This document shows, in pieces, positions 1-64,000 of a stretch of 64,000 bases of DNA. Within the stretch, counting starts at the first letter, position 1. Each line of letters begins with the position of its first letter. The DNA is from a virus. Its lineage: Duplodnaviria > Caudoviricetes. The stretch lies in the IMG/VR virus record IMGVR_UViG_3300036790_000048, positions 64,001 to 128,000 of that record; one strand, 5' to 3'. The notes beneath the pieces are model-generated. The model was given only the letters and a program-made list of their open reading frames with translations, was not told the DNA's origin and ran no database searches. The position numbers and the translations under genes were made by a program.

Positions 1-193
1 GCATGGCCGGGGCCGATGTAGTCGCCCTCGGCGCTGCTGGCGCTGCCGGGTGGCTGCCCGCGTTGGCGATCGAGATGCCCGCCACCAGGACGACCACGCC
101 GACCGCCCCGCCCGCTACCCACCGCTTCCAGTGCCGCCGTGGCGGCGGCTCCGGGCTCGGCTGGATCGGGAACTGCTCTGTTCGCTGCGTCAT
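1..193 (-). CDS. Membrane-anchored protein, N-terminal part only (runs off the left edge)
   Basis: ATG at 193 overlaps the upstream TGA. Translation MTQRTEQFPIQPSPEPPPRHWKRWVAGGAVGVVVLVAGISIANAG gives one TM helix followed by a Pro/Ala linker. Not in the ORF track because it is truncated. Confidence 0.55.
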   Translation of the reverse strand, partial: MTQRTEQFPIQPSPEPPPRRHWKRWVAGGAVGVVVLVAGISIANAGSHPAAPAAPRATTSAPAM

Positions 194-557
194 GCCATTT
201 CCCCCATCATCTCAGCGAGGCATTCCTTGCACTCGCACGCTATTAGAAAGCACTCCTGCTCCGGGTCCACGTGGTGCCAGTTGTCGTCGTTCAGGCAGTA
301 ATACATGGGCTGGCAGCAGTCGTTGCACCCGATCAGCCCGTCACTGCAGATGAACTGGGGCAGCGTCTCGCAGTATTCTTCCGCTGACTCGCCCCCAGGC
401 GCATCCGGCAGCGACCGTAGACATCCCGGTCCGTCTCCTCCGCCTGCTCGCGCCCGAACGGGTACATCATGGTCTCCGGGTCCAGCCCCATGGCCGCGAA
501 CCCGGCCGCGGCCTCCCGCTCCAGCTGCTCCCTGACCTCCTCGATGCTCCGGGCCAT
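190..557 (-). pseudogene. Apparently frameshifted small gene (acidic N-terminus, Cys-rich C-terminus)
   Basis: Frame 333..557 looks coding to about 420. A different frame from about 414 to TGA at 190 reads SLPDAPGGESAEEYCETLPQFICSDGLIGCNDCCQPMYYC... and has no ATG/GTG/TTG start of its own. Confidence 0.35.
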
Positions 558-832
558 AACCGCGTCACCTCCGCCAGCACCCGCAGGGCGTCCTCGGCCA
601 GTTCCGCCACGTAGCCCTCCGACACGCCGTTGCCGAACGTCTCGGGCTGGATCTTAGAGTCGGCGGGCGGAATGACCGTGTAGCTGCCAGAAGTCTCGCG
701 CGACTCGCTCCGGGCGATGTTCCGCGCGGTCTGGTACTCAGCCGACTGGGCGACGACGAACGGGCCGGACTTCCGGTAGACCACAGCCGACGTGTGCGCC
801 TCGCTCATGATGTAGAAGAAGCGGTCGGTCAT
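467..832 (-). CDS. Hypothetical accessory protein
   Basis: ATG at 832 follows a GGGGGAGGG SD, directly downstream of repeat element 1. Confidence 0.6.
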   Translation of the reverse strand: MTDRFFYIMSEAHTSAVVYRKSGPFVVAQSAEYQTARNIARSESRETSGSYTVIPPADSKIQPETFGNGVSEGYVAELAEDALRVLAEVTRLWPGASRRSGSSWSGRPRPGSRPWGWTRRP

Positions 833-855
833 TTTCCCTCCCCCGGCCCCGGACC

Positions 856-914
856 CCCCGCGGCCTTGCACTAGGTATAACGGTTGACGGCCGTCAGGTA
901 TTCCAGCTGGCTAG
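856..914 (-). promoter_or_regulatory. Repeat element copy 1: SigR/SigH-like promoter with spacer palindrome
   Basis: Minus strand TAG-CCAGCT-GGAAT-acctgacggccgtcaacc(18)-GTT-atacctagtgcaagg. Confidence 0.8.
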
Positions 915-1387
915 CGGCCGTCCCCGTAGTACGTGGTGCCGTTGAAGTCGATCTCCTCGTAACCCTCCATGAGGTCAGCCGAGTACCCCGCCAGGTTGAA
1001 GTAGACCGACTCCACCGCCTCGCGCCCGTAGATGTCAACAGCCTTCTCCTCGGCGTACTTGTCCCAGTACGTCTCGCAGACGAAGCTGACCGGCGGCTCC
1101 CACACGTGCACCGCGTCGCGTGCGTCCTGCCGGAACTGCAGCAGCCACTGCAGTTCGTCGGCCTCATCGTCATCGATCACGTCGGCACTCTGGATGGCGT
1201 CAATCCGCTTGTCCACCGATTCCGCGTAGACGATCGAGTCGCCGTTCTCGTATCCCATGTCCACTGCCGCCCTGCCCCTTCCGCATAGCTCTGCGTACTC
1301 GTCCGACACGCTGCCCGTCGTCCACCCAGCCGCGATAATGTCCCACAAGAACCTCTTGCGGCGCTCGCGGTCGGCCTCGGTCCTCAT
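911..1387 (-). CDS. Acidic protein resembling ArdA-like antirestriction proteins
   Basis: D/E-rich. C-terminus ETYWDKYAEE...YSADLMEGYEEIDFNGTTYY resembles ArdA-like phage proteins. ATGA overlap at 1384-1387. Confidence 0.45.
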   Translation of the reverse strand: MRTEADRERRKRFLWDIIAAGWTTGSVSDEYAELCGRGRAAVDMGYENGDSIVYAESVDKRIDAIQSADVIDDDEADELQWLLQFRQDARDAVHVWEPPVSFVCETYWDKYAEEKAVDIYGREAVESVYFNLAGYSADLMEGYEEIDFNGTTYYGDGR

Positions 1388-1815
1388 GCCCGCCCGCACG
1401 GCAGTTCCGGGTGGGCGATCGACAGCCGGGTCACGTCCAGCAAGGTCGCGAACATGCCGACCCGCTGCCGCTCGTAGCCCACGCAGGCGTAAATGACACC
1501 GCCGTCGCGCTCGAAGTGGGCGATGTGCCCAGTCACGACCGTCCGGCCGTCGTTGGACACGCCGGTCACCTTGTCGCCCCGGGCGAACTCAAGATCGCCC
1601 ACGGCCACCGGCCCGTCAACCCGGTTGCTCCTGCTGCTCTCGCGCTGCGCGCCCACAGGCTCGTCCCACACCCGCGCCTTGCAATTCTCGCACCACAACT
1701 GCAGCCGCGGCGTACCGTACACCCGGCCAGCCGGGACGGCGTACTCCGTGCCCGGCCGCAGCGAGTGCCCGACGTGCTTGACCAGGACCCCGGTCAGCGT
1801 CACCCTGTTGGTCAT
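1384..1815 (-). CDS. Hypothetical protein (CxxC, SH3-like C-terminus)
   Basis: ATGA coupling at both ends. Contains WCENC and FARGDKVTG. Confidence 0.6.
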   Translation of the reverse strand: MTNRVTLTGVLVKHVGHSLRPGTEYAVPAGRVYGTPRLQLWCENCKARVWDEPVGAQRESSRSNRVDGPVAVGDLEFARGDKVTGVSNDGRTVVTGHIAHFERDGGVIYACVGYERQRVGMFATLLDVTRLSIAHPELPCGRA

Positions 1816-2294
1816 TCCGGCTCCTCCCCCGAGATGCTGACGTACGCGCCCGCGTGGACCACCTCGGCATGCGTGCGCCCGTCCTGCCACCCCTCAGCCA
1901 GATCCACCGACACAGCCGGGATGATGCCGTACTCGGTCAGCGACCCCAGCGTCTGCTCACACTCGGCCGGTGCGCCGTGCTCGTCTAGCTCGATGAGGTA
2001 CGCGTCCGCGAACAGCCGCCACTCGGCCTCGGTCAGCTCCGCCACCCACTTTGCGTGCGCGGTGACGGTGCCCTCGGGCACCTCGTACTCGAACTGGTCG
2101 TTGCCCTCGGTGCGCTTGAACTTGGCCCCGACCGCCTGCCGCGGCTCCCTGCCCTCGCGCCCGTACGGACCCTCGCCGTCGCCGTAGCCAGCGGGCAGAT
2201 GGTGCTCCGGGCTCATCTGCTCGATCAGCTGCTCCGAGTGCTCGCCCTCGACGTCCGCATCGTAGATGACGTAGACACTCTCGATGATGCTCAA
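1812..2294 (-). CDS. Acidic hypothetical protein
   Basis: TTG start overlaps the upstream TGA. Very E/D-rich with good codon bias. Confidence 0.65.
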   Translation of the reverse strand: MSIIESVYVIYDADVEGEHSEQLIEQMSPEHHLPAGYGDGEGPYGREGREPRQAVGAKFKRTEGNDQFEYEVPEGTVTAHAKWVAELTEAEWRLFADAYLIELDEHGAPAECEQTLGSLTEYGIIPAVSVDLAEGWQDGRTHAEVVHAGAYVSISGEEPE

Positions 2295-2521
2295 GACGTT
2301 CCCCCCATGCCGTGGCCAGCCGGATCGTGCTCGCCAGCGCCCTCAGGCTCCGGCCACGTGACCAGGCCGGCCTCGACCAGCGCCGTCGCAGTGCGCCCGT
2401 AGCTGCCCTGCAGCTGCCACGCCACGCCGCTGTCCACCAGGTGCTGGAATAGCTCGATGATGCCCGCGTCATCCAGTTCGCCGCTCTCGAACGCCATGAT
2501 GGCGTCGATGAAGTCGGTCAT
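2291..2521 (-). CDS. Small conserved phage protein
   Basis: MTDFIDAIMAFESGELDDAGIIELFQHLVDSGVAWQLQGSYGRTA, a pattern I recognise from phage accessory regions. TGATG coupling. Confidence 0.7.
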   Translation of the reverse strand: MTDFIDAIMAFESGELDDAGIIELFQHLVDSGVAWQLQGSYGRTATALVEAGLVTWPEPEGAGEHDPAGHGMGGTS

Positions 2522-2748
2522 CAGAGCACCTCCCTGGCGAAGATCATGCCCGACGCCAGGCGCGGGATGACGTAGCTGTCCATCGTCCACCCGGCGTAGT
2601 CCTTCCCGCTGATGACCACCTCGGTGTCCGAGACGCCGCTGACCTGGTAGCCGCTGGGCATGTACCGTTCCACCGTCTCCGCGGACGGGTAGCCCGCGTC
2701 GCTCCGCTGGATGACCGCGGTCCGCACCGGCCTGTCGTCGCGCTCCAT
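2521..2748 (-). CDS. Small conserved actinophage protein
   Basis: GKDYAGWTMDSYVIPRLASG motif. First gene after element 2. Confidence 0.7.
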   Translation of the reverse strand: MERDDRPVRTAVIQRSDAGYPSAETVERYMPSGYQVSGVSDTEVVISGKDYAGWTMDSYVIPRLASGMIFAREVL

Positions 2749-2774
2749 GTTCCCCCACCTCTCTGTTGCGCCCT

Positions 2775-2819
2775 ACGCTATCTATAACTCCTGACGACTG
2801 TCAAGCATTCCCCAGGCTA
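2775..2819 (-). promoter_or_regulatory. Repeat element copy 2
   Basis: Minus strand TAG-cctgg-GGAAT-gcttgacagtcgtcagga(18)-GTT-atagatagcgt. Confidence 0.7.
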
Positions 2820-3002
2820 CCGCTTCCGCCGGAACGCCACCGTCAGGAACACCGTCGCCACCACGATCGTGGCCCCCCACATGATGGGCACCCCCATCGC
2901 CCACAGTCCCCACACCACCGGTGCCAGCACCATGCACAGCACCCACGACATGATCCACAGGGCGACGTAGTAGCCGCACCCCATCCTCCGCCTGCGCGTC
3001 AT
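2817..3002 (-). CDS. Small 2-TM membrane protein
   Basis: Two hydrophobic stretches with basic ends. The stop abuts element 2. Confidence 0.6.
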   Translation of the reverse strand: MTRRRRMGCGYYVALWIMSWVLCMVLAPVVWGLWAMGVPIMWGATIVVATVFLTVAFRRKR

Positions 3003-3208
3003 AACAACTCCCTCAGGTCCACTAGCGCGATGTGACCGGCGCGAATGTCGCGAGCCAGGTTCTCGGCCGCCCTGGCGTCCTGCCGCAGACCCTTGCGCGT
3101 CTCGGCCATGTCCGGCCCCGCGTACGTGCGCCGCCGCGACTCGCGCGTCTTCAGGTCCGCGTAGTTCATCAGCGCGACGAACACGCGCCGTGTGTCCTTC
3201 TCCGACAT
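2999..3208 (-). CDS. Hypothetical protein
   Basis: MSEKDTRR start, coupled to both neighbours. Confidence 0.55.
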   Translation of the reverse strand: MSEKDTRRVFVALMNYADLKTRESRRRTYAGPDMAETRKGLRQDARAAENLARDIRAGHIALVDLRELL

Positions 3209-3645
3209 CAGAACGGCCTCCCGTCGTCGCTCAGCGTGCCCGCGGTGCTCCACCGCGCGCTGAAGGCATCATCCCACTCCGGTTCGTTCTCGGCCGAGTG
3301 GGGGTCGTAGTCGTCGTAGGACGGCTGCGGGTAGCACGAGTCGGTCCCCAGGAACCCGCCGCACCCGCAGCACCGGTCGCTGCACCCGTCCTCGGGGGTG
3401 CAGTCGCCGTGCGCGCTGCTGGACAGGATCGCCTTGGGGAAGTCACCGCTGTCGAACGACTTCTCGTCCATCCGGTCGAGTCCGGGGATGGCCGCGGCGA
3501 TCATGTCGAGCGCGTCCTCGGCGTCCATGTCCCGTGCCGCCGGGCTCGCCTTGCCCCGTGCGATCATCGAGTCGATCAGGCACGCCGGGCAGTAAATGTC
3601 GGCGCAGAAGCTGTATCCCGCAACGTACGGGCTGTGACTGAACAT
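3208..3645 (-). CDS. Cys-rich acidic hypothetical protein
   Basis: YCPAC and CSDRCCGCG, with an FDSGDFPK motif between them. Confidence 0.65.
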   Translation of the reverse strand: MFSHSPYVAGYSFCADIYCPACLIDSMIARGKASPAARDMDAEDALDMIAAAIPGLDRMDEKSFDSGDFPKAILSSSAHGDCTPEDGCSDRCCGCGGFLGTDSCYPQPSYDDYDPHSAENEPEWDDAFSARWSTAGTLSDDGRPF

Positions 3646-3836
3646 CTTTGGCCCCCTAACTTGGCGATGACGATGCGGCGGGTGGTCGAGGTGAACCCGA
3701 ACGGCACCAGCTGGCGCAGCGCCTCTTCATCCGCCGCCTGCTGCAGGCTGGCGAGGAAGCCCTCGAACCGGCCCGGCAGTCGCGCGAACGCGGCCTGGAG
3801 ATTGACATCCTGGGCGGTGGCGGTGAAGCCGATCAT
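3576..3836 (-). CDS. Hypothetical protein
   Basis: First ORF after element 3, with a GGGGGA SD. Confidence 0.5.
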   Translation of the reverse strand: MIGFTATAQDVNLQAAFARLPGRFEGFLASLQQAADEEALRQLVPFGFTSTTRRIVIAKLGGQRCSVTARTLRDTASAPTFTARRA

Positions 3837-3874
3837 CTCTGTTTCCCCCGTCTGCTGGGGTCCCCGCGACCCCC

Positions 3875-3919
3875 TTGCACTATGTATAACCCTTGACGAC
3901 CGTCAGGTATTCCAGCTGG
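3875..3919 (-). promoter_or_regulatory. Repeat element copy 3
   Basis: Minus strand CCAGCT-GGAAT-acctgacggtcgtcaagg(18)-GTT-atacatagtgcaagg. Confidence 0.8.
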
Positions 3920-4214
3920 GTAGATGACAGTCGCACTCTTTGACCTCGCAGGGGATCAGGAGCACGTGGTTGGCCCGCCCGGCCCCGCACCGGCAGTCGA
4001 ACGGCACCTCCGACCGCGCGTCGCAGTTGGGGCAGTGGTACCCGCCGCAGAACGACCCCTGGTGGCTCTCCCGGCAGTGCCCCTTCCCGCACGTCGCGCA
4101 CGGCCCGGTCGGCGGCACCGCGTGCCGGACCCCGTTGACCGTCGTGAACGTCGTCCACCCGTCCCTCATCCGCTGCGCGTCCCCTTCCACGTCGGACATG
4201 TCGAGATCCCGCAT
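3903..4214 (-). CDS. Cys/His-rich zinc-binding protein
   Basis: Several CxxC and CxC pairs, strong GGGGAGG SD. The stop lies inside element 3. Confidence 0.65.
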   Translation of the reverse strand: MRDLDMSDVEGDAQRMRDGWTTFTTVNGVRHAVPPTGPCATCGKGHCRESHQGSFCGGYHCPNCDARSEVPFDCRCGAGRANHVLLIPCEVKECDCHLPSWNT

Positions 4215-4253
4215 GACTACCTCCCCGGGGAGGGCTGTACGCCCTCCCCTCAG

Positions 4254-4329
4254 TGGCGAACGCCGGTGTCGAACCGGATGGCGCGTACCCTAGCGCCGGC
4301 CATTGACCAGGAGACCGCTCCCGATCGCC
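4254..4329 (-). ncRNA. tRNA-like RNA (8/4 fold, non-canonical anticodon arm)
   Basis: T-arm CCGG-TTCGACA-CCGG, acceptor GGCGATCG/CGTTCGCC followed by A, D-like hairpin GGAG-CGGT-CTCC, and a variable-arm hairpin. Lies in the intergenic gap after element 4. Confidence 0.5.
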
Positions 4330-4424
4330 GCCATCTTCCGGCGGGCGTCCCACTTTGCGCTGGTTATGACTTATGTGGCGCTGTGGTTGCGATTCCGCCG
4401 GTTTCTCCGCTGTTCTGTTGCCCC

Positions 4425-4469
4425 CTGCGTCTAGTGTAACGCCTGACGACCGTCAGGTATTCCAGCTGG
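4425..4469 (-). promoter_or_regulatory. Repeat element copy 4
   Basis: Minus strand CCAGCT-GGAAT-acctgacggtcgtcaggc(18)-GTT-acactagacg. Confidence 0.8.
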
Positions 4470-4665
4470 CGTGCGACTGCGTGAACCCGTGCGCCTGGGC
4501 GTGATGGCCGCAGAACGTCAGGTCGCCGGCCGTCACCGTCACGCGGAACGCCGCCGGTGCCTGGCACGCGTCGCACACCTCCGGGTTGTCCGGCGGTAGC
4601 TCGGTGACGAGCGCGCCCTTGCGCACAGGCACCTCAGCGACCTCTTCCGTCAGGTAAGCAGTCAT
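4453..4665 (-). CDS. Small zinc-binding protein
   Basis: CDACQAPA...LTFCGHH, an actinobacterial small-protein pattern. The stop lies inside element 4. Confidence 0.65.
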   Translation of the reverse strand: MTAYLTEEVAEVPVRKGALVTELPPDNPEVCDACQAPAAFRVTVTAGDLTFCGHHAQAHGFTQSHASWNT

Positions 4666-4829
4666 ACCGTTCCCCCTTGGCATAGAACCTCATTCAGTAG
4701 GTCCGCGGCGGTGTCCGCCTCGGACTCGGTGAAGAACGCGAGATCGCCCCGGTACTCCTTCCGCTCGGAGTCCCAGACGCCGTACTTGCGTCCGTCCGCG
4801 GTCATCAGCGCCGTGAACCTGGCGGTCAT
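4662..4829 (-). CDS. 55-aa hypothetical protein
   Basis: MTARFTALMTADGRKYGVWDSERKEY..., with ATGA overlaps at both ends. Below the ORF-track length cutoff. Confidence 0.55.
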   Translation of the reverse strand: MTARFTALMTADGRKYGVWDSERKEYRGDLAFFTESEADTAADLLNEVLCQGGTV

Positions 4830-4954
4830 AGCGCCGCCGCAGCGAGCTGCCCCAGCTCGGCCGGGAGACCCGAGGTGTCGCCCTCGATGGCGTAGAGAAC
4901 GCGGTCAACGACGTTGCAGACGCTCTCGTGAACCCGGTGCAGGACGCTCAGCAT
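4826..4954 (-). CDS. 42-aa hypothetical protein
   Basis: GGGGGAG SD after element 5. ATGA overlap downstream. Confidence 0.5.
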   Translation of the reverse strand: MLSVLHRVHESVCNVVDRVLYAIEGDTSGLPAELGQLAAAAL

Positions 4955-4984
4955 GTCTCCCCCGATCCGGCCGCCCCCGCGGCC

Positions 4985-5032
4985 TTGCACTACGTATAAC
5001 CCTTGACGACCGTCAGGTATTCCAGCTGGCTA
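4985..5032 (-). promoter_or_regulatory. Repeat element copy 5
   Basis: Minus strand TAG-CCAGCT-GGAAT-acctgacggtcgtcaagg(18)-GTT-atacgtagtgcaagg. Confidence 0.8.
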
Positions 5033-6604
5033 GCTGCCCTGGAACTGGATGCCCGACAGCGCGCCGACCTGGTTGCCCGCCTGCGACACGATGCGCCCGA
5101 TCTGCTGCCGCCCCAGCGCGTTGCCGACCTCATCGACGCTGCTGAACACCACCGTGCCGCTGTAGCTCACGCCCAGGCCAGTCTTGTAGACCGTGCCGGT
5201 GAAGTCCATGACCGCCAGCTGGACCGCGTACAGCACGAACACCAGCGCCCGCGAGTGGCCGTACCCGTCCCGTGACTGCATGCGGAACGCCATGGGCACC
5301 GCCTTGCGGTTGTGCTGGTACTGCGTCCACAGTGGCATCGCGTAGTAGTCCAGCGGGCTCGCGCCGAAGCTGGAGATCGACAGCCCAGTCATGGACGCCA
5401 GCGTCGTGAACGGCAGGAACCCCTCGGTCACCTGCAGCGCCGCCTTGTTCAGGTTGACCCACATGCCGTAGTGATAGTCATCTGACATCAGGTCCGTGAC
5501 CGTCATGTCCGGCGTGATGGTGATCTGCTGCGCGGCATATAGCTGCCCGCTCTCGACTCCGGTCGCGCCGTTCAGCATGGCCGCCCGGTCGAGGCTGAAC
5601 CCTTCCATCAGCGGGCCGAAGTTGCCCAGCGACGGGTATTCAGCCAGGGGCGGGTACAAGCTGAACTCGCTGCCGGTGCCGAACTCGAACTGCGTCGGCA
5701 GGCGCACCAGCGGCGGCGGCACCGACCCCTCAACGCCAGCGCCCGCGTCCGTGCTGCCGAGGTCGTGGTACACCTGCGTAATTACGCCAGTGGCGTCCGT
5801 GCCGTGCCCGGTGTCGGTCGAGAACATGAACAAGGCCGCGCCCGTCCCAGTCGCGCCCCTGATCAGCTCCAGGCCCGTCCCAGCGTCCGATGACGGCACC
5901 CGCGCTTTAACCGTCACGCCGCTCGTATCTCCGCCGGTACCGGTGTCAGCACTGCTGATGGGAACGTCGGCGTTCTGGATCTCCATGGCCGACAGTGCCC
6001 AGTTGGCCGCGCCGCTGACCGTCCACCCCAGGTTCTCAGCCGAGGCAGTGCCCGTCAGCGACCGCCCGGCCAGGTGACAGGTGGGGATCTCGGAGATGTT
6101 GTACGTATGGCTGGGGAACGTGGTGCTCAGCGGCGTCACCGTCGCCTGCTGGGCGTCCATCAGAGCCGCGATGTAGACCGTGGACAGCTTGGACCCCGGC
6201 GTGATCGGCTCCTGCGGGACGCGCGAGTAGCCGTTGTTGTTCACCTTCTGCCCGGACTGTGTGCTCGTGCAGCCGTTCAGCACCCGCGGCGTCAGGTGGA
6301 TGACGCACTCCTGCCCCGATGAGTCCGTCGCGGTCATGGTGATACTGCCAGGGGCCGACGTCAGGTACGTGTAGTAGATGGCCGACAGCAGCCGCCCGTT
6401 GGCACGCGACGGGCCGAGCGTCCAGGTGTGGCTGCCGCTATCAGACACAGACAATGACGGTGCGCCCGCGCTCTGCGTGTACGCCGTGACCAGCGCCAGC
6501 ATCAGCGACTTGCCAGGCGGGCTGAACTTCAGCGTCACGCATGACGGGCTGACGCCGACGCCGTGCACCTCGCCCGGCTGTGATATGTCCTCAGTGATCG
6601 GCAC
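5030..6604 (-). CDS. Minor tail protein with a C-terminal tail-tube-like domain
   Basis: The last ~190 aa align by eye with 35579..36208. The N-terminal part is beta-rich, with S-x-D-x-G-x-G repeats. Confidence 0.8.
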   Translation of the reverse strand: MPITEDISQPGEVHGVGVSPSCVTLKFSPPGKSLMLALVTAYTQSAGAPSLSVSDSGSHTWTLGPSRANGRLLSAIYYTYLTSAPGSITMTATDSSGQECVIHLTPRVLNGCTSTQSGQKVNNNGYSRVPQEPITPGSKLSTVYIAALMDAQQATVTPLSTTFPSHTYNISEIPTCHLAGRSLTGTASAENLGWTVSGAANWALSAMEIQNADVPISSADTGTGGDTSGVTVKARVPSSDAGTGLELIRGATGTGAALFMFSTDTGHGTDATGVITQVYHDLGSTDAGAGVEGSVPPPLVRLPTQFEFGTGSEFSLYPPLAEYPSLGNFGPLMEGFSLDRAAMLNGATGVESGQLYAAQQITITPDMTVTDLMSDDYHYGMWVNLNKAALQVTEGFLPFTTLASMTGLSISSFGASPLDYYAMPLWTQYQHNRKAVPMAFRMQSRDGYGHSRALVFVLYAVQLAVMDFTGTVYKTGLGVSYSGTVVFSSVDEVGNALGRQQIGRIVSQAGNQVGALSGIQFQGS

Positions 6605-6636
6605 AGCGCGGCCTCCCTGGGCTCAGCCGCGTGCCC

Positions 6637-7443
6637 CTAGCTGATGGTGAACGTGGTGGAGAAGACCCAGCTGGACCCGGACGCCTTGGTGCCGAGCGCG
6701 ACGCCGGTCTTGTGGTTGACCATCGCGTTGCTAGACGCGGTGGCGAACGGCGATCCCGACGTAGCGGTGAGGTTGTCGCCCGCGGTGACCAGGCCGCGGC
6801 CGGTCGCCCAGCACCACTCGTTCCACGCGAAGTTGGCGTTGGCCGACGCGTAGGTGGACGTGCCCACCAGGACGCCGTTGGTGGTCGTGGTGGCCAGCAC
6901 GGTGGAGTCGAAGATCTGGTAGTACGCGCCGACCGCCGTGCCGTTGCCCAGCAACGCCGTGTCCGAGGTGGCCGGTGTCGAGGTGCCGGTGCCGACACCG
7001 CACACCGGCGTCGCCGTGGTGACACCGAGCGGGTTGATTGCCGTGCCAGTGAGACCCATCCACAGTGACACCAGGTTCGTGAGGCCCTGCGCCACGAAGA
7101 TGTTGCCCGCGTTGGTGACCTCGCCGTCCTCCGGGCCGCGCGGGAAGTACCGGTCGAACTCGGCCCCGGTCAGCTTCAGCACCGGCTTGCGGCTGCCCTT
7201 CAGCAGCGACCGCACGTCCCGGCCGCGCCGGTTCGACACATCAGCCTCGAACCTCCGCATGGCGTACGCGGTCTGGTCGGGCGAGTACTTGGCGACGTGG
7301 GCGATCGAGAAGCCGGTAGCCCCCTGCACGTCAGCCCCGATGTCCATCCGGCCGCGCCTCACGCCAGCCTTGTACGCCTGCTGGATCTGAGCGATGTCAT
7401 CCTTGGTCAGTGGCATGGTCTCTCCCGCGGTCTCCGAAGTCAC
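6637..7443 (-). CDS. Putative tail/baseplate structural protein
   Basis: T/G/A-rich. GVGTGTSTPATSDTAL, ANANFAWNEW and LGTKASGSSW are typical of phage tail-associated proteins. The start may instead be ATG 7416. Confidence 0.65.
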   Translation of the reverse strand: MTSETAGETMPLTKDDIAQIQQAYKAGVRRGRMDIGADVQGATGFSIAHVAKYSPDQTAYAMRRFEADVSNRRGRDVRSLLKGSRKPVLKLTGAEFDRYFPRGPEDGEVTNAGNIFVAQGLTNLVSLWMGLTGTAINPLGVTTATPVCGVGTGTSTPATSDTALLGNGTAVGAYYQIFDSTVLATTTTNGVLVGTSTYASANANFAWNEWCWATGRGLVTAGDNLTATSGSPFATASSNAMVNHKTGVALGTKASGSSWVFSTTFTIS

Positions 7444-7493
7444 CCGTCCCTATCGGAAGTACGGCAGCACTTCCTTAAGCTAGCCTGTAGCCC

Positions 7494-7712
7494 ATGAGCA
7501 TGAACACCTACACCACCGAAGCCGCCCGCGCCCACCTCGGAACGATCATCAGCGACGCCGCCGCAGAGTCGCCCTCGCTGATCACCTACCACGGCATGCC
7601 CGCGGCCGTCGTCGTCAGCTGGGAGTGGTACCAGTACGTCCGGCCGACCCTGCTCAAGGCCGTCATCCAGTCGTCGGACGGAGCCAAGGGCAGGGACTCG
7701 CACACCGGCTAG
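7494..7712 (+). CDS. Phd/YefM-family antitoxin-like protein (orphan)
   Basis: TYTTEAARAHLGTIISDAA...LITYHGMPAAVVVSWEWY matches the Phd/YefM pattern. A TAGCCT -10 sits 7 nt before the ATG. Confidence 0.75.
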   Translation: MSMNTYTTEAARAHLGTIISDAAAESPSLITYHGMPAAVVVSWEWYQYVRPTLLKAVIQSSDGAKGRDSHTG

Positions 7713-8731
7713 TTGGTGTCGAACGTGGCCTTAGCGAACACGTCCTTGCCGAGGTGCTCGCCGCCCTCGCCCGACGCGCTCAGGTGCACCGTGTAGCCCT
7801 TGACGTTCCGCTCCAGGCCGCCGCCCTCCCACGTCACCGCGTCCCCGGCGATCGAGCTGCGCGGGTACTTGGACGTGCCGGTGCCAGCCAGGTTCGCCGC
7901 CGTGGTCGGCCCCGGCTTGTAGATCCACACGACGTAGTGATCCGGGATGGGGTGGCCGCCGAGGTTGCGCACCCAGTTCAGCCGGACGCTCGTCTCCCCG
8001 CCGGTCGCGGTCAGGTGCTGCGGAGCCGGGTAGCTCCAGGCAGCCGGGGCCGGTGGCTTGGGCGGCGTCGGCGGAGCAGGCGGCTTGACCGCGGCGAACA
8101 TGTACGCGTAGAACGCGTCACTATCGTACGCGCTGATGCTGTCGTACTGGGTGGCGTCCGCCTGCGGGTAGCCGCACGTGGCCGGGGAGCAGATGTGCTC
8201 GCCAATCCAGTGCGCGCTCCAGATGTAGTACGTGTCCCGCGCGAACCCGGCCCCGCTCAGCGCGTTGATGACCGCCTGCGTGTCCCCGGCCGAGCAGTAG
8301 TACGTCGGCCTGGTGATCTCGCCGGTGAAGTGGATGCGCTGGAAGGACGGAGCCGCCGATGGGCTCGCGTTACCGGGCTCGATGTCCAGCACCGCGCTCC
8401 CGCTGGTCACGGCCGGGGTGATCGACACCAGCCGCGCGCCGCTCTTGAGGAACCGCGCCACCAGCTCCTGCCAGTTGGCGAACCCGCCGAAGTTGTACCC
8501 CGCGTAGACAGCCAGCCCGGCCGTCAGCTCGGACACCTGCGTGGAGTCCTGCCCGAACAGCACCGCCGCCGACGTGCTCAGGTCCGTCGTAACGACCGAG
8601 TACGCAGCCGGCGCGAGCAGCCCGCCGCGCTTCAGCCGCCAGCTCCTGCTGAGCAGCGCCGGGTTGGGAGCCGCGAACGGCCTCCCAGAGTAGTCAAGCT
8701 CCGGGTGGACCGGAGGGCTAATCGTCGTCAT
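7709..8731 (-). CDS. Putative endolysin (GH25-like catalytic domain, Pro linker, FN3-like domain)
   Basis: VLDIEPGNA, RPTYYCS, IWSAHW and ADATQY, then a PPAPPTPPKPPAP linker, then PAPQHLTATGGETSVRLNW. Confidence 0.65.
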   Translation of the reverse strand: MTTISPPVHPELDYSGRPFAAPNPALLSRSWRLKRGGLLAPAAYSVVTTDLSTSAAVLFGQDSTQVSELTAGLAVYAGYNFGGFANWQELVARFLKSGARLVSITPAVTSGSAVLDIEPGNASPSAAPSFQRIHFTGEITRPTYYCSAGDTQAVINALSGAGFARDTYYIWSAHWIGEHICSPATCGYPQADATQYDSISAYDSDAFYAYMFAAVKPPAPPTPPKPPAPAAWSYPAPQHLTATGGETSVRLNWVRNLGGHPIPDHYVVWIYKPGPTTAANLAGTGTSKYPRSSIAGDAVTWEGGGLERNVKGYTVHLSASGEGGEHLGKDVFAKATFDTN

Positions 8732-8847
8732 GGCCGTACCTATCGGCAACCCCGTCCGGGCTGTCCGCGTCCCGCGCCGCCGGTGACCATCTGCCGCCTG
8801 ACCACGCCCACCGGCACCAGCAGTAGCCAGGGTGGCGCGGGTCGTGC

Positions 8848-9471
8848 CTAGACACCCAGCTCCCCCGCCACCTCCGCCGCCGCAGCGGCGATGTCATCGT
8901 CCTCGCGCACCTTGATGATCCCCCAGCCGAGAACGTCCCCGATCTGCGTGGTGCGCAGCCGCGCCCGCAACAGCCCCCACGCCTTGTGCACGTGAACCTC
9001 GGGGAACTGCGTCGCCGCCACGTCGTGCATCATGATCAGGCCGCCAGCCCGCACCATAGGCCCGTACGCGCCGAGGTCAGCCAGCACCCCCTCCAGGTGG
9101 TGATCGCCGTCGATGACCAGGATGTCCAGCTTCTCGAGGCCGATGCTGTCCCGCAGCCAGTCGATCTGCCGCTGGTCGTGGCTGTCCCCGTAGCGCACGA
9201 ACGCCCCGTGCTCCTCGCACCGCGCGCCGCCCGAGTCGGCGTTGGCCTCCAGGGTGATCCCGTACACCTCCGGGCACACCCGCGTCCACGCGAACAGCGT
9301 GCCTCCGCGGTCGCACCCGATCTCTGCCATCACCCGCGGCCGCTCGGCCATGACCAGCGCCAGAGCCTCGCGCATCTCGCCGTAGTTCTGCGACGCGCCC
9401 AGCTTCATCGCCTGCGCCGAGATCGCCGCCGCAGCGCCGACGTTCCGTATCGTGCGCGAGATCGACGTCAT
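8848..9471 (-). CDS. Class I SAM-dependent methyltransferase (Methyltransf_24-like)
   Basis: EIGCDRGGT, GDSHD, DILVIDGDH, and GGLIMMHD. ATGA overlap at 9468-9471. Confidence 0.8.
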   Translation of the reverse strand: MTSISRTIRNVGAAAAISAQAMKLGASQNYGEMREALALVMAERPRVMAEIGCDRGGTLFAWTRVCPEVYGITLEANADSGGARCEEHGAFVRYGDSHDQRQIDWLRDSIGLEKLDILVIDGDHHLEGVLADLGAYGPMVRAGGLIMMHDVAATQFPEVHVHKAWGLLRARLRTTQIGDVLGWGIIKVREDDDIAAAAAEVAGELGV

Positions 9472-10193
9472 CCGATCACCATCGCCAGCGACATGACCGT
9501 GAACACGACCGCCAGCACAGCGACCGCGAGCATGGCCGCCGACTTGTCCGACCTCCTGCGCCGCGGCCACCCGAAGTCGCTCGCCAGCGGCGGCGTCTCC
9601 ATGGTCACCGCGGCCAGCATCGCGTCCCGCTTGTCGTCAGTGGGGTCCACGACGTACGCGTCCCGCGCCTTGCGCCAGCGCCAGTACTCCTCGGCCCCGC
9701 CGTCCACGCCGCCAGCCGGGCCGATGTACCACGGCGACTCATAACCAGCCTCGCCCAGCCGCCTGATCATGCCCATCTCGATCAGGCGCAGCTCCGACTC
9801 CCGCTTCTCAGCGTAGACCGCATCCCCGTTCTCGTCCGCGCCGACGATCTCGCTGTCCGGCCTGCCCTCGTGATGCTGCACCGTGCTGGCCGGCGGCCGC
9901 TCAGGCTCGCTGATGACATACGTGCCGACCTCGACGTCCTCGTGCTGGTGCACCACGTTGCCGAGGTAGAACCCCTGCGCCGCGATATCCGACGCCATGG
10001 TCCCGAACGCCGCCCACACGCCCGGCGTCTCGCCGGTCAGAAGGCGGTTCTCCGACGCCAGCCGGAACGGGTTGTCCTCGCGGTCCCACCGCCGGTGATC
10101 CTGGTAGTCCCAGGCCCGCATCCGGTCCCGCTCACTCGCCAGAGCCATCCGCAGCATCTCGATCTCGCGCTGCCTGTCCCAGCTGAAGCTCAT
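9468..10193 (-). CDS. Hypothetical protein with a C-terminal TM helix
   Basis: AGGAGAGG SD and a hydrophobic C-terminus. Confidence 0.65.
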   Translation of the reverse strand: MSFSWDRQREIEMLRMALASERDRMRAWDYQDHRRWDREDNPFRLASENRLLTGETPGVWAAFGTMASDIAAQGFYLGNVVHQHEDVEVGTYVISEPERPPASTVQHHEGRPDSEIVGADENGDAVYAEKRESELRLIEMGMIRRLGEAGYESPWYIGPAGGVDGGAEEYWRWRKARDAYVVDPTDDKRDAMLAAVTMETPPLASDFGWPRRRRSDKSAAMLAVAVLAVVFTVMSLAMVIG

Positions 10194-10294
10194 TGCCCTC
10201 TCCTGAAAGTAAGGTGCCCCGGCCGCGATACGGGGGGTACGCGACCGGGGCCGCCGCTGAGGTTACGGGGGCCACCCCTGCGGCGTTCTCCTAT

Positions 10295-10867
10295 TTATAC
10301 CCTGCCGCCGTTGGCCAGCAGCACCCGCAGCCGCGTGATCAGCCGCATGACCTCCAGCTCCCGCGCCGTGGCCCACCCGTGCGCGATGCGCTCGTTCATG
10401 CTATCGAGGTCGCGCTCCAGCGACGCCTTGACCAGCCGCCCCAGCAGGTCCTCCCACGACGGGATGCTATGGTGCTGCCTGATCTCGGCCCCGCCGCGCT
10501 TCTCGATCTCCTCGCGGTAGAACTGCGCGTACATCCCAGGGTGAATCCGCCGCAGCCGCGCCAGCGCCTCAGCCCTCGCCAGCCCGCGGACCCGGACCGC
10601 CTGCAGAGCCTCCGGCCGCCGGGTGTACTCGCGCCGCCACGCGGTGGCGGCCTCAGCGCACCCGCAGTCGCCCTCGATGGGGAACATCCACTTCCCCGCC
10701 CGCTCGCGCAGATGGCGGCTGTAGCCCTGGTAGGTGCCGTGCGTGACCCGCGCCCCGCGCGGCCTGAACACCCGGCTGCACTTGCGGCACTTGACCTTGC
10801 CCGGTCCAGCCGGACGCCGTTCCTTGAGCGGGTGCGGGCACCGGCCCTCCCCCTGCTTGGCCGTCAC
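10295..10867 (-). CDS. Basic Cys/His-containing protein, possibly DNA-binding
   Basis: CRKC, HGTYQGY...CGC, and ARAEALARLRRIHP. Confidence 0.6.
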   Translation of the reverse strand: MTAKQGEGRCPHPLKERRPAGPGKVKCRKCSRVFRPRGARVTHGTYQGYSRHLRERAGKWMFPIEGDCGCAEAATAWRREYTRRPEALQAVRVRGLARAEALARLRRIHPGMYAQFYREEIEKRGGAEIRQHHSIPSWEDLLGRLVKASLERDLDSMNERIAHGWATARELEVMRLITRLRVLLANGGRV

Positions 10868-11664
10868 GGCTCGATCCCCCCGCGCATCGGCAGCTCAGGC
10901 TGTTCCCAGTCGCTCCGGAACTCGCGCCCGTCGTCAGTGGTGTGCGTGAACGGCGGGCCGCCGACGACTCCTCCAGGCGCGAACGACACGCCAGGGACGT
11001 CCGGGTGAACCGCGGCCCACTTGCGGTCGGTCTCGGCCTTGTCCGCAGCCAGGTTGCGGATCGCCTCAGCGTCGGCCGCCACGTCCATATGACCCGTCAT
11101 GGTGCCGTGCACCTCGAACTCCGGAGCACCTGACACCAGGTGCGCGTAAGCCGGGGAGTCAGTCTCGCACCCCGGCCCGTAGCGCTCCTCGATGTCCGCC
11201 GTCATGGCAGCCCTGCGCTCAGCGCCGTCGTCCTGCTCTATCTTCACCAGCCGGTAGTCCCCCGCCTGCAGGCCCGACGCCGCCATCGTCATCAGCGACT
11301 GCAGCTGCGCCGTAAGCTCCGCTTTCGGGACGATGACGTAGCCCTGGTCGCGCAGCAGCCCCAGCAGCGTGCCGAGCTGCTCGGTGGCCGTGTTCACCGC
11401 CTTGCCGGTCTCCTCGGTGGCGTGGCAGACGTCCAGGTTGGCGTCCCGCACGCGCTGCGCCGACTCGACCAGCGCCTCGACCTGCTGCGTCACGTGGTCA
11501 GGCAGCGCCAGGTTGATCTCGGTCGCGGCCATCGGCGGAGTAAGCCCCGGCAGCGGCCCTCCCGCGTCCAGCCCCCGTCTCACCAGCTCGGCCAGGCTGA
11601 CCCCGGTCGCTTTCCACCGCTCCACGATGTCATCGTTCAGGTAGACGCTGGTCTTGAGTGGCAT
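10864..11664 (-). CDS. Ribbon-helix-helix (CopG-like) DNA-binding protein with coiled coil
   Basis: N-terminus KTSVYLNDDIVERWKATGVSLAELVRRGL. GGGGGAG SD. Confidence 0.65.
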   Translation of the reverse strand: MPLKTSVYLNDDIVERWKATGVSLAELVRRGLDAGGPLPGLTPPMAATEINLALPDHVTQQVEALVESAQRVRDANLDVCHATEETGKAVNTATEQLGTLLGLLRDQGYVIVPKAELTAQLQSLMTMAASGLQAGDYRLVKIEQDDGAERRAAMTADIEERYGPGCETDSPAYAHLVSGAPEFEVHGTMTGHMDVAADAEAIRNLAADKAETDRKWAAVHPDVPGVSFAPGGVVGGPPFTHTTDDGREFRSDWEQPELPMRGGIEP

Positions 11665-11711
11665 AAGCTCCCCCTACGGTATGTCAGTACGTGTACCGCA
11701 TACTTATACCG

Positions 11712-13030
11712 CTAGAAGCCGTCTTCAGGCACCAGGTCGGCCAGCGGCATCCCGAAGTAGTTGCACAGCATCGTGTCGAGGGCGTTGGCGTACTCGGTGG
11801 TCTCGGCGCACTCGTCACTCGCGTACGCACTACGAGCGGCCACGTACAGCCGCCTCAGCTCGGCCTTGGTCACCGCGCCACGCGGACGCTCTGGTGGCCC
11901 ATGGCCGTCACCGTGACGATGCGCAGGCAGTCCGGGCACCACACCCGCTCGCCCAGCACCGGGTGCCCGCTCGCGCCGAACACGCGCACGTGGCTGCAGT
12001 CGAACCGCACCGGGTACCTTGTCCTCTTTGCCGTCATCTAAGCCTCGTGTCCACTCTGTTCCCGGCGAAGTCGCCCGTCTCCGCCAGCGTCATCATGACC
12101 TGGTTCTCCAGCCAGTGAATCAAGTCCTCGCCCGACTTCTGGTCCCTGATCTGCGGGTACGTCTGCGGTGCCCATCCTGCCAGAGCGCGGTCAGTCGGCT
12201 CCAGCCACACCAGCGCCATGCACGCGAACGACCCTGGGCTCAGCTTGCGCTCGGTCGCATTCCAGTGCGTCACGGCTCGTCCTCGCCGCTCACGTGGATG
12301 ATGCCGTCATTGGCGAACGGGTCGCACACGTGCTCGCTGTCCAGGTGCTGGGCGCTCGCCACGATGTCCCCCGCGCGAATCCCGCCGATGAACAGCTGCT
12401 TAACCAATATGTGCAGCGGCACCGACCCGTCGCCGCTCTTGACCGCGGTCACCTGCTCGCCGCAGTCCGGGCACTTGAACGTCAGCACCAGCGCGCCCTT
12501 GGCGTTGACGCCCGCGTAGACCTCCCAGTCGGCCGCAGTGCTCACGACGCGGGTCCAGCGTGATCGTCGCACACGCCCTGCACGCACCGGTGGCGCGGGT
12601 CCGTCACGGGCAGGCTGGCCGCCTCCAGCGGCAGCAGAGGCACGACCTCGCCGCGCTCGATCATGCACATCCTGCACGGGCACACCGGGTCGCGCTTGGG
12701 CTGCGCCGCCCACCCGAGGTAATCCCATATCGGGTACAGGCCCCTAGCCCAGACCCTCCGCAGCAGGCTCCTCATCGTCGTCACCCCCGAACACGTCGAA
12801 GTCCGCCGCCGCGTAGCACCAGTCAACCAGCTGCGCGCTGGTCATCCTCGGCGCTCGCAGCCACGCCAGCAGCCTCTTGATCATCGCCAGTCCTCCTGCA
12901 GGTGCACCACGGGAACCCGTCCGCGCCCCACTTGGAATTATCGGGGTGCCGCGCCACCAGGCACCACGTCTCATGCCAAGCGCCCGCGCCCGGGTAAGCC
13001 TCCACCCAGACGCGAGCGCCGCCGTCCGTC
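11712..13030 (-). other. Cluster of small coupled hypothetical ORFs (for example 12034..12273 and a CxxC ORF ending at 12270)
   Basis: Short ORFs with overlapping start/stop codons. Individual starts are uncertain. Confidence 0.45.
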
Positions 13031-13033
13031 ACC

Positions 13034-13417
13034 TTAGCGGTCCCCGCCGCTGAACCCGTGGTCCCCGCCGTCACCCCCGTCATCGCCGCCGAACACGCTG
13101 TGGCTGACCGCGTGGTCGGCTGCAGGCACGTCGTCGTCGGCCGGCTCGTGCGAGGTGTCGCTCCAGTACGTCGCAGGCAGGTAGCGCTGCTCAGGCTGCC
13201 CCGTCGTCATCTGCCGCCACAGCAGGTAGCTGACGTAGAAGTTGTTGCCGTTGCTGTCCTGCATGCAGTACGCCGGGACCTTTTTACCGTTGACGACCTG
13301 CGTGCACTTGTACGTCTTGGACACCGTGCCCAGCGAGCCAGCGCACCCGCTCAGCCCCGCCGCCAGGCCAGCCGCCGTCAGTGCCGCGGCGGCCAGCCCG
13401 ATCACCTTCCTGATCAT
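13034..13417 (-). CDS. Putative lipoprotein
   Basis: Signal peptide with an LSGC lipobox and a Gly/Asp-rich tail. Confidence 0.7.
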   Translation of the reverse strand: MIRKVIGLAAAALTAAGLAAGLSGCAGSLGTVSKTYKCTQVVNGKKVPAYCMQDSNGNNFYVSYLLWRQMTTGQPEQRYLPATYWSDTSHEPADDDVPAADHAVSHSVFGGDDGGDGGDHGFSGGDR

Positions 13418-13430
13418 GCACTCCCCCGAT

Positions 13431-13745
13431 CTACTCGTCCCAGTGGCGCTGGGCCGCGTCCTCGCGGTTGACCTGCCGCCGCATCTCGCGGATGCGCTTC
13501 TCCCTGCTCGGCCGGTTGTAGCCGCCGTTGCGCACCAGCGCGCGCCTCGTGCCGCCGTAGCTGTAGAGCAGCCAGGTCGCGACCCCGCCCACCAGCGAGA
13601 TCATGCCGACGAAGGTCACCAGCGCCCAGACGGCCTTGGACTTCCCCGCCGTCCGGTACGCGCCCGAAGGCTGCGCCAGGCAGTCAACAAACCCGCAGAA
13701 CCCCAGGAACGTGCTGATGACCATCCACACGATAAGCCCCGCCAT
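13431..13745 (-). CDS. 2-TM membrane protein (DUF2516-like)
   Basis: FVDCLAQPSGAYRTAGKSKAVW between two TM helices. Confidence 0.6.
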   Translation of the reverse strand: MAGLIVWMVISTFLGFCGFVDCLAQPSGAYRTAGKSKAVWALVTFVGMISLVGGVATWLLYSYGGTRRALVRNGGYNRPSREKRIREMRRQVNREDAAQRHWDE

Positions 13746-13752
13746 GGCTTCC

Positions 13753-13986
13753 CTACTTCCAGAAGTTCGGGCCGACGTCCTTGACCTGAGGCGGGACGTA
13801 AGGCTTCTCGGGAAGCCCCATCGGCTGGTCGGCGTACGGGTTGTAGTGCGACGCTCCCATGCCGCCGCTGCCGTTGGCCGGTACCACCCTCGCCGGTGAC
13901 GCGCTCGCCACGGTGACGCCCCCGAACACTGACGCAGCCACCACCGCTGCCGCCACGACTGCCTTTGCCGCTACCACCATGTGCAT
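13753..13986 (-). CDS. Small secreted protein
   Basis: Hydrophobic signal ending ASA, followed by a ~48-aa Pro/Gly-rich peptide. GGGGGAG SD. Confidence 0.55.
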   Translation of the reverse strand: MHMVVAAKAVVAAAVVAASVFGGVTVASASPARVVPANGSGGMGASHYNPYADQPMGLPEKPYVPPQVKDVGPNFWK

Positions 13987-14233
13987 GCTCCCCCTAGATT
14001 CCGTCCGTGTCCCTCAGCTGCGAGCGCAGCTTTGCGAACCACGCTTTGATACCGGCCCAGACACGCTTAACGATCGTCATGCCTCTCCCACCATGGATGC
14101 TCCCGGTGCGGGTGGTTCTCCGCCCGCACCCTCACCTCGTACCGGGCGGTGACCGGAAACCAGCGCCACCGCCCGTGCCACAGCCGGACCCGGTGCGAGG
14201 TGACCTCGAACACGGCCCGCGCAGTCGCGACGC

Positions 14234-14584
14234 TCACGCCACTGCGGTGACTACGGCCTCCCACACCGAGCTGCCGTCGTCCGCGGTGGGGCCGACCTGC
14301 GTGTTGGACGTCACCGTCCACGTCCTGCCCCCGGAGTCGGTCACGGTCACCGTTGGCGTGCTCGGGACCGGTCCTCCCGCCGACGTGATGGTGATGGTCT
14401 GCGCGTCGGCCGTGGCAGTGGCCGCCGCGGCGTTGGCGACGGTGACGTTCACCGTGTCCTGCGCGGGCTGATCCGGGCCGGGCGTGAAGTCGGTCTCGGT
14501 GTAGTCAACGGTCATCTGGATCGTGTCCCCGGCGTTGTAAGCGCCGCCCTGGTTGAACACTACTGACGTGATTGCGATGGACAT
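14234..14584 (-). CDS. T/V-rich beta-sandwich protein, probably a virion component
   Basis: MSIAITSVVFNQGGAYNAGDTIQMTVDY. AGGAGAGG SD, with the late motif at 14614. Confidence 0.6.
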   Translation of the reverse strand: MSIAITSVVFNQGGAYNAGDTIQMTVDYTETDFTPGPDQPAQDTVNVTVANAAAATATADAQTITITSAGGPVPSTPTVTVTDSGGRTWTVTSNTQVGPTADDGSSVWEAVVTAVA

Positions 14585-14822
14585 TTGACGCCTCTCCTGT
14601 TTGGGTACTGCTGATATCGGGATAAGACCCACTCGGGCAGGCGCACCTCGGCCAGCATCGACGCCAGCTCGCGCCTGCTCAGGACCGCGATAGCCTCTTC
14701 GTACGTGCACGTCACCTCGTGGTGCGGCAGGCCGGGGTGCCACTTGGACGCCCTCCCGCGCCACCTGCGCGCCGGGTCGTGGTAGCCCCACCAGATGCGC
14801 AGCCGGGCGGGCAGCCCCCGCC

Positions 14823-15660
14823 TCACCGCGCGCTGCTCTTTTCGCACAGCTCCCGGTACTCGGCGTCCATCTTCTCGCGCCGCGTCTTCTGCTCCCACCA
14901 GAACAGGGCCGCCAGCAGCCCGGCCGCAGCCACCCCGCCGATGAACACGCCCAGCGCCACCGCGCTCAGCGTCCCGCCTACTCCGCCCATCTCAGAACCC
15001 TCCCCTGAACTGCTGCCTGGCCGCGATGACGGCCTCATCTACCTCCGACCGCGCCGGAGGCTCGCACCCGCACTGCCCGCCGCGGTGGACCGGGTTCCGC
15101 AGCAGCGCGTTCATCCGGCTGGTCAGGTCGCGCGCCTCCTCGATCGTCAGCCGCATGCGCATCGGACCCGCGCCCAGGCAGACGACCGTGCCCGGCACCA
15201 GCCACCCGAGGTGGACCTCGCCCTCGCCGCTGTCAGTCTCCAGCGTCTCGTCTGACACCATCGCGCCGCCCCTTTCCCGTCATCCGGTCGTACTCGGCCT
15301 GGTCGTGCTCGTGGTCCTGCGTGACGTCGCACAGCGAGCACAAGCCGTAGATGGCGCGGATCAGCCGCAGCGCCGCGTCCAGCGGGTCGGCAGGCGGGAT
15401 GCAGCCCCTGTTGTGCTCCCCCTCGCCATGCGAAGAGTCGGTGCAGTACACCCGCCCGTAAGCCTCCCGCATAACGCCCTCCTGACGACCAGCATCGCGC
15501 CCTCGCGGCCCTCAGCCATCAGCAGCGCCGTGCAGGTGTAGCTCAGGTGCCGGGCGCACGACAGCTGCCGGTCGGTCCTGCGCGTGCCGACCGACACGAC
15601 CCACCGCGGCATCGTCATGCAGCTGCCCTGCCAGTCGCAGTGCTCCCACTTCTCCGCCAT
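14823..15660 (-). other. Cluster of small hypothetical ORFs (14992..15261, 15233..15472, 15361..15660 and a 1-TM ORF ending at 14823)
   Basis: Short overlapping ORFs, several with Cys/His motifs. Confidence 0.45.
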
Positions 15661-15673
15661 GGCGCTTTGCTAC

Positions 15674-15967
15674 CTACTGCCCGCCCCACAGCGGCGCGAG
15701 CTGGTTGTTGAAGTTGAACTCGCTCGCCTGCGTCGCGGTGCCGAAGTAGACCCCGGCCACCGTGTTCAGGTACGCGAGGTCGGCCAGCGCGGTGGTGGCG
15801 TCCTCGCTGCTGTAGCCCAGGGCCTCCAGCGTGGCCTGCCCGGTGCCCTGCCCGTTGACGAACGTGTTCAGGTTGGCGATGCTCTGCATGACCTGCCTCA
15901 TGCCGAGCGCGAAGTTGGTCAGCGACTGGCTCACCGAGTCAGCCGACCCCTGGTTCCCTACCGACAT
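15674..15967 (-). CDS. Small protein following the tail fibre
   Basis: TAATG coupling to the fibre gene. Reads MSVGNQGSADSVSQSL. Confidence 0.65.
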   Translation of the reverse strand: MSVGNQGSADSVSQSLTNFALGMRQVMQSIANLNTFVNGQGTGQATLEALGYSSEDATTALADLAYLNTVAGVYFGTATQASEFNFNNQLAPLWGGQ

Positions 15968-18900
15968 TACGGACCCTTCCGTGTGAACGTGCTTCCCTCG
16001 CCGGTCACGAACTGGCTGGCGGCCGACGCGCCGAAGATCGACACCAGCGATATCGTGTTGGACACGGTGGTGTTGAACGTGACGCCCGTGTTCTGAGCGC
16101 TCAGGTTCATGAAGTTGGTGTTGGTGCCGGTCGAGCGCGTGCTGTTGAGGCCCAGGTGCGCCTCCCAGAAGAAGTTGGCCGTGCCGCCGGTGCCAGTGGT
16201 GATGATCTGCACGAACAACCGCGCCCAGCCCGTCAGGCCAGCGCCAGCCGACCACGACGCCGAGCCGGTGATGTCGCCGCCGCTGTCACCCGAGGTATTG
16301 GAGCCGTTCAGCTGAGGCCGCAGCTGGATCGTCTCGGACTCGTACTGCGCGTTGAACGGGACCAAGATCTCGTAGACCGTGCCGACGCTGGCGTCATTCG
16401 CGTCGATCGTCCACGCCTTGGTCAGCAGCTGCGTGCCAGCGTTGCTGTTGCTGTGCGTGGCCGCGTCGGTCTGCGAGAAGTCCAGCGTGCCCGTCTGCCC
16501 GCTGTCGCTGGTGACCGACGCCGTGCCCGCACTCGACGCCCACAGCGCCGCGTTGCCGCTCGCAGGCGTGCTCGGAGCCGACCCGCCGATGAGGGTGTAG
16601 GCGGTGCTCATCATGCCCGCGGCGATGGCGTTGCTGTACTGGTCGGTGAACGCCTCAGGGCTGACCGCGGCCACCAGCGTGGACCCGCTGGTGTAGGTGA
16701 TCACGACCTCGCCGTCAGCGCCAGCGCCCGCCTGGGTCGGAGCCGACCCGGTGGTGCCGATGACCTCCAGCTGCAGAGCCTCGCTGCCCGATCCCGTGCC
16801 GTTGAAGTAGCCGTAGTAGCTCAGGTCCCAGCTGCTCGGGCCAGGCCCGATCGTGAACCCGATCAGCGTGCCGTTCGGGAACTGGACCGGCGCGACCGTG
16901 TTGCTGTAGAGCGGCACCGTGATGCGCTCGCCCTCGTCCACGTTGAACTGCGTCAGCGCAGTCGCCCCGGTGCCGTCCCACGTGCTCGGCAGGCTGCTGC
17001 CCTTGGAAGCAGGCCAGCCGCGCAGCTGCACGGTCATGCCGCTGCCGTACCAGCTGTGCTGGTTGGACATGATGCAGTTGATCTGCGAGACGGTGACGCC
17101 CACGCACGCAGCCTGGATGGCGCTGCTGTTGAACAGCCAGGCAGCCTTCTGCGTGCCGTTGGCGCTGCCCCCCGTCGCCAGCTCGCCGCCCTGCCAGATG
17201 GTGCTGTTGCTCGCCCTCGTGCCGTTGGCGTCACCGTTGGAAGCGTCGGACCCGTAGTAGCTCTTGCTGCTGGTCGCGTCGAACGTCTGCGAGAACGCGA
17301 CCACACCAGACGCCGCCCCAGCGCCACCCCCAGCCGCACCAGGCGAGTTGCCGTTGCTGCCGTTCGCAGCCCCGTTGCCGCCATGGCCTCCAGCCGCGCC
17401 GCCTCCAGTGCCAGCCACGCCGCCAGCCGATCCGGTCGAGCCGCTGGGCACAGTCGCCTGCCCGCCGCCGTTCACCGTGCCAGCCGAGCCGCCGCCTCCA
17501 GCGCCGCCCGTGCCAGACCCCGAGTTCTGCCCAGCCCCGCCGTTCTTGTGGATAGGGTCGCTCGATCCCGTTCCGCCAGCGCCTCCCGTGCCGCCGTAGC
17601 CAGCCTGGCCGCCGTGCGCGTACGGGCCGCCGTTGAAGTAGGAGTCGCCGCCGTTGCCGCCCGCGTTCCCGGTCGAGCCGCCTCCGCCGCCGTTGCCGAC
17701 CACGTACCCGTACGTCGCCAGCGGCACGACCGGCAGGTTCGGGTTGCTGGCGCACTCGCCGCCCCCGCCAGACTCGCCGCCGTTGCTGGTGGTGCCGCCG
17801 CCTCCGCCAGCCCCAGCGCCAGTGCAGGTGACGCTGCAGGTGGTCACCCCAGCAGGCGGCGTGAACGTGTAGTTGCCGTTGCTGCTCTCGGTGATCGTGG
17901 TGGTGGTGCTCGTGTAAGCCAGCAGCCACCCGTCCGTGGAGTCGAACGTTATCTCGGTCTCGATCATGGAGCCGCCGCTGATCGGAGCCTGCGTGATCGC
18001 CGTGCCCGTCAGCGTGCTCGTGCTGTCCATGGACGAGTTGGTGATGTTGGTCGAGTCGAGGTCAACGCCGGTGATCGCGCCGCTCAGCACCTGCAGGCCA
18101 GCCGGATACGGGTTGCTGAAGCCGTCCGTGCCAGCCTGCCCGCTCCAGCTGCCCACCAGGTTGCCGGTCTGCGGCGTGCCCGAGTAGATCAGCAGCTGCC
18201 CGGCAGCGCCGTCCGCGACCACGCTCGCGCCAGTGATCGTCGTCGCGTCCACGATCCCGGCCACGACGATGCCGCTCACCAGGTTGGCGGCCAGGATCGT
18301 GTTGGCGGCGATCTGCGTCGCAGTGATGGTGCCGCTCTGGATGTTGCCCGCCTGGATGGTGCCCGAAGCTATGAGGGAGCCAGTGATCGTGCCAGCCAGG
18401 ATCTGCCCGGCCGTGATCGTGTTCGATGCGATCTGCGTGGCGGTGATCGCCCCTGCAGCTATGGCGGAGGTACCGTACTGGTAAGCCGTCCAGACGCCAG
18501 CGCTCCAGGTGCTCAGCTGGTAGCCGCTCGCGCTGTTGAACCACATGTTGCCGTTGGTGTTGCCGTGCAGCGTGTCGCCGGTGCTGATCGAGGACGATGC
18601 AGTCGGAGTGAAGCCGACGATGACGTTGCTGCCGCTCGGCGTGATGCTCGTGACCGTGAACGGGCCGCCGCGAGCGTTGGTGACGTCGGTGAACGTGTCG
18701 CCCAGCGCCAGCGGGGTGGCGCTCGTCAGGACAGACCCAGCCGTGGTGAACGTGCTCGTCGTGCCCGCGCTCGGCGTCAGGCTCCAGTCGTAAGGCGCGG
18801 AGGAGGCAACGAACACTCCAGTGCCGCCGATGGACTGCGCCACGAACCCAGCATTGCTAGCAGCCACCCCGCCCGCGGCAATAGCCGCGCTGCTGAACTG

Positions 18901-21672
18901 GTACAGCGTCCAGCTGCCGCTCTGGTAGATATAGAGCTGGTTGCCAGCCGAGGTGTTATACCACAGGCTGCCCGTGTTGATCGTGCCGCTGGGAGCCGTG
19001 CCCTGCACGTAGACCTCGACGCCGCCGATCTGCGCAGCGGTGAAGTTCACCCCGCCAGCGCCGGGCGCGTAGCTGGTCCAGCTGCCCGACTCGTAGATGT
19101 AGACCTCGTTGGCGGACGCGGTGTCGTACCACAGGCTGCCAGCGGCGATGGTGCCGCTCGGAGCCGTGCTCTGCACGTAGGTCTGGATGCCGCCGATGTC
19201 CGTGGCGTGGAACGCGACCTGCCCGGCGGTGATGCCCGCGGTCGCGCTCAGCTGCGTGGTGGTAAGGCTCCCAGAAGCTATGGCGCTCGCGCCGAACTGG
19301 TACAGCTGCCAGCTCGTGCCAGTCCACTGGTAGAGCTGGTTGCCAGCCGAGGAGTCGTACCACAGGTCGCCCACGTTCGGGTCGGCCGGTGCAGTACCCG
19401 AGAAGGTGACCAGCGCGCCCGTCGCGAGGGTGAAGCTAAGTGCAGTCTGCGGCACGCTGTTGCTGACCAGCATGCTGCCGGGGATGACCTCAGTCGTCGC
19501 CGGCTGCCCCGGTGCAGGTGCAGTTGCAGGTGCAGTCCCCTGAATGGATGCAGCCACCGCTGCAGCCAGCGGAGAAGCCACCGTAAGCCCTACCGCACTA
19601 GAAGCCCCGGTCGCCTTGCCGATCGAGGATGCAGGCGCGCTCGGCAGCGATACCGGGCTGGTGCCGACGATAGGCCCGGTCGTGCCCAGCGAGAACGCTC
19701 CCAGCGTGGAAGCCGCCTGCCCGCCGAGCTTGTTCACCAGGTACTGCAGGTACTGGATCATCACCTGCCGGTAGGTCTGGATGATCAGCTCGCAGGACTC
19801 GTTCCCGTCCTGGTCGATCGTGTAGGTGATGCCGACCACGCGCTGCGCCTCGATGGCGCCGAAGTCGCCGCGCTCGATGCCCACCCAGTCCCAGATGCCG
19901 AAGTCCGTGAACGGCGTCTTGCCAGGCGCGGCCGGGGGAATCTGGAAGACCCGCGCGTCGGTCTCCTGCCCGTACTGCTGCACCGCAGCCTGCGCGGTCT
20001 GCGCAGTCGATGCCTCATCCATGGTGCCCGCGGACGCCACGAAGATCTCCCGCTGCCCCCACTGCGTGATCGAGGAGGGGTTGGTGTAGCCGTGGATCTG
20101 CCCGTCAACGTCCTGCGCCGCAGCGACGTTGTATAGCTGGCTGCGGTCCTGCGTCCGCCCGTACTGCGTGCTCTCGCCCTCGTGGAACACGATGGTGCCG
20201 CTGTAGTCCGTGCCCAGCGTTCCCTGGTTGCCGACCTCCAGCACATAGCCGGGCAGCATCATCCAGTCGGCGTCGATCGCCCCGCCGTAGTTCTGGATAA
20301 GGCTCAGCAAGTCAGACCCGACCGCGACCTGAATGCTCCACTCGTCCGTCCACGGCTGCCCGCCGCTGTCGATAAGCTGGTCGAAGCTAAGGCTGACGAA
20401 CGGCAGCGTCCCCCGGTCCTGCGCCCTGAACAGCAGGTCCTGGTATACCGCAAAGATCGGCTTGGAGAGGTATACCGGCCCCATGTTCGGGCTGACCTCG
20501 ACCTCGCCGTTGGGCGATGTGAACTGCGCGTAAGCCGCGCTTGCAGTACTGTAGCTCCCGCCGAGGTAGACATCGACGTTGGTCACGTCCCACAGCCCTG
20601 CAGCCTCAGTAAGGCTCCATTGCAGCGTCCACGTCGCGTCGTCAGGAGAAGTCCACCACCGGAACAGCAGCGTGCCGCCGCTCTGCACGTCGCAGCTGAG
20701 CCGCCAGTACTGCGCAGTGGAGGAGGAGTAAGCCGTGCTCGTGCCGGTAGCGGGGTTGTACCCGCTGTCCTCGCCCACCCGGCCGGGGCTGATGACGTGC
20801 GTGGTCACGACGCCGTTGACGTCCTGGTACTGGCAGTAGAACTGCGCGTACCCCAGCGCGATGGAGGCGTAGCCGCTGCCCGTGCCCGCCTTGACGATGA
20901 TCTCGGTGAAGTCGGTCAGGTTGGTGACGTCGGTGTACCCCTGGTCAGCCTGATCCGCGTTCAGCGTCGCAGGAGCCACACTGCAGCTAAACGAGCTGTT
21001 ACTGAAGTCGAACGTCCCGCCGCCGAGGTAGGAGCCGCCGGGGTTCAGCTCGACGTTGACGTACCCGTCGCTCGGGATGCAGGCAACCGACCCGGTGCCT
21101 ATCTGCGTGTTGGTGTCGCTGTTGTAGCCGTAGTTGGGGAAGCCGGTCGGGCTGGTCGGCCCCGCAGCGCTGTTGGTCCGGTTCCACAGCTCCAAGTCAG
21201 GCAGGAGCGTCACGCCGTCCGCGGCGTAAGTCTCGAACTGCGTGATGGTGCTGGTCTTGCTCACGAACGTGGTCTGGCTCGGCGTCCACCCGGTCGGCAT
21301 CGCCATGGCCCAGTTCAGTACCTGTGAAGTATCCGGCCCGGTGACCGTGACGGTGCGCGTCTCGTCTGAGCTGACCGTGGTCCTGGTGGCCGTCTGGTTC
21401 AGGAACTCGAAGATGACCTCGCCGTCGCGCCTTGCCTGCCACAGCGTCTCTTTCGCCAGCACCGGCGTGGTGTCAGGCGTGTAGGGCGGCTGGTTCAATG
21501 CTGGGTTCTGCAGGCTGAGCGTGATCTGCCCGGCCCCCTGAGATCCCTGCGCCCCGCCTAGCGGTGCCACGCTCAGAGACTGCCAGTACGGCACTACAGC
21601 CAGGAGGGCACCGTAGCCGTTGCTGGCGCTCGGACCCTCGTATACGTATACCTCCCAGCCCTCACCGCTCAT
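15967..21672 (-). CDS. Large tail tip/fibre protein (1901 aa)
   Basis: Lies downstream of TMP and Dit. Has a Tal-like N-terminus, three P..G.LWYxxxxxNxxYxYxxxSW repeats, an I-x-A-x-x-I beta-helix run and a Gly-rich domain. Confidence 0.85.
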   Translation of the reverse strand: MSGEGWEVYVYEGPSASNGYGALLAVVPYWQSLSVAPLGGAQGSQGAGQITLSLQNPALNQPPYTPDTTPVLAKETLWQARRDGEVIFEFLNQTATRTTVSSDETRTVTVTGPDTSQVLNWAMAMPTGWTPSQTTFVSKTSTITQFETYAADGVTLLPDLELWNRTNSAAGPTSPTGFPNYGYNSDTNTQIGTGSVACIPSDGYVNVELNPGGSYLGGGTFDFSNSSFSCSVAPATLNADQADQGYTDVTNLTDFTEIIVKAGTGSGYASIALGYAQFYCQYQDVNGVVTTHVISPGRVGEDSGYNPATGTSTAYSSSTAQYWRLSCDVQSGGTLLFRWWTSPDDATWTLQWSLTEAAGLWDVTNVDVYLGGSYSTASAAYAQFTSPNGEVEVSPNMGPVYLSKPIFAVYQDLLFRAQDRGTLPFVSLSFDQLIDSGGQPWTDEWSIQVAVGSDLLSLIQNYGGAIDADWMMLPGYVLEVGNQGTLGTDYSGTIVFHEGESTQYGRTQDRSQLYNVAAAQDVDGQIHGYTNPSSITQWGQREIFVASAGTMDEASTAQTAQAAVQQYGQETDARVFQIPPAAPGKTPFTDFGIWDWVGIERGDFGAIEAQRVVGITYTIDQDGNESCELIIQTYRQVMIQYLQYLVNKLGGQAASTLGAFSLGTTGPIVGTSPVSLPSAPASSIGKATGASSAVGLTVASPLAAAVAASIQGTAPATAPAPGQPATTEVIPGSMLVSNSVPQTALSFTLATGALVTFSGTAPADPNVGDLWYDSSAGNQLYQWTGTSWQLYQFGASAIASGSLTTTQLSATAGITAGQVAFHATDIGGIQTYVQSTAPSGTIAAGSLWYDTASANEVYIYESGSWTSYAPGAGGVNFTAAQIGGVEVYVQGTAPSGTINTGSLWYNTSAGNQLYIYQSGSWTLYQFSSAAIAAGGVAASNAGFVAQSIGGTGVFVASSAPYDWSLTPSAGTTSTFTTAGSVLTSATPLALGDTFTDVTNARGGPFTVTSITPSGSNVIVGFTPTASSSISTGDTLHGNTNGNMWFNSASGYQLSTWSAGVWTAYQYGTSAIAAGAITATQIASNTITAGQILAGTITGSLIASGTIQAGNIQSGTITATQIAANTILAANLVSGIVVAGIVDATTITGASVVADGAAGQLLIYSGTPQTGNLVGSWSGQAGTDGFSNPYPAGLQVLSGAITGVDLDSTNITNSSMDSTSTLTGTAITQAPISGGSMIETEITFDSTDGWLLAYTSTTTTITESSNGNYTFTPPAGVTTCSVTCTGAGAGGGGGTTSNGGESGGGGECASNPNLPVVPLATYGYVVGNGGGGGSTGNAGGNGGDSYFNGGPYAHGGQAGYGGTGGAGGTGSSDPIHKNGGAGQNSGSGTGGAGGGGSAGTVNGGGQATVPSGSTGSAGGVAGTGGGAAGGHGGNGAANGSNGNSPGAAGGGAGAASGVVAFSQTFDATSSKSYYGSDASNGDANGTRASNSTIWQGGELATGGSANGTQKAAWLFNSSAIQAACVGVTVSQINCIMSNQHSWYGSGMTVQLRGWPASKGSSLPSTWDGTGATALTQFNVDEGERITVPLYSNTVAPVQFPNGTLIGFTIGPGPSSWDLSYYGYFNGTGSGSEALQLEVIGTTGSAPTQAGAGADGEVVITYTSGSTLVAAVSPEAFTDQYSNAIAAGMMSTAYTLIGGSAPSTPASGNAALWASSAGTASVTSDSGQTGTLDFSQTDAATHSNSNAGTQLLTKAWTIDANDASVGTVYEILVPFNAQYESETIQLRPQLNGSNTSGDSGGDITGSASWSAGAGLTGWARLFVQIITTGTGGTANFFWEAHLGLNSTRSTGTNTNFMNLSAQNTGVTFNTTVSNTISLVSIFGASAASQFVTGEGSTFTRKGP

Positions 21673-22165
21673 CGGGTGTCACCCGCCTATGACAGACGAT
21701 GCCAGTCGGCAGGGATGCGTCACACGGGCATAGGACTATGGTGGCGTAGCTGTCAGGCACTGAGAAGCTATTACCGCAGCTCGGGCACTCGTATACCGTA
21801 ATTGCAGGCGGCTCGACCCATTGGGCGATACCTCTGGAGCAGTCTGACGGCGCGAAGTGCCCTGTCATATCAGAGATGACATTGCCCAAGTCATCAGCTC
21901 TGCTCACGTCAGCAGATTCGACCAGGCGTTCAGGCGCGTTCATCGCCATCCCGCACAGATGGTGCTGCCCCATAGCAGCCGCGAACGCAGCGCTGCTCAT
22001 CCTCTGCGCAGACGATCCCGCCACCTGCTGGGCGTCCTTCTGAGCCGCCTCGATGATCTTCTTGTCCGACGCCGTGTGCACCTCTACGCAGTACTCAGGC
22101 GCGCATTTATTGAGGCCCAGCGCCTCCCACTGGCATCCATTGAGCGTGCAGCGCGGATGATCCAT
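21662..22165 (-). CDS. Cys-rich hypothetical protein
   Basis: YECPSCG and LCPC. Weaker GC bias than the flanking genes. Confidence 0.5.
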   Translation of the reverse strand: MDHPRCTLNGCQWEALGLNKCAPEYCVEVHTASDKKIIEAAQKDAQQVAGSSAQRMSSAAFAAAMGQHHLCGMAMNAPERLVESADVSRADDLGNVISDMTGHFAPSDCSRGIAQWVEPPAITVYECPSCGNSFSVPDSYATIVLCPCDASLPTGIVCHRRVTPDER

Positions 22166-22171
22166 CGTGGG

Positions 22172-22396
22172 TCAGATTCCCCCGCGCTCGATCGTCACCA
22201 GACTGCTCAGCTGCGGGTTCGACTGGTCGAGCCACAGCGGCTCCTCGATGTGCAGGCGACAGCGGGTGCACACAAGGTGGTAGCGCCTCATCCAGGCCTG
22301 CTTCCACGGCCTATCGTAGATGAGTTTGACGCAATGCCCAGTGGGCTGGCACGCCCCATGGCGGCCAGCCCACTCGGATAGCTCCTGCCCTTCCAC
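22172..22396 (-). CDS. Small Cys/His protein
   Basis: GAGGAG SD and CTRC. Confidence 0.45.
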   Translation of the reverse strand: MEGQELSEWAGRHGACQPTGHCVKLIYDRPWKQAWMRRYHLVCTRCRLHIEEPLWLDQSNPQLSSLVTIERGGI

Positions 22397-22427
22397 CGCT
22401 TGGACTCCTCAGGTCTCTACGGGCGGA

Positions 22428-23441
22428 TTACGACGACTCGCTGCCTATCACCATGTTGAAGCTGTTACCTACCGGTACGGTCGGTGCCAGCGTCACCTGG
22501 CCGCCGCCGTTGACCGTCTGCGCCTCCACCAGGTCCCAGCCGCTCTCCAACGCGCTGTGGTTGGCGTCGTCGTAGTTGGTGAACGTGGCGTCGCTGAAGT
22601 CCGCCAGCGGGTTGTCCGCGGGCGCTGTGAGCGTCGGTGCCGCAGTGCTATTGACGCCGATCCCGGCCTCATAGAACTGCTCCTGGCCGTTGCCCACGCC
22701 AGTGGTCACGTACTGGATGAACGTCCTCTGCCCGAGGCTCGCGCCAGCCGCGTTGTAGACGTTCAGGGTGTACTGCAGCGCCCGGTGGTGCGACTTGCTC
22801 AGCGCGTCGTAGTAGACGTCCACCACCACGCTGTCACCGACTGCCAGCGGCATCGAGTCCCTGGCCGCGTCCGTACTCGACGGAGCCGTCGCGTACACGC
22901 CAGTGGTGCCCAGCTCCTGAGGCGTGGTGCCGTTCGCCAGCCCGTCAGCCCCGGCTAGCTGGATGGCCCCGTTGGTCGGGCCGGTGGCGAGAACGCCATC
23001 CTGCACGCATGGGTCAGCCGCGCCGACCGTGCTGGTGAGCGTCCCGAAGTTGCCCAGCACCTCGAACGTGGGAGTGCTGTCCGCGCCGACTCCAGGCAGG
23101 TAGACGAGGCCGATCTGCGCAGCCACGCTGGTCTCAGGGTTGCACAGCTCAGTGCCGACCGCGCTTACCTCGCCAGCCGCGCCGCCGCCCATGTTCTCCA
23201 TTGCCTGCGTGATGGTGAACTTGGCGTGCGCGTCCCTGATGTGCCAGTTGTTGGCCTCATTGACGTAGTAGCCAGCCTCGCCGCTGGTGTTGGAAGTCGT
23301 ACCGCTGGGCGCGTTCGCCGCGCTCGCCAGACCGGTCGCGCCGACCACGAGGCCAGCCGCGACTACGAGAATCGCCGTCGCCTTCACACGCCGCGGAAGG
23401 CCCTTGGCCCTCTGGTAGACGTGCCTTGGTGAGTACCTCAT
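22428..23441 (-). CDS. Secreted protein resembling glutamic peptidase family G1 (A4)
   Basis: Signal peptide ending ASA. GEAGYY, AQIG, GDSVVVDV, YEAG and LADFSDATFTN occur in the G1 motif order. Confidence 0.5.
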   Translation of the reverse strand: MRYSPRHVYQRAKGLPRRVKATAILVVAAGLVVGATGLASAANAPSGTTSNTSGEAGYYVNEANNWHIRDAHAKFTITQAMENMGGGAAGEVSAVGTELCNPETSVAAQIGLVYLPGVGADSTPTFEVLGNFGTLTSTVGAADPCVQDGVLATGPTNGAIQLAGADGLANGTTPQELGTTGVYATAPSSTDAARDSMPLAVGDSVVVDVYYDALSKSHHRALQYTLNVYNAAGASLGQRTFIQYVTTGVGNGQEQFYEAGIGVNSTAAPTLTAPADNPLADFSDATFTNYDDANHSALESGWDLVEAQTVNGGGQVTLAPTVPVGNSFNMVIGSESS

Positions 23442-23489
23442 GCGCGTGCCCTTCCCTAGTCGATATACGCCAGTCTATCGGCGTTTGCG

Positions 23490-24371
23490 CTACAAGTACG
23501 GCGGCTGGAAGTAAACATCGACTGAACCCGAGTCGCCCCCGTTGCCCGTGGCCACCGAGATCACGTTGATGCCCGGCAGCAGGATCATCCACGGCCGGGC
23601 TCCAGCGTGCGTGACGTTCCCCAGCTGACTGGTGCCGTTCTGGTCGTAAGCCGTGTAGCTCAGGATGTCCAGCACCAGCGACTTGCCCGCGGCGATCGTG
23701 TAGCCCACCGTGCAGCTCACCCCAGCCGTCTGGTTGGTGATGACGATGGGAGCCGTCAGCGGCCCGAACAGGTTCATGAAGAACGGGACGCCGCCCTGGC
23801 CAGCAGCCTGCCCGAATCCGTTGGCAGCATCGCCAGGGTTGGTGATGGTGCCGCTTCCGTTGGCAGCCACGCCGTTGATCTGCTGGTTGCCGTAGAAGTA
23901 CGGGTCAGGCAGCAGCAAGTCCACGCTCAGGTTGGCCATGGTCCGGCCGCTCATAGTCGGCTCCAGCGTGCCAGCGACCTCGGCCAGCGCGTTGGCCACC
24001 ACCAGGCTGGTGCTGCCGCTCTGCGTCACCCACCAGCGGCGAGTGAGGAAGCCGAGCGCGCTCCCCTGCACTCCCTGCACCCAGAACATCGACCGCAGCT
24101 GCTGGAAGTTGTTATTGAACGCGAGCCGCTGGTCAGCCGCCGGCCCGCCGCTCGTCTGGTCGATGCCAGCCGCCCACATGCTCAGCGTGATCACCCGCTG
24201 GTCAGGCTGCTTGGCCCTCCATATCTGGCCAGCCCGGTAAGCCACAGGGTAGTTCTGACCGCGCAGCAGCGGCAGGTCCTGGCGGCTGCCGCCGAAGCTC
24301 GCGATATTCCACCAGGGCTGATTCAGGCTAACGCCATTCCAGCTCCAGTACTCGTCGGTTGTGTTGGTCAT
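23490..24371 (-). CDS. Distal tail (Dit-like) protein
   Basis: Immediately after the TMP. Contains LPDPYFYG, ITNPGD and LLPGINVI. Confidence 0.8.
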   Translation of the reverse strand: MTNTTDEYWSWNGVSLNQPWWNIASFGGSRQDLPLLRGQNYPVAYRAGQIWRAKQPDQRVITLSMWAAGIDQTSGGPAADQRLAFNNNFQQLRSMFWVQGVQGSALGFLTRRWWVTQSGSTSLVVANALAEVAGTLEPTMSGRTMANLSVDLLLPDPYFYGNQQINGVAANGSGTITNPGDAANGFGQAAGQGGVPFFMNLFGPLTAPIVITNQTAGVSCTVGYTIAAGKSLVLDILSYTAYDQNGTSQLGNVTHAGARPWMILLPGINVISVATGNGGDSGSVDVYFQPPYL

Positions 24372-27300
24372 CCGAGCTGCCTCCCCGCCAGGAACGTGGC
24401 CCTCTGCGTCGCGTGCGTCAGCGACGTGCTGGCCGCCTCAGGCCGCGGGTTCGTGATGTTGATGTCCCCGAACGTCACATTGGTGCCCTGGCCGCTTGCA
24501 GTCGCCTGCGCCGCAGCGCTCCTGGTGTGAGCGGGCTCGCGCGTTGCGCGGTTGACAGCGCCCACAGTCGGCTGCACCCCTCCAGTGATCCGCGTAGGCG
24601 ATGCAGGCAGCATGTTCAGCGAGCCGAGCAGGTCGCCCAGCGCTACGCCGCCAGACGCGTATCCCTCGATGGGCGCGTTCTTCATGCCCGGCAGCGGGTT
24701 CAGCACGATGGGATTCGTGTTGGCCGTGATCAGGCCGGACATGGCCCCGACGCCAGATCCACTGCCCGGTCCCGGTGTCTGGTTGGTCTGCGGGTTAAGG
24801 ATGGCCCCAGGCCCGTATAGCTGCTGCCACGTCTTGTACTGCGCCTGGACGTCGCCCAGCTCATTGCCCAGGATGCCGGTCAGGTTGTCGTAGGTCTCGG
24901 GGTGATAGTGCCGCAGTCCCTGGTAGACCTTGGTTCCCGGTCCCAGCTTCAGCGTCTTGTACTGGCCCAGGTAGCTCATCAGCTGGTTCCACTCGCTCTG
25001 CGTCATGTTCGACGCGTCCGCAGTGTGGCCCATCAGGTTGTGCCAGAGCTGGGTCTCCTCCATCTGGTACGACTTGAGGTCAGCGAACAGGGGAGCCGTC
25101 GTCTTGTTCTTGACTGCGCCCGTGTTGGTGGCCAGCAGCGCCGCGTACGCACTCGCCTCGGCGTTCTGCCAGAAGTCCGAGTTGGTCTGCTGCGTCAGCC
25201 AGGTCCCGACGTACGGCGGCGCGCCAGGGTTGGGAGTCGTGTTGATGCCGCTGCTGCTGGTAGTGGCAGCCGGAGCGTTGGCCAGCAGCCACTTCTCCTC
25301 AGCCGCGTTCGCGTAGTACTGCTGGCCCGAAGTCGCAACCGTGTGCACCTGGTGCATGTCATTGACGCCAGCCACCCACCAGGGCAGCTGCTGCGGCTTG
25401 GCAGCCAGCAGCGACTGCGCCTGAGCCACAGTGATGGGGTCGTACCCGTCAGATGCCTTGGCAGCCACATTGAGCCAGGACAGCTCAGCCGCGTTCGCGT
25501 AGTACTGCTGCTTGGAGGACAGCGTGTGCACCTGGTGCATGTCATTAGGACCGGCCACCCACCAGGGAAGCTGCTGGACAGGCGCGTCCAGCAGCTTCTG
25601 AGCCTGCGCCAGGGTGATGGCGGTGTAGCCAGCCGAAGCGCCAGCCGCCGGTAGCGCCGCGTAGACCTCAGCAGCGATCGACGGCCTCGTGTCGCTGTAC
25701 CGCACTGCCGGGCGCTCGTAGTCCAGCGAGAAGATGTCCGCCGCGGCATTAACGCTCGTCTGCGCGTTGATCCGGCCGAACCCGCCGTTGGCGTTGATGT
25801 AGCCGACTACGCCAGCCTCCTGCACCTGCAGATCGTGCGCCACGTTGCCAGTCGGCTTCTTGTACCCAGCCGGCAGCCCGATCGTGTTGCCAGTCCAGCC
25901 AATCAGCCCGAAGCCGCCATCGCCCACCGACTCAGGGTTGCCACCGCTCTCGCCGTAGATGTCACCGGCAATGCCAGCCGCCGATGTCCTGGTGGCCCCG
26001 TGCTGCATCAGGTACTCAGCCACCGTGATCAGGTTGGCCACTCCGCCGGACGCGAACCTCGACGACATGGTGCGAGTGGGAGGAACCCCGCCAGCAGCCA
26101 TCAGCGAGGTCGGAGTCCCGCCAGACGCCATGGAGCCGCCCAGCATGGGCACTGACATGCCGCCAGCCGCGAACGGGATAGTCACCATGCCCCGGCCAGG
26201 CGTGGACCCCGCGAACGCTCCGCCAGCCACGTTGGAGCCGAGCTGGCCGCCAGTGGGGACGCTGCCGCCAGACTCCCAGCCGTTGCCCCATGCGCCGCCA
26301 GCCGCCAGGCCAGCGATCTGCGATGCCAGCGCGATGCCCTCGGAGTGCACGTCGCTGATGCCAGCGCGCTCAACGCCGTGATCCCACAGAGCCGCAGCCG
26401 CAGCAACCGAGCTGGCGCTCATCATCTGCCGGATGACGCCCTCATCGCCGTTGTTCTGCACGAACCGGATGATGGCGGGCAGCTGCGTGGCCATGCCGCC
26501 GCTGTAGTCAGCGTTGGAGATCGAGGACGGCGGCGTCCACTCGATGATGCCTCGGCCAGCGCTATCGTGGACGAACGGGTTCCACAGCGACTCGCCCCAG
26601 ATGGACGCAGTGGCACCGGCCGCGGCGATCTTGTGCCCGCCGAACAGGTTGGTCAGCAGATAGTTGTAAAGCTCGCGCCCGTTAGCCATCTCGCCGCCGG
26701 TGGCCCCGCCAGCCGGAGCGCTGCCGCCAGCGCCAGAGGCAGCAGCCGCGGCCTGAGCCTTCTGGTCCTGGCCCATCATGAAGTTGTCGATGCCCTGCTT
26801 GATCTGCGCCGCAGCGCCGCGCAGGAGCGCACCCGGTGCAGTGTCATCCGGCAGGACATTAACCATGGGCTGGACAGTCGCATCCCAGACCCCGTTGAAC
26901 ACGTCAGTCGCGCCCTCGCGCGCCAGCTTCAGCAGCGCCCCAGCGCCGCCCTTGACGTCTCCCACCAGGTCCTTGAGTCCGCCTGCCAGCGCAGTACCGC
27001 CGTCAACGGTCAAGTTCTCGATGTCCGAGAAGATCGCGCCCAGCGCGCCGAGAATCTCGCTGACGATGCTCTTGCCGCCGATGCCGCCGAGGCGGATGCC
27101 CACGACAAACTTGTCCTGGTCGATCGGTGTGTCAGTGACGCCCTCAGCCGTATCGTAGGCAGACACCAGCGTGGTGGCCGATGCCGCCATGCCGACGTGG
27201 CCGATGCCCTCACCGAAGTTCGACGGAGCCGGGTCAGCGCCGACGAAGAACAGCAGGTCGCCAGTCTCGACCTGGCTGCGCGCGTTGTAGTGGTACGGCT

Positions 27301-30300
27301 GCAGCCCAGCGTCGCTGGCAAACCAGTTGGCCTCCAGGTTGGCCAGCGCGTCACCGCGCGGCAGCGGGACGCCAGCCGCGTGCGCAGCCTCGTACATCAG
27401 GCCAGAGCAGTCGTAGTACTTGGGTCCGAACCGCTGCGGGTTCTCAGCCAGGTACGGATGTCCGACCTTGGAGTTGAAGTAGTCGAGCATCTTCTGCTCG
27501 ATCGCTCCGCCGTCCGCCACGTGCATGCCGACGTTGCCCTCAGGCACGCCAGGCATGGGGTTGGCGCTCGGGCACGTCTGCCCCGGCGGGCAGTCAGTGG
27601 CTCCGCCAGACGCGAAGCCAGGGATCTTCTGCGATGCCAGTGTGCCGCGGCTGCCAGACCCGGACAGCGTGTCGTAATGATTCAGCTGGTTGAGGAAGCC
27701 CGGCCCCATCTGCCGCTCGATGGCCATCCGAGCCGGCTGCCGGAGGACGTACTCGCCGCCCATGAGCGCAGCCACGTGGTTGTCATGACTGGGAGCGCCA
27801 GGCACGCTGCCGCTGAACGTAGACCCGCCAGCCGCGAACGGCTTGGGGATAGTGGGGATCTTCAGCCCGCCGGGCAGGTGCTTCAGGATGTCATTGTTGA
27901 TGAAGTTGATTGGCGTATTAATAATGCCGACCGCAGTATCGATGGCCGACTTGAACGCGCCGCTGAACGTGTTCTTGATGCCATTGCCCATGGTGGTCAG
28001 CCACCCAGGCACAGTGGTAACGAAGAAGTGCTCCAGGTTGCTAATGACGTCACGGTTGAAGTCAGTCCATACCGTGCTCCACGTGCTGGCGAACCCGCTG
28101 GTGGTGTCCTTGAACCACCCAGGGATAAGCGTGATGAAGAAGTGCTCGATATTCGCCAGCACAGTCCGGTTGAACGCATTCCACGCGTCAGACCACAGGG
28201 CAGCGAACCCGTTAGCTGCGTCCCCCAGCCACTGGGGCACAAGGGTGATGAAGAAGTGCTCGATATTCGCCAGCACAGTCCGGTTGAACGCATTCCACGC
28301 GTCAGACCACAGGGCAGCGAACCCGTTAGCTGCGTCCCCCAGCCACTGGGGCACAAGGGTGATAAAGAAGTGCTCTACGTTCGCGCTGACAACACGGTTG
28401 AACCCGTTCCACACCGTGGACCACGTGGTGGAGAACCCGTTGCCTATATCGCTCAGCCAGCTGGGCACCAGCGCGATGAAGAAGTGCTCGATATTGCCGC
28501 TGATAACCCGGTTGAATGTAGTCCACACCGTGGACCACGTTGTGGAGAACGCGTTGCTGATCTGCCCCAGCCACTGCGGTATCAGCGTGACGAAGAAGTG
28601 CTCGATATTGCCGCTGACGTCCCGGTTGAACCCAGTCCACGCAGTGGACCACAGGGTGGCGAACTGGTTCCCAACCGTCCTCAGCCATCCAGCGAACGTG
28701 CCCGTGAAGAACTTCTCGACCGGCTGCACGAACCCAGAGTCGAACCATTGCCACAGGGGGTCGAACAGCTTCTTGAACAGCATCTGGCCCGTGGTGTAGA
28801 TGACGTTCCACACCTGGTCCGCGCCAGTCTTCAGCGCGTCCCACGCGGCTCCCCAGTGGCCCTCCAGCGCGTCGATCGCCGCCTTGGCGATGGCGATCAG
28901 CTCATCGAAAATGATCTTGAAAATGCCCAGGATCACAGGCTCTGCGATCTTGAACGCGTTAACGAAGAACGTGCCGATCGGCGTCCAGGCCGTCTTGAAC
29001 CACGTGACGACGTTGGCCGCGCCAGTCTTGATGTCATCCCAGGTGCTGGGCTTGCCCAGGTTGGTCACCTGCACCGCGGTGTCTGACAGCTGCCTGCGAA
29101 CCTGCTCCAGGTTGACCTGGTTCAGGTCATTGCCACCCTGCTGCGCGTCGTGCAGCCCCTGCTTCATGCCAGCCAGTGGCTTGGTGCCGTTGTCTACCTC
29201 CCCCCACAGCTTCTCGGCCGCGCTCTTGGACAGGCCCATAGACTCAGCCCAGCCGATGAACTGGGATGCAGCCGCGCCGCTGTTCTTGTCAATCGCCAGG
29301 AACATGGTGGCGACTGCCTTGCCAGCGTTGATCGTGGCTTCCGAGTTAGGCCCAGTCTTGACCAGCGCCGTGGCGAACGCAGACAGCGCCCTCTGGCCGC
29401 CGTACGCGTTGAACGCAGCCGTGACCATGGCCGGGTTCAGCTGCGACTGCAGCGAGCTGCTCAGGCGCTGGGCCTCTAGGCTCAGGTTGGACGCTGCCTG
29501 CGTCTCCTTGTCCGTGGCGTCCTTGGCAGCGGTCAGCGGGTCCTTAATGTTGCCGACCCACTTCTGCAGTTCCTTGATGTTGGTGGTGGCCGGCCCGCCG
29601 GCCTCCTGTGCCAGCGCCGAGATCTCAGCCGCGGCCGTCTTGCTGCCGCCAGCCATTGGTATCAGAGACGCCACCAGGTCCTTGACAAACTTGGTGAAGT
29701 TGCCCGTGCCAGTCAGCGCCTGCTGGCTGCGGAACGCGTCGAACAGCTGCTCGACGTTGGTCAGGTTGGTCTGGAAGTCCGATTGCAGCTGGAGGCTCGG
29801 CGCGTTCAGGCCGGTCATCGACGCGCCAGCCGTCTTGGCATCCGTGGCAAATGTGGCGAACCCCTGCGCCATGGTGATAAGCGCAGTCTCGCTGCCCGTC
29901 ACCGTCTTGATCCACGTGTCCCAGGCGGTGTTGAGGTTCCCCATCTCCTTGACCTGGGTGGACTCGCTCACCGTGAGGACGTTCAGGTCCCCGCCGACAG
30001 TGCCAAGCTGCTGGCCCATCGCCTGGTAGCCCTTGATCAGGCCAGTAACCTGCTGGAACGCATCCGCCCAGACCTTATTGGACGTGCTGAACAGCTGGTT
30101 GGTCTTGACCCCGGCCGCGTTCAGCAGCGCCAGCGCGCCGACATACCCGACGCCGTACGCCTTGGACACCTGGCCGACGTGATCCAGCTCGGCGCTCAGC
30201 TGACCGGTGAGCTGCTGCTGGAAGCCAGTCAGCTCCTGCGTGTTGCCGCCGAGTCCTGCCTGCGCCCTCCCTAGCTCAGTGGTGGTGGCAGCCAGCGCGC

Positions 30301-33256
30301 CGACCGTCTTGTCAACGACCTGGTACAGCGACGCTGTTTGGACCACCTTCTGCGTCGCGTTGATCCACTGCTGCGTCTGGTCAGGCAGAGTGGACAGCCA
30401 GAACCCGACTCCAGCCAGCGCCAAAGCGCCAGCCGCGACCCAGCCCCAGACCGGGATCTCCATGAGAGCCGAGAACCCGCCGCCGACGATCGGCAGCTTG
30501 GTGGCGATGCCGCCTATCTGCTTGAGCAGCCCCTCGCTCTTGGTGCCGGTGTCCTCAAGCGCGCCGCCAGCCTCTTCCGCGTCCTTGCCCAGCCCGCCGA
30601 ACCTGCTGCCGACGATGGGCAGGTTCGACGCCATATCCTGGACCGTCTTACCCAGGGTACTGAACCGGCCGCTCAGGGTGTCAGTCTCGTCCCCGCCCTT
30701 GCCCATGGTGGTGAGCAGGTTCTCGAGGTCGGTGCGGCTGCCGCCAGTGGCGATGGCCAGAGCCACCGCCTGCTTGCCTGCGTCATCCAGCCCAGCGCCG
30801 AACTCCTCGAAGAGGCTCTTGCCCTTCTCAGTCTGGGTGGCCAGGTCCTCGACCGACATGCCCGACTTGGCGACATTGACCTGGAACTGGCCCAGCTCGT
30901 CCACAGTCGAGCCGAGCGCCGCCGCCACGTTCTTGACCGCGGGCGACGCCATGGCCAGCTTGGTGAGCTGGTCCGTGGTGGCGTTCAGCGTCTGCGCAGT
31001 CTTGAACGCGATGCTGTTCAGCGGCCCGAACCGCCCGACCAGCATGTCAATGCCCAGGGCCACCTTAGTGACCATGGTCGTCATCAAGCCGCCCCACAGC
31101 AGAATGGCGTGCAGCCCGAGCAGCGACGCCAGCAGCGGCGTGGGCATCTTGGAGATGTCCGCCACCAGGGCGAGGACCTTATCGCCAATCATGGCCAGGT
31201 CCTCAGCCACGTGCGTCAGCGCGGTGGCCTTGATGAAGTTGGCGGCGATGATCCCGACCGACTCGAATCCCTTGCCGATCAGCGCCAGGTCCTTGGCCCC
31301 GGTCTGGAAGAAGTCCATGAGGCCGTTGCCAGACCCACCGGTGAGGAACACAGCGATCTTAGCGCCCATGTTCTCAAGGAAGGAGCCGGTCTCCCCGATA
31401 ATCTTGTTAAGCGTGCTGCCCTTGTTCCCCATCACCGTCAGGGCGTCACCGAACAGCTCGTAGACCTGCGGCGTGACCGCCTGCGCCAGCTGCTGGAAGC
31501 TGCCCTTGAGGGGCGGTATCGCCTCGTTCAGCGCCTTGGACACGACCCAGGTGTTATACATCTGCTTGCCGACTTGCTCACCGGCCTGCACACCCGCCGC
31601 GCCCCATGCCGCCAGCCCGATAGCCGCAGTACTCAGCGCCGGTATCCACAGCGCCAGGACCTCGATCACGCCGTCCATCAGGACGTGCCAGGCCGCTATC
31701 TTGCCGATCATCTCGGCCGACCCGAAGAACCCGCCGAACAGCGTCAGCTGCCGCGTCAGCGCCCCCCAGTAGCCCCACGACCGGTGCGCGGAATTGCCGG
31801 AGTCGTCAGCCCCAGCGCCCGCTGCCTCCAGCGCCGCCTTGGCAGCCTGGGCCGGCTCCACGATGTCTTGCATCGCAGCCGCAGTCTTCTCCGCGGAGTC
31901 AGAAGCCTGGTTGTCATCTCCCGCGTTCCGAGCCGCCGCAGCGCTGGCGATGTCCATGGCGGCCGCAGCGTCTCGCGCTGCCTTGGCCTCAGCCTCGTAC
32001 GCCGCCTGGTTAGCCGCGGTGGTGAACCCGAACGGCTGCTTCACAGACGTCGCAGCGGGAGCCTGCACATTGGGGATGACTGTGACGCGCACAGCCTGGT
32101 TCAGCGTGTCGATGGCGGCCCTGTCACGGTCCACCGACGCCATCAGCCCAGCGTCGTCCAACTTAGCCTGGGGGTCCGCCCTGAGGTTGTTCAGGGCGTG
32201 CAGCTCCGCCTCATCTCGCGTGATGGCAGCGCGGAACGGAGCGTCGTCCAGGTACAGCGGCGGACTCGCGCCGCTGTTGGCCCCGCCAGTCAGAGGCGCG
32301 AGCGTGGTCTGCTGCACGGTCACCGACTCAGTGACGCTCGACTTGGTGGCGGACAGCCGCCGCAGCGCCGACGTGATGGCCTCGATGCCGGTCACCATCT
32401 CGGAGTCGTCTATCTCTACCTTGGGCCGCGCCACCATGTCGCTGAGCTTGGTGAGCATCAGCATGTCCAGCGTGTCCGCCGCGCGGAAGTCGTCGTCCAT
32501 TAGGACAACGGTCGGATTGGCGACGAACGAGTCCATCGTGTTCAGCGCAGCCTGGTCTGACGCCAGGTCCAGCCCGAACTGCGTGTCCTCCAGCTGCACC
32601 GTGGGAGTGGCCTGCAGCTTGTTCAGCCGGTTGAGCGCCGACTCCAGGTTAGTCGTGCCGCCCAGCAGCTGCTGAGCCGATGAGTGCGTGCTCCCGACCG
32701 CGTTGGCCTGCCCGACCGCGGCCTGCGTGGCAGCGTTCAGCGCCAGCACGCGCGCATTCCACGCCTGGTTCTCCAGGTTCATCGCGCCGCGGAGCGCAGA
32801 CAGGTACTGCAGGTACTGCTCGGGCGTGGCGTAGCCCTGCTGGACAGCCCGGTTGTAAAGGTACTGCTGCGCTATCTCCTGGTTGCGGAAGGCATAGTTC
32901 TGGTACGGAGAGAAGAACCCGCGCTGCTCCTGTATGTTCAGCAGCCGCCGGTACTGGACCTCCCGGTCAAGGTTGGACAGGTACGCCTGCTCGCTGGTCG
33001 CGCCCGCCCAGTTGACTCGCTGGTTGTAGAGGTCCGCTCCCTGGCTGGCCACCCGCATCGCGTCGTTCATCTGGCCCAGCTGCTTGATCTGCTGGTCGCG
33101 CATGGTCGCCACCTGCGTGCCCGATGACAGCTGGGCCGTGTTCAGGTTCTGCGCCGCCTTTTTCAGCGCTTCCATCTCGGCCAGCGCCTCAGCCGCCTTG
33201 CGCGTGAGGTCGCTGAAGTCCGCGACCGCCTTGTAGAGGACTACCCACTCAGGCAT
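24368..33256 (-). CDS. Tape measure protein with C-terminal NlpC/P60 and two tail-lysozyme-like domains
   Basis: 2962 aa, Ala/Gly-rich and helical, with W/F-spaced repeats. DCSG...GDLLFF...GHVG, and two GES.xNP...G.G.I.WT motifs. Confidence 0.92.
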   Translation of the reverse strand: MPEWVVLYKAVADFSDLTRKAAEALAEMEALKKAAQNLNTAQLSSGTQVATMRDQQIKQLGQMNDAMRVASQGADLYNQRVNWAGATSEQAYLSNLDREVQYRRLLNIQEQRGFFSPYQNYAFRNQEIAQQYLYNRAVQQGYATPEQYLQYLSALRGAMNLENQAWNARVLALNAATQAAVGQANAVGSTHSSAQQLLGGTTNLESALNRLNKLQATPTVQLEDTQFGLDLASDQAALNTMDSFVANPTVVLMDDDFRAADTLDMLMLTKLSDMVARPKVEIDDSEMVTGIEAITSALRRLSATKSSVTESVTVQQTTLAPLTGGANSGASPPLYLDDAPFRAAITRDEAELHALNNLRADPQAKLDDAGLMASVDRDRAAIDTLNQAVRVTVIPNVQAPAATSVKQPFGFTTAANQAAYEAEAKAARDAAAAMDIASAAAARNAGDDNQASDSAEKTAAAMQDIVEPAQAAKAALEAAGAGADDSGNSAHRSWGYWGALTRQLTLFGGFFGSAEMIGKIAAWHVLMDGVIEVLALWIPALSTAAIGLAAWGAAGVQAGEQVGKQMYNTWVVSKALNEAIPPLKGSFQQLAQAVTPQVYELFGDALTVMGNKGSTLNKIIGETGSFLENMGAKIAVFLTGGSGNGLMDFFQTGAKDLALIGKGFESVGIIAANFIKATALTHVAEDLAMIGDKVLALVADISKMPTPLLASLLGLHAILLWGGLMTTMVTKVALGIDMLVGRFGPLNSIAFKTAQTLNATTDQLTKLAMASPAVKNVAAALGSTVDELGQFQVNVAKSGMSVEDLATQTEKGKSLFEEFGAGLDDAGKQAVALAIATGGSRTDLENLLTTMGKGGDETDTLSGRFSTLGKTVQDMASNLPIVGSRFGGLGKDAEEAGGALEDTGTKSEGLLKQIGGIATKLPIVGGGFSALMEIPVWGWVAAGALALAGVGFWLSTLPDQTQQWINATQKVVQTASLYQVVDKTVGALAATTTELGRAQAGLGGNTQELTGFQQQLTGQLSAELDHVGQVSKAYGVGYVGALALLNAAGVKTNQLFSTSNKVWADAFQQVTGLIKGYQAMGQQLGTVGGDLNVLTVSESTQVKEMGNLNTAWDTWIKTVTGSETALITMAQGFATFATDAKTAGASMTGLNAPSLQLQSDFQTNLTNVEQLFDAFRSQQALTGTGNFTKFVKDLVASLIPMAGGSKTAAAEISALAQEAGGPATTNIKELQKWVGNIKDPLTAAKDATDKETQAASNLSLEAQRLSSSLQSQLNPAMVTAAFNAYGGQRALSAFATALVKTGPNSEATINAGKAVATMFLAIDKNSGAAASQFIGWAESMGLSKSAAEKLWGEVDNGTKPLAGMKQGLHDAQQGGNDLNQVNLEQVRRQLSDTAVQVTNLGKPSTWDDIKTGAANVVTWFKTAWTPIGTFFVNAFKIAEPVILGIFKIIFDELIAIAKAAIDALEGHWGAAWDALKTGADQVWNVIYTTGQMLFKKLFDPLWQWFDSGFVQPVEKFFTGTFAGWLRTVGNQFATLWSTAWTGFNRDVSGNIEHFFVTLIPQWLGQISNAFSTTWSTVWTTFNRVISGNIEHFFIALVPSWLSDIGNGFSTTWSTVWNGFNRVVSANVEHFFITLVPQWLGDAANGFAALWSDAWNAFNRTVLANIEHFFITLVPQWLGDAANGFAALWSDAWNAFNRTVLANIEHFFITLIPGWFKDTTSGFASTWSTVWTDFNRDVISNLEHFFVTTVPGWLTTMGNGIKNTFSGAFKSAIDTAVGIINTPINFINNDILKHLPGGLKIPTIPKPFAAGGSTFSGSVPGAPSHDNHVAALMGGEYVLRQPARMAIERQMGPGFLNQLNHYDTLSGSGSRGTLASQKIPGFASGGATDCPPGQTCPSANPMPGVPEGNVGMHVADGGAIEQKMLDYFNSKVGHPYLAENPQRFGPKYYDCSGLMYEAAHAAGVPLPRGDALANLEANWFASDAGLQPYHYNARSQVETGDLLFFVGADPAPSNFGEGIGHVGMAASATTLVSAYDTAEGVTDTPIDQDKFVVGIRLGGIGGKSIVSEILGALGAIFSDIENLTVDGGTALAGGLKDLVGDVKGGAGALLKLAREGATDVFNGVWDATVQPMVNVLPDDTAPGALLRGAAAQIKQGIDNFMMGQDQKAQAAAAASGAGGSAPAGGATGGEMANGRELYNYLLTNLFGGHKIAAAGATASIWGESLWNPFVHDSAGRGIIEWTPPSSISNADYSGGMATQLPAIIRFVQNNGDEGVIRQMMSASSVAAAAALWDHGVERAGISDVHSEGIALASQIAGLAAGGAWGNGWESGGSVPTGGQLGSNVAGGAFAGSTPGRGMVTIPFAAGGMSVPMLGGSMASGGTPTSLMAAGGVPPTRTMSSRFASGGVANLITVAEYLMQHGATRTSAAGIAGDIYGESGGNPESVGDGGFGLIGWTGNTIGLPAGYKKPTGNVAHDLQVQEAGVVGYINANGGFGRINAQTSVNAAADIFSLDYERPAVRYSDTRPSIAAEVYAALPAAGASAGYTAITLAQAQKLLDAPVQQLPWWVAGPNDMHQVHTLSSKQQYYANAAELSWLNVAAKASDGYDPITVAQAQSLLAAKPQQLPWWVAGVNDMHQVHTVATSGQQYYANAAEEKWLLANAPAATTSSSGINTTPNPGAPPYVGTWLTQQTNSDFWQNAEASAYAALLATNTGAVKNKTTAPLFADLKSYQMEETQLWHNLMGHTADASNMTQSEWNQLMSYLGQYKTLKLGPGTKVYQGLRHYHPETYDNLTGILGNELGDVQAQYKTWQQLYGPGAILNPQTNQTPGPGSGSGVGAMSGLITANTNPIVLNPLPGMKNAPIEGYASGGVALGDLLGSLNMLPASPTRITGGVQPTVGAVNRATREPAHTRSAAAQATASGQGTNVTFGDINITNPRPEAASTSLTHATQRATFLAGRQLG
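28131..28363. repeat. Perfect 114-bp tandem duplication inside the TMP
   Basis: Identical units start at 28131 and 28245, within a longer degenerate 38-aa array. Confidence 0.9.
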
Positions 33257-33576
33257 AACTCACCGTCCCCCTGTATGGCCCTCTTCAGCTCATCGTGCCG
33301 GGCGTCCATGTGGTCTGTCGTCAGCCCGGTGGTGATAAGCGCAAACACAGAGAGCAAAAGGGGGTAGACGGTGCAGTAGATGCCGACCGTCAGCAGGTGC
33401 GGCAGCCACCCCTGGGGCGTGATATCAGCCCCGGCCGTGACCGCGGTCGCCGTGGCGTAGTACAGCCCCTCCCACACGCCGCAGTGCTGGGCCAGCCCGA
33501 ACGCGATGCCGAGCACGATGTCCGCCAGCACCATGCATATGGCCAGGGTCCTCGCCCGGCGGTGGTGCCTGTTCAC
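33241..33576 (-). CDS. 2TM/1P ion-channel-like protein (KcsA/Ion_trans_2-like) with a degenerate filter
   Basis: TM1, then VWEGLYYATATAVTAGADITPQG, then TM2. Confidence 0.6.
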   Translation of the reverse strand: MNRHHRRARTLAICMVLADIVLGIAFGLAQHCGVWEGLYYATATAVTAGADITPQGWLPHLLTVGIYCTVYPLLLSVFALITTGLTTDHMDARHDELKRAIQGDGELCLSG

Positions 33577-33941
33577 TTCAGCTCGTCTAGCTTGGCCAGG
33601 ATCTGCTGCAGCAGCTCATTATCAGAGACATACGGCCGGGCGTTCTCGTGATGGACGTTGCACCAGGGCGTGCCGTTGACCCGGTGCCGGCCGTAGCGGA
33701 GGCACCCGTCCTGGTGGCAGTTGTGCCCGTGCCACATGCCGGTGATGACAGACGCCCCGAGAATCGCGGTCAGGATCATCGGCCCGATACCGGAGCTGAA
33801 CCCGTACTCCGGTGTGGACTGCAGGTTGAACCCAGCCGCCTGCGCCACCCAGAACATCCCGTACCAGAACGCGCAGAACCCGAGGAAGGCAGCGCCGAAG
33901 ATCAGCGCCGCCTGCCCGAGTCCCGCACGCCTCGATGTCAC
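33573..33941 (-). CDS. 2-TM membrane protein with a Cys/His cluster
   Basis: Two TM helices, then HNCHQDGC...WCNVHH. Confidence 0.65.
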   Translation of the reverse strand: MTSRRAGLGQAALIFGAAFLGFCAFWYGMFWVAQAAGFNLQSTPEYGFSSGIGPMILTAILGASVITGMWHGHNCHQDGCLRYGRHRVNGTPWCNVHHENARPYVSDNELLQQILAKLDELK

Positions 33942-35160
33942 TTCCAGTCACGGTTCCCAGGTGGCCGGAAGATGCTCAGCACACCCTCAGCCGAGCCAGG
34001 CGGAGGGTCGAACCCCTCCGGTAGCCTGTCCGGGTCGCCGTCGCCCAGCTTGGGTCCGGTCACCGTGCCGTCCGGCCCGACCTCGAACGGAGGGGTCCAG
34101 TCGTCAGTGTGCTTCGGCTTCCGCACCCCAGGCATGGGCGGCATCCGGCGCTTGCGCGTCGGCCGCTTGAGGCGCGAGTAGTCGAGCGGCTCGGTGTTGA
34201 CGCCGTTCATCCGCTCGTCCTCGCTCTGGGCCTCACGAGCCGCAGGGAGTTCACGCTCGTCCACGTCCTCGTCCTCCCACTCCCAGTCGTCCTCGTCGTC
34301 GTCCTCGTACGGCATGGGCAGCCTGATCTGCGAGGCCGACTGCACGAGCGGGTTGCGCCCGTTGACCGGCTTCACCTGCGCGCCAGCCCCGATGAAGGTG
34401 GCGAGGATCTTGGTCTGCCATTCGACTAGCGCGCGGCGGCTGCGCTCCTCCTCCCAGTGCCTTGCCGTGATCGCGGCGATGATTTGCCGGAGCCGTTTGA
34501 CGGTGAGGTCGAGGATGGCTTCGTCCGACCACCCGTACTGGGCTGAGATGAGGTCGAAGACGCGGGCGAACTCTCCGGCAATTTCAGATCCTGGGAGGGC
34601 CGGGCGTCGCCGGACTTGTCCTTGAGCTGCCCCGTCTTGGCCGCCAGCTGCAGGAACTGGCTGAGACGTTTTCCCAGGGCCTGCATGTCGGACGACTCGC
34701 GCCGGACGAAGTTCTCCACCAGGCAGATGGTGTCCTCCGGGTCCGGGTTCCACAGCTCCTGGTTCAGCTCGGTCCAGAGCGCCAGGTTGCCCTCCCGCTC
34801 CTTGGCGGACATGTCCCGCGGTGCCTTGGCGCACAGGCCGACCGGCTCCAGCATGGACTGCAGGAAGTCGATCGTCTCCTGCTCGGCGTCCGGGATGCTG
34901 AACAGCACCAGCGTGACGAGTTTCTTCATGAACTCGGCCGGGTCCTCGTTGAAGTCGAGGCCAGCCTGCATGAACGCGGTGCCCGCGCCGTGCGTGATGA
35001 TCCGCAGCAGCTTGAACAGCTGCCGCGTGCGCATATCGAGGACGTGCACCTCGATGCCGCACTTGAGGGTCAGGGTGTCCGGCACCGGGTCGATCCGGTC
35101 GATGTCCGTGATCTCCGCCGCCTCGCCGTCCAGCGCCGCGGCCAGTTCGTCATCGTCCAT
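33938..35160 (-). CDS. Tail assembly chaperone, -1 frameshifted long form (GT-like)
   Basis: In-frame slippery G-GGA-AAA at 34675..34669. The -1 frame continues to FDLISAQYGWSDEAILDLTVKRLRQ, a typical T-domain pattern. Confidence 0.8.
34426..35160 (-). CDS. Tail assembly chaperone, short form (G-like)
   Basis: Lies between the tail tube and TMP. GGAGG SD before ATG 35160. Confidence 0.8.
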   Translation of the reverse strand: MDDDELAAALDGEAAEITDIDRIDPVPDTLTLKCGIEVHVLDMRTRQLFKLLRIITHGAGTAFMQAGLDFNEDPAEFMKKLVTLVLFSIPDAEQETIDFLQSMLEPVGLCAKAPRDMSAKEREGNLALWTELNQELWNPDPEDTICLVENFVRRESSDMQALGKRLSQFLQLAAKTGQLKDKSGDARPSQDLKLPESSPASSTSSQPSTGGRTKPSSTSPSNGSGKSSPRSRQGTGRRSAAAAR

Positions 35161-35228
35161 AATTCGTGCGGCCTCCAAGGGCTCATTCTTAACTAGTTGC
35201 GGGGTTTCGCTTTTCTAGAGTATCGGAC

Positions 35229-35582
35229 ATGGGATCAGGCATTCAGCTGATGCGCACGGCCGATATAGGCCGGATGTGGAGTGCCAACCTCTGGCACCAG
35301 GAGCACATACGGGGCACCGTCAGCGAATGGGAAGCCAAGCACAGGCACCTCATCAGCGCAGCTCTGTCAGACCTGGGCTCGCCGCTGATCGTGGCCCCCG
35401 GCCGCGCCGTATTGCTCAACGGGCATTTCCGCTATGCCTCAGCGATTCACTACGGCGCGCTGCTTCTCCCGGTCATAGATGACCCGCTCCACCCCAGCTA
35501 CCCAGACGCGTGGCGCTGGCTGGGCATGGAAAGGCCCGCCGGGATGCGGTCGGCAGCTCCCGGCGGGCCTCGTATCTGCTAG
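35229..35582 (+). CDS. Stand-alone ParB/Srx-like domain protein
   Basis: PLIV...LLNGHFRYASA...G...LPV matches the ParB N-terminal motif. Confidence 0.55.
   Translation: MGSGIQLMRTADIGRMWSANLWHQEHIRGTVSEWEAKHRHLISAALSDLGSPLIVAPGRAVLLNGHFRYASAIHYGALLLPVIDDPLHPSYPDAWRWLGMERPAGMRSAAPGGPRIC
35530..35570 (-). terminator. Intrinsic terminator-like hairpin after the tail tube gene
   Basis: AGGCCCGCCGGGA-N13-TCCCGGCGGGCCT followed by TT. Confidence 0.65.
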
Positions 35583-36208
35583 ATACCGGCGAACGGCTGC
35601 GCGGTGAACGCGCCGGTCTCGGAACCCGGCTTGCTGATCATGCGACCGAGCGACCTCGGGTACGACGCCGGCAGCGAGGTGCCGTACTCGTCCGTGAGGG
35701 ACATCAGCGCGCGCCCGGCCAGCGAAACGGTCAGGCCGTTCTTGTAGCTGGGGCCGGTGAAGTTGAACGGCATGAACTGCACCCGGTAGAGCACGAAGTC
35801 GAGGGTGCGGATCGCGCCGCCGGAGTCACGGGAGGGCACCCGCAGCGCCACCGGCCGGGTGATCTGGTTCAGCGAGTTGAGCGTCCACAGCGGCAGGCCG
35901 TAGTAGTCGTTCGGGCTGACGCCGGACGAGCTGACCGCGGTGCCGGTGATGGTCGAGAGCGTGTTGAACGTGAGGAAGCCGGACTCGATGGTCAGGTTCG
36001 CGAAGTTGAACCAGAACCACTCCGACAGCACGATGTCGTCGCCGGTGTTCTCGAAGTTACCCGAGTCCGTGGCCAGCGTGCCGTTGCGCACGCCGTAGAG
36101 CGTGGCCGACTCGACGCCGGTACCAGTGCCGGTGATGCTCGTGCTGGACGCGTCCAGGATCGCCGCGTGCGAGAGCGAAAAGCCTTCAAAGGTGGGAGTC
36201 GTGGACAT
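35579..36208 (-). CDS. Major tail tube protein
   Basis: 209 aa, S/T/G-rich, upstream of the chaperone. Strong AGGAG SD, with its own promoter motif and terminator. Confidence 0.8.
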   Translation of the reverse strand: MSTTPTFEGFSLSHAAILDASSTSITGTGTGVESATLYGVRNGTLATDSGNFENTGDDIVLSEWFWFNFANLTIESGFLTFNTLSTITGTAVSSSGVSPNDYYGLPLWTLNSLNQITRPVALRVPSRDSGGAIRTLDFVLYRVQFMPFNFTGPSYKNGLTVSLAGRALMSLTDEYGTSLPASYPRSLGRMISKPGSETGAFTAQPFAGI

Positions 36209-36262
36209 GCGCCATCTCCTGCTCTATGGGCTCCGCGGCCTCGTGATTAGTGCTTGCCCTGA

Positions 36263-36865
36263 CTATCGGCTGTACTCCCGGTACATATCCACTTCCACGC
36301 GCAGCCCAGCCATTTCCGCATGCAGGCGCTTGTTCTCCCGCTCCAGCTCCCCGATGCGCTCCAGCAGGTAACGCACGCTGCGCCGGTTGCGCCGGTGCTC
36401 CTCGGTGGTCACCCACCTGATGTTGCCGGGCTCGTACGGCTCATCGTCCTTGACCCGGCCGAGGACGTGCCCGTCCGGCCGCGGCCCGATCAGGGCCTCC
36501 ACGTCGGTCACGAACGCCTTGGCCGACTCGTACCAGGGGTCGTAGAGGTGCAGCCCGTAGTCCGAGCTGCGCCGGTCCCTGCTACGCCGCCTCAGGCCGA
36601 TCCAGACGGGGTACAGGGGGTGCTTGCGCATGCCGTGAACAGTGGCCGCCACCCGGTGCCCGGCCTCGCGCCTCAGGCACCCGCACGACTTGGTGGACCC
36701 CCGCGTCAGCAGCTCCAGCTGGATCGTCGCCTCAGTGCCGCAGTCGCACCGGCACAGCAGCGTGCGCCTCGACTGCCCGGACCTGACGATGTTGGCCGCC
36801 TCCCGCACCACCACCAGCCGGCCGAACCTCTTGCCAGGCGGAATGTAAGTGCGCGTTCCGGTCAT
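36263..36865 (-). CDS. HNH-type homing-endonuclease-like protein, possibly inactive
   Basis: GKRFGRLVV, CRCDCG, TKSCGC, HGM.KHPLY and YEPGNIRWVT...RNRR, plus a C-terminal coiled coil. Confidence 0.75.
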   Translation of the reverse strand: MTGTRTYIPPGKRFGRLVVVREAANIVRSGQSRRTLLCRCDCGTEATIQLELLTRGSTKSCGCLRREAGHRVAATVHGMRKHPLYPVWIGLRRRSRDRRSSDYGLHLYDPWYESAKAFVTDVEALIGPRPDGHVLGRVKDDEPYEPGNIRWVTTEEHRRNRRSVRYLLERIGELERENKRLHAEMAGLRVEVDMYREYSR

Positions 36866-37184
36866 CGCTCCCTCTGCGCTGGGCCACGAACACGGCGCAC
36901 GCCCGCCAGACGATGATCACCGGCACCAGGCACAGCCCGATGGACCGCGACCACGCGATAGCGCCCGTGCCCGTCTGGACGACTCCCCACTCCAGCTCCA
37001 GCACAGACCCCAGCAGAACCACCGCCATGGCCAGGTCCAGCAGGACGAACGCCCAGCCCCACACGTGCCGCCACCACGGCCAGAACGACGACGTGACCAC
37101 CGGGAACACCAGCGCCGCCCAGAACGCCGCCTGCGCCGCATAAGCGCCGATATTCATCAGCCACTCATACTGCGTCATCGCCAT
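36732..37184 (-). CDS. Putative holin-like 3-TM protein
   Basis: Three TM helices with a PWWRH.WG loop. The 3' end overlaps the HNH-like gene. Confidence 0.6.
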   Translation of the reverse strand: MAMTQYEWLMNIGAYAAQAAFWAALVFPVVTSSFWPWWRHVWGWAFVLLDLAMAVVLLGSVLELEWGVVQTGTGAIAWSRSIGLCLVPVIIVWRACAVFVAQRRGSDDRNAHLHSAWQEVRPAGGGAGGGQHRQVRAVEAHAAVPVRLRH

Positions 37185-37377
37185 CCCCCTCGCCGTCTCG
37201 CTTCCGTATCGTGGCCTCGATAATGCGGCTGACGTGGTTCTCAGCCCGCATGCGCCGCAGCTCGTCCGTCAGTGGCCGGGACTCCTCCAGCAGCTCCCGC
37301 GAGACTTCCGCCTCGCGCTGTGCCTCAGCCACGCGCCTCATCTGATCGCGCCTGCGCCGCCACCACCACCGGATCAC
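37165..37377 (-). CDS. Small lysis-cassette protein
   Basis: W/R-rich start, a coiled coil, and RAENHVSRII. Confidence 0.55.
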   Translation of the reverse strand: MIRWWWRRRRDQMRRVAEAQREAEVSRELLEESRPLTDELRRMRAENHVSRIIEATIRKRDGEGDGDDAV

Positions 37378-37381
37378 GTCA

Positions 37382-37660
37382 TCACCCGCTACCGGAGACG
37401 GTACGCTCGTCGCTGCTGTCATTAGCAGTCTCCTTCGCCACGGTGGACACTGCCCGCATGGCATTCGCCCCGATCGCCGCCCAGCTGAGCAGGTCGTTGT
37501 TGCGCTGTCGCTCCAGCGTCAGCGCATCCTGCAAATGCCCGTTCTCCTTCTCCAGCCGCGCATGCTCGCGGCCCGTGACGAGCAAGCCAGTCAGCAAGAG
37601 GATGATGACGATGCCGGCGACGCCGAAGTTCACCAGCCACTCGATAACCACGGCGTCCAC
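37382..37660 (-). CDS. 1-TM plus coiled-coil protein (lysis cassette)
   Basis: GTG after GGGGAG. Reads FGVAGIVIILLLTGLLV.GREH. Confidence 0.6.
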   Translation of the reverse strand: MDAVVIEWLVNFGVAGIVIILLLTGLLVTGREHARLEKENGHLQDALTLERQRNNDLLSWAAIGANAMRAVSTVAKETANDSSDERTVSGSG

Positions 37661-37674
37661 GGTGCCAGCTCCCC

Positions 37675-38592
37675 CTAACCAGGACCATAGCGTGCCCGCC
37701 TGTAGGCAGCGACTAGAGATCCAGCGCATCCATTGGGCTCAGGAACCGGCGCAGGCGGAACCGGGGTCGGAGTGGGGACAGGAGTCGGAGTTGGAACCGG
37801 CGTCGGCGTGGGAGCCGGTGCGAACGGGTTGGTCCCGGTAACCGCCAGGAACTCCTGCCCCAGCGTTTCCAGGTCAACCCCCTCCGGGTCCCTCCCCGTG
37901 GTCGAGTTCACCCAGTCCTGGCTGATCGGTGCCCAGGCCTCTTCCCCGTACTTGGCCCAGAACGCGTAGGTCATGTGGATGAGCGCGTCCCACGTCCACA
38001 GCAGGAACCCGGCCCCGTCGTAGCCGCAGATGAGCACGCAGTGGCCGCCGTCGATGCCGCCGTCGTCCGCCACCACGTCCCATGGCTGGCCGTTGTTGAA
38101 CTGCGTCACGGCGCTGTTGGGCAGGTTCAGGCCGACGCTCACGCAGCCGAACTCCCACACCGCGGTCTGCATCTGCGCGAGAGCCGTGACAGCGATATCG
38201 CCGTACCCGGCGATCTTCACGCCGTCCATGCCCATGTTCTTCAGGTACGCCAGGCCGTCCGGCACCTGGCAGCCGTTGTCCGTGGGATTCTGGCCAGGCG
38301 GCCCGGCGTTGGGGTTGAACCCGCCGACCACCTCGTACGCGGTGAGGCAGTCGCTGTCAGGGACGACAACCTCAGTGCCCTGGCCAAAATAGGTCTGCTG
38401 CTCGACGATGTTGGCGTCCGCGCCGATCACGCAGTCGCCCCACTCGTCATTCAGGTGCATGCCGATAGTCGGCAGCCCGGTCCCATAGTTGACGGACGCA
38501 GGCGACGCCCCGATGACGAGCGAGGTCATCAGCCGGACCCTCGGCCTGTCAGGTGGCGTGGGGATGAACCCCGGCCGGAACACGATGCTCAT
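37675..38592 (-). CDS. Papain-like (C1-fold) cysteine peptidase with PT repeats
   Basis: NDEWGDCV (Cys), GGHCVLICGYD (His), LWTW, and a PTPVPTPT linker. Confidence 0.7.
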   Translation of the reverse strand: MSIVFRPGFIPTPPDRPRVRLMTSLVIGASPASVNYGTGLPTIGMHLNDEWGDCVIGADANIVEQQTYFGQGTEVVVPDSDCLTAYEVVGGFNPNAGPPGQNPTDNGCQVPDGLAYLKNMGMDGVKIAGYGDIAVTALAQMQTAVWEFGCVSVGLNLPNSAVTQFNNGQPWDVVADDGGIDGGHCVLICGYDGAGFLLWTWDALIHMTYAFWAKYGEEAWAPISQDWVNSTTGRDPEGVDLETLGQEFLAVTGTNPFAPAPTPTPVPTPTPVPTPTPVPPAPVPEPNGCAGSLVAAYRRARYGPG

Positions 38593-38594
38593 GC

Positions 38595-38777
38595 CTATGC
38601 CATCGGTGTCTCCAGCACGCGCAGGCGACGCAGGTCCAGGAGCGCATCCACAAGCTCGCGCCACGTCTGGTCTCTGTGCCCAGCCGAGTACATCCCCGCT
38701 AGCTCACGGTCGATCTCGTCCACCGTGGCAAGCTCTCCGGCCGCGGCGGCCAGCGCGACGATGCCCGATGCGCTCAC
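38595..38777 (-). CDS. 60-aa hypothetical protein
   Basis: The late motif lies 8 nt before the GTG. Confidence 0.5.
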   Translation of the reverse strand: MSASGIVALAAAAGELATVDEIDRELAGMYSAGHRDQTWRELVDALLDLRRLRVLETPMA

Positions 38778-38794
38778 ACCTCTTTAAATCGGTG

Positions 38795-40055
38795 TCAGCT
38801 CTCCAGGGTGATCTCCACGTAGGGCTGATCCGCCTTGACAAACCCATACTCTCCCGCCAGCGCCGGACGCCGGTAGATGTACCAGCCGACCGAAGCGACG
38901 CGCCCAGCGACGTTGGCGTGGACCGGTCCGCCAGTGGCGAACTGCGGGTGCCCCTCTTGCGGCGGATGGAACAGGTAGTCCCCCCGCCGCGGCACCGGTC
39001 CCTCCCAGCCGGGCATGTCCGCCACCAATTCCGCGCCCTGCACGACCCTCATATGGATCTTGCTCATAGCTCTCCCTCATGTTTGGTGGTGGCGCTCTCG
39101 CGCATTCTCCCTGGGCGCTGTTTACCGTGAACTCAGCCACGGCATTGCGACAACCTCCCAGACCTCATCCCCTTGCCCCCGCCCAGGGTGCGATGGTAAC
39201 GCGCCGTCCTCAGCCGATCAGGCTGACCTCGAAGCCGTCCGGCAGCAGCTCGCCGCCAGTCGGGTAGTGCCCGGACTCCAGGCTGGTCCCGTTCAGGTAC
39301 GCCGACTTCAGCGCGTCCCGCACCCCGTCCTCCACGATCAGCGTCTCAGGGCTGCCCGTTGCCGACGTCAGGACGATCGCCTGCGATTCCATCCGCGTCC
39401 GCACGTCCTTACAGTCCACCGGCGTCCACATGTCGTCGCAGGACTGGAACTTCTCCGGGTATGGCGTGACCCGCATCAGCCGCCCGCCAACCTTCACCAG
39501 GAACGACCTGGTAACCAGCGCGTCCATTTACGCCTCCGCCGCGTCGTTGATCTGCTGCACGGTCCATCCGTGCTGCAGGAGGTACATGCGCGCCGACAGA
39601 CGCGCCCTCAGCGCCGCCGGGCTGCCGCCAGACTCCCGCAGCATCGCCACCGCGTCGATCTCGATGGCCTGCAGCAGCCCGTCCTTGAGCGGCTTGCCGT
39701 CCGGGCCTACCCGCTTGCCCCAAGCCACCTCAGGCCACCCTCTCCACCGCGTCGGCCGGGAACTCGAAGTAGGAGTCGCCGTTGACCGTGGTCAACGCCA
39801 CGCCGCCGTCCCAGTCGATGCTCCCGTAGGTGCATCCGTCGAACTCCTCAAGCAGCTCGCCTGGCTCCCACGCGCAGTTGGAGAAGTTGTGCGGCTCGTC
39901 CGCCGCCACAGGCCGGGTGACCCGGTACAGAGTGGTCATCAGGACACCCCCACGAGAGCCATCCACAGCACCATGCCCACGAGCACTACCAGGGCTATGG
40001 CCCCGAGCGCCCAGTCGCTCCCGTACTTGACGCTCCCAGCGGTGGTGGTGACCAT
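38795..40055 (-). other. Small accessory ORFs downstream of element 6 (39939..40055 1-TM, 39730..39939, 39528..39728, 39210..39527, 38795..39067)
   Basis: Tightly coupled short ORFs with SD sequences. Confidence 0.6.
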
Positions 40056-40089
40056 TCTGAGCCTCCTAGCCGGGCCGCCCCCGCGGCCC

Positions 40090-40128
40090 TTGCACTAGGT
40101 ATAACCGTTGACGGTCGTCAGTTATTCC
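40090..40128 (-). promoter_or_regulatory. Repeat element copy 6
   Basis: Minus strand GGAAT-aactgacgaccgtcaacg(18)-GTT-atacctagtgcaagg. Confidence 0.8.
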
Positions 40129-40369
40129 GATCGCTGAAGTTGCGCGGCGGGCGCTCAGCCAGCCGGACCTGGGGAGGGTGGTTGCCGTCCCGCGGCACCA
40201 CTTCTTCCACCGTTAGCTCTGGCACCTCATCCAGCATCGCCATGGCCGTGTACGCGAGGTCGCGCAGGTCCTCAGTGTCCAGCAGCGACACGATCATCCC
40301 GTGCGCGTCCGTGGCCGCGTAGACGTCGGGGGCCACCTTGTGCAGTTCGACCGGCCGGGAGGCTCTCAT
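40118..40369 (-). CDS. Hypothetical protein
   Basis: ATGA coupling. The stop lies inside element 6. Confidence 0.55.
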   Translation of the reverse strand: MRASRPVELHKVAPDVYAATDAHGMIVSLLDTEDLRDLAYTAMAMLDEVPELTVEEVVPRDGNHPPQVRLAERPPRNFSDRNN

Positions 40370-40773
40370 GCCGCTGCCTCTTCACTGACGATCTGCCCGT
40401 CGTCCACCTCGGTGGTGACCTCGCCCTCCACCATCACCTTGTCGAACAGCAGCTGCATGGTCCGCCAGTCCCCGGCGAACCGCACCCGCCGCCCGTCCTC
40501 CGTGACGCCAGTGGTCGTGTAGGTCGTCGCGAACGCCTCTTGCCGCTCCAGGTCGTCGCGCCGCACCGTGATAGCCGCCATGATCCCCACCTTTCGCTCT
40601 AGCTCCAGTACAGTCGCCACCCTAGCCGGTGCCTTGACGATCGTCAACTCTTTACGGCACTCGCTGTCCACCCACTGGTTCACCCCGTCCGCCTTGTCCC
40701 TGCACTTCTGGCAGGCCTGGCAGCGGCAGCGCAGGATGCCGCAGCACCCGATGAACCCGTGCCCTGGCATCAT
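40366..40773 (-). CDS. Cys-rich hypothetical protein
   Basis: CCGILRCRCQACQKC. ATGA overlap. Confidence 0.5.
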   Translation of the reverse strand: MMPGHGFIGCCGILRCRCQACQKCRDKADGVNQWVDSECRKELTIVKAPARVATVLELERKVGIMAAITVRRDDLERQEAFATTYTTTGVTEDGRRVRFAGDWRTMQLLFDKVMVEGEVTTEVDDGQIVSEEAAA

Positions 40774-41378
40774 TCCGCCCCCCACAGATCGTCCCCGAAA
40801 AATGACGGTAGCTCGTGCGGCGCTGGCGGCCTCGGCGGGCCGACCTGCGCCATCAGGCTCTGGAAGTCCCAGCGCCGCTTGAGGTACTCCAGCGCCAGGA
40901 GCCGGTTGGCGAACAGCTCCGGGAACTCCATGACGCCCTCTGGGAACGCCCGCCAGCACCGCGTGTCGCGAGCGCTCATCTTGTCCGTGACGTGCCGCCG
41001 GACCTCGCCTATCAAGATCCTGGTGCGGTACCGGCCGCCAGGCGGCACGCGCCGAAGATAGACCAGGTGGTGATCCCGAGTGAGCCGCACGCAGTCGATC
41101 TCAGGCGGGTTATATTCCGCGTGCACCGGCAGCCCTCCTAATCCCACCACCAGGGTCTCAACTAGCGTCCCGGCAATGTCATACCGGTGCAGCACCCGCC
41201 TGACGCGCCTGCCCTGCCGCCGCTCCAGATCGTGGCGGCAGTGATAGCAGCTGAACTCGATCAGGTTGTCCGGGTGAACGTAGACCGGCCGCTCGCCGCG
41301 CTGGATCATGCGCGCGAACAGGTGCCGCGGACCCACCGGGCACCGTAGCTCCACCTCGTGCTCAACCGCAGCCGCCAT
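40770..41378 (-). CDS. Zinc-ribbon-containing protein, possibly two fused genes
   Basis: ELRCP...IEFSCYHC. There is an internal SD plus GTG near VHAEY, and the late motif sits 7 nt upstream. Confidence 0.55.
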   Translation of the reverse strand: MAAAVEHEVELRCPVGPRHLFARMIQRGERPVYVHPDNLIEFSCYHCRHDLERRQGRRVRRVLHRYDIAGTLVETLVVGLGGLPVHAEYNPPEIDCVRLTRDHHLVYLRRVPPGGRYRTRILIGEVRRHVTDKMSARDTRCWRAFPEGVMEFPELFANRLLALEYLKRRWDFQSLMAQVGPPRPPAPHELPSFFGDDLWGAE

Positions 41379-41397
41379 ACCCTCTATATCGAGGGCA

Positions 41398-41742
41398 TCA
41401 GGGGCTCTCCTCGGGCCGGTGGACCATATAGTCGTCCCGGCTCACCGCAGTGCCAGCCGGGCCGCCGTAGATCCCCACCAGACGGAACCGCCAGTTGATG
41501 TTGGCCCCAATGTCCGGCATGCGCTCCGGAGGCACCGCATCCTCCAGCTGGGCGCTCTCGCTGCCGTAGCTGACCATCTGCCGCACCCCGAGGTCCGGGC
41601 TGCTCAGATCGGCGTTCTCGTAGATCGCCACGCCGTCCCCGCGCGCCAGCCACCTGGCCACCGTGCCCATCACCGACTCCGCCGTGACCCCGTACCCCTC
41701 GGCCACGTACGTGTCGAACTGCTCCCGCGTGAATACCTGCAC
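41398..41742 (-). CDS. Hypothetical phage protein
   Basis: RGDGVAIYENADL...SYGS...PDIG, with good codon bias. Confidence 0.65.
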   Translation of the reverse strand: MQVFTREQFDTYVAEGYGVTAESVMGTVARWLARGDGVAIYENADLSSPDLGVRQMVSYGSESAQLEDAVPPERMPDIGANINWRFRLVGIYGGPAGTAVSRDDYMVHRPEESP

Positions 41743-41759
41743 TTCCCCACCCCCAATTG

Positions 41760-41786
41760 AAAAGGGAGGGCCTCTCGGCCCTCCCT
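41760..41786 (-). terminator. Intrinsic terminator
   Basis: AGGGAGGGCC-gaga-GGCCCTCCCT followed by TTT. Confidence 0.8.
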
Positions 41787-41799
41787 GGTTGCTACTCGG

Positions 41800-43098
41800 T
41801 CAGGCTGCCTTAACCAGCAGCAGCTTCTCGTGGACCCGAGTCTTGAGCTTGTCGTCAGTGCCCTCCAGCAGCGCCGTGACTCGCGCCGCCGCCAGCTTGT
41901 CGCCCTTGACCCGCTTGGGTGCCGAGTGGTCGAGGTAGTCGGTGAAGACCCGCTCGGCCGAGTAGGCGGTCTTGCCGGTCTGCGCGGCCTGGTTGCCCCA
42001 CATGTCCACCAGCGTGCCGTGCCGCTCGTCCCAGTTCTTCCGCTTCCGGTCGGACTCCTCAGCGCCGGGCTTGGCGTAGATGTCCGCCGCCAGGGCCTCG
42101 AAAGCCTTCAGCTCCATGTCGATCCGGGCCAGCTGCTCCTGCTCGGACTTGAACTCCCCGAAGTACTTGACGCTCAGGCCGAGGGTCCGGCGCGCTTCCT
42201 TCAGATTGTCGTCCGACATGGCGTTGGTGGTGTGCCGGACCGACCACTTGGCCACCGCGTCGCGGAAGTTGAAGCGCTCGGTGTTGCCGCACGCGACCCT
42301 CCACGGGCTGACGGTGACGCTGTTGCTGGTCGTGCCGTCGTGGCTGCCCAGGAAGTACAGTTTGGGCTCGATGATGTCCTCCACGCCGTCGCCCAGATCA
42401 AGGACGACGTCATCCGGGAGCCGCATGCCGATGAAGACGTGGCTGCCGCCGTAGGTCGCGCCCGCGGACAGGAACCGAATGTCGTACTTGACCACCAGGT
42501 CCTGCAGGAACGCGCCTAGCTGGCGGTTCTGGATGGCCTGGTAAACCCGGCCGACCGCCTGGCCGTTCTTGGTCAGCGCCGCGCCGGTGTCGCTGCGCGA
42601 GGTGATGAACGTGCCGGGCACCTCTTCCACCCTGCCGGTGACCGGGTTGGTGTAGAGCGCCGGGGTCTGGATTGCCTCCCAGGCGATCCCGCCGAGCCGC
42701 AGCACCTCATCCAGGTCGGTGACGCCCTCGGGGACGACGTTGCCCAGGCCGTGCCACTCGTTGACCATGGTGTAGAGCGCGGCCTTGCCGGTGGACTCGT
42801 CCAGGTTCGACACCGGCATCGCCAGCGGCTGCTCCTGCTCAAGCCCGCGCGGCCGCTGCATGCGCAGGACCTCGCCGTTGTCCCACGAGTCCGGGTCGGT
42901 CACCGTGAAAGTGCCGTCGCCGTTGTCGCGGACCTTGCCGTCGTCAACGCGCTGCTGGAACGCCGCCCGGTACTGGTCGGCCGCCTCGCGCGCCCGCTCG
43001 GCCCTGGCCGGGATGCCGTCGTTGTAGTTGCGGATGGCCTGGAGCTGCTCTGCGCGCTCCGCGGCGAAGGCCTCGTTGCGATCCATGACTGCTGCCAT
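41800..43098 (-). CDS. DUF932-family (phage/plasmid-like) protein
   Basis: WHGLG, GSHDGTT, RVACGNT and SVRHT motifs. Confidence 0.8.
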   Translation of the reverse strand: MAAVMDRNEAFAAERAEQLQAIRNYNDGIPARAERAREAADQYRAAFQQRVDDGKVRDNGDGTFTVTDPDSWDNGEVLRMQRPRGLEQEQPLAMPVSNLDESTGKAALYTMVNEWHGLGNVVPEGVTDLDEVLRLGGIAWEAIQTPALYTNPVTGRVEEVPGTFITSRSDTGAALTKNGQAVGRVYQAIQNRQLGAFLQDLVVKYDIRFLSAGATYGGSHVFIGMRLPDDVVLDLGDGVEDIIEPKLYFLGSHDGTTSNSVTVSPWRVACGNTERFNFRDAVAKWSVRHTTNAMSDDNLKEARRTLGLSVKYFGEFKSEQEQLARIDMELKAFEALAADIYAKPGAEESDRKRKNWDERHGTLVDMWGNQAAQTGKTAYSAERVFTDYLDHSAPKRVKGDKLAAARVTALLEGTDDKLKTRVHEKLLLVKAA

Positions 43099-43140
43099 CT
43101 GTGATCCCCACCTCTCGTCCCCCGGTCCCTCCGGAGGGCC

Positions 43141-43210
43141 TTGCACTTACTATAACCATTGACGGTCGTGAAATCATCCCCAGCTGGGAAGTTTTTTCTT
43201 CAGCTGGCTA
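43141..43210 (-). promoter_or_regulatory. Repeat element copy 7 (degenerate, with CCAGCTG duplicated)
   Basis: Minus strand TAG-CCAGCTG-aagaaaaaacttc-CCAGCTGG-GGATG-atttcacgaccgtcaatg(18)-GTT-atagtaagtgcaagg. Confidence 0.7.
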
Positions 43211-43360
43211 CGACCTCGACCAGATGGTCCTGCCGTCCGCCGTCACCAGCAGCGACCGCCGGTTGAACAGTTTCGCCACGACCTCGCCCGCGTCGTCATA
43301 GATCGTGTCGTAGTCCATGCCCATGTTCCGGGCGATGTCCATGATCTCGGCGTCTGTCAT
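43208..43360 (-). CDS. 50-aa protein forming a single-gene unit between elements 8 and 7
   Basis: GAGGGGG SD. Reads MTDAEIMDIARNMGMDYDTIYDDAGEVV. Confidence 0.6.
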   Translation of the reverse strand: MTDAEIMDIARNMGMDYDTIYDDAGEVVAKLFNRRSLLVTADGRTIWSRS

Positions 43361-43379
43361 CTGCGCCCCCTCAGCGTCT

Positions 43380-43425
43380 CACTGAGTGCAACGCTTGACA
43401 GTCGTCACTTATTCCCAGCTGGCTA
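43380..43425 (-). promoter_or_regulatory. Repeat element copy 8
   Basis: Minus strand TAG-CCAGCTG-GGAAT-aagtgacgactgtcaagc(18)-GTT-gcac. Confidence 0.75.
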
Positions 43426-44538
43426 GCCCTGCCTGCACTGCTGGGCCTTGACCCACAGCTCCTCGCCCTTGCCGGGCACGTTGTCCCGCACCCGGTCGAA
43501 GAAGTTCGACATGACCACGGACCAATCGCACATCTTGGGGATGACCTGCGCCCCCAGCTCCGCCTTGCGCTTGACCTCTTCCCGGTGCGTGTACGCGTGC
43601 CACATGAAGTCTTTCATGGTCTGCACGCTGACCTTGGCGTCATGCGCCTGATCCGGGTGGGCCGCCTCGGTCGGCGTCAGCTCGTAGTCGAGGGGATACG
43701 CGTACTCGCTGTTGATCCACTGGGTGTGCCCGCCCCAGTTGGTGGCCGCGACCGCGCCGCCAGTGGTCATCATCTCCAGCGCAGGCAGGTTCTTGCCCTC
43801 GCCGCGGCTGGGAGCCACCAGGACGTGCGCCGCATGGTAGAACTCCTCCAGCACCTCCCGCTCCCACATCTCGTGCCACACCTTCATGCCAGGGATGAGG
43901 CTGCCGAAGACCACCAGCGGGTCACCGATCGTGGTGTGCAGGCCGAGCCGCGCGCCGTCGAACTCGGGCTTATCGTGCTTCAGCTCGTTGAACGCCTGGA
44001 TGGTCACGTACGGCGCTTTCCGGTTGTGCAGCTGCCCGTGCATGATGAACATGAACCGGTCCCCAAACCAGTCCCGGCCGCCGAAGTACTTGTACGACGA
44101 CGACTCGTAGCCGCCCTGCAGCACGGCCCAGGCCTGCTTTTTGGGGCCGTACTTGCGCCACGCGTCAACCGCCACCTGGTCGTACATCAGCACCAGGTCA
44201 AAATCGTTCATGCGCTGGGCGAAGGTGCTGGGCCGCCGGGCCAGCGGCCTCGCGTCGCTGAACTCCCACATGCTCCACGCCACGCAGATGTCCGAGCACG
44301 AGACAGCGACCTTGGAGATGCTCAGGTTGTCCGGGTCCGAGTGCGTGATGACGAGATCGAACGGCGCGGTCAGGTGCTTGGTCAGCAGCAGCGCCACGTC
44401 CTCGGGCAGCGGCGGCGACACGTACGTGGGCTCCACGTAGACGTCCGCCCCCCACTTGACCAGCGCCCGCGCGATGCCCACCCCGTCCCGGCCGTAGCCG
44501 CTGTACGCGTTAAGCGGACCCCTCAGCAGAACCTTCAC
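43423..44538 (-). CDS. GT4-like (GT-B) glycosyltransferase
   Basis: SGYGRDG, RK, and PSRGEGKNLPALEMMTTG (the EX7E motif). GTG start at 44538. Confidence 0.85.
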   Translation of the reverse strand: MKVLLRGPLNAYSGYGRDGVGIARALVKWGADVYVEPTYVSPPLPEDVALLLTKHLTAPFDLVITHSDPDNLSISKVAVSCSDICVAWSMWEFSDARPLARRPSTFAQRMNDFDLVLMYDQVAVDAWRKYGPKKQAWAVLQGGYESSSYKYFGGRDWFGDRFMFIMHGQLHNRKAPYVTIQAFNELKHDKPEFDGARLGLHTTIGDPLVVFGSLIPGMKVWHEMWEREVLEEFYHAAHVLVAPSRGEGKNLPALEMMTTGGAVAATNWGGHTQWINSEYAYPLDYELTPTEAAHPDQAHDAKVSVQTMKDFMWHAYTHREEVKRKAELGAQVIPKMCDWSVVMSNFFDRVRDNVPGKGEELWVKAQQCRQG

Positions 44539-44785
44539 GTAGCTTCTCCTCGAAGATCGTCTCGAACTCGGACTGGTACCTCTCGCGCAAGCTGCGCAGT
44601 GCGAAGTTCTGCGCCGGTCCGCCGTGCGCCAGGCCCTCATCGACGCCCTGCAGGTACAGCCGCCGGCGCTCCTCAGTGTGCACCCGGCCCAGCTGCGTAA
44701 GCGCCCGGCCGTACGCGCGCATCCGCCTCTTACGGCGCTCAGCATTGCCAGCATCTGCGTACCAGGCACTGCTGCGGTCACTCAT
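44510..44785 (-). CDS. Small helical protein
   Basis: RAYGRALTQLGRVHTEE. The late motif sits 7 nt upstream. Confidence 0.65.
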   Translation of the reverse strand: MSDRSSAWYADAGNAERRKRRMRAYGRALTQLGRVHTEERRRLYLQGVDEGLAHGGPAQNFALRSLRERYQSEFETIFEEKLREGSAEGSA

Positions 44786-44803
44786 GGCGTGACTATCGGC
44801 ACC

Positions 44804-45373
44804 TCAGCCGCCGCTGCCGCCCCCGCTGTCCCCGCCGCCCACCTGCTGCACGCTGGGCGCGTTCCCGTAGGTGCCCACGTCGTAGAACACCGCGCCGCGG
44901 ATCAGCCCGTCCCCGTCCGGCACCGGGTACCACACCGGCTCGGTCATACGGATGCTGTTGACCGTAACCAGGTCCCCCCACACCTGCGTCTTGTCATCCG
45001 ACGACGCGCGGTGCAGGTGCGCGTCCAGCGTGGCGAACACGTCCAGCCCGCGGCTCTCGGTCTCAGACGGGTTGGTGATGTTGCCCATGCCGTCCCGCAG
45101 CGGGTCCACCCAGATGTCCACCTCCAGGCGCTGCCACCGGATGGTGGAGTAGTCCAGCGGCGTGGTGGACTGCCCGGCGTTGCTGACCACCAGTGACACA
45201 GCCTGGCTGCCCTTGACGATGGAGATGTCCTCCATGCGCGTGTAGATGTTGCGCACGAAGATCCAGGGGATGTTGGCGTTGTCCGGGTCGTCAGCCGGGA
45301 ACGCCCCGATGACCGCCAGCACGTCGCTCAGGCCCGACAGGAACTCGTACGACCCGCTGGCGACGTCATCCAT
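44804..45373 (-). CDS. Putative tail terminator
   Basis: Position after the neck genes. RLEVDIW...LDAHLH pattern. Confidence 0.6.
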   Translation of the reverse strand: MDDVASGSYEFLSGLSDVLAVIGAFPADDPDNANIPWIFVRNIYTRMEDISIVKGSQAVSLVVSNAGQSTTPLDYSTIRWQRLEVDIWVDPLRDGMGNITNPSETESRGLDVFATLDAHLHRASSDDKTQVWGDLVTVNSIRMTEPVWYPVPDGDGLIRGAVFYDVGTYGNAPSVQQVGGGDSGGGSGG

Positions 45374-45708
45374 CAGGTGCCCACCAGGATGCCCGTGTCG
45401 TTGCCCTGGTCGTCCACCCAGGTGAACTCGCCCTCGGCCCCAACCGGCCGGTGCATCCGGCACTTGCAACAGTACGTGGCCCCGTAGAAGCCCGGCCGCG
45501 CCGCGTACGTCTCCGACAGCTCGCGCCCCATGGTCGTGACCGACATGCACTCCGGGTCGTGGTGGATATATGCACAGAAAACGGGCCGGACGAATCCCTT
45601 GGCCCTCTCCTCATCGCTCAGCACCAGGTAGGTGGAGTGCTGCGGCGTCGGGATGCGGTCCACCCCGTGACCCAGCTCGGGATGATTCGGATCATTGGTC
45701 AGGCTCAC
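45373..45708 (-). CDS. Conserved Cys/His phage protein
   Basis: YLVLSDEERAKGFVRP...SETYA.RPGFYGATYC.KC..H. Confidence 0.7.
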   Translation of the reverse strand: MSLTNDPNHPELGHGVDRIPTPQHSTYLVLSDEERAKGFVRPVFCAYIHHDPECMSVTTMGRELSETYAARPGFYGATYCCKCRMHRPVGAEGEFTWVDDQGNDTGILVGT

Positions 45709-46088
45709 GGCGGAAACCCCAGTCGGTACATCGTCTCCCCGGCCGCGGGCATCTGCATGTGCAGCCCGTCCAGCGACGTGCTGAACCCAGGGTAATTCTC
45801 CTCGTACATGTGGTCGAGCTGCTTGGTCTCAGTGATCAGAGCCTCGGTGAACTCCTCCGCCGAGAACACGCCCTTTTTGATCAGCAGTCCGGTCAGCGCG
45901 TTGATGTCCGCGCGCATGAGGATATACATCTCGTACTGGTTGCGCAGCGCCTTGCACTCGTGGTCATTGAACAGCCGAGTGCCCACCTGCCAGCTGGTGA
46001 AGAACGTCCGCCACTTGGCCAGCTTGTTGGACACCCGGTACGACTCGTCCGCCAGCCGCTGCCGCCGCTTATCATCCGCGTCTGTCAT
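45705..46088 (-). CDS. Hypothetical protein
   Basis: Coupled to its neighbours, with good codon bias. Confidence 0.65.
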   Translation of the reverse strand: MTDADDKRRQRLADESYRVSNKLAKWRTFFTSWQVGTRLFNDHECKALRNQYEMYILMRADINALTGLLIKKGVFSAEEFTEALITETKQLDHMYEENYPGFSTSLDGLHMQMPAAGETMYRLGFPP

Positions 46089-46478
46089 CTACCCCTCCAG
46101 CCAGTCCTGAATGGCCTTGGTGTAGAGCTGGTACGAATCACCAGTCGTCCAGTCTCCAGGCCACCTGGCTTCTACCGGGTCGAAGAAGAAGTGCGAGTCG
46201 CCCGTGCCGCCGTGGTGCTTGGTTTTCTTGGGGCCGCGAGCCAGCTCGAAGATGCCAGGGTCACGGTCGTACTCCAGCGTGCCCGTCCACACGTCGCCAT
46301 TGAAGTCCGACGACACGCGCCCGCTCGCCAGCAGCTTGCCCGTGATGACGTGGACGCGCGCCTCAGTCGTGGCGAACGTCGTCGCCAGGACAGCCTCCAG
46401 CCGCCGCGTGGGTGGCTCCTGCAGGCGCGCCAGCTCATCCGCGGTGCCGTCGAGGTCAACCTCGAATCGCAGCTGCAT
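46089..46478 (-). CDS. Neck protein (HK97 gp10-like)
   Basis: VHVITGKLLASG resembles the P-V-x-TG-x-L-x-x-S motif, and the position fits. Confidence 0.6.
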   Translation of the reverse strand: MQLRFEVDLDGTADELARLQEPPTRRLEAVLATTFATTEARVHVITGKLLASGRVSSDFNGDVWTGTLEYDRDPGIFELARGPKKTKHHGGTGDSHFFFDPVEARWPGDWTTGDSYQLYTKAIQDWLEG

Positions 46479-46637
46479 AACTCGTACCCCCTGCTCAGCA
46501 CGATCGATGACTCCAGGTAGGTCAGGAACCTCAGCGCCCGAACGTCCTGCTCTGCATCAATTGTGGCGCCATCCAGCGCGTCGTGCAGCACCGCCGCCGC
46601 GGCCTCCAGGTCCTCCAGCTCCAGGCCGACCGCCCCG

Positions 46638-47150
46638 TCAGGTGTCTCCATTCTCGCTCCCCGGGAAAGGCGTCTGGCTGCCCTGGGCGAGGGATTGCGC
46701 CACCTCGAAGACCTGCACCTCGATGTGATGCGCCCCTGTGATGTCCACCGCCGCGGTGGGAATGGTCCGGATCTCGAACGTCCCCACCACAGGGCCAGCC
46801 AGACAGTACACCCGGTCCCCTGCCAGCACATACGGCGCTCCGCTGTCCGGGTTCAGCATCGCGTCAAAGAACAGCGTGCCCACCCGGTCAGGCGCACGGC
46901 CCGCGGTCAGCGGCATGGGCGGGTCAGTCCGCTTGACGAACCCGAGGTCGAGGCGGCACATCATCTGCCCAGGGATGTCCATGAACGGGTCTATCACGTC
47001 GCTCAGGACGTTCCACGTGAGCGTCGGCGTGCCCTGCGACACCTTCATCTTGATCCGCATCACCTGCACCCGTGACTGGTACAGGATGCGCAGCGGGCTA
47101 GACGTCCCGAACGGCTGGTACGGGACCGGCGGCTGGTCTGGGTACGTCAC
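46638..47150 (-). CDS. Head closure/stopper protein
   Basis: Beta-rich, with AGDRV and HHIEVQV. Lies after the adaptor. Confidence 0.65.
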   Translation of the reverse strand: MTYPDQPPVPYQPFGTSSPLRILYQSRVQVMRIKMKVSQGTPTLTWNVLSDVIDPFMDIPGQMMCRLDLGFVKRTDPPMPLTAGRAPDRVGTLFFDAMLNPDSGAPYVLAGDRVYCLAGPVVGTFEIRTIPTAAVDITGAHHIEVQVFEVAQSLAQGSQTPFPGSENGDT

Positions 47151-47788
47151 ACGTATTCAATCGGGAGCCGGCGCTCGTAATGCCAGTGTGCCAGCAGCCC
47201 AGCGAGCAGCAGTCCCTCGAACCACCGGTGGTTGCGGCAGATGCTGGACAGCGTAGGGAGCCTGCGCCGGCTGAGCACGGCCACCACCTCGTACGCGATG
47301 AACACGCCGACCAGCGCCTCCAGCGCACGCTCCTCCGGGTGCATCAGTAGCTCCGCCGTGACTGGACGTTGCTCGGCAGCTCCTCGCCCTCGACCTCGCG
47401 CCGGGCCGCAGCCACCTTCTCGGTCTCCAGCTTGTGCAGGCCCGCCTCTTTGAGCACCCGCTCGTCACCCCAATCCGGGTGCTGTCGAATAATCTTGGTC
47501 AACTCGATGTGCTGCTCCCAGTTAGTGCTCTTGGGCATGGCGGCCTCCTAATGGCTGCTGCGGGTTGCTGCCCAGCTGGTGGACAGTGAACTGCCCCAGC
47601 GGGTGCGGTGGTGCAGATGGGCAGAATTTACCGAAATCAAGGGGAGAGTCGATCAGCGAGTAATCGTTCCACGTGTTGGCCGGCTGGTAGAACCCCTCAG
47701 CGTCCGTGGTCCCCTGCCCAGTCACCGCCGGGCTGGCGTAGACCAGGCTATGCCCGCACCAGATGCAGGTGCCCAGCACCTCAGCCAC
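47147..47788 (-). other. Three small ORFs (47147..47344 membrane, 47344..47538, 47522..47788)
   Basis: Coupled short ORFs between the adaptor and the stopper. Confidence 0.5.
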
Positions 47789-47789
47789 G

Positions 47790-48404
47790 TCAGATTCCCG
47801 GGTCCATGGGGAAGCTCTGCGAGTTGACGTCGAACGGCATCGCCATCCGGTTATGGTCCTCGGGACCGAGAATCGTACGCCGCCCGTTGTCGTCCTCGAT
47901 GTAGAGCGCCGCCCCCATCCGGCCGCTACGCTCGCCGTCCTCGAAGACCGACATGCCCTCGTGGAACACCCCGCCCGCGAACGTGCGCAGCGCCGTCCAC
48001 TGGGTGGCCAGGTCGAACAGCGTGATCCCCGTCTTCTCCATGGACAGTTCCATGGCAGCCGGGGCCAGCTTGGACATCGACCCACCGCCGCCCGTCTGCA
48101 TCGACTTCTGGTAGGTGTAGCTGCCGATCGTCTCGCTGTTGAGCGGGCTGGCGTTGACCTGCTGGTACGGGAACTGCAGGTAGATCTGGTCCGCCAAGGC
48201 GAGGATGCCCTGCGTCACCATGGTCACCATGTCGGCCGCGGCGATGGCCCCGTAGCCCATGATCTGGCTGGGGTCAGACACCTCGGTGACGAACATGTAC
48301 CGGATGACCGCCTGCATCAGCGCCGAGTTGGCGTAGCTCGTGTACGTGGCCTCATCGCGCCCGCTCCAGGCCGCCAGGTCACTGATCGACGGGACAGGGT
48401 ACAT
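47790..48404 (-). CDS. Head-to-tail adaptor
   Basis: SISDLAAWSG start and an SETIGSYTY motif. Confidence 0.75.
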   Translation of the reverse strand: MYPVPSISDLAAWSGRDEATYTSYANSALMQAVIRYMFVTEVSDPSQIMGYGAIAAADMVTMVTQGILALADQIYLQFPYQQVNASPLNSETIGSYTYQKSMQTGGGGSMSKLAPAAMELSMEKTGITLFDLATQWTALRTFAGGVFHEGMSVFEDGERSGRMGAALYIEDDNGRRTILGPEDHNRMAMPFDVNSQSFPMDPGI

Positions 48405-48405
48405 G

Positions 48406-48879
48406 TCACGGCCCCTTTGAGATCAGGCCGAGCACGTAGCGCTGGGCCTCCCAGTCACTATGGCTGGCCGTGTGCGCGCCGCCAGCCCCACGGTGGTGGA
48501 ATACGCACAGCCACCGGAAATTCTCAGCGCTCTCGACCCAGGCCCCTACCTCATCCGGATTGGAGATGCCAGGGTAGTCAACCTCCAGCGCCGCCAGACT
48601 GATGCCGTTCTGCAGGCTGAACTCGATATGCGCGTGGTGCAGCTCCAGACCTGGCTGCTCGCCCACGCCAGACGGCGGCGGGCAGGGGTTGCCCTGGTCG
48701 TCCTTGCAGTCCCCGAAGCCAACGCGCTCACCGATGTAGCATCGCGCCGCGGCCCGCGTCTTGCGGTGGTAGTGGTCAAAATCCTTGTAATGCGGGTCCG
48801 ACGTCCGGGCAGGATGCGGCGGGAAATGCACCACATAGTGGTGCCCCTGCGCAGCCTTGTGCTCCGGAACCTCAGTCAC
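48406..48879 (-). CDS. His-rich HNH-like protein
   Basis: RCYIG...LELHH...N..WLCVFHH...H. Confidence 0.5.
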   Translation of the reverse strand: MTEVPEHKAAQGHHYVVHFPPHPARTSDPHYKDFDHYHRKTRAAARCYIGERVGFGDCKDDQGNPCPPPSGVGEQPGLELHHAHIEFSLQNGISLAALEVDYPGISNPDEVGAWVESAENFRWLCVFHHRGAGGAHTASHSDWEAQRYVLGLISKGP

Positions 48880-48901
48880 ACCAAGGAATATCGGGTACAG
48901 G

Positions 48902-49063
48902 CTAGGGAGCCACCAGCGCCGCCGACAGCGCCCACGCCGCGAACGCGCCGAAGCCGAACGCCCACGCGGACCAGCCGGTGATGACGGCCCCGGCGCACAG
49001 CGCCGCGATGACGAACAGGATGCACCCGATGATCAGCAGCGCCTTGGGCAGTGTAAGAGTCAT
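48902..49063 (-). CDS. 53-aa 2-TM membrane protein
   Basis: MTLTLPKALLIIGCILFVIAALCAGAVITGWSAWAFGFGAFAAWALSAALVAP. Confidence 0.6.
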   Translation of the reverse strand: MTLTLPKALLIIGCILFVIAALCAGAVITGWSAWAFGFGAFAAWALSAALVAP

Positions 49064-49097
49064 ACCAGCTGACTACCCAGGACAAACCGACCTACAC

Positions 49098-49964
49098 CTA
49101 CCGCAAAGGCGCGGGCACCCGGCGACCGCGACGCCGCTCCGCCGCGTCTGCCTTGGCTAGCTCCTCTTCAGTCGGCTGCGCCACCGCTCCCTCACCGTCG
49201 ATCTGCTTCAGTGGCTGGAACTGGCCTACACCAGCTACGTAAGTCTTGGCACCAGGCCATGGCCCCATGCCGAAGACCTGCCGGTTGAACCGCTCGTACT
49301 GCCCAGCCACATCAAGAGTCAGCCACGGCTGCGCCTCTTCCCATCGTGGATGTCCTGGCCATAGCTCTATCTCCTGCCCGCGCATCCACACGTTCCCGAG
49401 CGCCGTGAACCCATCGATCAGGAAGTGAATGACAACTGCCCCAGGCTGAGAGCTGCCCCCCGCGTACGCCACCGGAGGGCTCTCCTGGCCAAACCGCACC
49501 GCTGCAGCGTGAGCGCGCATCCGCTCAGCCCGCTCCTGGTCAGTCAGCTCCCCCTCAGGCCGAGGCCTCTCCAGCTCCACCGCCGGTGCCACAGCCGACC
49601 ACCCCGGCGACAAGGACATCCCGCACGAAGCGCAGAACTTGTCCGCCCGAGACACCTCATGTCCGTTGCCGCAGGTCGGAGGAGCAGCCGGGTCCGGGAT
49701 GTGCTCCCCGCACTGCGGGCAGAACTTCATCGCGCTGGTCACCGCGTGCCCGTTCATACACACAGGCTGAATCAGGCTCTCCACAACCGGCGAAGCCGGT
49801 GGAGGAGGCGGCGCGACCTTGGGCGCAGCCGGCTTGCGCCGTGCTCGCGCAGGCTTGTCCGTGAATGCGACGTCATCCTGCGCCGCGGTCTCCCCGCTGT
49901 TCAGCTTGGGAGCCGCCTTGAGGGGATCGACTACCGGCTCATCCCCGTTGATTGACTTTGGCAT
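49098..49964 (-). CDS. Double zinc-ribbon protein
   Basis: Two CxNGH...KFCxxCG units. Confidence 0.7.
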   Translation of the reverse strand: MPKSINGDEPVVDPLKAAPKLNSGETAAQDDVAFTDKPARARRKPAAPKVAPPPPPASPVVESLIQPVCMNGHAVTSAMKFCPQCGEHIPDPAAPPTCGNGHEVSRADKFCASCGMSLSPGWSAVAPAVELERPRPEGELTDQERAERMRAHAAAVRFGQESPPVAYAGGSSQPGAVVIHFLIDGFTALGNVWMRGQEIELWPGHPRWEEAQPWLTLDVAGQYERFNRQVFGMGPWPGAKTYVAGVGQFQPLKQIDGEGAVAQPTEEELAKADAAERRRGRRVPAPLR

Positions 49965-49981
49965 GCCTCATCCTATCGTGC

Positions 49982-50188
49982 TCAATCGAGAGGCTGCCAG
50001 ATCTCCTTGATCTCGGTCCACGGGATGAACCTGCGCTTGCCGGACGCCTGGTGCTCGAACTCCACGCCAGCCGCGTCCAGAGACAGCTTGTCCGAAGGAG
50101 CCACCTCAACGGTAGTCACGGTGCCCACGGAGACCAGCTTGTGCTCCAGCTCGATGTAGACCGTCTTGTGCAGCTGCAGAAGAACCAT
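49982..50188 (-). CDS. Small hypothetical protein
   Basis: TGATG coupling. Contains RRFIPWTEIKEI. Confidence 0.5.
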   Translation of the reverse strand: MVLLQLHKTVYIELEHKLVSVGTVTTVEVAPSDKLSLDAAGVEFEHQASGKRRFIPWTEIKEIWQPLD

Positions 50189-50487
50189 CAGATCGCCTGG
50201 CAATACATCGCGAAGGCCGACATGTCGGCCGACGTCTGCGTGATCTTGAACCGCACGTACGGGGCCTGGACCTTGGCCGCGGTGGCTGTGGTCAGGCTCG
50301 TGTCCCCGATCTCCGTATTGACGTTCACGCCGTCAAAGCTCCACTCCGCGGCAACCGCCGTCGATCCGCCGGTAGCCGTCCAAGTGGCGATGACCTGGCT
50401 GGCCGCACTAACCTGCTGGAACGGCGAGGTGACGGGCGACGCTGCCTGAGTAACCGGCGTCGTGTTCTGGTAAATCGATGCCGCCAT
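50188..50487 (-). CDS. Small beta-rich protein after the MCP, probably virion-associated
   Basis: Strong SD and late motif. Contains WSFDGVN and PYVRFK. Confidence 0.65.
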   Translation of the reverse strand: MAASIYQNTTPVTQAASPVTSPFQQVSAASQVIATWTATGGSTAVAAEWSFDGVNVNTEIGDTSLTTATAAKVQAPYVRFKITQTSADMSAFAMYCQAI

Positions 50488-50514
50488 GTGTGCCCTCCCT
50501 CCTGATCTATCGAA

Positions 50515-50547
50515 GGAACGCCCCGTCCATGACAGACGAGGCGTTCC
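50515..50547 (-). terminator. Hairpin after the major capsid gene
   Basis: GGAACGCC..CGTC / GACG..GGCGTTCC inverted repeat. Confidence 0.5.
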
Positions 50548-50559
50548 ACGAGGTTCCGA

Positions 50560-51621
50560 TCAGGTGACGACGCCCGACACGTAGAGCAGCTGCTCCGGCC
50601 GGGTGATGATGGGCAGAAGGTTCCACTCCAGCAGGTACTGCCGCGCCGAGGGGTCCTTTTCCTTCCACGTCTTGGCGTACTTGCCGGTGAATCCGTCCGG
50701 GGCCTCATCGTCCGCGGTCGGCCCGATGAGCAGCTCGATCGGCCGCTGGTCGGTGAAGTTGCCCAGGTAGAGGTTGCCGTCCGGAACAAAGAACGTCAGG
50801 TTGCCCTGGGCGTTCTCGTAGACCTGCTCGACCTGGGTCCAGGTGAGGCCCATGAACCCGTCGATCATGCCGGACGAGTAGTACTGGTCCTTCATCCGGT
50901 CCGAAAGCATGGTGGCCATGATGGACACCGTGGCGCTGGTCGTAGCCGACGCCCACGCCTCCATGAGCGCCGCCATCGTCACCTGCGTGGCGAATGCCTC
51001 GCGCGCCGGGACCCGGCCGTGGATCTGGACGATGCGCTTCCAGCTGCGCACGTCCTCGACGATCGCCAGCGGGTTCTTGTACGTCGCGCCAACCGTCGCG
51101 TTGACCGAGTTGAGGTTGGACGAGCCGCTCGCCCAAGGCGTGCCCAGAGAGATGATGTGGCTGGACGGGAACCCGTAATTCACCACGCCCTGCACGTCCG
51201 GGTAGCTGTAGGTCAGCGTACCCGTGAGCGCCTGCCAGATCGACCACTCCGCGAAGTTGTCGAACCGGATGTTGAGGTCGTTGATCTCCCTCAGCACCGC
51301 ACGCTCGGCGTTGATCGCCGCCAGCTGACCGGGCTCGCGCAGCCAGCGGATGGTGGTGGGCTGGAAGACCTTCTTTTCACGAAGGTAGATGAACGCCGCG
51401 GCCTCCTGCTGCCGGCCGAGGCGGGAGACGACATGCGCCTCCGAGTTCGGGACGTTGGGCGTGGCCACCATCCGGCTGCCCTTGATGACGTCCCAGGTGG
51501 CGGACGGGTAAGGCCAGGGCGTCTGGTCGAGGCGAGACAGCATGGTCATCGTCTCGGGAGTCACGAACTTCTCCACGACGCCCCGCAGGACCATGGGCTC
51601 CAGTAGTGAAATGTCGGGCAT
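50560..51621 (-). CDS. Major capsid protein (lambda gpE-like)
   Basis: 353 aa. EWSIWQALTGTL, WKEKDPS and LPIITRP. Lies downstream of the protease and decoration genes. Confidence 0.88.
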   Translation of the reverse strand: MPDISLLEPMVLRGVVEKFVTPETMTMLSRLDQTPWPYPSATWDVIKGSRMVATPNVPNSEAHVVSRLGRQQEAAAFIYLREKKVFQPTTIRWLREPGQLAAINAERAVLREINDLNIRFDNFAEWSIWQALTGTLTYSYPDVQGVVNYGFPSSHIISLGTPWASGSSNLNSVNATVGATYKNPLAIVEDVRSWKRIVQIHGRVPAREAFATQVTMAALMEAWASATTSATVSIMATMLSDRMKDQYYSSGMIDGFMGLTWTQVEQVYENAQGNLTFFVPDGNLYLGNFTDQRPIELLIGPTADDEAPDGFTGKYAKTWKEKDPSARQYLLEWNLLPIITRPEQLLYVSGVVT

Positions 51622-51721
51622 CGCTAAACCTCTCAAGACGGAGTCGTCTGTCAGTCAGCGACACCTCCTGGGTGCCCGGCCTGCGCTGTCCCCGCTCCGG
51701 GGACTCACCTAGCTGGCCTGT

Positions 51722-52153
51722 TTAATGCAGTATCGGAATCACGAGGCGCTGCCCCGGGATGATCAGCGCAGGCATCGGCCCGATGACCTTCCGGTTGGCC
51801 GCGTAGATCTGCGTCCACATGTCCGGCATGCCGTACTCGCGCTCTGCGATCCCCATCAGCGTGTCCCCAGGCCGCACGGTGTAGTGCCTGGCCGCGGCCT
51901 TGGACGGTGACGGGCTGGGCGTTGGCGTCATCGCCCTGGTGGGCGTAGCAGCCGGCCTGGTGGGGGTCATGGTCGGCGTCATCATCGGGGATGATGTCAT
52001 CGTCGGACTGGGATGCGGAGCCGGTGGGGTGCCGCTGCTCCCGAACATGGTCAGGTGGATGACGAGCGCGACCACCCCGGCGATCACCAGCAGGATGACC
52101 GACAGCATGAAGCAGCCAGGCTCGCCCTTGGCGGGAACTCCGCGGTGCGTCAT
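51722..52153 (-). CDS. Membrane-anchored LysM protein
   Basis: A TM helix, a T/P linker, then YTVRPGDTLMGIA...IYAAN...LIIPGQRLVIP. Confidence 0.85.
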   Translation of the reverse strand: MTHRGVPAKGEPGCFMLSVILLVIAGVVALVIHLTMFGSSGTPPAPHPSPTMTSSPMMTPTMTPTRPAATPTRAMTPTPSPSPSKAAARHYTVRPGDTLMGIAEREYGMPDMWTQIYAANRKVIGPMPALIIPGQRLVIPILH

Positions 52154-52170
52154 GCCTGAGTTATCGTACG

Positions 52171-52208
52171 CGAAAGCCCCGAGAACACCGCGGTTCCCGG
52201 GGCTTTCG
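52171..52208. terminator. Terminator-like hairpin after the decoration gene
   Basis: CGAAAGCCCCG...CGGGGCTTTCG. Confidence 0.7.
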
Positions 52209-52213
52209 TGCTG

Positions 52214-52828
52214 CTAGAAGATGAACAGCAGGTTGGAGTAGTCGATCCTCGCCTGAAGCTGCCCGACGATGCCGAGCGCGTACGCCCCGGCCGCCGGCGA
52301 GTACGACCCGACGCCGCCCGCCTGGCCGGTGACCATGGGCTGGCCGCCGGACTGCATGGACGAGTTGGTCAGCAGCGCCTGCGTGTCACCGCCGGACACC
52401 AGCGAGAGGTTGACCAGCCCGCGGATGACCAGGTTACCCAGGATGTCCGTGGCCACCTTGCCCGAGGGCGACGCCGGGAATGTCGGCGTGCTTCCCGTGA
52501 AGGTGTAGCCGGACAGGCCAGACCCGCCGTTGCCGCCGGTGTCCCGATTGTCGCGCAGCAGGCCGAGCACGGTCTGCCGACCGTCCGTGGCCGTCTGGCT
52601 GTTGACGAAGTACTTCTTGGACGCCGAGTGCTGTGCCAGTACCGCGCCAGTCGGAATCAGGCCCTGCCCGCCGGCCAGGGTGACACCGCGCTGGGTGAAG
52701 GCAGCATAGCTGGCGAGCAGCTCGTCATCAGACGGAGCGTGGAACTCGTCACCGAAGCTGCGACCGAACTGGTGCGTCGGCTTGGTGTAGCTCGGCACCG
52801 GGTCAAACTGAAAGCTGTCCTGAGCCAT
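52214..52828 (-). CDS. Head decoration protein (gpD-like)
   Basis: GVTLAGGQGLIPTGAVLA...ATDGRQT.LGLL. Lies between the scaffold and MCP. Confidence 0.75.
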   Translation of the reverse strand: MAQDSFQFDPVPSYTKPTHQFGRSFGDEFHAPSDDELLASYAAFTQRGVTLAGGQGLIPTGAVLAQHSASKKYFVNSQTATDGRQTVLGLLRDNRDTGGNGGSGLSGYTFTGSTPTFPASPSGKVATDILGNLVIRGLVNLSLVSGGDTQALLTNSSMQSGGQPMVTGQAGGVGSYSPAAGAYALGIVGQLQARIDYSNLLFIF

Positions 52829-52886
52829 TTCTCTACTGCTCTCCCTAGTTGGCGGGCGGGCTCTCTAAGCCTCGGGTGCCCGGTGC

Positions 52887-54002
52887 CTACTTACGCCGCG
52901 CCGTGTTGGACGAGACGACGTGTTCCGAGTAGACCTTGGCCAGCCGGTCCACCTCGGCTGCCTGCTGGTCACTCTGCCGCTGGTCATCCGGCGGCGTGAA
53001 CCCGACCTGCTGTCCCACCGGCACGATCGGCTCCGAGGGAACGAAGTCCCCGAAGTCAGCCGGGCTGGAGAGCTGCAGCTTGATGGCGAACTCGCGCTGC
53101 TTGGGAAGGATGTGGCCGGTGCCGATCAGGCCGTCCACCGTCTCCGCCGCGCGCTCGCGCCGCATCTCGTTGTAGCCGTCCGCCAGCGTGCGGTTCTGCG
53201 CGCTCAGCTCGACGACTGCTCCCACCAGGTCGTCCTGGGTGATGTTGTCACCGGACGACTGCGAGAGGCTGAGGTTGGGGTTCGACTGCAGCGCCGCGGT
53301 CATCGCCGCGGTCAGCGACGCCTGGTCAAGCGTCGGCAGTCCGGCCGGCTGCTGTGCGGCAGCCTGCAGCGCGTCCAGGTCGATGCCGTGCTCGGCGCTC
53401 AGCATCGCCTTGATCTCATCGAGAGTCGGCACCGTGTTCTCCTCCTGGGTCATCACTACATATTCACCATCAGTATCGGAGCCTGCCGTGGCCGCGATAA
53501 TCTCGCGGTAAGGCTCCAGCCCGACCACGTACGGCCGGTTGGTCACCGCGACGTGCAGCAGGGTCGGCCCTGCCTTACGGCCCGTGCGGGAGTCGGTGTA
53601 GTTGGTGGACAGGAACGCGCTGGCACCGAGGTACGTCTTGCCGAACTTGTCCGGGTCCTCGCGTGCGTCGATGACGGCGTACACCTTGCCACCACGCTCG
53701 CGCAAGCCGATGACCTCGCCCTTGTTGGAGTCCGCGCCCTCGACGTGCTTGTTGGAGTCGTTGGCCAGCGGCACCTGCACGATGTCACAGACGTTGTTCT
53801 CGAAGTTGCTCATCATGCGGGCCACGAAGTCATCGTCCACGTTGATCCGCTCGCCCGTGTCCGGGTGGATCAACGGCCCCTTGGTGAGGATGTGCTTCTC
53901 GAACAGGCGGCCCTGCGCCATGCGCGACAGGGCGATCGGCGCGCTCTCGATCTCAGTCCAGCGGGAGCCTGCCGGTGACGGCACAATGAACGATCCATCC
54001 AT
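52887..54002 (-). CDS. Capsid maturation protease/scaffold (Mu gpI-like)
   Basis: YLGASA...GPTLLHVAVTNRPYVVGL, with a helical C-terminus. ATG 54002 lies 8 nt after the late motif. Confidence 0.82.
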   Translation of the reverse strand: MDGSFIVPSPAGSRWTEIESAPIALSRMAQGRLFEKHILTKGPLIHPDTGERINVDDDFVARMMSNFENNVCDIVQVPLANDSNKHVEGADSNKGEVIGLRERGGKVYAVIDAREDPDKFGKTYLGASAFLSTNYTDSRTGRKAGPTLLHVAVTNRPYVVGLEPYREIIAATAGSDTDGEYVVMTQEENTVPTLDEIKAMLSAEHGIDLDALQAAAQQPAGLPTLDQASLTAAMTAALQSNPNLSLSQSSGDNITQDDLVGAVVELSAQNRTLADGYNEMRRERAAETVDGLIGTGHILPKQREFAIKLQLSSPADFGDFVPSEPIVPVGQQVGFTPPDDQRQSDQQAAEVDRLAKVYSEHVVSSNTARRK

Positions 54003-54025
54003 GCCATTGACTATCGGACACAGGC

Positions 54026-54538
54026 TCAGGCCTTGACGAGCGCCTGATCCAGGTTGTAAAGGTCCTCCGGTGTGACGTACCCAGGCCACCGGTTGTCCGT
54101 GAACAGGTGCACGCCCTGGTCCATGTACGCCTGGTCGCACAGCTGCGAGCAGATGAGGTGGCCGCTGCTGGCGATGTAGTTCTTGAGCGCTGGCCCAGGG
54201 ATGTCCAGCCGGTGCGCAGCCAGGGCAAAGTAGTCCGCGAAGCTGTAGCCGACCCCGGTGTACTTCTGCGCGCCCGCCCAGACAGCGGTCAGCGTCTTGG
54301 CATTGGTCAGCTTGGCAATGCTCGTGCACCAGTAGATGCTGCTGTACTCGCTGACGTTGCCGACCCGCGCCCCGCCGGGCTCGGCCTCCAGTATCCGGCC
54401 GCCAGGGCCGAGCAGGAACGCGTGCTCCCAGTCCTTGAACCCGTCGCCGTTCAGCCACTGGCCGATCTCGATCAGCTTGCCGACGTTCCCTGATATCTGA
54501 GTCAGCCCGATCGTGCCGGGCAGTACCGAAGCAGCCAT
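54026..54538 (-). CDS. Permuted papain-like NlpC/P60 protein
   Basis: His before Cys: WEHAF...ILEA...GVGYSF...LICSQL...VTPEDL. Confidence 0.75.
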   Translation of the reverse strand: MAASVLPGTIGLTQISGNVGKLIEIGQWLNGDGFKDWEHAFLLGPGGRILEAEPGGARVGNVSEYSSIYWCTSIAKLTNAKTLTAVWAGAQKYTGVGYSFADYFALAAHRLDIPGPALKNYIASSGHLICSQLCDQAYMDQGVHLFTDNRWPGYVTPEDLYNLDQALVKA

Positions 54539-54545
54539 GCCATGC

Positions 54546-54725
54546 CTATCGGCACTCGTTCAGCACCTGGTGGTACCACACCGCGGCCTGGTGATCGCCA
54601 GTCGCCCTCAGCCCAGCCGTGCGCTCGGACAGGTACTGGATGACCGCACCCAGCGCCGTGTCCGCCGCCCTCTCGTCATGTCCGTCGCGCACCATGGCGT
54701 TGACCAGGTGCTCGCGCATGTCCAT
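54546..54725 (-). CDS. 59-aa hypothetical protein
   Basis: TGATG coupling. Its stop is the TAG of the late motif. Confidence 0.5.
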   Translation of the reverse strand: MDMREHLVNAMVRDGHDERAADTALGAVIQYLSERTAGLRATGDHQAAVWYHQVLNECR

Positions 54726-54916
54726 CAGTCGTCGGACATCTCAGCCCAGTCAGCCGGGAGGTCAGGGACCACCCCGTCCGGCAGGCTCTCGATGTCCCGG
54801 CCGATCTGATCCCACAGTGTCCGGTTGGCTGGCGTGTCCGGCACCCCGTCCGGCGGGTACGCCCCGCCAGCCAGGATCTCCCGCATCATCGCCGCAGCGA
54901 CTGCTCCCTGGCTCAT
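54725..54916 (-). CDS. 63-aa acidic protein coupled to the zeta-like gene
   Basis: ATGA overlap at 54913-54916. Confidence 0.55.
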   Translation of the reverse strand: MSQGAVAAAMMREILAGGAYPPDGVPDTPANRTLWDQIGRDIESLPDGVVPDLPADWAEMSDD

Positions 54917-56652
54917 CCTGCCGCCTTGACCTTGAATCGCTCCCACAGAGCCGGGTGGTCCACCGTGAACGACCCACCCTCTGGCTGGTGCGCTACGAGC
55001 ACAGGCTTTGACCCGATCGGCCCGCTGTTGTCCCATAGCTCCGTACTGTCAAAGAGGCCGTTGGTCGCCGCCCTCGTGTACGTGTCCGCCACCCCGGTGT
55101 GCGTTGCGCGGATGACCGACTCGGGCACCATGCGCCCGGTCTGCTGCCCCCTGATCGTGGCCCGCTTCACCGCCTCAGGCGTCTCAACGTCAACGTACCT
55201 CCCACTAGTGGTATACCCATTAGCCTGGGCTCTACGCACCTTGTCAGACATCTTCTCCACGCTGGTGTCGCCCGTGCCATCCAGCGTGAAGTTGATGCGC
55301 CGCCGCATGGCCTCGCGCATCGCCTGCTTGGCGATCTCGCTGGACTCCTCGTGCACATACACCGACGCCGACTTGTCCCCCGCGTCTCGCATCCTCTTGT
55401 ACTCAGGCAGCTTCTCCTTGATGTCATCCGAGTTGATGACCGCCGAGTTGCTGCGCTCGCGCGGGCTGCCGAGCACCGTGGACTTGCCGCTCCCCGGACC
55501 GCCGCCGTAGAACGTGGCCCGCGGATGCGCCTGCGGCTCGTGCCCAGCCAGGATTCCGTCAATGATGTGCTGGTGCAGGACCGCCCGATCCGGGGCGATC
55601 GACCCGTCAGGCAGGGTGTGCTTCTCCAGCGAGTCCTTGGCCCGCACATGCGGCGGGAAGTACCCGTTGCCCGTCTTGAAGTGGTAAGCGCCGCCGACCG
55701 AGTGCGCATACGCGCCGATCCTCTCGACCTCATCCGGCGTGTCCACCACGACCACCGGGTCAAAATCAATGCGGTGGTTGTCGTCGTCGTGGAACACGCC
55801 CAGGTAGTACGACTGCCGCTCCAGCACCGGCCGGTAGGTTTCCAGCGCGTGGTCCATCGCCGTGCGGAACTGCTTCTCGCTGGCGTCCTCGGGCACGCTG
55901 ACCTTGGGCGTCTTGGCCGGCTTGACCGACAGCGCGTACTTGTCCGCCGTGGACTCCAGCACCTGCCCGGTGTGCGCGTCGATCGTCGCGCCGCCCCACG
56001 GCTTGCGCACCTCGTTCCACGCGTGGTCCGAGACGACGCCCCAGTTCTGCTCCAGCCCGGTGGCAGGTGCCTTGTCCCGCTTCATCTTGTCGATGATCGA
56101 GTTGCCCTCGCGCGCCAGCTGCCTGAACTCCTCCGGGCTCACCGCGCGGCTGTTGCCCCTGGCCTCGGACTCGATGATGTGCGGATAGTGCTTGTCCCGC
56201 ACGCGCCAGGCCGCCTCGCCGCGCTGCTCCCAGATGCGCTGGCCCTCACGCCACTTGTCAGCCGGGATGAACTCGCCGCGGGGCCGCTTGCGCGTGACGT
56301 AGCCGCGGACGTGCTCTATCCGGCCGCGCTCCCGGCGGACAGACGGCCGGACCTGCGCCAGCCCTACCGCCGGGTCAGGCTCCTCTTCCGGCTCCCCGTC
56401 CTGCGCGTCGTCCGCGGCCGACCGCCAGTGGCCAGGACCCCGCCACCGCACCTGGTCAGGCACGCGCACGTACGACACGTAGCCGTTGTACTTGCCCTCC
56501 AGGTGCGCGAACCCCTTCTCCGGGCTGCCCTGCTGCTGCGATACCTGGTCCGCTATCTCCTGCAGGCTGGGCGTGCTGCCCGTCAGCCTGCCGTCAGCCA
56601 GCTCGATGGTGCCAGCAATGCCCTGCCGCGTGGCCACCTGCAGTGTGGTCAT
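54913..56652 (-). CDS. Multidomain protein with a C-terminal zeta-toxin-like P-loop kinase
   Basis: GGGPGSGKS, INSDDIK, VHEESS, LDGT, AVKRATIRG..TGR.VP and LWDNS. Confidence 0.85.
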   Translation of the reverse strand: MTTLQVATRQGIAGTIELADGRLTGSTPSLQEIADQVSQQQGSPEKGFAHLEGKYNGYVSYVRVPDQVRWRGPGHWRSAADDAQDGEPEEEPDPAVGLAQVRPSVRRERGRIEHVRGYVTRKRPRGEFIPADKWREGQRIWEQRGEAAWRVRDKHYPHIIESEARGNSRAVSPEEFRQLAREGNSIIDKMKRDKAPATGLEQNWGVVSDHAWNEVRKPWGGATIDAHTGQVLESTADKYALSVKPAKTPKVSVPEDASEKQFRTAMDHALETYRPVLERQSYYLGVFHDDDNHRIDFDPVVVVDTPDEVERIGAYAHSVGGAYHFKTGNGYFPPHVRAKDSLEKHTLPDGSIAPDRAVLHQHIIDGILAGHEPQAHPRATFYGGGPGSGKSTVLGSPRERSNSAVINSDDIKEKLPEYKRMRDAGDKSASVYVHEESSEIAKQAMREAMRRRINFTLDGTGDTSVEKMSDKVRRAQANGYTTSGRYVDVETPEAVKRATIRGQQTGRMVPESVIRATHTGVADTYTRAATNGLFDSTELWDNSGPIGSKPVLVAHQPEGGSFTVDHPALWERFKVKAAG

Positions 56653-57920
56653 TTCACCGCCCATGATGGTAGGTCCAGAGGCCGCGCCGCCTGGTCGGCT
56701 GGCTCGGCCTGCTCCCGCAAGAAGTCAAGCCTCTCGATAGCCGTGGTGAGCCACTGCTCCCGACCGCGGGCAGCGAACTCCGGGGCGGTCGCCTCCAGCC
56801 TGCTGCGGATCTCGTCCATCAGCTCCGGGTGCTGGTTCCACCATTGCCCCGTGGTCGCCCGCCAGAACGGGCTGTAGACCTGCCCCCCGGCGAAGATCAG
56901 GCCGTGGTCGATGGGCACCGGCGTGCCGTCCGCCTGCATGATGTAGTTACCGCCGTGCCGGTCGATGTTCTGCGTCAGGTAGTCCATCAGCCCGATGCGC
57001 TTGCCCGCGTCGCTGTTGTATACCCGCTGCTTGGCCGCGTCCGGGTCAGGCTGCTTGTCTATCCAGTTGAGGAAGATCTCGCCGGGCGCGAACTCCTCGG
57101 CAATCTCGCCGTTGTCACCGAACAGCCCGTGCGCCGCCTGCACCTGCGCCACAGCCGGAGCGCCCGCGCCGACCGCCTGCGAGATGTGGTACGCCAGCAC
57201 CTCCCGGTCCACGGTGGGCTGCTCCATGCCCGACTTGTCCACCACCTTGTGACCGTCGTCCAGGTCGAGGACCTCCACGTGCCCCTGCACGCCCTGGTCA
57301 GGCTGCGCCGGGTCGCTCGTGCTGTGCTTCCGCAGCCCGTCCGCCACCTCCCGCTGCAGCTCGGCCATGCCCTGCGACGGAGAAAGGTGCTGCGGGTGCG
57401 CGGGCGGTTCCGGCTCCGACTCCGCCTGAGACGGCAGCCATCCCAGGATGAGACTGCGAGTCTGGTCCGGGTGGTCGTCCGGCACCAGCGTGTCCTGGTT
57501 GTCATCGTAGCTGACGTCGATCGCAGACTGGTCCACCCACCGGGGGATGCCGACCTTGGAGAAGAACACCCACCGGCCGTCGCGCAGCTGGATCGCGTGC
57601 TCGTCCGGGTGCTTAAGCGACCTCAGGTACTTGGCCCCCTCAAGCATGTCCTCGGACCTAGACCGCGACCGGGGGACGAACTGGTCCCGCGGCGGGAGCG
57701 CGCGGCGGAGGTTGTCCGGGACGCCCTTGTCCCACTCCGCCTCGCCGCGCTCCTCCCAGATGCGCTGGCCCTCCAGCCACTTCTCCTCGGGTATCCAGCC
57801 TTCCTTCGGCCGCCGGGTCACGTAGCTGCGGACGTGCTCGCGCCGCCCGTGCTCCACACGATCGAATGACTTGACCTGCGCGAGCGCCATCACGCTGCCG
57901 TCTTCCAGCCTGATGGTCAC
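56649..57920 (-). CDS. Protein with a C-terminal HipA/PI3-4-kinase-like domain
   Basis: VVDK, REVLAY, MDYLTQNIDRHGGN and PIDHG. Confidence 0.8.
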   Translation of the reverse strand: MTIRLEDGSVMALAQVKSFDRVEHGRREHVRSYVTRRPKEGWIPEEKWLEGQRIWEERGEAEWDKGVPDNLRRALPPRDQFVPRSRSRSEDMLEGAKYLRSLKHPDEHAIQLRDGRWVFFSKVGIPRWVDQSAIDVSYDDNQDTLVPDDHPDQTRSLILGWLPSQAESEPEPPAHPQHLSPSQGMAELQREVADGLRKHSTSDPAQPDQGVQGHVEVLDLDDGHKVVDKSGMEQPTVDREVLAYHISQAVGAGAPAVAQVQAAHGLFGDNGEIAEEFAPGEIFLNWIDKQPDPDAAKQRVYNSDAGKRIGLMDYLTQNIDRHGGNYIMQADGTPVPIDHGLIFAGGQVYSPFWRATTGQWWNQHPELMDEIRSRLEATAPEFAARGREQWLTTAIERLDFLREQAEPADQAARPLDLPSWAVK

Positions 57921-57929
57921 AGGAGGCTC

Positions 57930-58178
57930 CTAGTCGTCGCTCTCGTACAGCCCAGGGATCTCTGACAGAATTTTCCGCGCGCCAGAGACATCGGGGCCGC
58001 TGACCACAAGGCCGTGATCCTCCAGCGCCTGCAGGTCCCACGGCCCGAACTCGAACCTGTCTCGCGACTGCCTTGAGTACTCCATGAGAAGCACAAGCGC
58101 CACCGAGTAGGCCAGGCGCATGGACGCCCGGTAGCGGATGCTTTCAGTGATCTCGGCTGGCTGGGCCGGGGTGCTCAC
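57930..58178 (-). CDS. Hypothetical protein
   Basis: GTGA coupling. Confidence 0.45.
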   Translation of the reverse strand: MSTPAQPAEITESIRYRASMRLAYSVALVLLMEYSRQSRDRFEFGPWDLQALEDHGLVVSGPDVSGARKILSEIPGLYESDD

Positions 58179-58423
58179 TTAAGCACCACCCGCTGGATCT
58201 CATAGGAGATGATCGTCTCGTCCGTTCCCTCGATGACGCGCAGGTCGTGCGGCTGCGTACCACCGGACTCCGCCTCGATGATCTGCATGACCTCGTACCG
58301 GTCGGTCTCGTACCGGTCGTACTCGTCGCCCTCCGTGACCTCCGGGTCCGGTGGCTTGATCACCCACTCCACCCGCCGGATGGCCACCTCACGGCGCGGG
58401 AACTTGGTCTTCACGTCGCTCAC
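58175..58423 (-). CDS. Acidic hypothetical protein
   Basis: GTGA coupling to the MuF-like gene. Confidence 0.55.
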   Translation of the reverse strand: MSDVKTKFPRREVAIRRVEWVIKPPDPEVTEGDEYDRYETDRYEVMQIIEAESGGTQPHDLRVIEGTDETIISYEIQRVVLK

Positions 58424-59310
58424 TGTCTCCCCACCTCCCGGTGCTTCTGCAGCACCTGTCCTAGCTCGTGCACCGCCGCGTGGTGAAAGCCGCGCAGCGC
58501 CTCGTACCTGCCCTCGGACATGGCTCGCACGTCGTCGGCAGAAACGAATAGGTCTGGCGCCTCACGCGGTGAAGGCGCGGGGCTGGGCGTGCCAGACCGT
58601 ACCAGAATGATACGGCAGCGGCAGCGGGGATGCCGCGGCGGGCACGATAGATCGACGTAGACCCTGGGCGGCCTGCGCGTGCCGATGTAATCCCCTTCCG
58701 GGAACTCCTGCTCCACCGGCACCGCGGGCATGGCGTCCAGCGCTCGGCACCACCCGCACACCCGCTTGTCCGGCCGGCCGCGCGAGTCCTTGCGGCACTC
58801 CCATTTCTTCATCCAGCCGGGCTCAGCCCCAGCGAGCACCGCCTCGCCCGCGCGCCGCACTCCTGCCACGCTCTCGGTCATCTCATTGCGGAATCCAAGA
58901 TGCCAGGCCGCCGACGACAGCTGATTCCGCACCGCCGTGGCCCGCTGCTCGGCCGCCCGCATGACCGGGTTAGTCCCCGGCGTGCTGACGCCAGGCACGA
59001 ACGTGCCAGCCTGCACCGAGTAGAACGCCTGCGCGAACGCCGCGCGCATCGCAGCCGGTGCCTGGACGTACGCCTGCTCCACGTCCTGCTGCAGCCGGTC
59101 CCGGTACCGAGACGAACCCGGCGGCCACGCTTTATCGAGGCTGGCCTGAGCCTTGGCCTGAGCGTTGGCCAGGCTCCGCTCCATGGCGCGCATCACGTCC
59201 GGCCGCGCCAGCAGGTCGTACGGGTCAGCCTGCGGGTTGTTCCTGGTCACCGACTCCAGCAGAGCGACCCATGATCCGAACTGCCCCGCTACCTCACGCT
59301 GTAGGGTCAT
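58420..59310 (-). CDS. MuF/SPP1 gp7-like head morphogenesis protein
   Basis: KKW...VCGWCRALD...PPRHPRCRC. Directly follows the portal. Confidence 0.8.
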   Translation of the reverse strand: MTLQREVAGQFGSWVALLESVTRNNPQADPYDLLARPDVMRAMERSLANAQAKAQASLDKAWPPGSSRYRDRLQQDVEQAYVQAPAAMRAAFAQAFYSVQAGTFVPGVSTPGTNPVMRAAEQRATAVRNQLSSAAWHLGFRNEMTESVAGVRRAGEAVLAGAEPGWMKKWECRKDSRGRPDKRVCGWCRALDAMPAVPVEQEFPEGDYIGTRRPPRVYVDLSCPPRHPRCRCRIILVRSGTPSPAPSPREAPDLFVSADDVRAMSEGRYEALRGFHHAAVHELGQVLQKHREVGRQ

Positions 59311-61201
59311 CGCCGTACGGGTCGTCGCCCCGCATCTTGATCACGTCCGCCAGGATCTCCCCCACCAGGGACACCATGGCCCGGTCCTGCCGGCTGAACC
59401 CAGTCACCGGGTTCTGCGACTGCTGCCCGCCCGGCCGAGCGCCCCCGCTAGTGGGCGGCCGCGGCGGCGCACCGCCCCCGCCAGGTGGCTGGCCCGCCCC
59501 CTGCGGCTGCGGGCTGCCAGCGCCAGGCAGTCCGCCAGGAGGAGGCATGCCCCCGCCCATGCCCGGCATCCCACCACCGCTGGGGCTCTCCAGCTGATCC
59601 TGCATCTGGGACCGGTTCAGCTTCTGCTGCATCTGGTCCTCTTCGTTGGCCTCGCGCTCGATGGGACCGTAGTCGATGTCCAGGCCCAGGAACTTGGCCA
59701 TTTTCTTCTCCAGCTCCATGAGGAACTGCCTGCTCACAGCCCCAGGCGGAGCCGCCGCCAGCTTGTCGAACGTGTCCTGTATCGCAGCCTGCTGCTCCTC
59801 GGTCAGCACGCCCCACCGGAACACCGGGTACTTGGCCGACCCGAAGTTCCAGTCGATGAACCGGGGGATGATGTGGTGGTTGATATTCCACGCCATGTCG
59901 TCCATGATGGCCTGTTCCATCATCATGAACGTCTCGTCGTTCTCGTTCCCGAAGTCCAGCAGGGTGCCCTCGTTGTTGCCAGACCCCTGGTCGCTGTCGA
60001 ACCACGACGCCAGCACCGACTTGGACATCTGGTTGTTGTGGTGGTTGATCAGGCCGAGGTAGTCGAACTGGCTCTGCACCTCGTTCAGGCTGGTGACCGT
60101 CCAGTCCGAGGACGGGACCACGATGTACTGCGCCATGCCCAGGTCGCGCAGCGCCGCCGTGAAGTTCTGCTTGTCGCTCTTGGCCGGGTTGGGCGGCATG
60201 GTGCCCACCCGCGTGCCGACCGCGGCGCGCTGCGCAGCCAGGTGCGTGATGTAGTAGAGCTTGACCTTCTTGTCGTAGTGGTAGAACGCAGACTCGAACA
60301 GGCTGATCCCGTAGAACGGCCTCTCCTCTTCACCGTTGGCGAAGTAGAACGCCCGCTCCTTGGGAATCTTGACGTCGATCGTGCGCCCTTGGAAGAACGT
60401 CCGCTGCCGGAACCCGTTGAACTCGCCCTGCCCGTCCAGCAGGAACGTCAGCGTCTCCGCCGGCCTCCAGTCCATCTTGCGGATCGTGACCATGTTCTTC
60501 ATGGGGCCGGTCTTGGGCACCCAGTAGACCATCTCGAACCCGCTGAACCCGTCGAACGTGGCCAGCAGCATCCGCCGGATGAAGTGGTTGAAGCTGTGCG
60601 TCATCCCGCCCACGCTGGGCGGCAGGAAGAACATGTTGTGGATGAACTCGGTCTCCGCCTCGGCGGCCGACCCAGGGTCCTCGCCGTGCGGCAGCTGCTC
60701 TTTCCCCTGGTCCCCTGACGAAGGACCCTGCAGCGTCGTCTCCTCATCCGCCTTGCCGCCGACCGGCTCGTACTCCTCAGGCGGAACGATCGCCGCGTTC
60801 TTGAGCGCCGCCAGGATGGGCATGGTGACCAGCCGGTACAGCGCCCGCGCCTGCCCGTCCTGTCGCCGCATCCCGATCAGCTGGCGGATGGTCACCGGGT
60901 CGTCGCGGAAGATCTCCCAGCTGTCCCGGTACGGCGTGGCGAACGGCAGGTAGTACGGGACGCCGACGACGAAGTTCTCTTCCTCCGGCCGCGGGCGGGC
61001 CATCGGCCCGACGTCGGACGAGTCGAGGATGTACCCCTCTTGCCCGAAGCCCTGGCTGGTGACGCCCATGCCGCCAGGCGGCGAGCTGCCGAACCCGCCG
61101 GGCGGAGGGGCCAGCGACCCGGCCGCAGCCAGGCCCAGCATCTCGCCCTCAGCCTCGCGCGCTAGGCCGATGACATCGACTACGCCATCATCATTGCTCA
61201 C
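59294..61201 (-). CDS. Portal protein (DUF935/Mu gp29-like)
   Basis: GFSGFEMVY, PFYGISLF, INHHNNQMSKSVL and IIPRFIDWNF, with a G/P-rich tail. Confidence 0.88.
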   Translation of the reverse strand: MSNDDGVVDVIGLAREAEGEMLGLAAAGSLAPPPGGFGSSPPGGMGVTSQGFGQEGYILDSSDVGPMARPRPEEENFVVGVPYYLPFATPYRDSWEIFRDDPVTIRQLIGMRRQDGQARALYRLVTMPILAALKNAAIVPPEEYEPVGGKADEETTLQGPSSGDQGKEQLPHGEDPGSAAEAETEFIHNMFFLPPSVGGMTHSFNHFIRRMLLATFDGFSGFEMVYWVPKTGPMKNMVTIRKMDWRPAETLTFLLDGQGEFNGFRQRTFFQGRTIDVKIPKERAFYFANGEEERPFYGISLFESAFYHYDKKVKLYYITHLAAQRAAVGTRVGTMPPNPAKSDKQNFTAALRDLGMAQYIVVPSSDWTVTSLNEVQSQFDYLGLINHHNNQMSKSVLASWFDSDQGSGNNEGTLLDFGNENDETFMMMEQAIMDDMAWNINHHIIPRFIDWNFGSAKYPVFRWGVLTEEQQAAIQDTFDKLAAAPPGAVSRQFLMELEKKMAKFLGLDIDYGPIEREANEEDQMQQKLNRSQMQDQLESPSGGGMPGMGGGMPPPGGLPGAGSPQPQGAGQPPGGGGAPPRPPTSGGARPGGQQSQNPVTGFSRQDRAMVSLVGEILADVIKMRGDDPYGDDPTA

Positions 61202-61228
61202 ACGTCAGCTATCGGTGTCCAGAGATGT

Positions 61229-61687
61229 TTACGGCAGCAGCGGCACGACCGTGACAACATGGTCCCCCGGCAGCGTCAGGTGGTCCTGGTCACCGGGCTT
61301 ATGCAGGTTCTCCAGGTAGTGCGTGTAGACCTGAGGCGACGGTGCCGGGACGGCCGGTGCCATCCCAGGCTCCTGCACCTGGGGCTGCCCCGGCATCGGC
61401 TGCGCCCCCGGCTGCCCGGGCTTGGGCATGGGCTTGGCCCCCGGCAGCGGGGCCGCCAGCCCGACCTTGGCGTTCTTACCCCCCTTGGGCGGCTTGAACG
61501 CCGGAGCCGCGATGACCTTCCACAGCTCCGCTCCCATCTGGATGATGTCCCCGACGTTGACCTTGCTCCACGCCACCCGGTAGGGACGGCCTAGCCTGGG
61601 CTGGCCGTCCTTCACCGCAGTCGGCTTGGTGACCCTGACGGCTCCGCCAGCCAGGCGGACCACCCGCTCCAGGTGAGACTCACGCAT
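61229..61687 (-). CDS. Pro/Gln-rich hypothetical head-region protein
   Basis: Lies between terminase and portal. The late motif sits 7 nt upstream. Confidence 0.6.
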   Translation of the reverse strand: MRESHLERVVRLAGGAVRVTKPTAVKDGQPRLGRPYRVAWSKVNVGDIIQMGAELWKVIAAPAFKPPKGGKNAKVGLAAPLPGAKPMPKPGQPGAQPMPGQPQVQEPGMAPAVPAPSPQVYTHYLENLHKPGDQDHLTLPGDHVVTVVPLLP

Positions 61688-61693
61688 GCCTAT

Positions 61694-63700
61694 TCAATCG
61701 GGACGTCCAGGCCCGTGGTAGTTCGGCGCTTCCCCTAGCCCGTACTCGCTACCGCCGAACGTCCGGTCCTCCCAGTCGTCCAGGCTGACCCGCCCGGCCA
61801 CGATCTCACCGAACCCGAACCCGTGGTCGGACGCCGCCATGGGCGGGACGAACCCAATGGGCGCGTCGATCAGCCCGTCACCGACGTAGAAGTTGTCCCC
61901 GCCGACGAACGCTACGCCGCCGTCCTCCTGGCCGCCCTGCTGGATGGCCCCCTGCACCGCGCACGCCAGCGCGTCGCCCATGTCCTTGGACCCGCCGACC
62001 GGGTGGTCCAGCTTGCCGGTGGCTAGCTTGTTCAGGGAGTACAGCTCGCGCAGCAGCGCCGGGTCGCGGTCAGGCGGGTACACCAAGGGCAGCTCCACCC
62101 GCCCCTCATTGAACAGATCGCGCAGCCCGCGGTACGGCTCCGTGCTCAGATCGGTGGACACCCGCTTGGACTCGATGCCGTTCTGCTCCAGGATCTGCAT
62201 GGAGTCAGCCGACTGGAAGCCGTCAAAGCTGAACCACCGGATATTGAACCCGCGCCGCCGCAGCTCCAGGCACAGCTCCCGCGCCCACCGGACCTGTATC
62301 TCGCGCGGCGGGTTGGCCCCGAGGTCAGCCTCGTACTTGATCACGAAGTCCACCACCACGAACGGCCGGCGCTCAGTCATGAGCACGTCCGTGCCGGTAT
62401 CATCGCTGCCGATGACCTCCTGCTCGTCCCAGTTGCGCACGTGCGCCATGGCAATACCAGCGCAGTCCTTGCGCACCGCCAGGTCGGCGTGCATGGCGTA
62501 GACAGCGCCGACCTTGGGCACCAGCCGGGCCGCGAAGTCGTAGACCGTGGTCCAGCTGACCACCGGGGCGCGGCTGCCGTCCGGGTGGATGACCCGGCTC
62601 ACCTCAGGCTCATACCGAACCCGCAGCTGCTCCTGCTCGACCTCTAGGACGCACGCCTCCACCGCGGACTCATTGGAGAAGTACGGGTTGACCGCGGCCG
62701 CCGGGTCGCACTCCAGGCGCGCCTTGGCCAGCACCGGATCGTCCTCGTACTCGGCGTCGAAGTCGCTCCGCTTGCGCAGCGGGTTGACCTCCCAGGTGGC
62801 CTTGGGTCCGGACACGTAGTGCCGGCTGGTCTCCCCCCGCCGCTCCTGCTCCTTGCGCGCCTCCGCCGTCAGCTGCTGGATCATCGACCCCTTGTACCGG
62901 GGGTAGGAGATGCGCACGTTCTTGCCGACCTCTGGGAACCGGGTCATCATCGACGTGCGCATCATCTTGAGGATGGCCTCAGCCGACTTGGTGGACTCCC
63001 GGCTCGCGCTCGACCGGTGCGCCTCCAGCTCCTCTTCCCGCTTGAACGCGTCCACCTCATCCGCCACCGCCAGCAGGAGGTTCAGGCCCTCCTGAGTCTC
63101 GGCGTCGGAGTGGCCGCTGACCGCCTCTCCGAAGGGGTACCGGATCGACCCCTGCAGCGGGTCGGCGTAGCTCTCCAGCCAGCACCCCTTGCGCGTGACC
63201 GACTTGCGCATGGGGCCGAAGAACGCTCGGTTGGCCTGGGGTGCCGACGACGCCACGTTCAGCAGGTGGATCTCGTCCTGCGGCGGGAACCCATAGTAGT
63301 CCAGCGGGCCGGGCAGGCACAGCAGCAGGTACGCCACCCGCATCGACATGACGCGGCAGGTGTGGTCCTTGCCGCCGCCCTTGCCCCACTGCAGCGTGAT
63401 GAAGTTGGTCATGCGCACCGGCCGCGACCAGTAGTCCCTGATCACCGCGTCGCTGCTCTCAGCCAGCTCCAGGTACGTGCGCGGGAAGTAGATCCGCTCG
63501 GCCGCCTGCACCGCGGCGAACTGCTCGGGTGACAGCGGCGGGTTCTTGAGGTACTTCTGGTCGCTGACGAACACGTCCAGCGGGACCGGCTCCTCCACCC
63601 ACTGGATATCCAGCCCAGGCGTAGGCGGCAGGCCAGCGTCATCCTCCGCCGGCTGCGTAGCCCAGTCGAACCCGCCAACCAGGTCAGCGATCTCTGGCAT
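61694..63700 (-). CDS. Terminase large subunit
   Basis: Walker A GKGGGKD, Walker B AVADE, and nuclease motifs HADLA, FDGFQS and DHPVGGSKDMGDA. Confidence 0.92.
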   Translation of the reverse strand: MPEIADLVGGFDWATQPAEDDAGLPPTPGLDIQWVEEPVPLDVFVSDQKYLKNPPLSPEQFAAVQAAERIYFPRTYLELAESSDAVIRDYWSRPVRMTNFITLQWGKGGGKDHTCRVMSMRVAYLLLCLPGPLDYYGFPPQDEIHLLNVASSAPQANRAFFGPMRKSVTRKGCWLESYADPLQGSIRYPFGEAVSGHSDAETQEGLNLLLAVADEVDAFKREEELEAHRSSASRESTKSAEAILKMMRTSMMTRFPEVGKNVRISYPRYKGSMIQQLTAEARKEQERRGETSRHYVSGPKATWEVNPLRKRSDFDAEYEDDPVLAKARLECDPAAAVNPYFSNESAVEACVLEVEQEQLRVRYEPEVSRVIHPDGSRAPVVSWTTVYDFAARLVPKVGAVYAMHADLAVRKDCAGIAMAHVRNWDEQEVIGSDDTGTDVLMTERRPFVVVDFVIKYEADLGANPPREIQVRWARELCLELRRRGFNIRWFSFDGFQSADSMQILEQNGIESKRVSTDLSTEPYRGLRDLFNEGRVELPLVYPPDRDPALLRELYSLNKLATGKLDHPVGGSKDMGDALACAVQGAIQQGGQEDGGVAFVGGDNFYVGDGLIDAPIGFVPPMAASDHGFGFGEIVAGRVSLDDWEDRTFGGSEYGLGEAPNYHGPGRPD

Positions 63701-63703
63701 CAG

Positions 63704-64000
63704 CTAGACGACTTGCCTTTCGACTTCGGCTTGTTCCTGGTGATCGCCTTGGCCACGGCCCTGGTGGCGTAGTCCTTGGCGTCCTCCGGATCAGCGCCGT
63801 TCTTGACCAGCGCCTGCGTGATGAGGTCCAGCGTCATCTGCTCAGGGGAGCCTGGCTTCAGACCCGGACCTTGGCCGCCGACTTTTGCGCCGCCCTGTCC
63901 TTGCTTGCCTGCGCCAGCTGCTGGACCTTGTGGCCCGCCCCCGCCTTGGCCCTGCTTGCTGACGCCCTGGCCTTGGCCGCCTCCGCTGCCGCTGCCGACG
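63704..64000 (-). CDS. C-terminal part of a Gly/Gln-rich protein (enters from the right edge)
   Basis: Open frame ...GQGGGGPQGP...EQMTLDLITQALVKNG...GKSS ending in TAG. Confidence 0.6.

Follow-up and report, generated by a model that had tools for sequence, protein, structure and literature searches.

A repeated GGAAT-N18-GTT element that matches the SigH/SigR promoter consensus in an uncultured soil phage

Which sigma factor would read an element that recurs, always in the same orientation, in the gaps between phage genes? The question is raised by the 139,587-bp genome of an uncultured soil phage, of which a 64-kb stretch forms the window. A sequence-only reading of the window had proposed eight promoters of the SigR/SigH type, GGAAT-N18-GTT, pointing into small non-structural genes and transcribed by a stress sigma of the host or by an ECF sigma of the phage.

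Copies and anatomy of the element

GGAAT-N18-GTT has seven exact matches in the 64-kb window, 7/7 on the minus strand, which is the gene strand. In 100 dinucleotide-preserving shuffles the mean count was 0.30 and the maximum 2, and 0/100 reached seven; the proposed repeat is thereby confirmed. The coordinates given for it earlier (866, 2775 and so on) are the low-coordinate ends of an element of about 50 bp.

All eight window copies are on the minus strand. Copy 1 (core GGAATACCTGACGGCCGTCAACCGTT, 879..904) has its predicted +1, in the ECF register, at the G at 869. Copy 2 (GGAATGCTTGACAGTCGTCAGGAGTT, 2786..2811) also carries TTGACA-N18-TAGCGT. Copies 3 (3888..3913, an exact pattern match) and 5 (4998..5023) share the core GGAATACCTGACGGTCGTCAAGGGTT; the latter lies directly 3' of the stop codon of a 524-aa gene (5030-6604). 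Copy 4 (GGAATACCTGACGGTCGTCAGGCGTT, 4438..4463) has no start codon nearby, and copy 6 (GGAATAACTGACGACCGTCAACGGTT, 40103..40128) is again an exact pattern match. Copy 7 (GGATGATTTCACGACCGTCAATGGTT, 43154..43179), upstream of a DUF932 gene, is divergent as had been described; it reads GGATG-N18-GTT or, alternatively, GGGAT-N19-GTT. Copy 8 (GGAATAAGTGACGACTGTCAAGCGTT, 43390..43415) is directly 3' of a glycosyltransferase gene. Element copies in general occupy intergenic gaps, often directly 3' of a stop codon.

A purine-rich ribosome-binding site and an ATG are found in 9/10 copies, 47-82 nt past the first G of the pentamer at the GGAAT position, the exception being copy 4 with the first long ORF start 110 nt away. 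Minus-strand ORFs of 121 aa (467..832), 75 aa (2521..2748), 86 aa (3576..3836) and 42 aa (4826..4954), all without a family hit, lie downstream of copies 1, 2, 3 and 5, and a 50-aa ORF (43208..43360, minus strand) follows copy 8. The description of the targets as small non-structural genes holds for downstream ORFs of 38-121 aa without a family hit, but not for copy 7, which leads to a 432-aa DUF932 protein (41800..43098, minus strand; PF06067, 1e-42).

A position-weight scan of the entire genome recovered the eight window copies and a single weak one, at genome 35241; no further site exceeded 15 bits, the 99.99th percentile being -12.7 bits. With up to two mismatches at 16 specified positions, the pattern has nine sites in the genome, 9/9 on the gene strand, and none on the opposite strand; a reversed control gave none. 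Two of these sites, at genome 35226 and genome 36193, are weaker copies beyond the window. Mismatches fall in the palindrome described below (eight) and in GGAAT (two, both in the site at genome 36193), never in GTT. GTT is kept in 20/20 GGAAT-type copies and GGAAT at N18 in 16, counts that are biased because the copies were found with patterns requiring most of GGAAT and GTT; the 20 are made up of these 16, copy 7 and the genome 36193 copy, these last two each tabulated twice over.

Each copy is part of an element of about 50-55 bp, of which about 45 bp are conserved. Within the 18-nt spacer lie a palindrome, TGAC-N4-GTCA, and a TTGAC-like hexamer, both overlooked by the sequence-only reading; TTGAC is exact in 10/18 GGAAT-type copies (the 16, copy 7 and genome 36193) and in 9/16 of the GGAAT+GTT copies. 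3' of GTT follow a conserved AGTGCA and then often a GC hairpin. On the minus strand of the window, such hairpins occur for copy 1 (845..865, 4-24 nt past the predicted +1; -15.8 kcal/mol, z -2.3), after copy 3 (GGGGTC/GACCCC, 3857..3873; -14.0 kcal/mol, z -2.0), after copy 5 (GGCCGC/GCGGCC, 4969..4984; -15.8 kcal/mol, z -2.0) and after copy 6 (GGGCCGC/GCGGCCC, 40072..40089; -19.9 kcal/mol, z -2.2). The predicted +1 base in the ECF register is G in 15/17 copies.

The invariant parts fit the published SigH/SigR-type consensus, GGAAt-N18-19-GTT, as the sequence-only reading had stated; PMC10012870 gives gGGAAta as the -35 element, with T at -31, and GGAATA-N17-GTT as a validated example. Promoters that depend on the ECF-group sigmas SigH (Corynebacterium, Mycobacterium) and SigR (Streptomyces) have GGAAT as -35, GTT as -10 and 18-nt spacing; an A often follows GGAAT and the start is a purine, all as in the phage, where the start is predicted. 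A SigH/SigR-type ECF promoter is the sole reading satisfied by 16/16 GGAAT+GTT copies on four contigs. As the reader of the element we tentatively favour an ECF sigma of the host, one of the SigH/SigR/SigE type, which presumes that the host has such a sigma.

Descent from a housekeeping-type promoter family

This phage (G000) was compared with the viral contigs G001-G012 and L077. Relatives whose flanking proteins share about 37-84% identity have copies at matching positions: in G001 they follow the glycosyltransferase gene (as copy 8) and precede the DUF932 gene (as copy 7), and in G002 the places of both weak G000 copies are occupied. Among the contigs compared, the element is confined to one lineage, G000, G001/G002 and the 1.9-kb contig L077, with 16 GGAAT+GTT copies in total. 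The nearest cultured relative infects Microbacterium.

The GGAAT family is housekeeping-type by descent, because G004 has the same TGAC-N4-GTCA core in four plain TTGACA-N16-18-TAnnnT promoters without GGAAT or GTT. Fifteen TTGACA-palindrome-TAnnnT promoters are found in the equivalent region of G007 and three such sites in G000, at genome 132011, 104647 and 36186. The one at genome 104647 (40619..40647 of the window, minus strand) reads TTGACGATCGTCAA...N17...TAGGGT and has the same palindrome without GGAAT and without GTT.

This descent argues for a second reading, in which the copies are themselves promoters of the housekeeping sigma (SigA/sigma-70 type), in either of two registers: (C/T)TGAC(G/A) as -35 with TAGTGC/TAAGTG as -10 17-18 nt on, or an extended -10, G-T-TAYASN, directly at GTT. 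GGAAT and GTT would then be extra contacts, made by a phage-encoded activator or repressor or by the alpha subunit. It is consistent with this that TA opens the -10-like hexamer in 14/16 GGAAT+GTT copies and that 9/16 have TAnnnT in one of the two registers. However, the last T of the -10 is absent in 13/16 copies in the first register, in 9/16 in the second and in 7/16, including copy 8, in both. TAnnnT stands 16-18 nt past the TTGAC-like hexamer in 3/16 GGAAT+GTT copies as compared to 7/8 other family members (Fisher p=0.0023). In 6/8 window copies the first T of the -35 is replaced by C or G, in copy 8 and G002a a G takes the place of the essential A after GTT (A-11), and a strict sigma-70 scan of window positions 1-8000, which contain five copies, returned no site. 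Nor does the reading account for the lower variability of GGAAT and GTT compared with the hexamers. Some phages, the lambdoid ones among them, have early promoters that are read by the housekeeping sigma and controlled by a phage repressor at overlapping operators. The element resembles them in being repeated and oriented with a dyad over the -35 region, and it has plain TTGACA-N17-TAnnnT sisters in G000, G004 and G007, whereas the -10 T is absent from most GGAAT-type copies, which have two additional invariant blocks. We regard housekeeping promoters as a possible but rather unlikely explanation.

It is more doubtful still that an unrecognised phage factor, either a highly diverged sigma or an activator that appropriates sigma in the manner of T4 MotA/AsiA, reads GGAAT...GTT at what would be middle promoters. 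Conservation over about 45 bp exceeds that of cellular promoters and is typical of phage-specific recognition, the restriction to one lineage points the same way, and most phage ORFs are without a family hit. Yet Pfam, PHROGs and six-frame family searches gave no candidate beyond a single sigma-like ORF, and chance would have to account for the exact match, even in spacing, with a cellular consensus.

It is very unlikely that the elements have no promoter function and are solely protein-binding sites, as in a repeat of the operator or partition type, or what is left of duplicated cassettes. The palindrome and the weak symmetry of AAT...GTT itself would suit the former, and the near-identity of copies 1, 3 and 5 over 50 bp could reflect recent duplication. 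Against both stand the strictly uniform orientation, a constant spacing to the ribosome-binding site and ATG, the gene-oriented asymmetry of the flanks (CCAGCTGG upstream, ATAC..AGTGCA downstream) and retention at matching intergenic positions while the flanking DNA diverges.

The phage sigma factor and a second promoter class

Six-frame searches of the phage with Sigma70_r2, Sigma70_r4_2 and Sigma70_ECF revealed no ECF sigma, and a six-frame search for zinc-finger (zf-HC2) anti-sigma factors revealed none. The phage-encoded ECF sigma of the sequence-only reading was thus not borne out by these family searches; the lone sigma-like ORF (genome 41586-42299, outside the window) is distant and FliA/WhiG-like. 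It is placed among replication genes, and a contig of a Chloroflexia MAG contains a syntenic block whose sigma is 46% identical. That this sigma reads the GGAAT element is the least credible explanation: G002 does have both a 65%-identical sigma and three element copies, but the element contains neither TAAA nor GCCGATAA and shares nothing with the flagellar/WhiG sigma-28 consensus, G004 (68%-identical sigma, 101-kb contig spanning the matching positions) has no copy and only negative weight-matrix scores, 0/10 further sigma-bearing viral contigs (G003-G012, G004 included) have a family copy at up to two mismatches, the lone two-mismatch hit, in G008, being without GTT, and the sites that accompany the sigma in 4/4 sigma-bearing relatives examined (G004, G007, G002 and Microbacterium phage Magritte) are of another kind, CCGATA.

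The FliA/WhiG-like sigma most likely reads this second promoter class, here called class B. Of 3,959 gene-strand hexamers, CCGATA shows the strongest intergenic enrichment, with 19/29 occurrences in the intergenic 20% of the sequence (p=1.6e-7). At 9/19 intergenic sites it is followed, 7-9 nt on, by the start codon of an ORF of 45 aa or longer, a leaderless arrangement, and it precedes late structural genes. On the minus strand of the window it is found 8 nt before the GTG of the portal gene (61210..61215, leaderless), 8 nt before the ATG of a 170-aa ORF (54547..54552), about 100 nt upstream of the major capsid gene (51731..51736), 9 nt before a GTG (48889..48894), 9 nt before the ATG of a 340-aa ORF (8741..8746, leaderless) and 7 nt before the GTG of a 268-aa ORF (7451..7456, leaderless). 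Further sites lie upstream of the glycosyltransferase gene (44794..44799), of a 209-aa phrog_36442 gene (36264..36269, with CCGATA at the same place in G001 and G007), of the tail assembly chaperone gene (35221..35226) and of a 337-aa gene adjoining a Dit-like gene (23476..23481); those at 54012..54017, 53474..53479, 14615..14620 and 12939..12944 are intergenic.

Phage-encoded sigma factors drive temporal programmes in SPO1 (gp28, with gp33/34), T4 (gp55) and phiEco32 (gp36). The present phage is like these in having its sigma gene among replication genes and a separate late class before structural genes. Unlike in these programmes, its sigma is FliA/WhiG-like, and the putative class B promoters keep the sigma-28 -10 core CCGATA without a -35 element and are placed for leaderless mRNAs at 9/19 intergenic sites. 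PMC13401047 and PMC8948821 are cited alongside such programmes on the strength of their abstracts. Flagellar/WhiG sigma-28 promoters have TAAA as -35 and GCCGATAA as -10, according to PMC8325347; CCGATA matches the core of this -10 element, but TAAA was not seen at the expected distance from class B sites.

A host ECF sigma and the accessory genes

On the favoured reading by a host ECF sigma, the eight window elements and the two outside it would be promoters of accessory-gene cassettes, lying between and after the late structural operons. GGAAT would serve as -35 (T at -31) and GTT as -10 (-12 to -10), transcription would start at a conserved G, the tenth base past GTT, and in about half of the copies the mRNA would begin with the GC hairpin. 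Some features fit less well. In comparison with the SigH/SigR promoters of PMC10012870, the element is found in a phage and not in a cellular thiol-stress regulon, has ATA and not gaa past GTT, and has a palindromic spacer that overlaps a TTGAC hexamer and whose conservation greatly exceeds that of spacers in cellular ECF promoters. An extended -10 would also accommodate GTTA, as G-14, T-13, T-12 and A-11, and it would be odd for some ten phage promoters to depend on an ECF sigma that its anti-sigma normally sequesters. Pointers to the host diverge, with a Microbacterium phage as the nearest cultured relative but the syntenic block in a Chloroflexia contig, and the host may therefore lack a SigH/SigR-type sigma.

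On the same reading, TGAC-N4-GTCA comes down from the older housekeeping-type promoter, in which it overlapped the TTGACA -35 hexamer, and probably acts as an operator through which a dimeric regulator turns off the accessory promoters. The FliA/WhiG-like phage sigma would read CCGATA before late genes and not the GGAAT element. A host ECF sigma acting at the accessory genes might tie phage genes to redox or translation stress, which is speculation.

The GGAAT-N18-GTT element and its genomic setting

The virus record of 139,587 bp has direct terminal repeats and is estimated to be complete, and the phage sequence is present in three soil DNA metagenome runs, with no RNA run among those listed. 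GC content of the window is about 67% overall and 62-70% along its length. A GC3-based ORF call yielded 170 genes on the minus strand and 90 calls on the plus strand. The latter are apparently shadow frames of the minus-strand genes, so that the genome would be read leftward throughout. According to PHROGs and Pfam, the window encodes portal, head and major capsid proteins, tail proteins including a 2962-aa tape measure protein (window 24368-33256, minus strand), a non-structural block (glycosyltransferase, DUF932, HNH endonuclease, holin-like protein) and, between position 1 and about 5000, a series of small ORFs without family assignment. Replication genes are found left of the window. Among cultured phages the closest relative is Microbacterium phage Magritte, which has the same gene order and a capsid identity of 55%; megablast of window positions 1-6000 against phages gave zero matches.

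Several other genes deserve mention. The tape measure protein contains an endolysin-like stretch (residues 1921-2046). A 583-aa minor head protein by PHROGs (window 54913-56664, minus) carries a Zeta-toxin-like kinase domain (PF06414, 8e-30), and the adjoining 423-aa protein (window 56649-57920, minus) weakly matches PI3/PI4 kinases; the two proteins are possibly kinases associated with the virion. Among replication and glycosylation genes there is one for a 952-aa radical SAM protein (genome 6480-9338, minus, locus L012). Its identity is 78% over 565 aligned residues (of 952) in the related viral contig G004 and 51% over 982 in another, G007. Just downstream of the accessory cassettes lies the gene of an Ltp-type surface lipoprotein of the superinfection-exclusion family (genome 63600-64193, minus; in the window, 1-193 and on to the left). 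Some 40 nt upstream of the start of this gene stands an AT-rich motif, CTTTCTAATAGCGTGCGAGTGCAAGG, which is distinct but has the word AGTGCAAGG in common with the GGAAT elements.

GGAAT-N18-GTT occurs seven times in the window, always on the minus strand, versus a mean of 0.30 in shuffled sequences, none of 100 reaching seven. The seven exact minus-strand copies described in the sequence-only reading are thus borne out, as is its divergent copy 7 (43154-43179), which reads GGATG-N18-GTT or, alternatively, GGGAT-N19-GTT. The whole-genome motif scan proposed there, performed with a weight matrix, recovered the same eight copies and one weak copy. Allowing up to two mismatches, nine sites were found in the whole genome, all on the gene strand and two of them outside the window (genome 35226 and 36193); a reversed control gave none. 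The full element is (TAG)CCAGCTGG-AAT-ACC-TGACGGTCGTCA-AGG-GTT-ATACnn-AGTGCAAGG, and its 18-nt "spacer" contains a TGAC-N4-GTCA dyad. At the sites found with up to two mismatches, eight mismatches fall in the dyad, two in GGAAT (both at genome 36193) and none in GTT. A 24-bp operator with AAT and GTT as outer half-sites was dropped as the main reading, since neither the N3 blocks nor the flanks show symmetry. Another small palindrome, CCAGCTGG, adjoins GGAAT in most copies of this phage (window about 864-912, 3873-3921, 4423-4471, 4983-5031 and 43380-43424) and in one copy of the related contig G001. The gene upstream often has the TAG within GCTAGCCAGCTGG as its stop codon.

Many copies have a GC hairpin on their 3' side; in 9 of 17 a hairpin of varying sequence lies a few bases past the predicted start (z -1.9 to -2.9). 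A ribosome-binding site and an ATG follow in nine of ten copies, the ATG 47-82 nt from the first G of the pentamer at the GGAAT position, and copy 4 has no start codon nearby. The ORFs downstream encode 38-121 aa without family match. The earlier statement that all copies point into small non-structural genes holds for these ORFs and fails for copy 7, which is followed by a 432-aa DUF932 protein. Very probably, the repeat represents a class of promoters that serve accessory cassettes.

Copies in related phages and sister promoters

Two related viral contigs carry the element, G001 (29 kb) with four copies and G002 (28 kb) with three, and a 1.9-kb metagenome contig (L077) holds one further copy. 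The pattern scan of viral contigs returned 22 stretches, among them three family members in two contigs; the other 19 were rejected as chance matches, 13 of them lying in low-GC DNA (GC <0.50). A metagenome scan with a longer pattern returned seven stretches, of which only that in L077 is family-like. G001 is collinear with genome 98-116 kb, and some of its copies follow the glycosyltransferase gene and precede the DUF932 gene, the places of copies 8 and 7. G002, collinear with genome 15-44 kb, carries good copies at the places of the two weak ones of the phage under study. The elements have thus been kept at the same intergenic positions, while flanking proteins drifted to about 37-84% identity. 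No GGAAT-type copy was found in Magritte. The Magritte sequence (OR553905.1) holds the word GATTCGGAG 14 times in its first 100 kb; at 84-99 kb (L085) it stands mostly past terminator-like hairpins and ahead of small genes, and it is possibly an early promoter or leader motif that belongs to Magritte itself.

The genome contains 15 TGAC-N4-GTCA dyads, 12 of them intergenic. The same dyad occurs in promoters that have neither GGAAT nor GTT. G004 has four such promoters of the form TTGACA(nnnGTCA)-N16-18-TAnnnT, and the phage under study has TTGACG-N17-TAGGGT (window 40619-40647), GTGACA-N17-TAGTAT (genome 132011) and TTGACG-N18-TAACGT (genome 36186). G007 has 15 copies of GGTTGACACGTGTCTACC, each followed by TAnnnT. 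These copies (L069-L076) are located at 46-65 kb, 9 kb and 135 kb, in both orientations, in a small-gene-rich region, and share the conserved leader agcccac(c/a)aaacggaggc. A word resembling a tRNA T-arm is present in nine copies in G007. The G007 repeats look like a textbook early promoter and operator set, in a relative with a 45% sigma. Because plain TTGACA/TAnnnT promoters of all three phages have the dyad in common, the GGAAT family is housekeeping-type by descent. The dyad over the -35 region looks like an operator. Helix-turn-helix proteins of the phage, encoded at genome 33026-33436, 37388-37657 and 18569-19150, are candidates for binding it. One operator core with two sets of recognition elements shows promoter turnover within one family, whichever sigma acts.

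A phage FliA/WhiG-like sigma and the CCGATA promoters

A phage-encoded ECF sigma had been named earlier as one possible reader of the element, together with a proposal to search the rest of the genome for an ECF sigma or anti-sigma. On this search the idea fails. Six-frame searches with Sigma70_ECF (PF07638) and the zf-HC2 anti-sigma domain (PF13490) gave zero matches at E up to 10, those with Sigma70_r2 and Sigma70_r4_2 found one ORF only, outside the window, and Pfam on 152 ORF translations revealed no second sigma. The single ORF (237 aa, genome 41586-42299, minus; L014:3586-4299:-) is flanked by the genes of a helicase and a DnaB-like protein. Taken alone it matches FliA at 3.7e-7 and chain 6pfv_A at 5e-7; the latter, entered merely as 'RNA polymerase sigma factor', is a WhiG. 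A profile of 23 homologues matches FliA in PDB over its full length (2.5e-22, residues 12-225). All 23 aligned homologues match NCBIfam TIGR02479 (FliA_WhiG), the best with an E-value of 4.6e-27, and the phage ORF itself does so at E 2.3e-15, with 57 bits versus a cut-off of 189.6. By sequence comparison the predicted phage sigma is a distant relative of the FliA/WhiG family and, by the curated cut-off, not a member of it. Homologues occupy the same place in 11 viral contigs; for this survey the single protein as query gave one 16-residue match only, and an alignment query was used instead. The Magritte homologue is gene 47, annotated merely as 'DNA binding protein'.

A second promoter class, with the core CCGATA, precedes late structural genes. 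CCGATA tops 3,959 gene-strand hexamers for intergenic enrichment in the whole genome: 19 of 29 gene-strand occurrences fall in the intergenic 20% of the sequence (p=1.6e-7), and the other strand has 14 occurrences. The total in the window, 21 versus 13.8 expected, is not above chance, as 7 of 100 shuffled sequences have that many; what stands out is the strand and the position, not the number. Fourteen of the intergenic sites are in the window on the minus strand (e.g. 61210-61215, 8741-8746 and 7451-7456). At nine of the 19, an ORF of 45 aa or more, in one case the portal gene, has its start codon 7-9 nt on, with no ribosome-binding site. To judge by sequence, this is the arrangement of leaderless mRNAs. 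CCGATA is common to the upstream regions of matching late genes in the phage under study, G001, G004 and G007; G004 has several CCGATA-N9-ATG sites, and in the structural region of Magritte two sites read CCGATATCCCTGAC-ATG, CCGATATCCCTGA occurring a third time without that ATG. The class is thus conserved in G001, G004, G007 and Magritte. A stretch of about 6 kb (genome 51.8-58.2 kb; L014, L015) has hardly any high-GC3 ORF call and several CCGATA sites; it adjoins a 1311-aa ORF (genome 58212-62147).

The flagellar/WhiG -10 element GCCGATAA has CCGATA as its core (PMC8325347). Sigma-28 promoters have a -35 TAAA, whereas this class has the CCGATA core without it, no TAAA-like -35 being visible in the 19 aligned sites. 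Given the position of CCGATA before late genes and its sigma-28-like core, the phage sigma is assigned to the late genes, which it probably drives from the CCGATA sites, and is probably not the reader of the GGAAT element.

Candidate readers of the GGAAT copies and their meaning

According to PMC10012870, SigH promoters have the form GGAAt-N18-19-GTT (-35 gGGAAta, with a T at -31), and GGAATA-N17-GTT is one of the validated examples. At the -35 position, GGAAT (GGAAY) is exact in 7 of 8 window copies and correctly placed in 16 of 18 copies of GGAAT type among the 24 family members tabulated, and the -10 GTT is present in 8 of 8 and 18 of 18, an invariance that is partly built in because the copies were found by patterns demanding most of GGAAT and GTT. 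All 16 copies with both elements fit GGAAT-N18-GTT, and copy 7 has N19 if read as GGGAT; the spacing given in PMC10012870 is N18-19. The predicted start in the ECF register, the tenth base past GTT, is G in 15 of 17 copies, which is suggestive only. In contrast to the phage element, cellular ECF promoters do not have a similarly conserved spacer, and a normally sequestered stress sigma would be an unexpected choice for ten promoters. A host ECF sigma of the SigH/SigR type, the other reader suggested earlier, is the best single fit among the readings, and we tentatively regard it as the reader of the GGAAT copies.

An unlikely though still serious reader would be the housekeeping sigma, perhaps together with a phage factor at GGAAT and GTT. 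Descent speaks for it, and GTTA is readable as an extended -10 (G-14, T-12, A-11). Exact TTGAC is found in 10 of 18 GGAAT-type copies and in 9 of the 16 with GGAAT and GTT. The -35-like hexamer starts with C or G, not T, in 6 of 8 window copies (CTGACG/GTGACG). TAnnnT, however, stands 16-18 nt past the TTGAC-like hexamer in only 3 of the 16 GGAAT+GTT (N18) copies versus 7 of the 8 other family members (Fisher's exact p=0.0023). In a second register, whose hexamer begins with the final T of GTT, TAnnnT is present in 7 of 16, and 7 of 16, including copies 1, 3, 5 and 6, have it in neither register. Copy 8 and G002a have G at the place of the essential A-11, and a strict sigma-70 scan of window 1-8000 gave no sites.

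That a phage factor not yet recognised reads the element seems quite improbable. A phage RNA polymerase as reader was rejected on the two large ORFs without assignment: that of 1311 aa matches nothing in PDB, Pfam or PHROGs, and that of 952 aa is the radical SAM protein. It is very doubtful that the element is not a promoter. The phage's own FliA-like sigma is hardly credible as its reader, given that the GGAAT element has neither the -35 TAAA nor the -10 of sigma-28, that G004, with a 68%-identical sigma and a contig covering the matching places, has no GGAAT-type copy, that no family copy at up to two mismatches occurs in the ten sigma-bearing contigs G003-G012 (the single two-mismatch match, in G008, is without GTT), and that CCGATA sites accompany the sigma in all four sigma-bearing relatives examined (G004, G007, G002 and Magritte).

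Relatives point to Microbacterium (Magritte) or Chloroflexia as hosts. The latter pointer is a 702-kb contig of a Chloroflexia MAG (L084), which at 643-650 kb carries a syntenic block made up of a helicase, a sigma with 46% identity and the two genes downstream. The block could be what is left of a prophage, or the product of chimeric assembly; with it, infection of Chloroflexota by part of the phage group becomes conceivable. The MAG gave no match to the capsid query and has no GGAAT-type site.

As a rule, phage promoters are ascribed to the housekeeping sigma of the host, a phage sigma or a phage polymerase. In a literature search of titles and abstracts, no account of a host ECF sigma acting at phage promoters came up, which does not prove that none exists. 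The FliA-like phage sigma paired with leaderless CCGATA promoters is directly testable, and the pairing is conserved in cultured Magritte. Returning to the host SigH/SigR-type ECF sigma, we put forward a tentative scenario for this large, virulent-looking phage. Some ten accessory promoters would have been rewired from housekeeping-type to the host stress sigma while keeping the old operator palindrome, so that the cassettes would fire only once infection or environment releases that sigma; the late genes would depend on the phage FliA-like sigma via largely leaderless CCGATA promoters. This would be a three-tier programme with a host alternative sigma as the sensor. If the accessory promoters are indeed built for a host stress ECF sigma, the phage would read the physiological state of its host and time its accessory genes by it.
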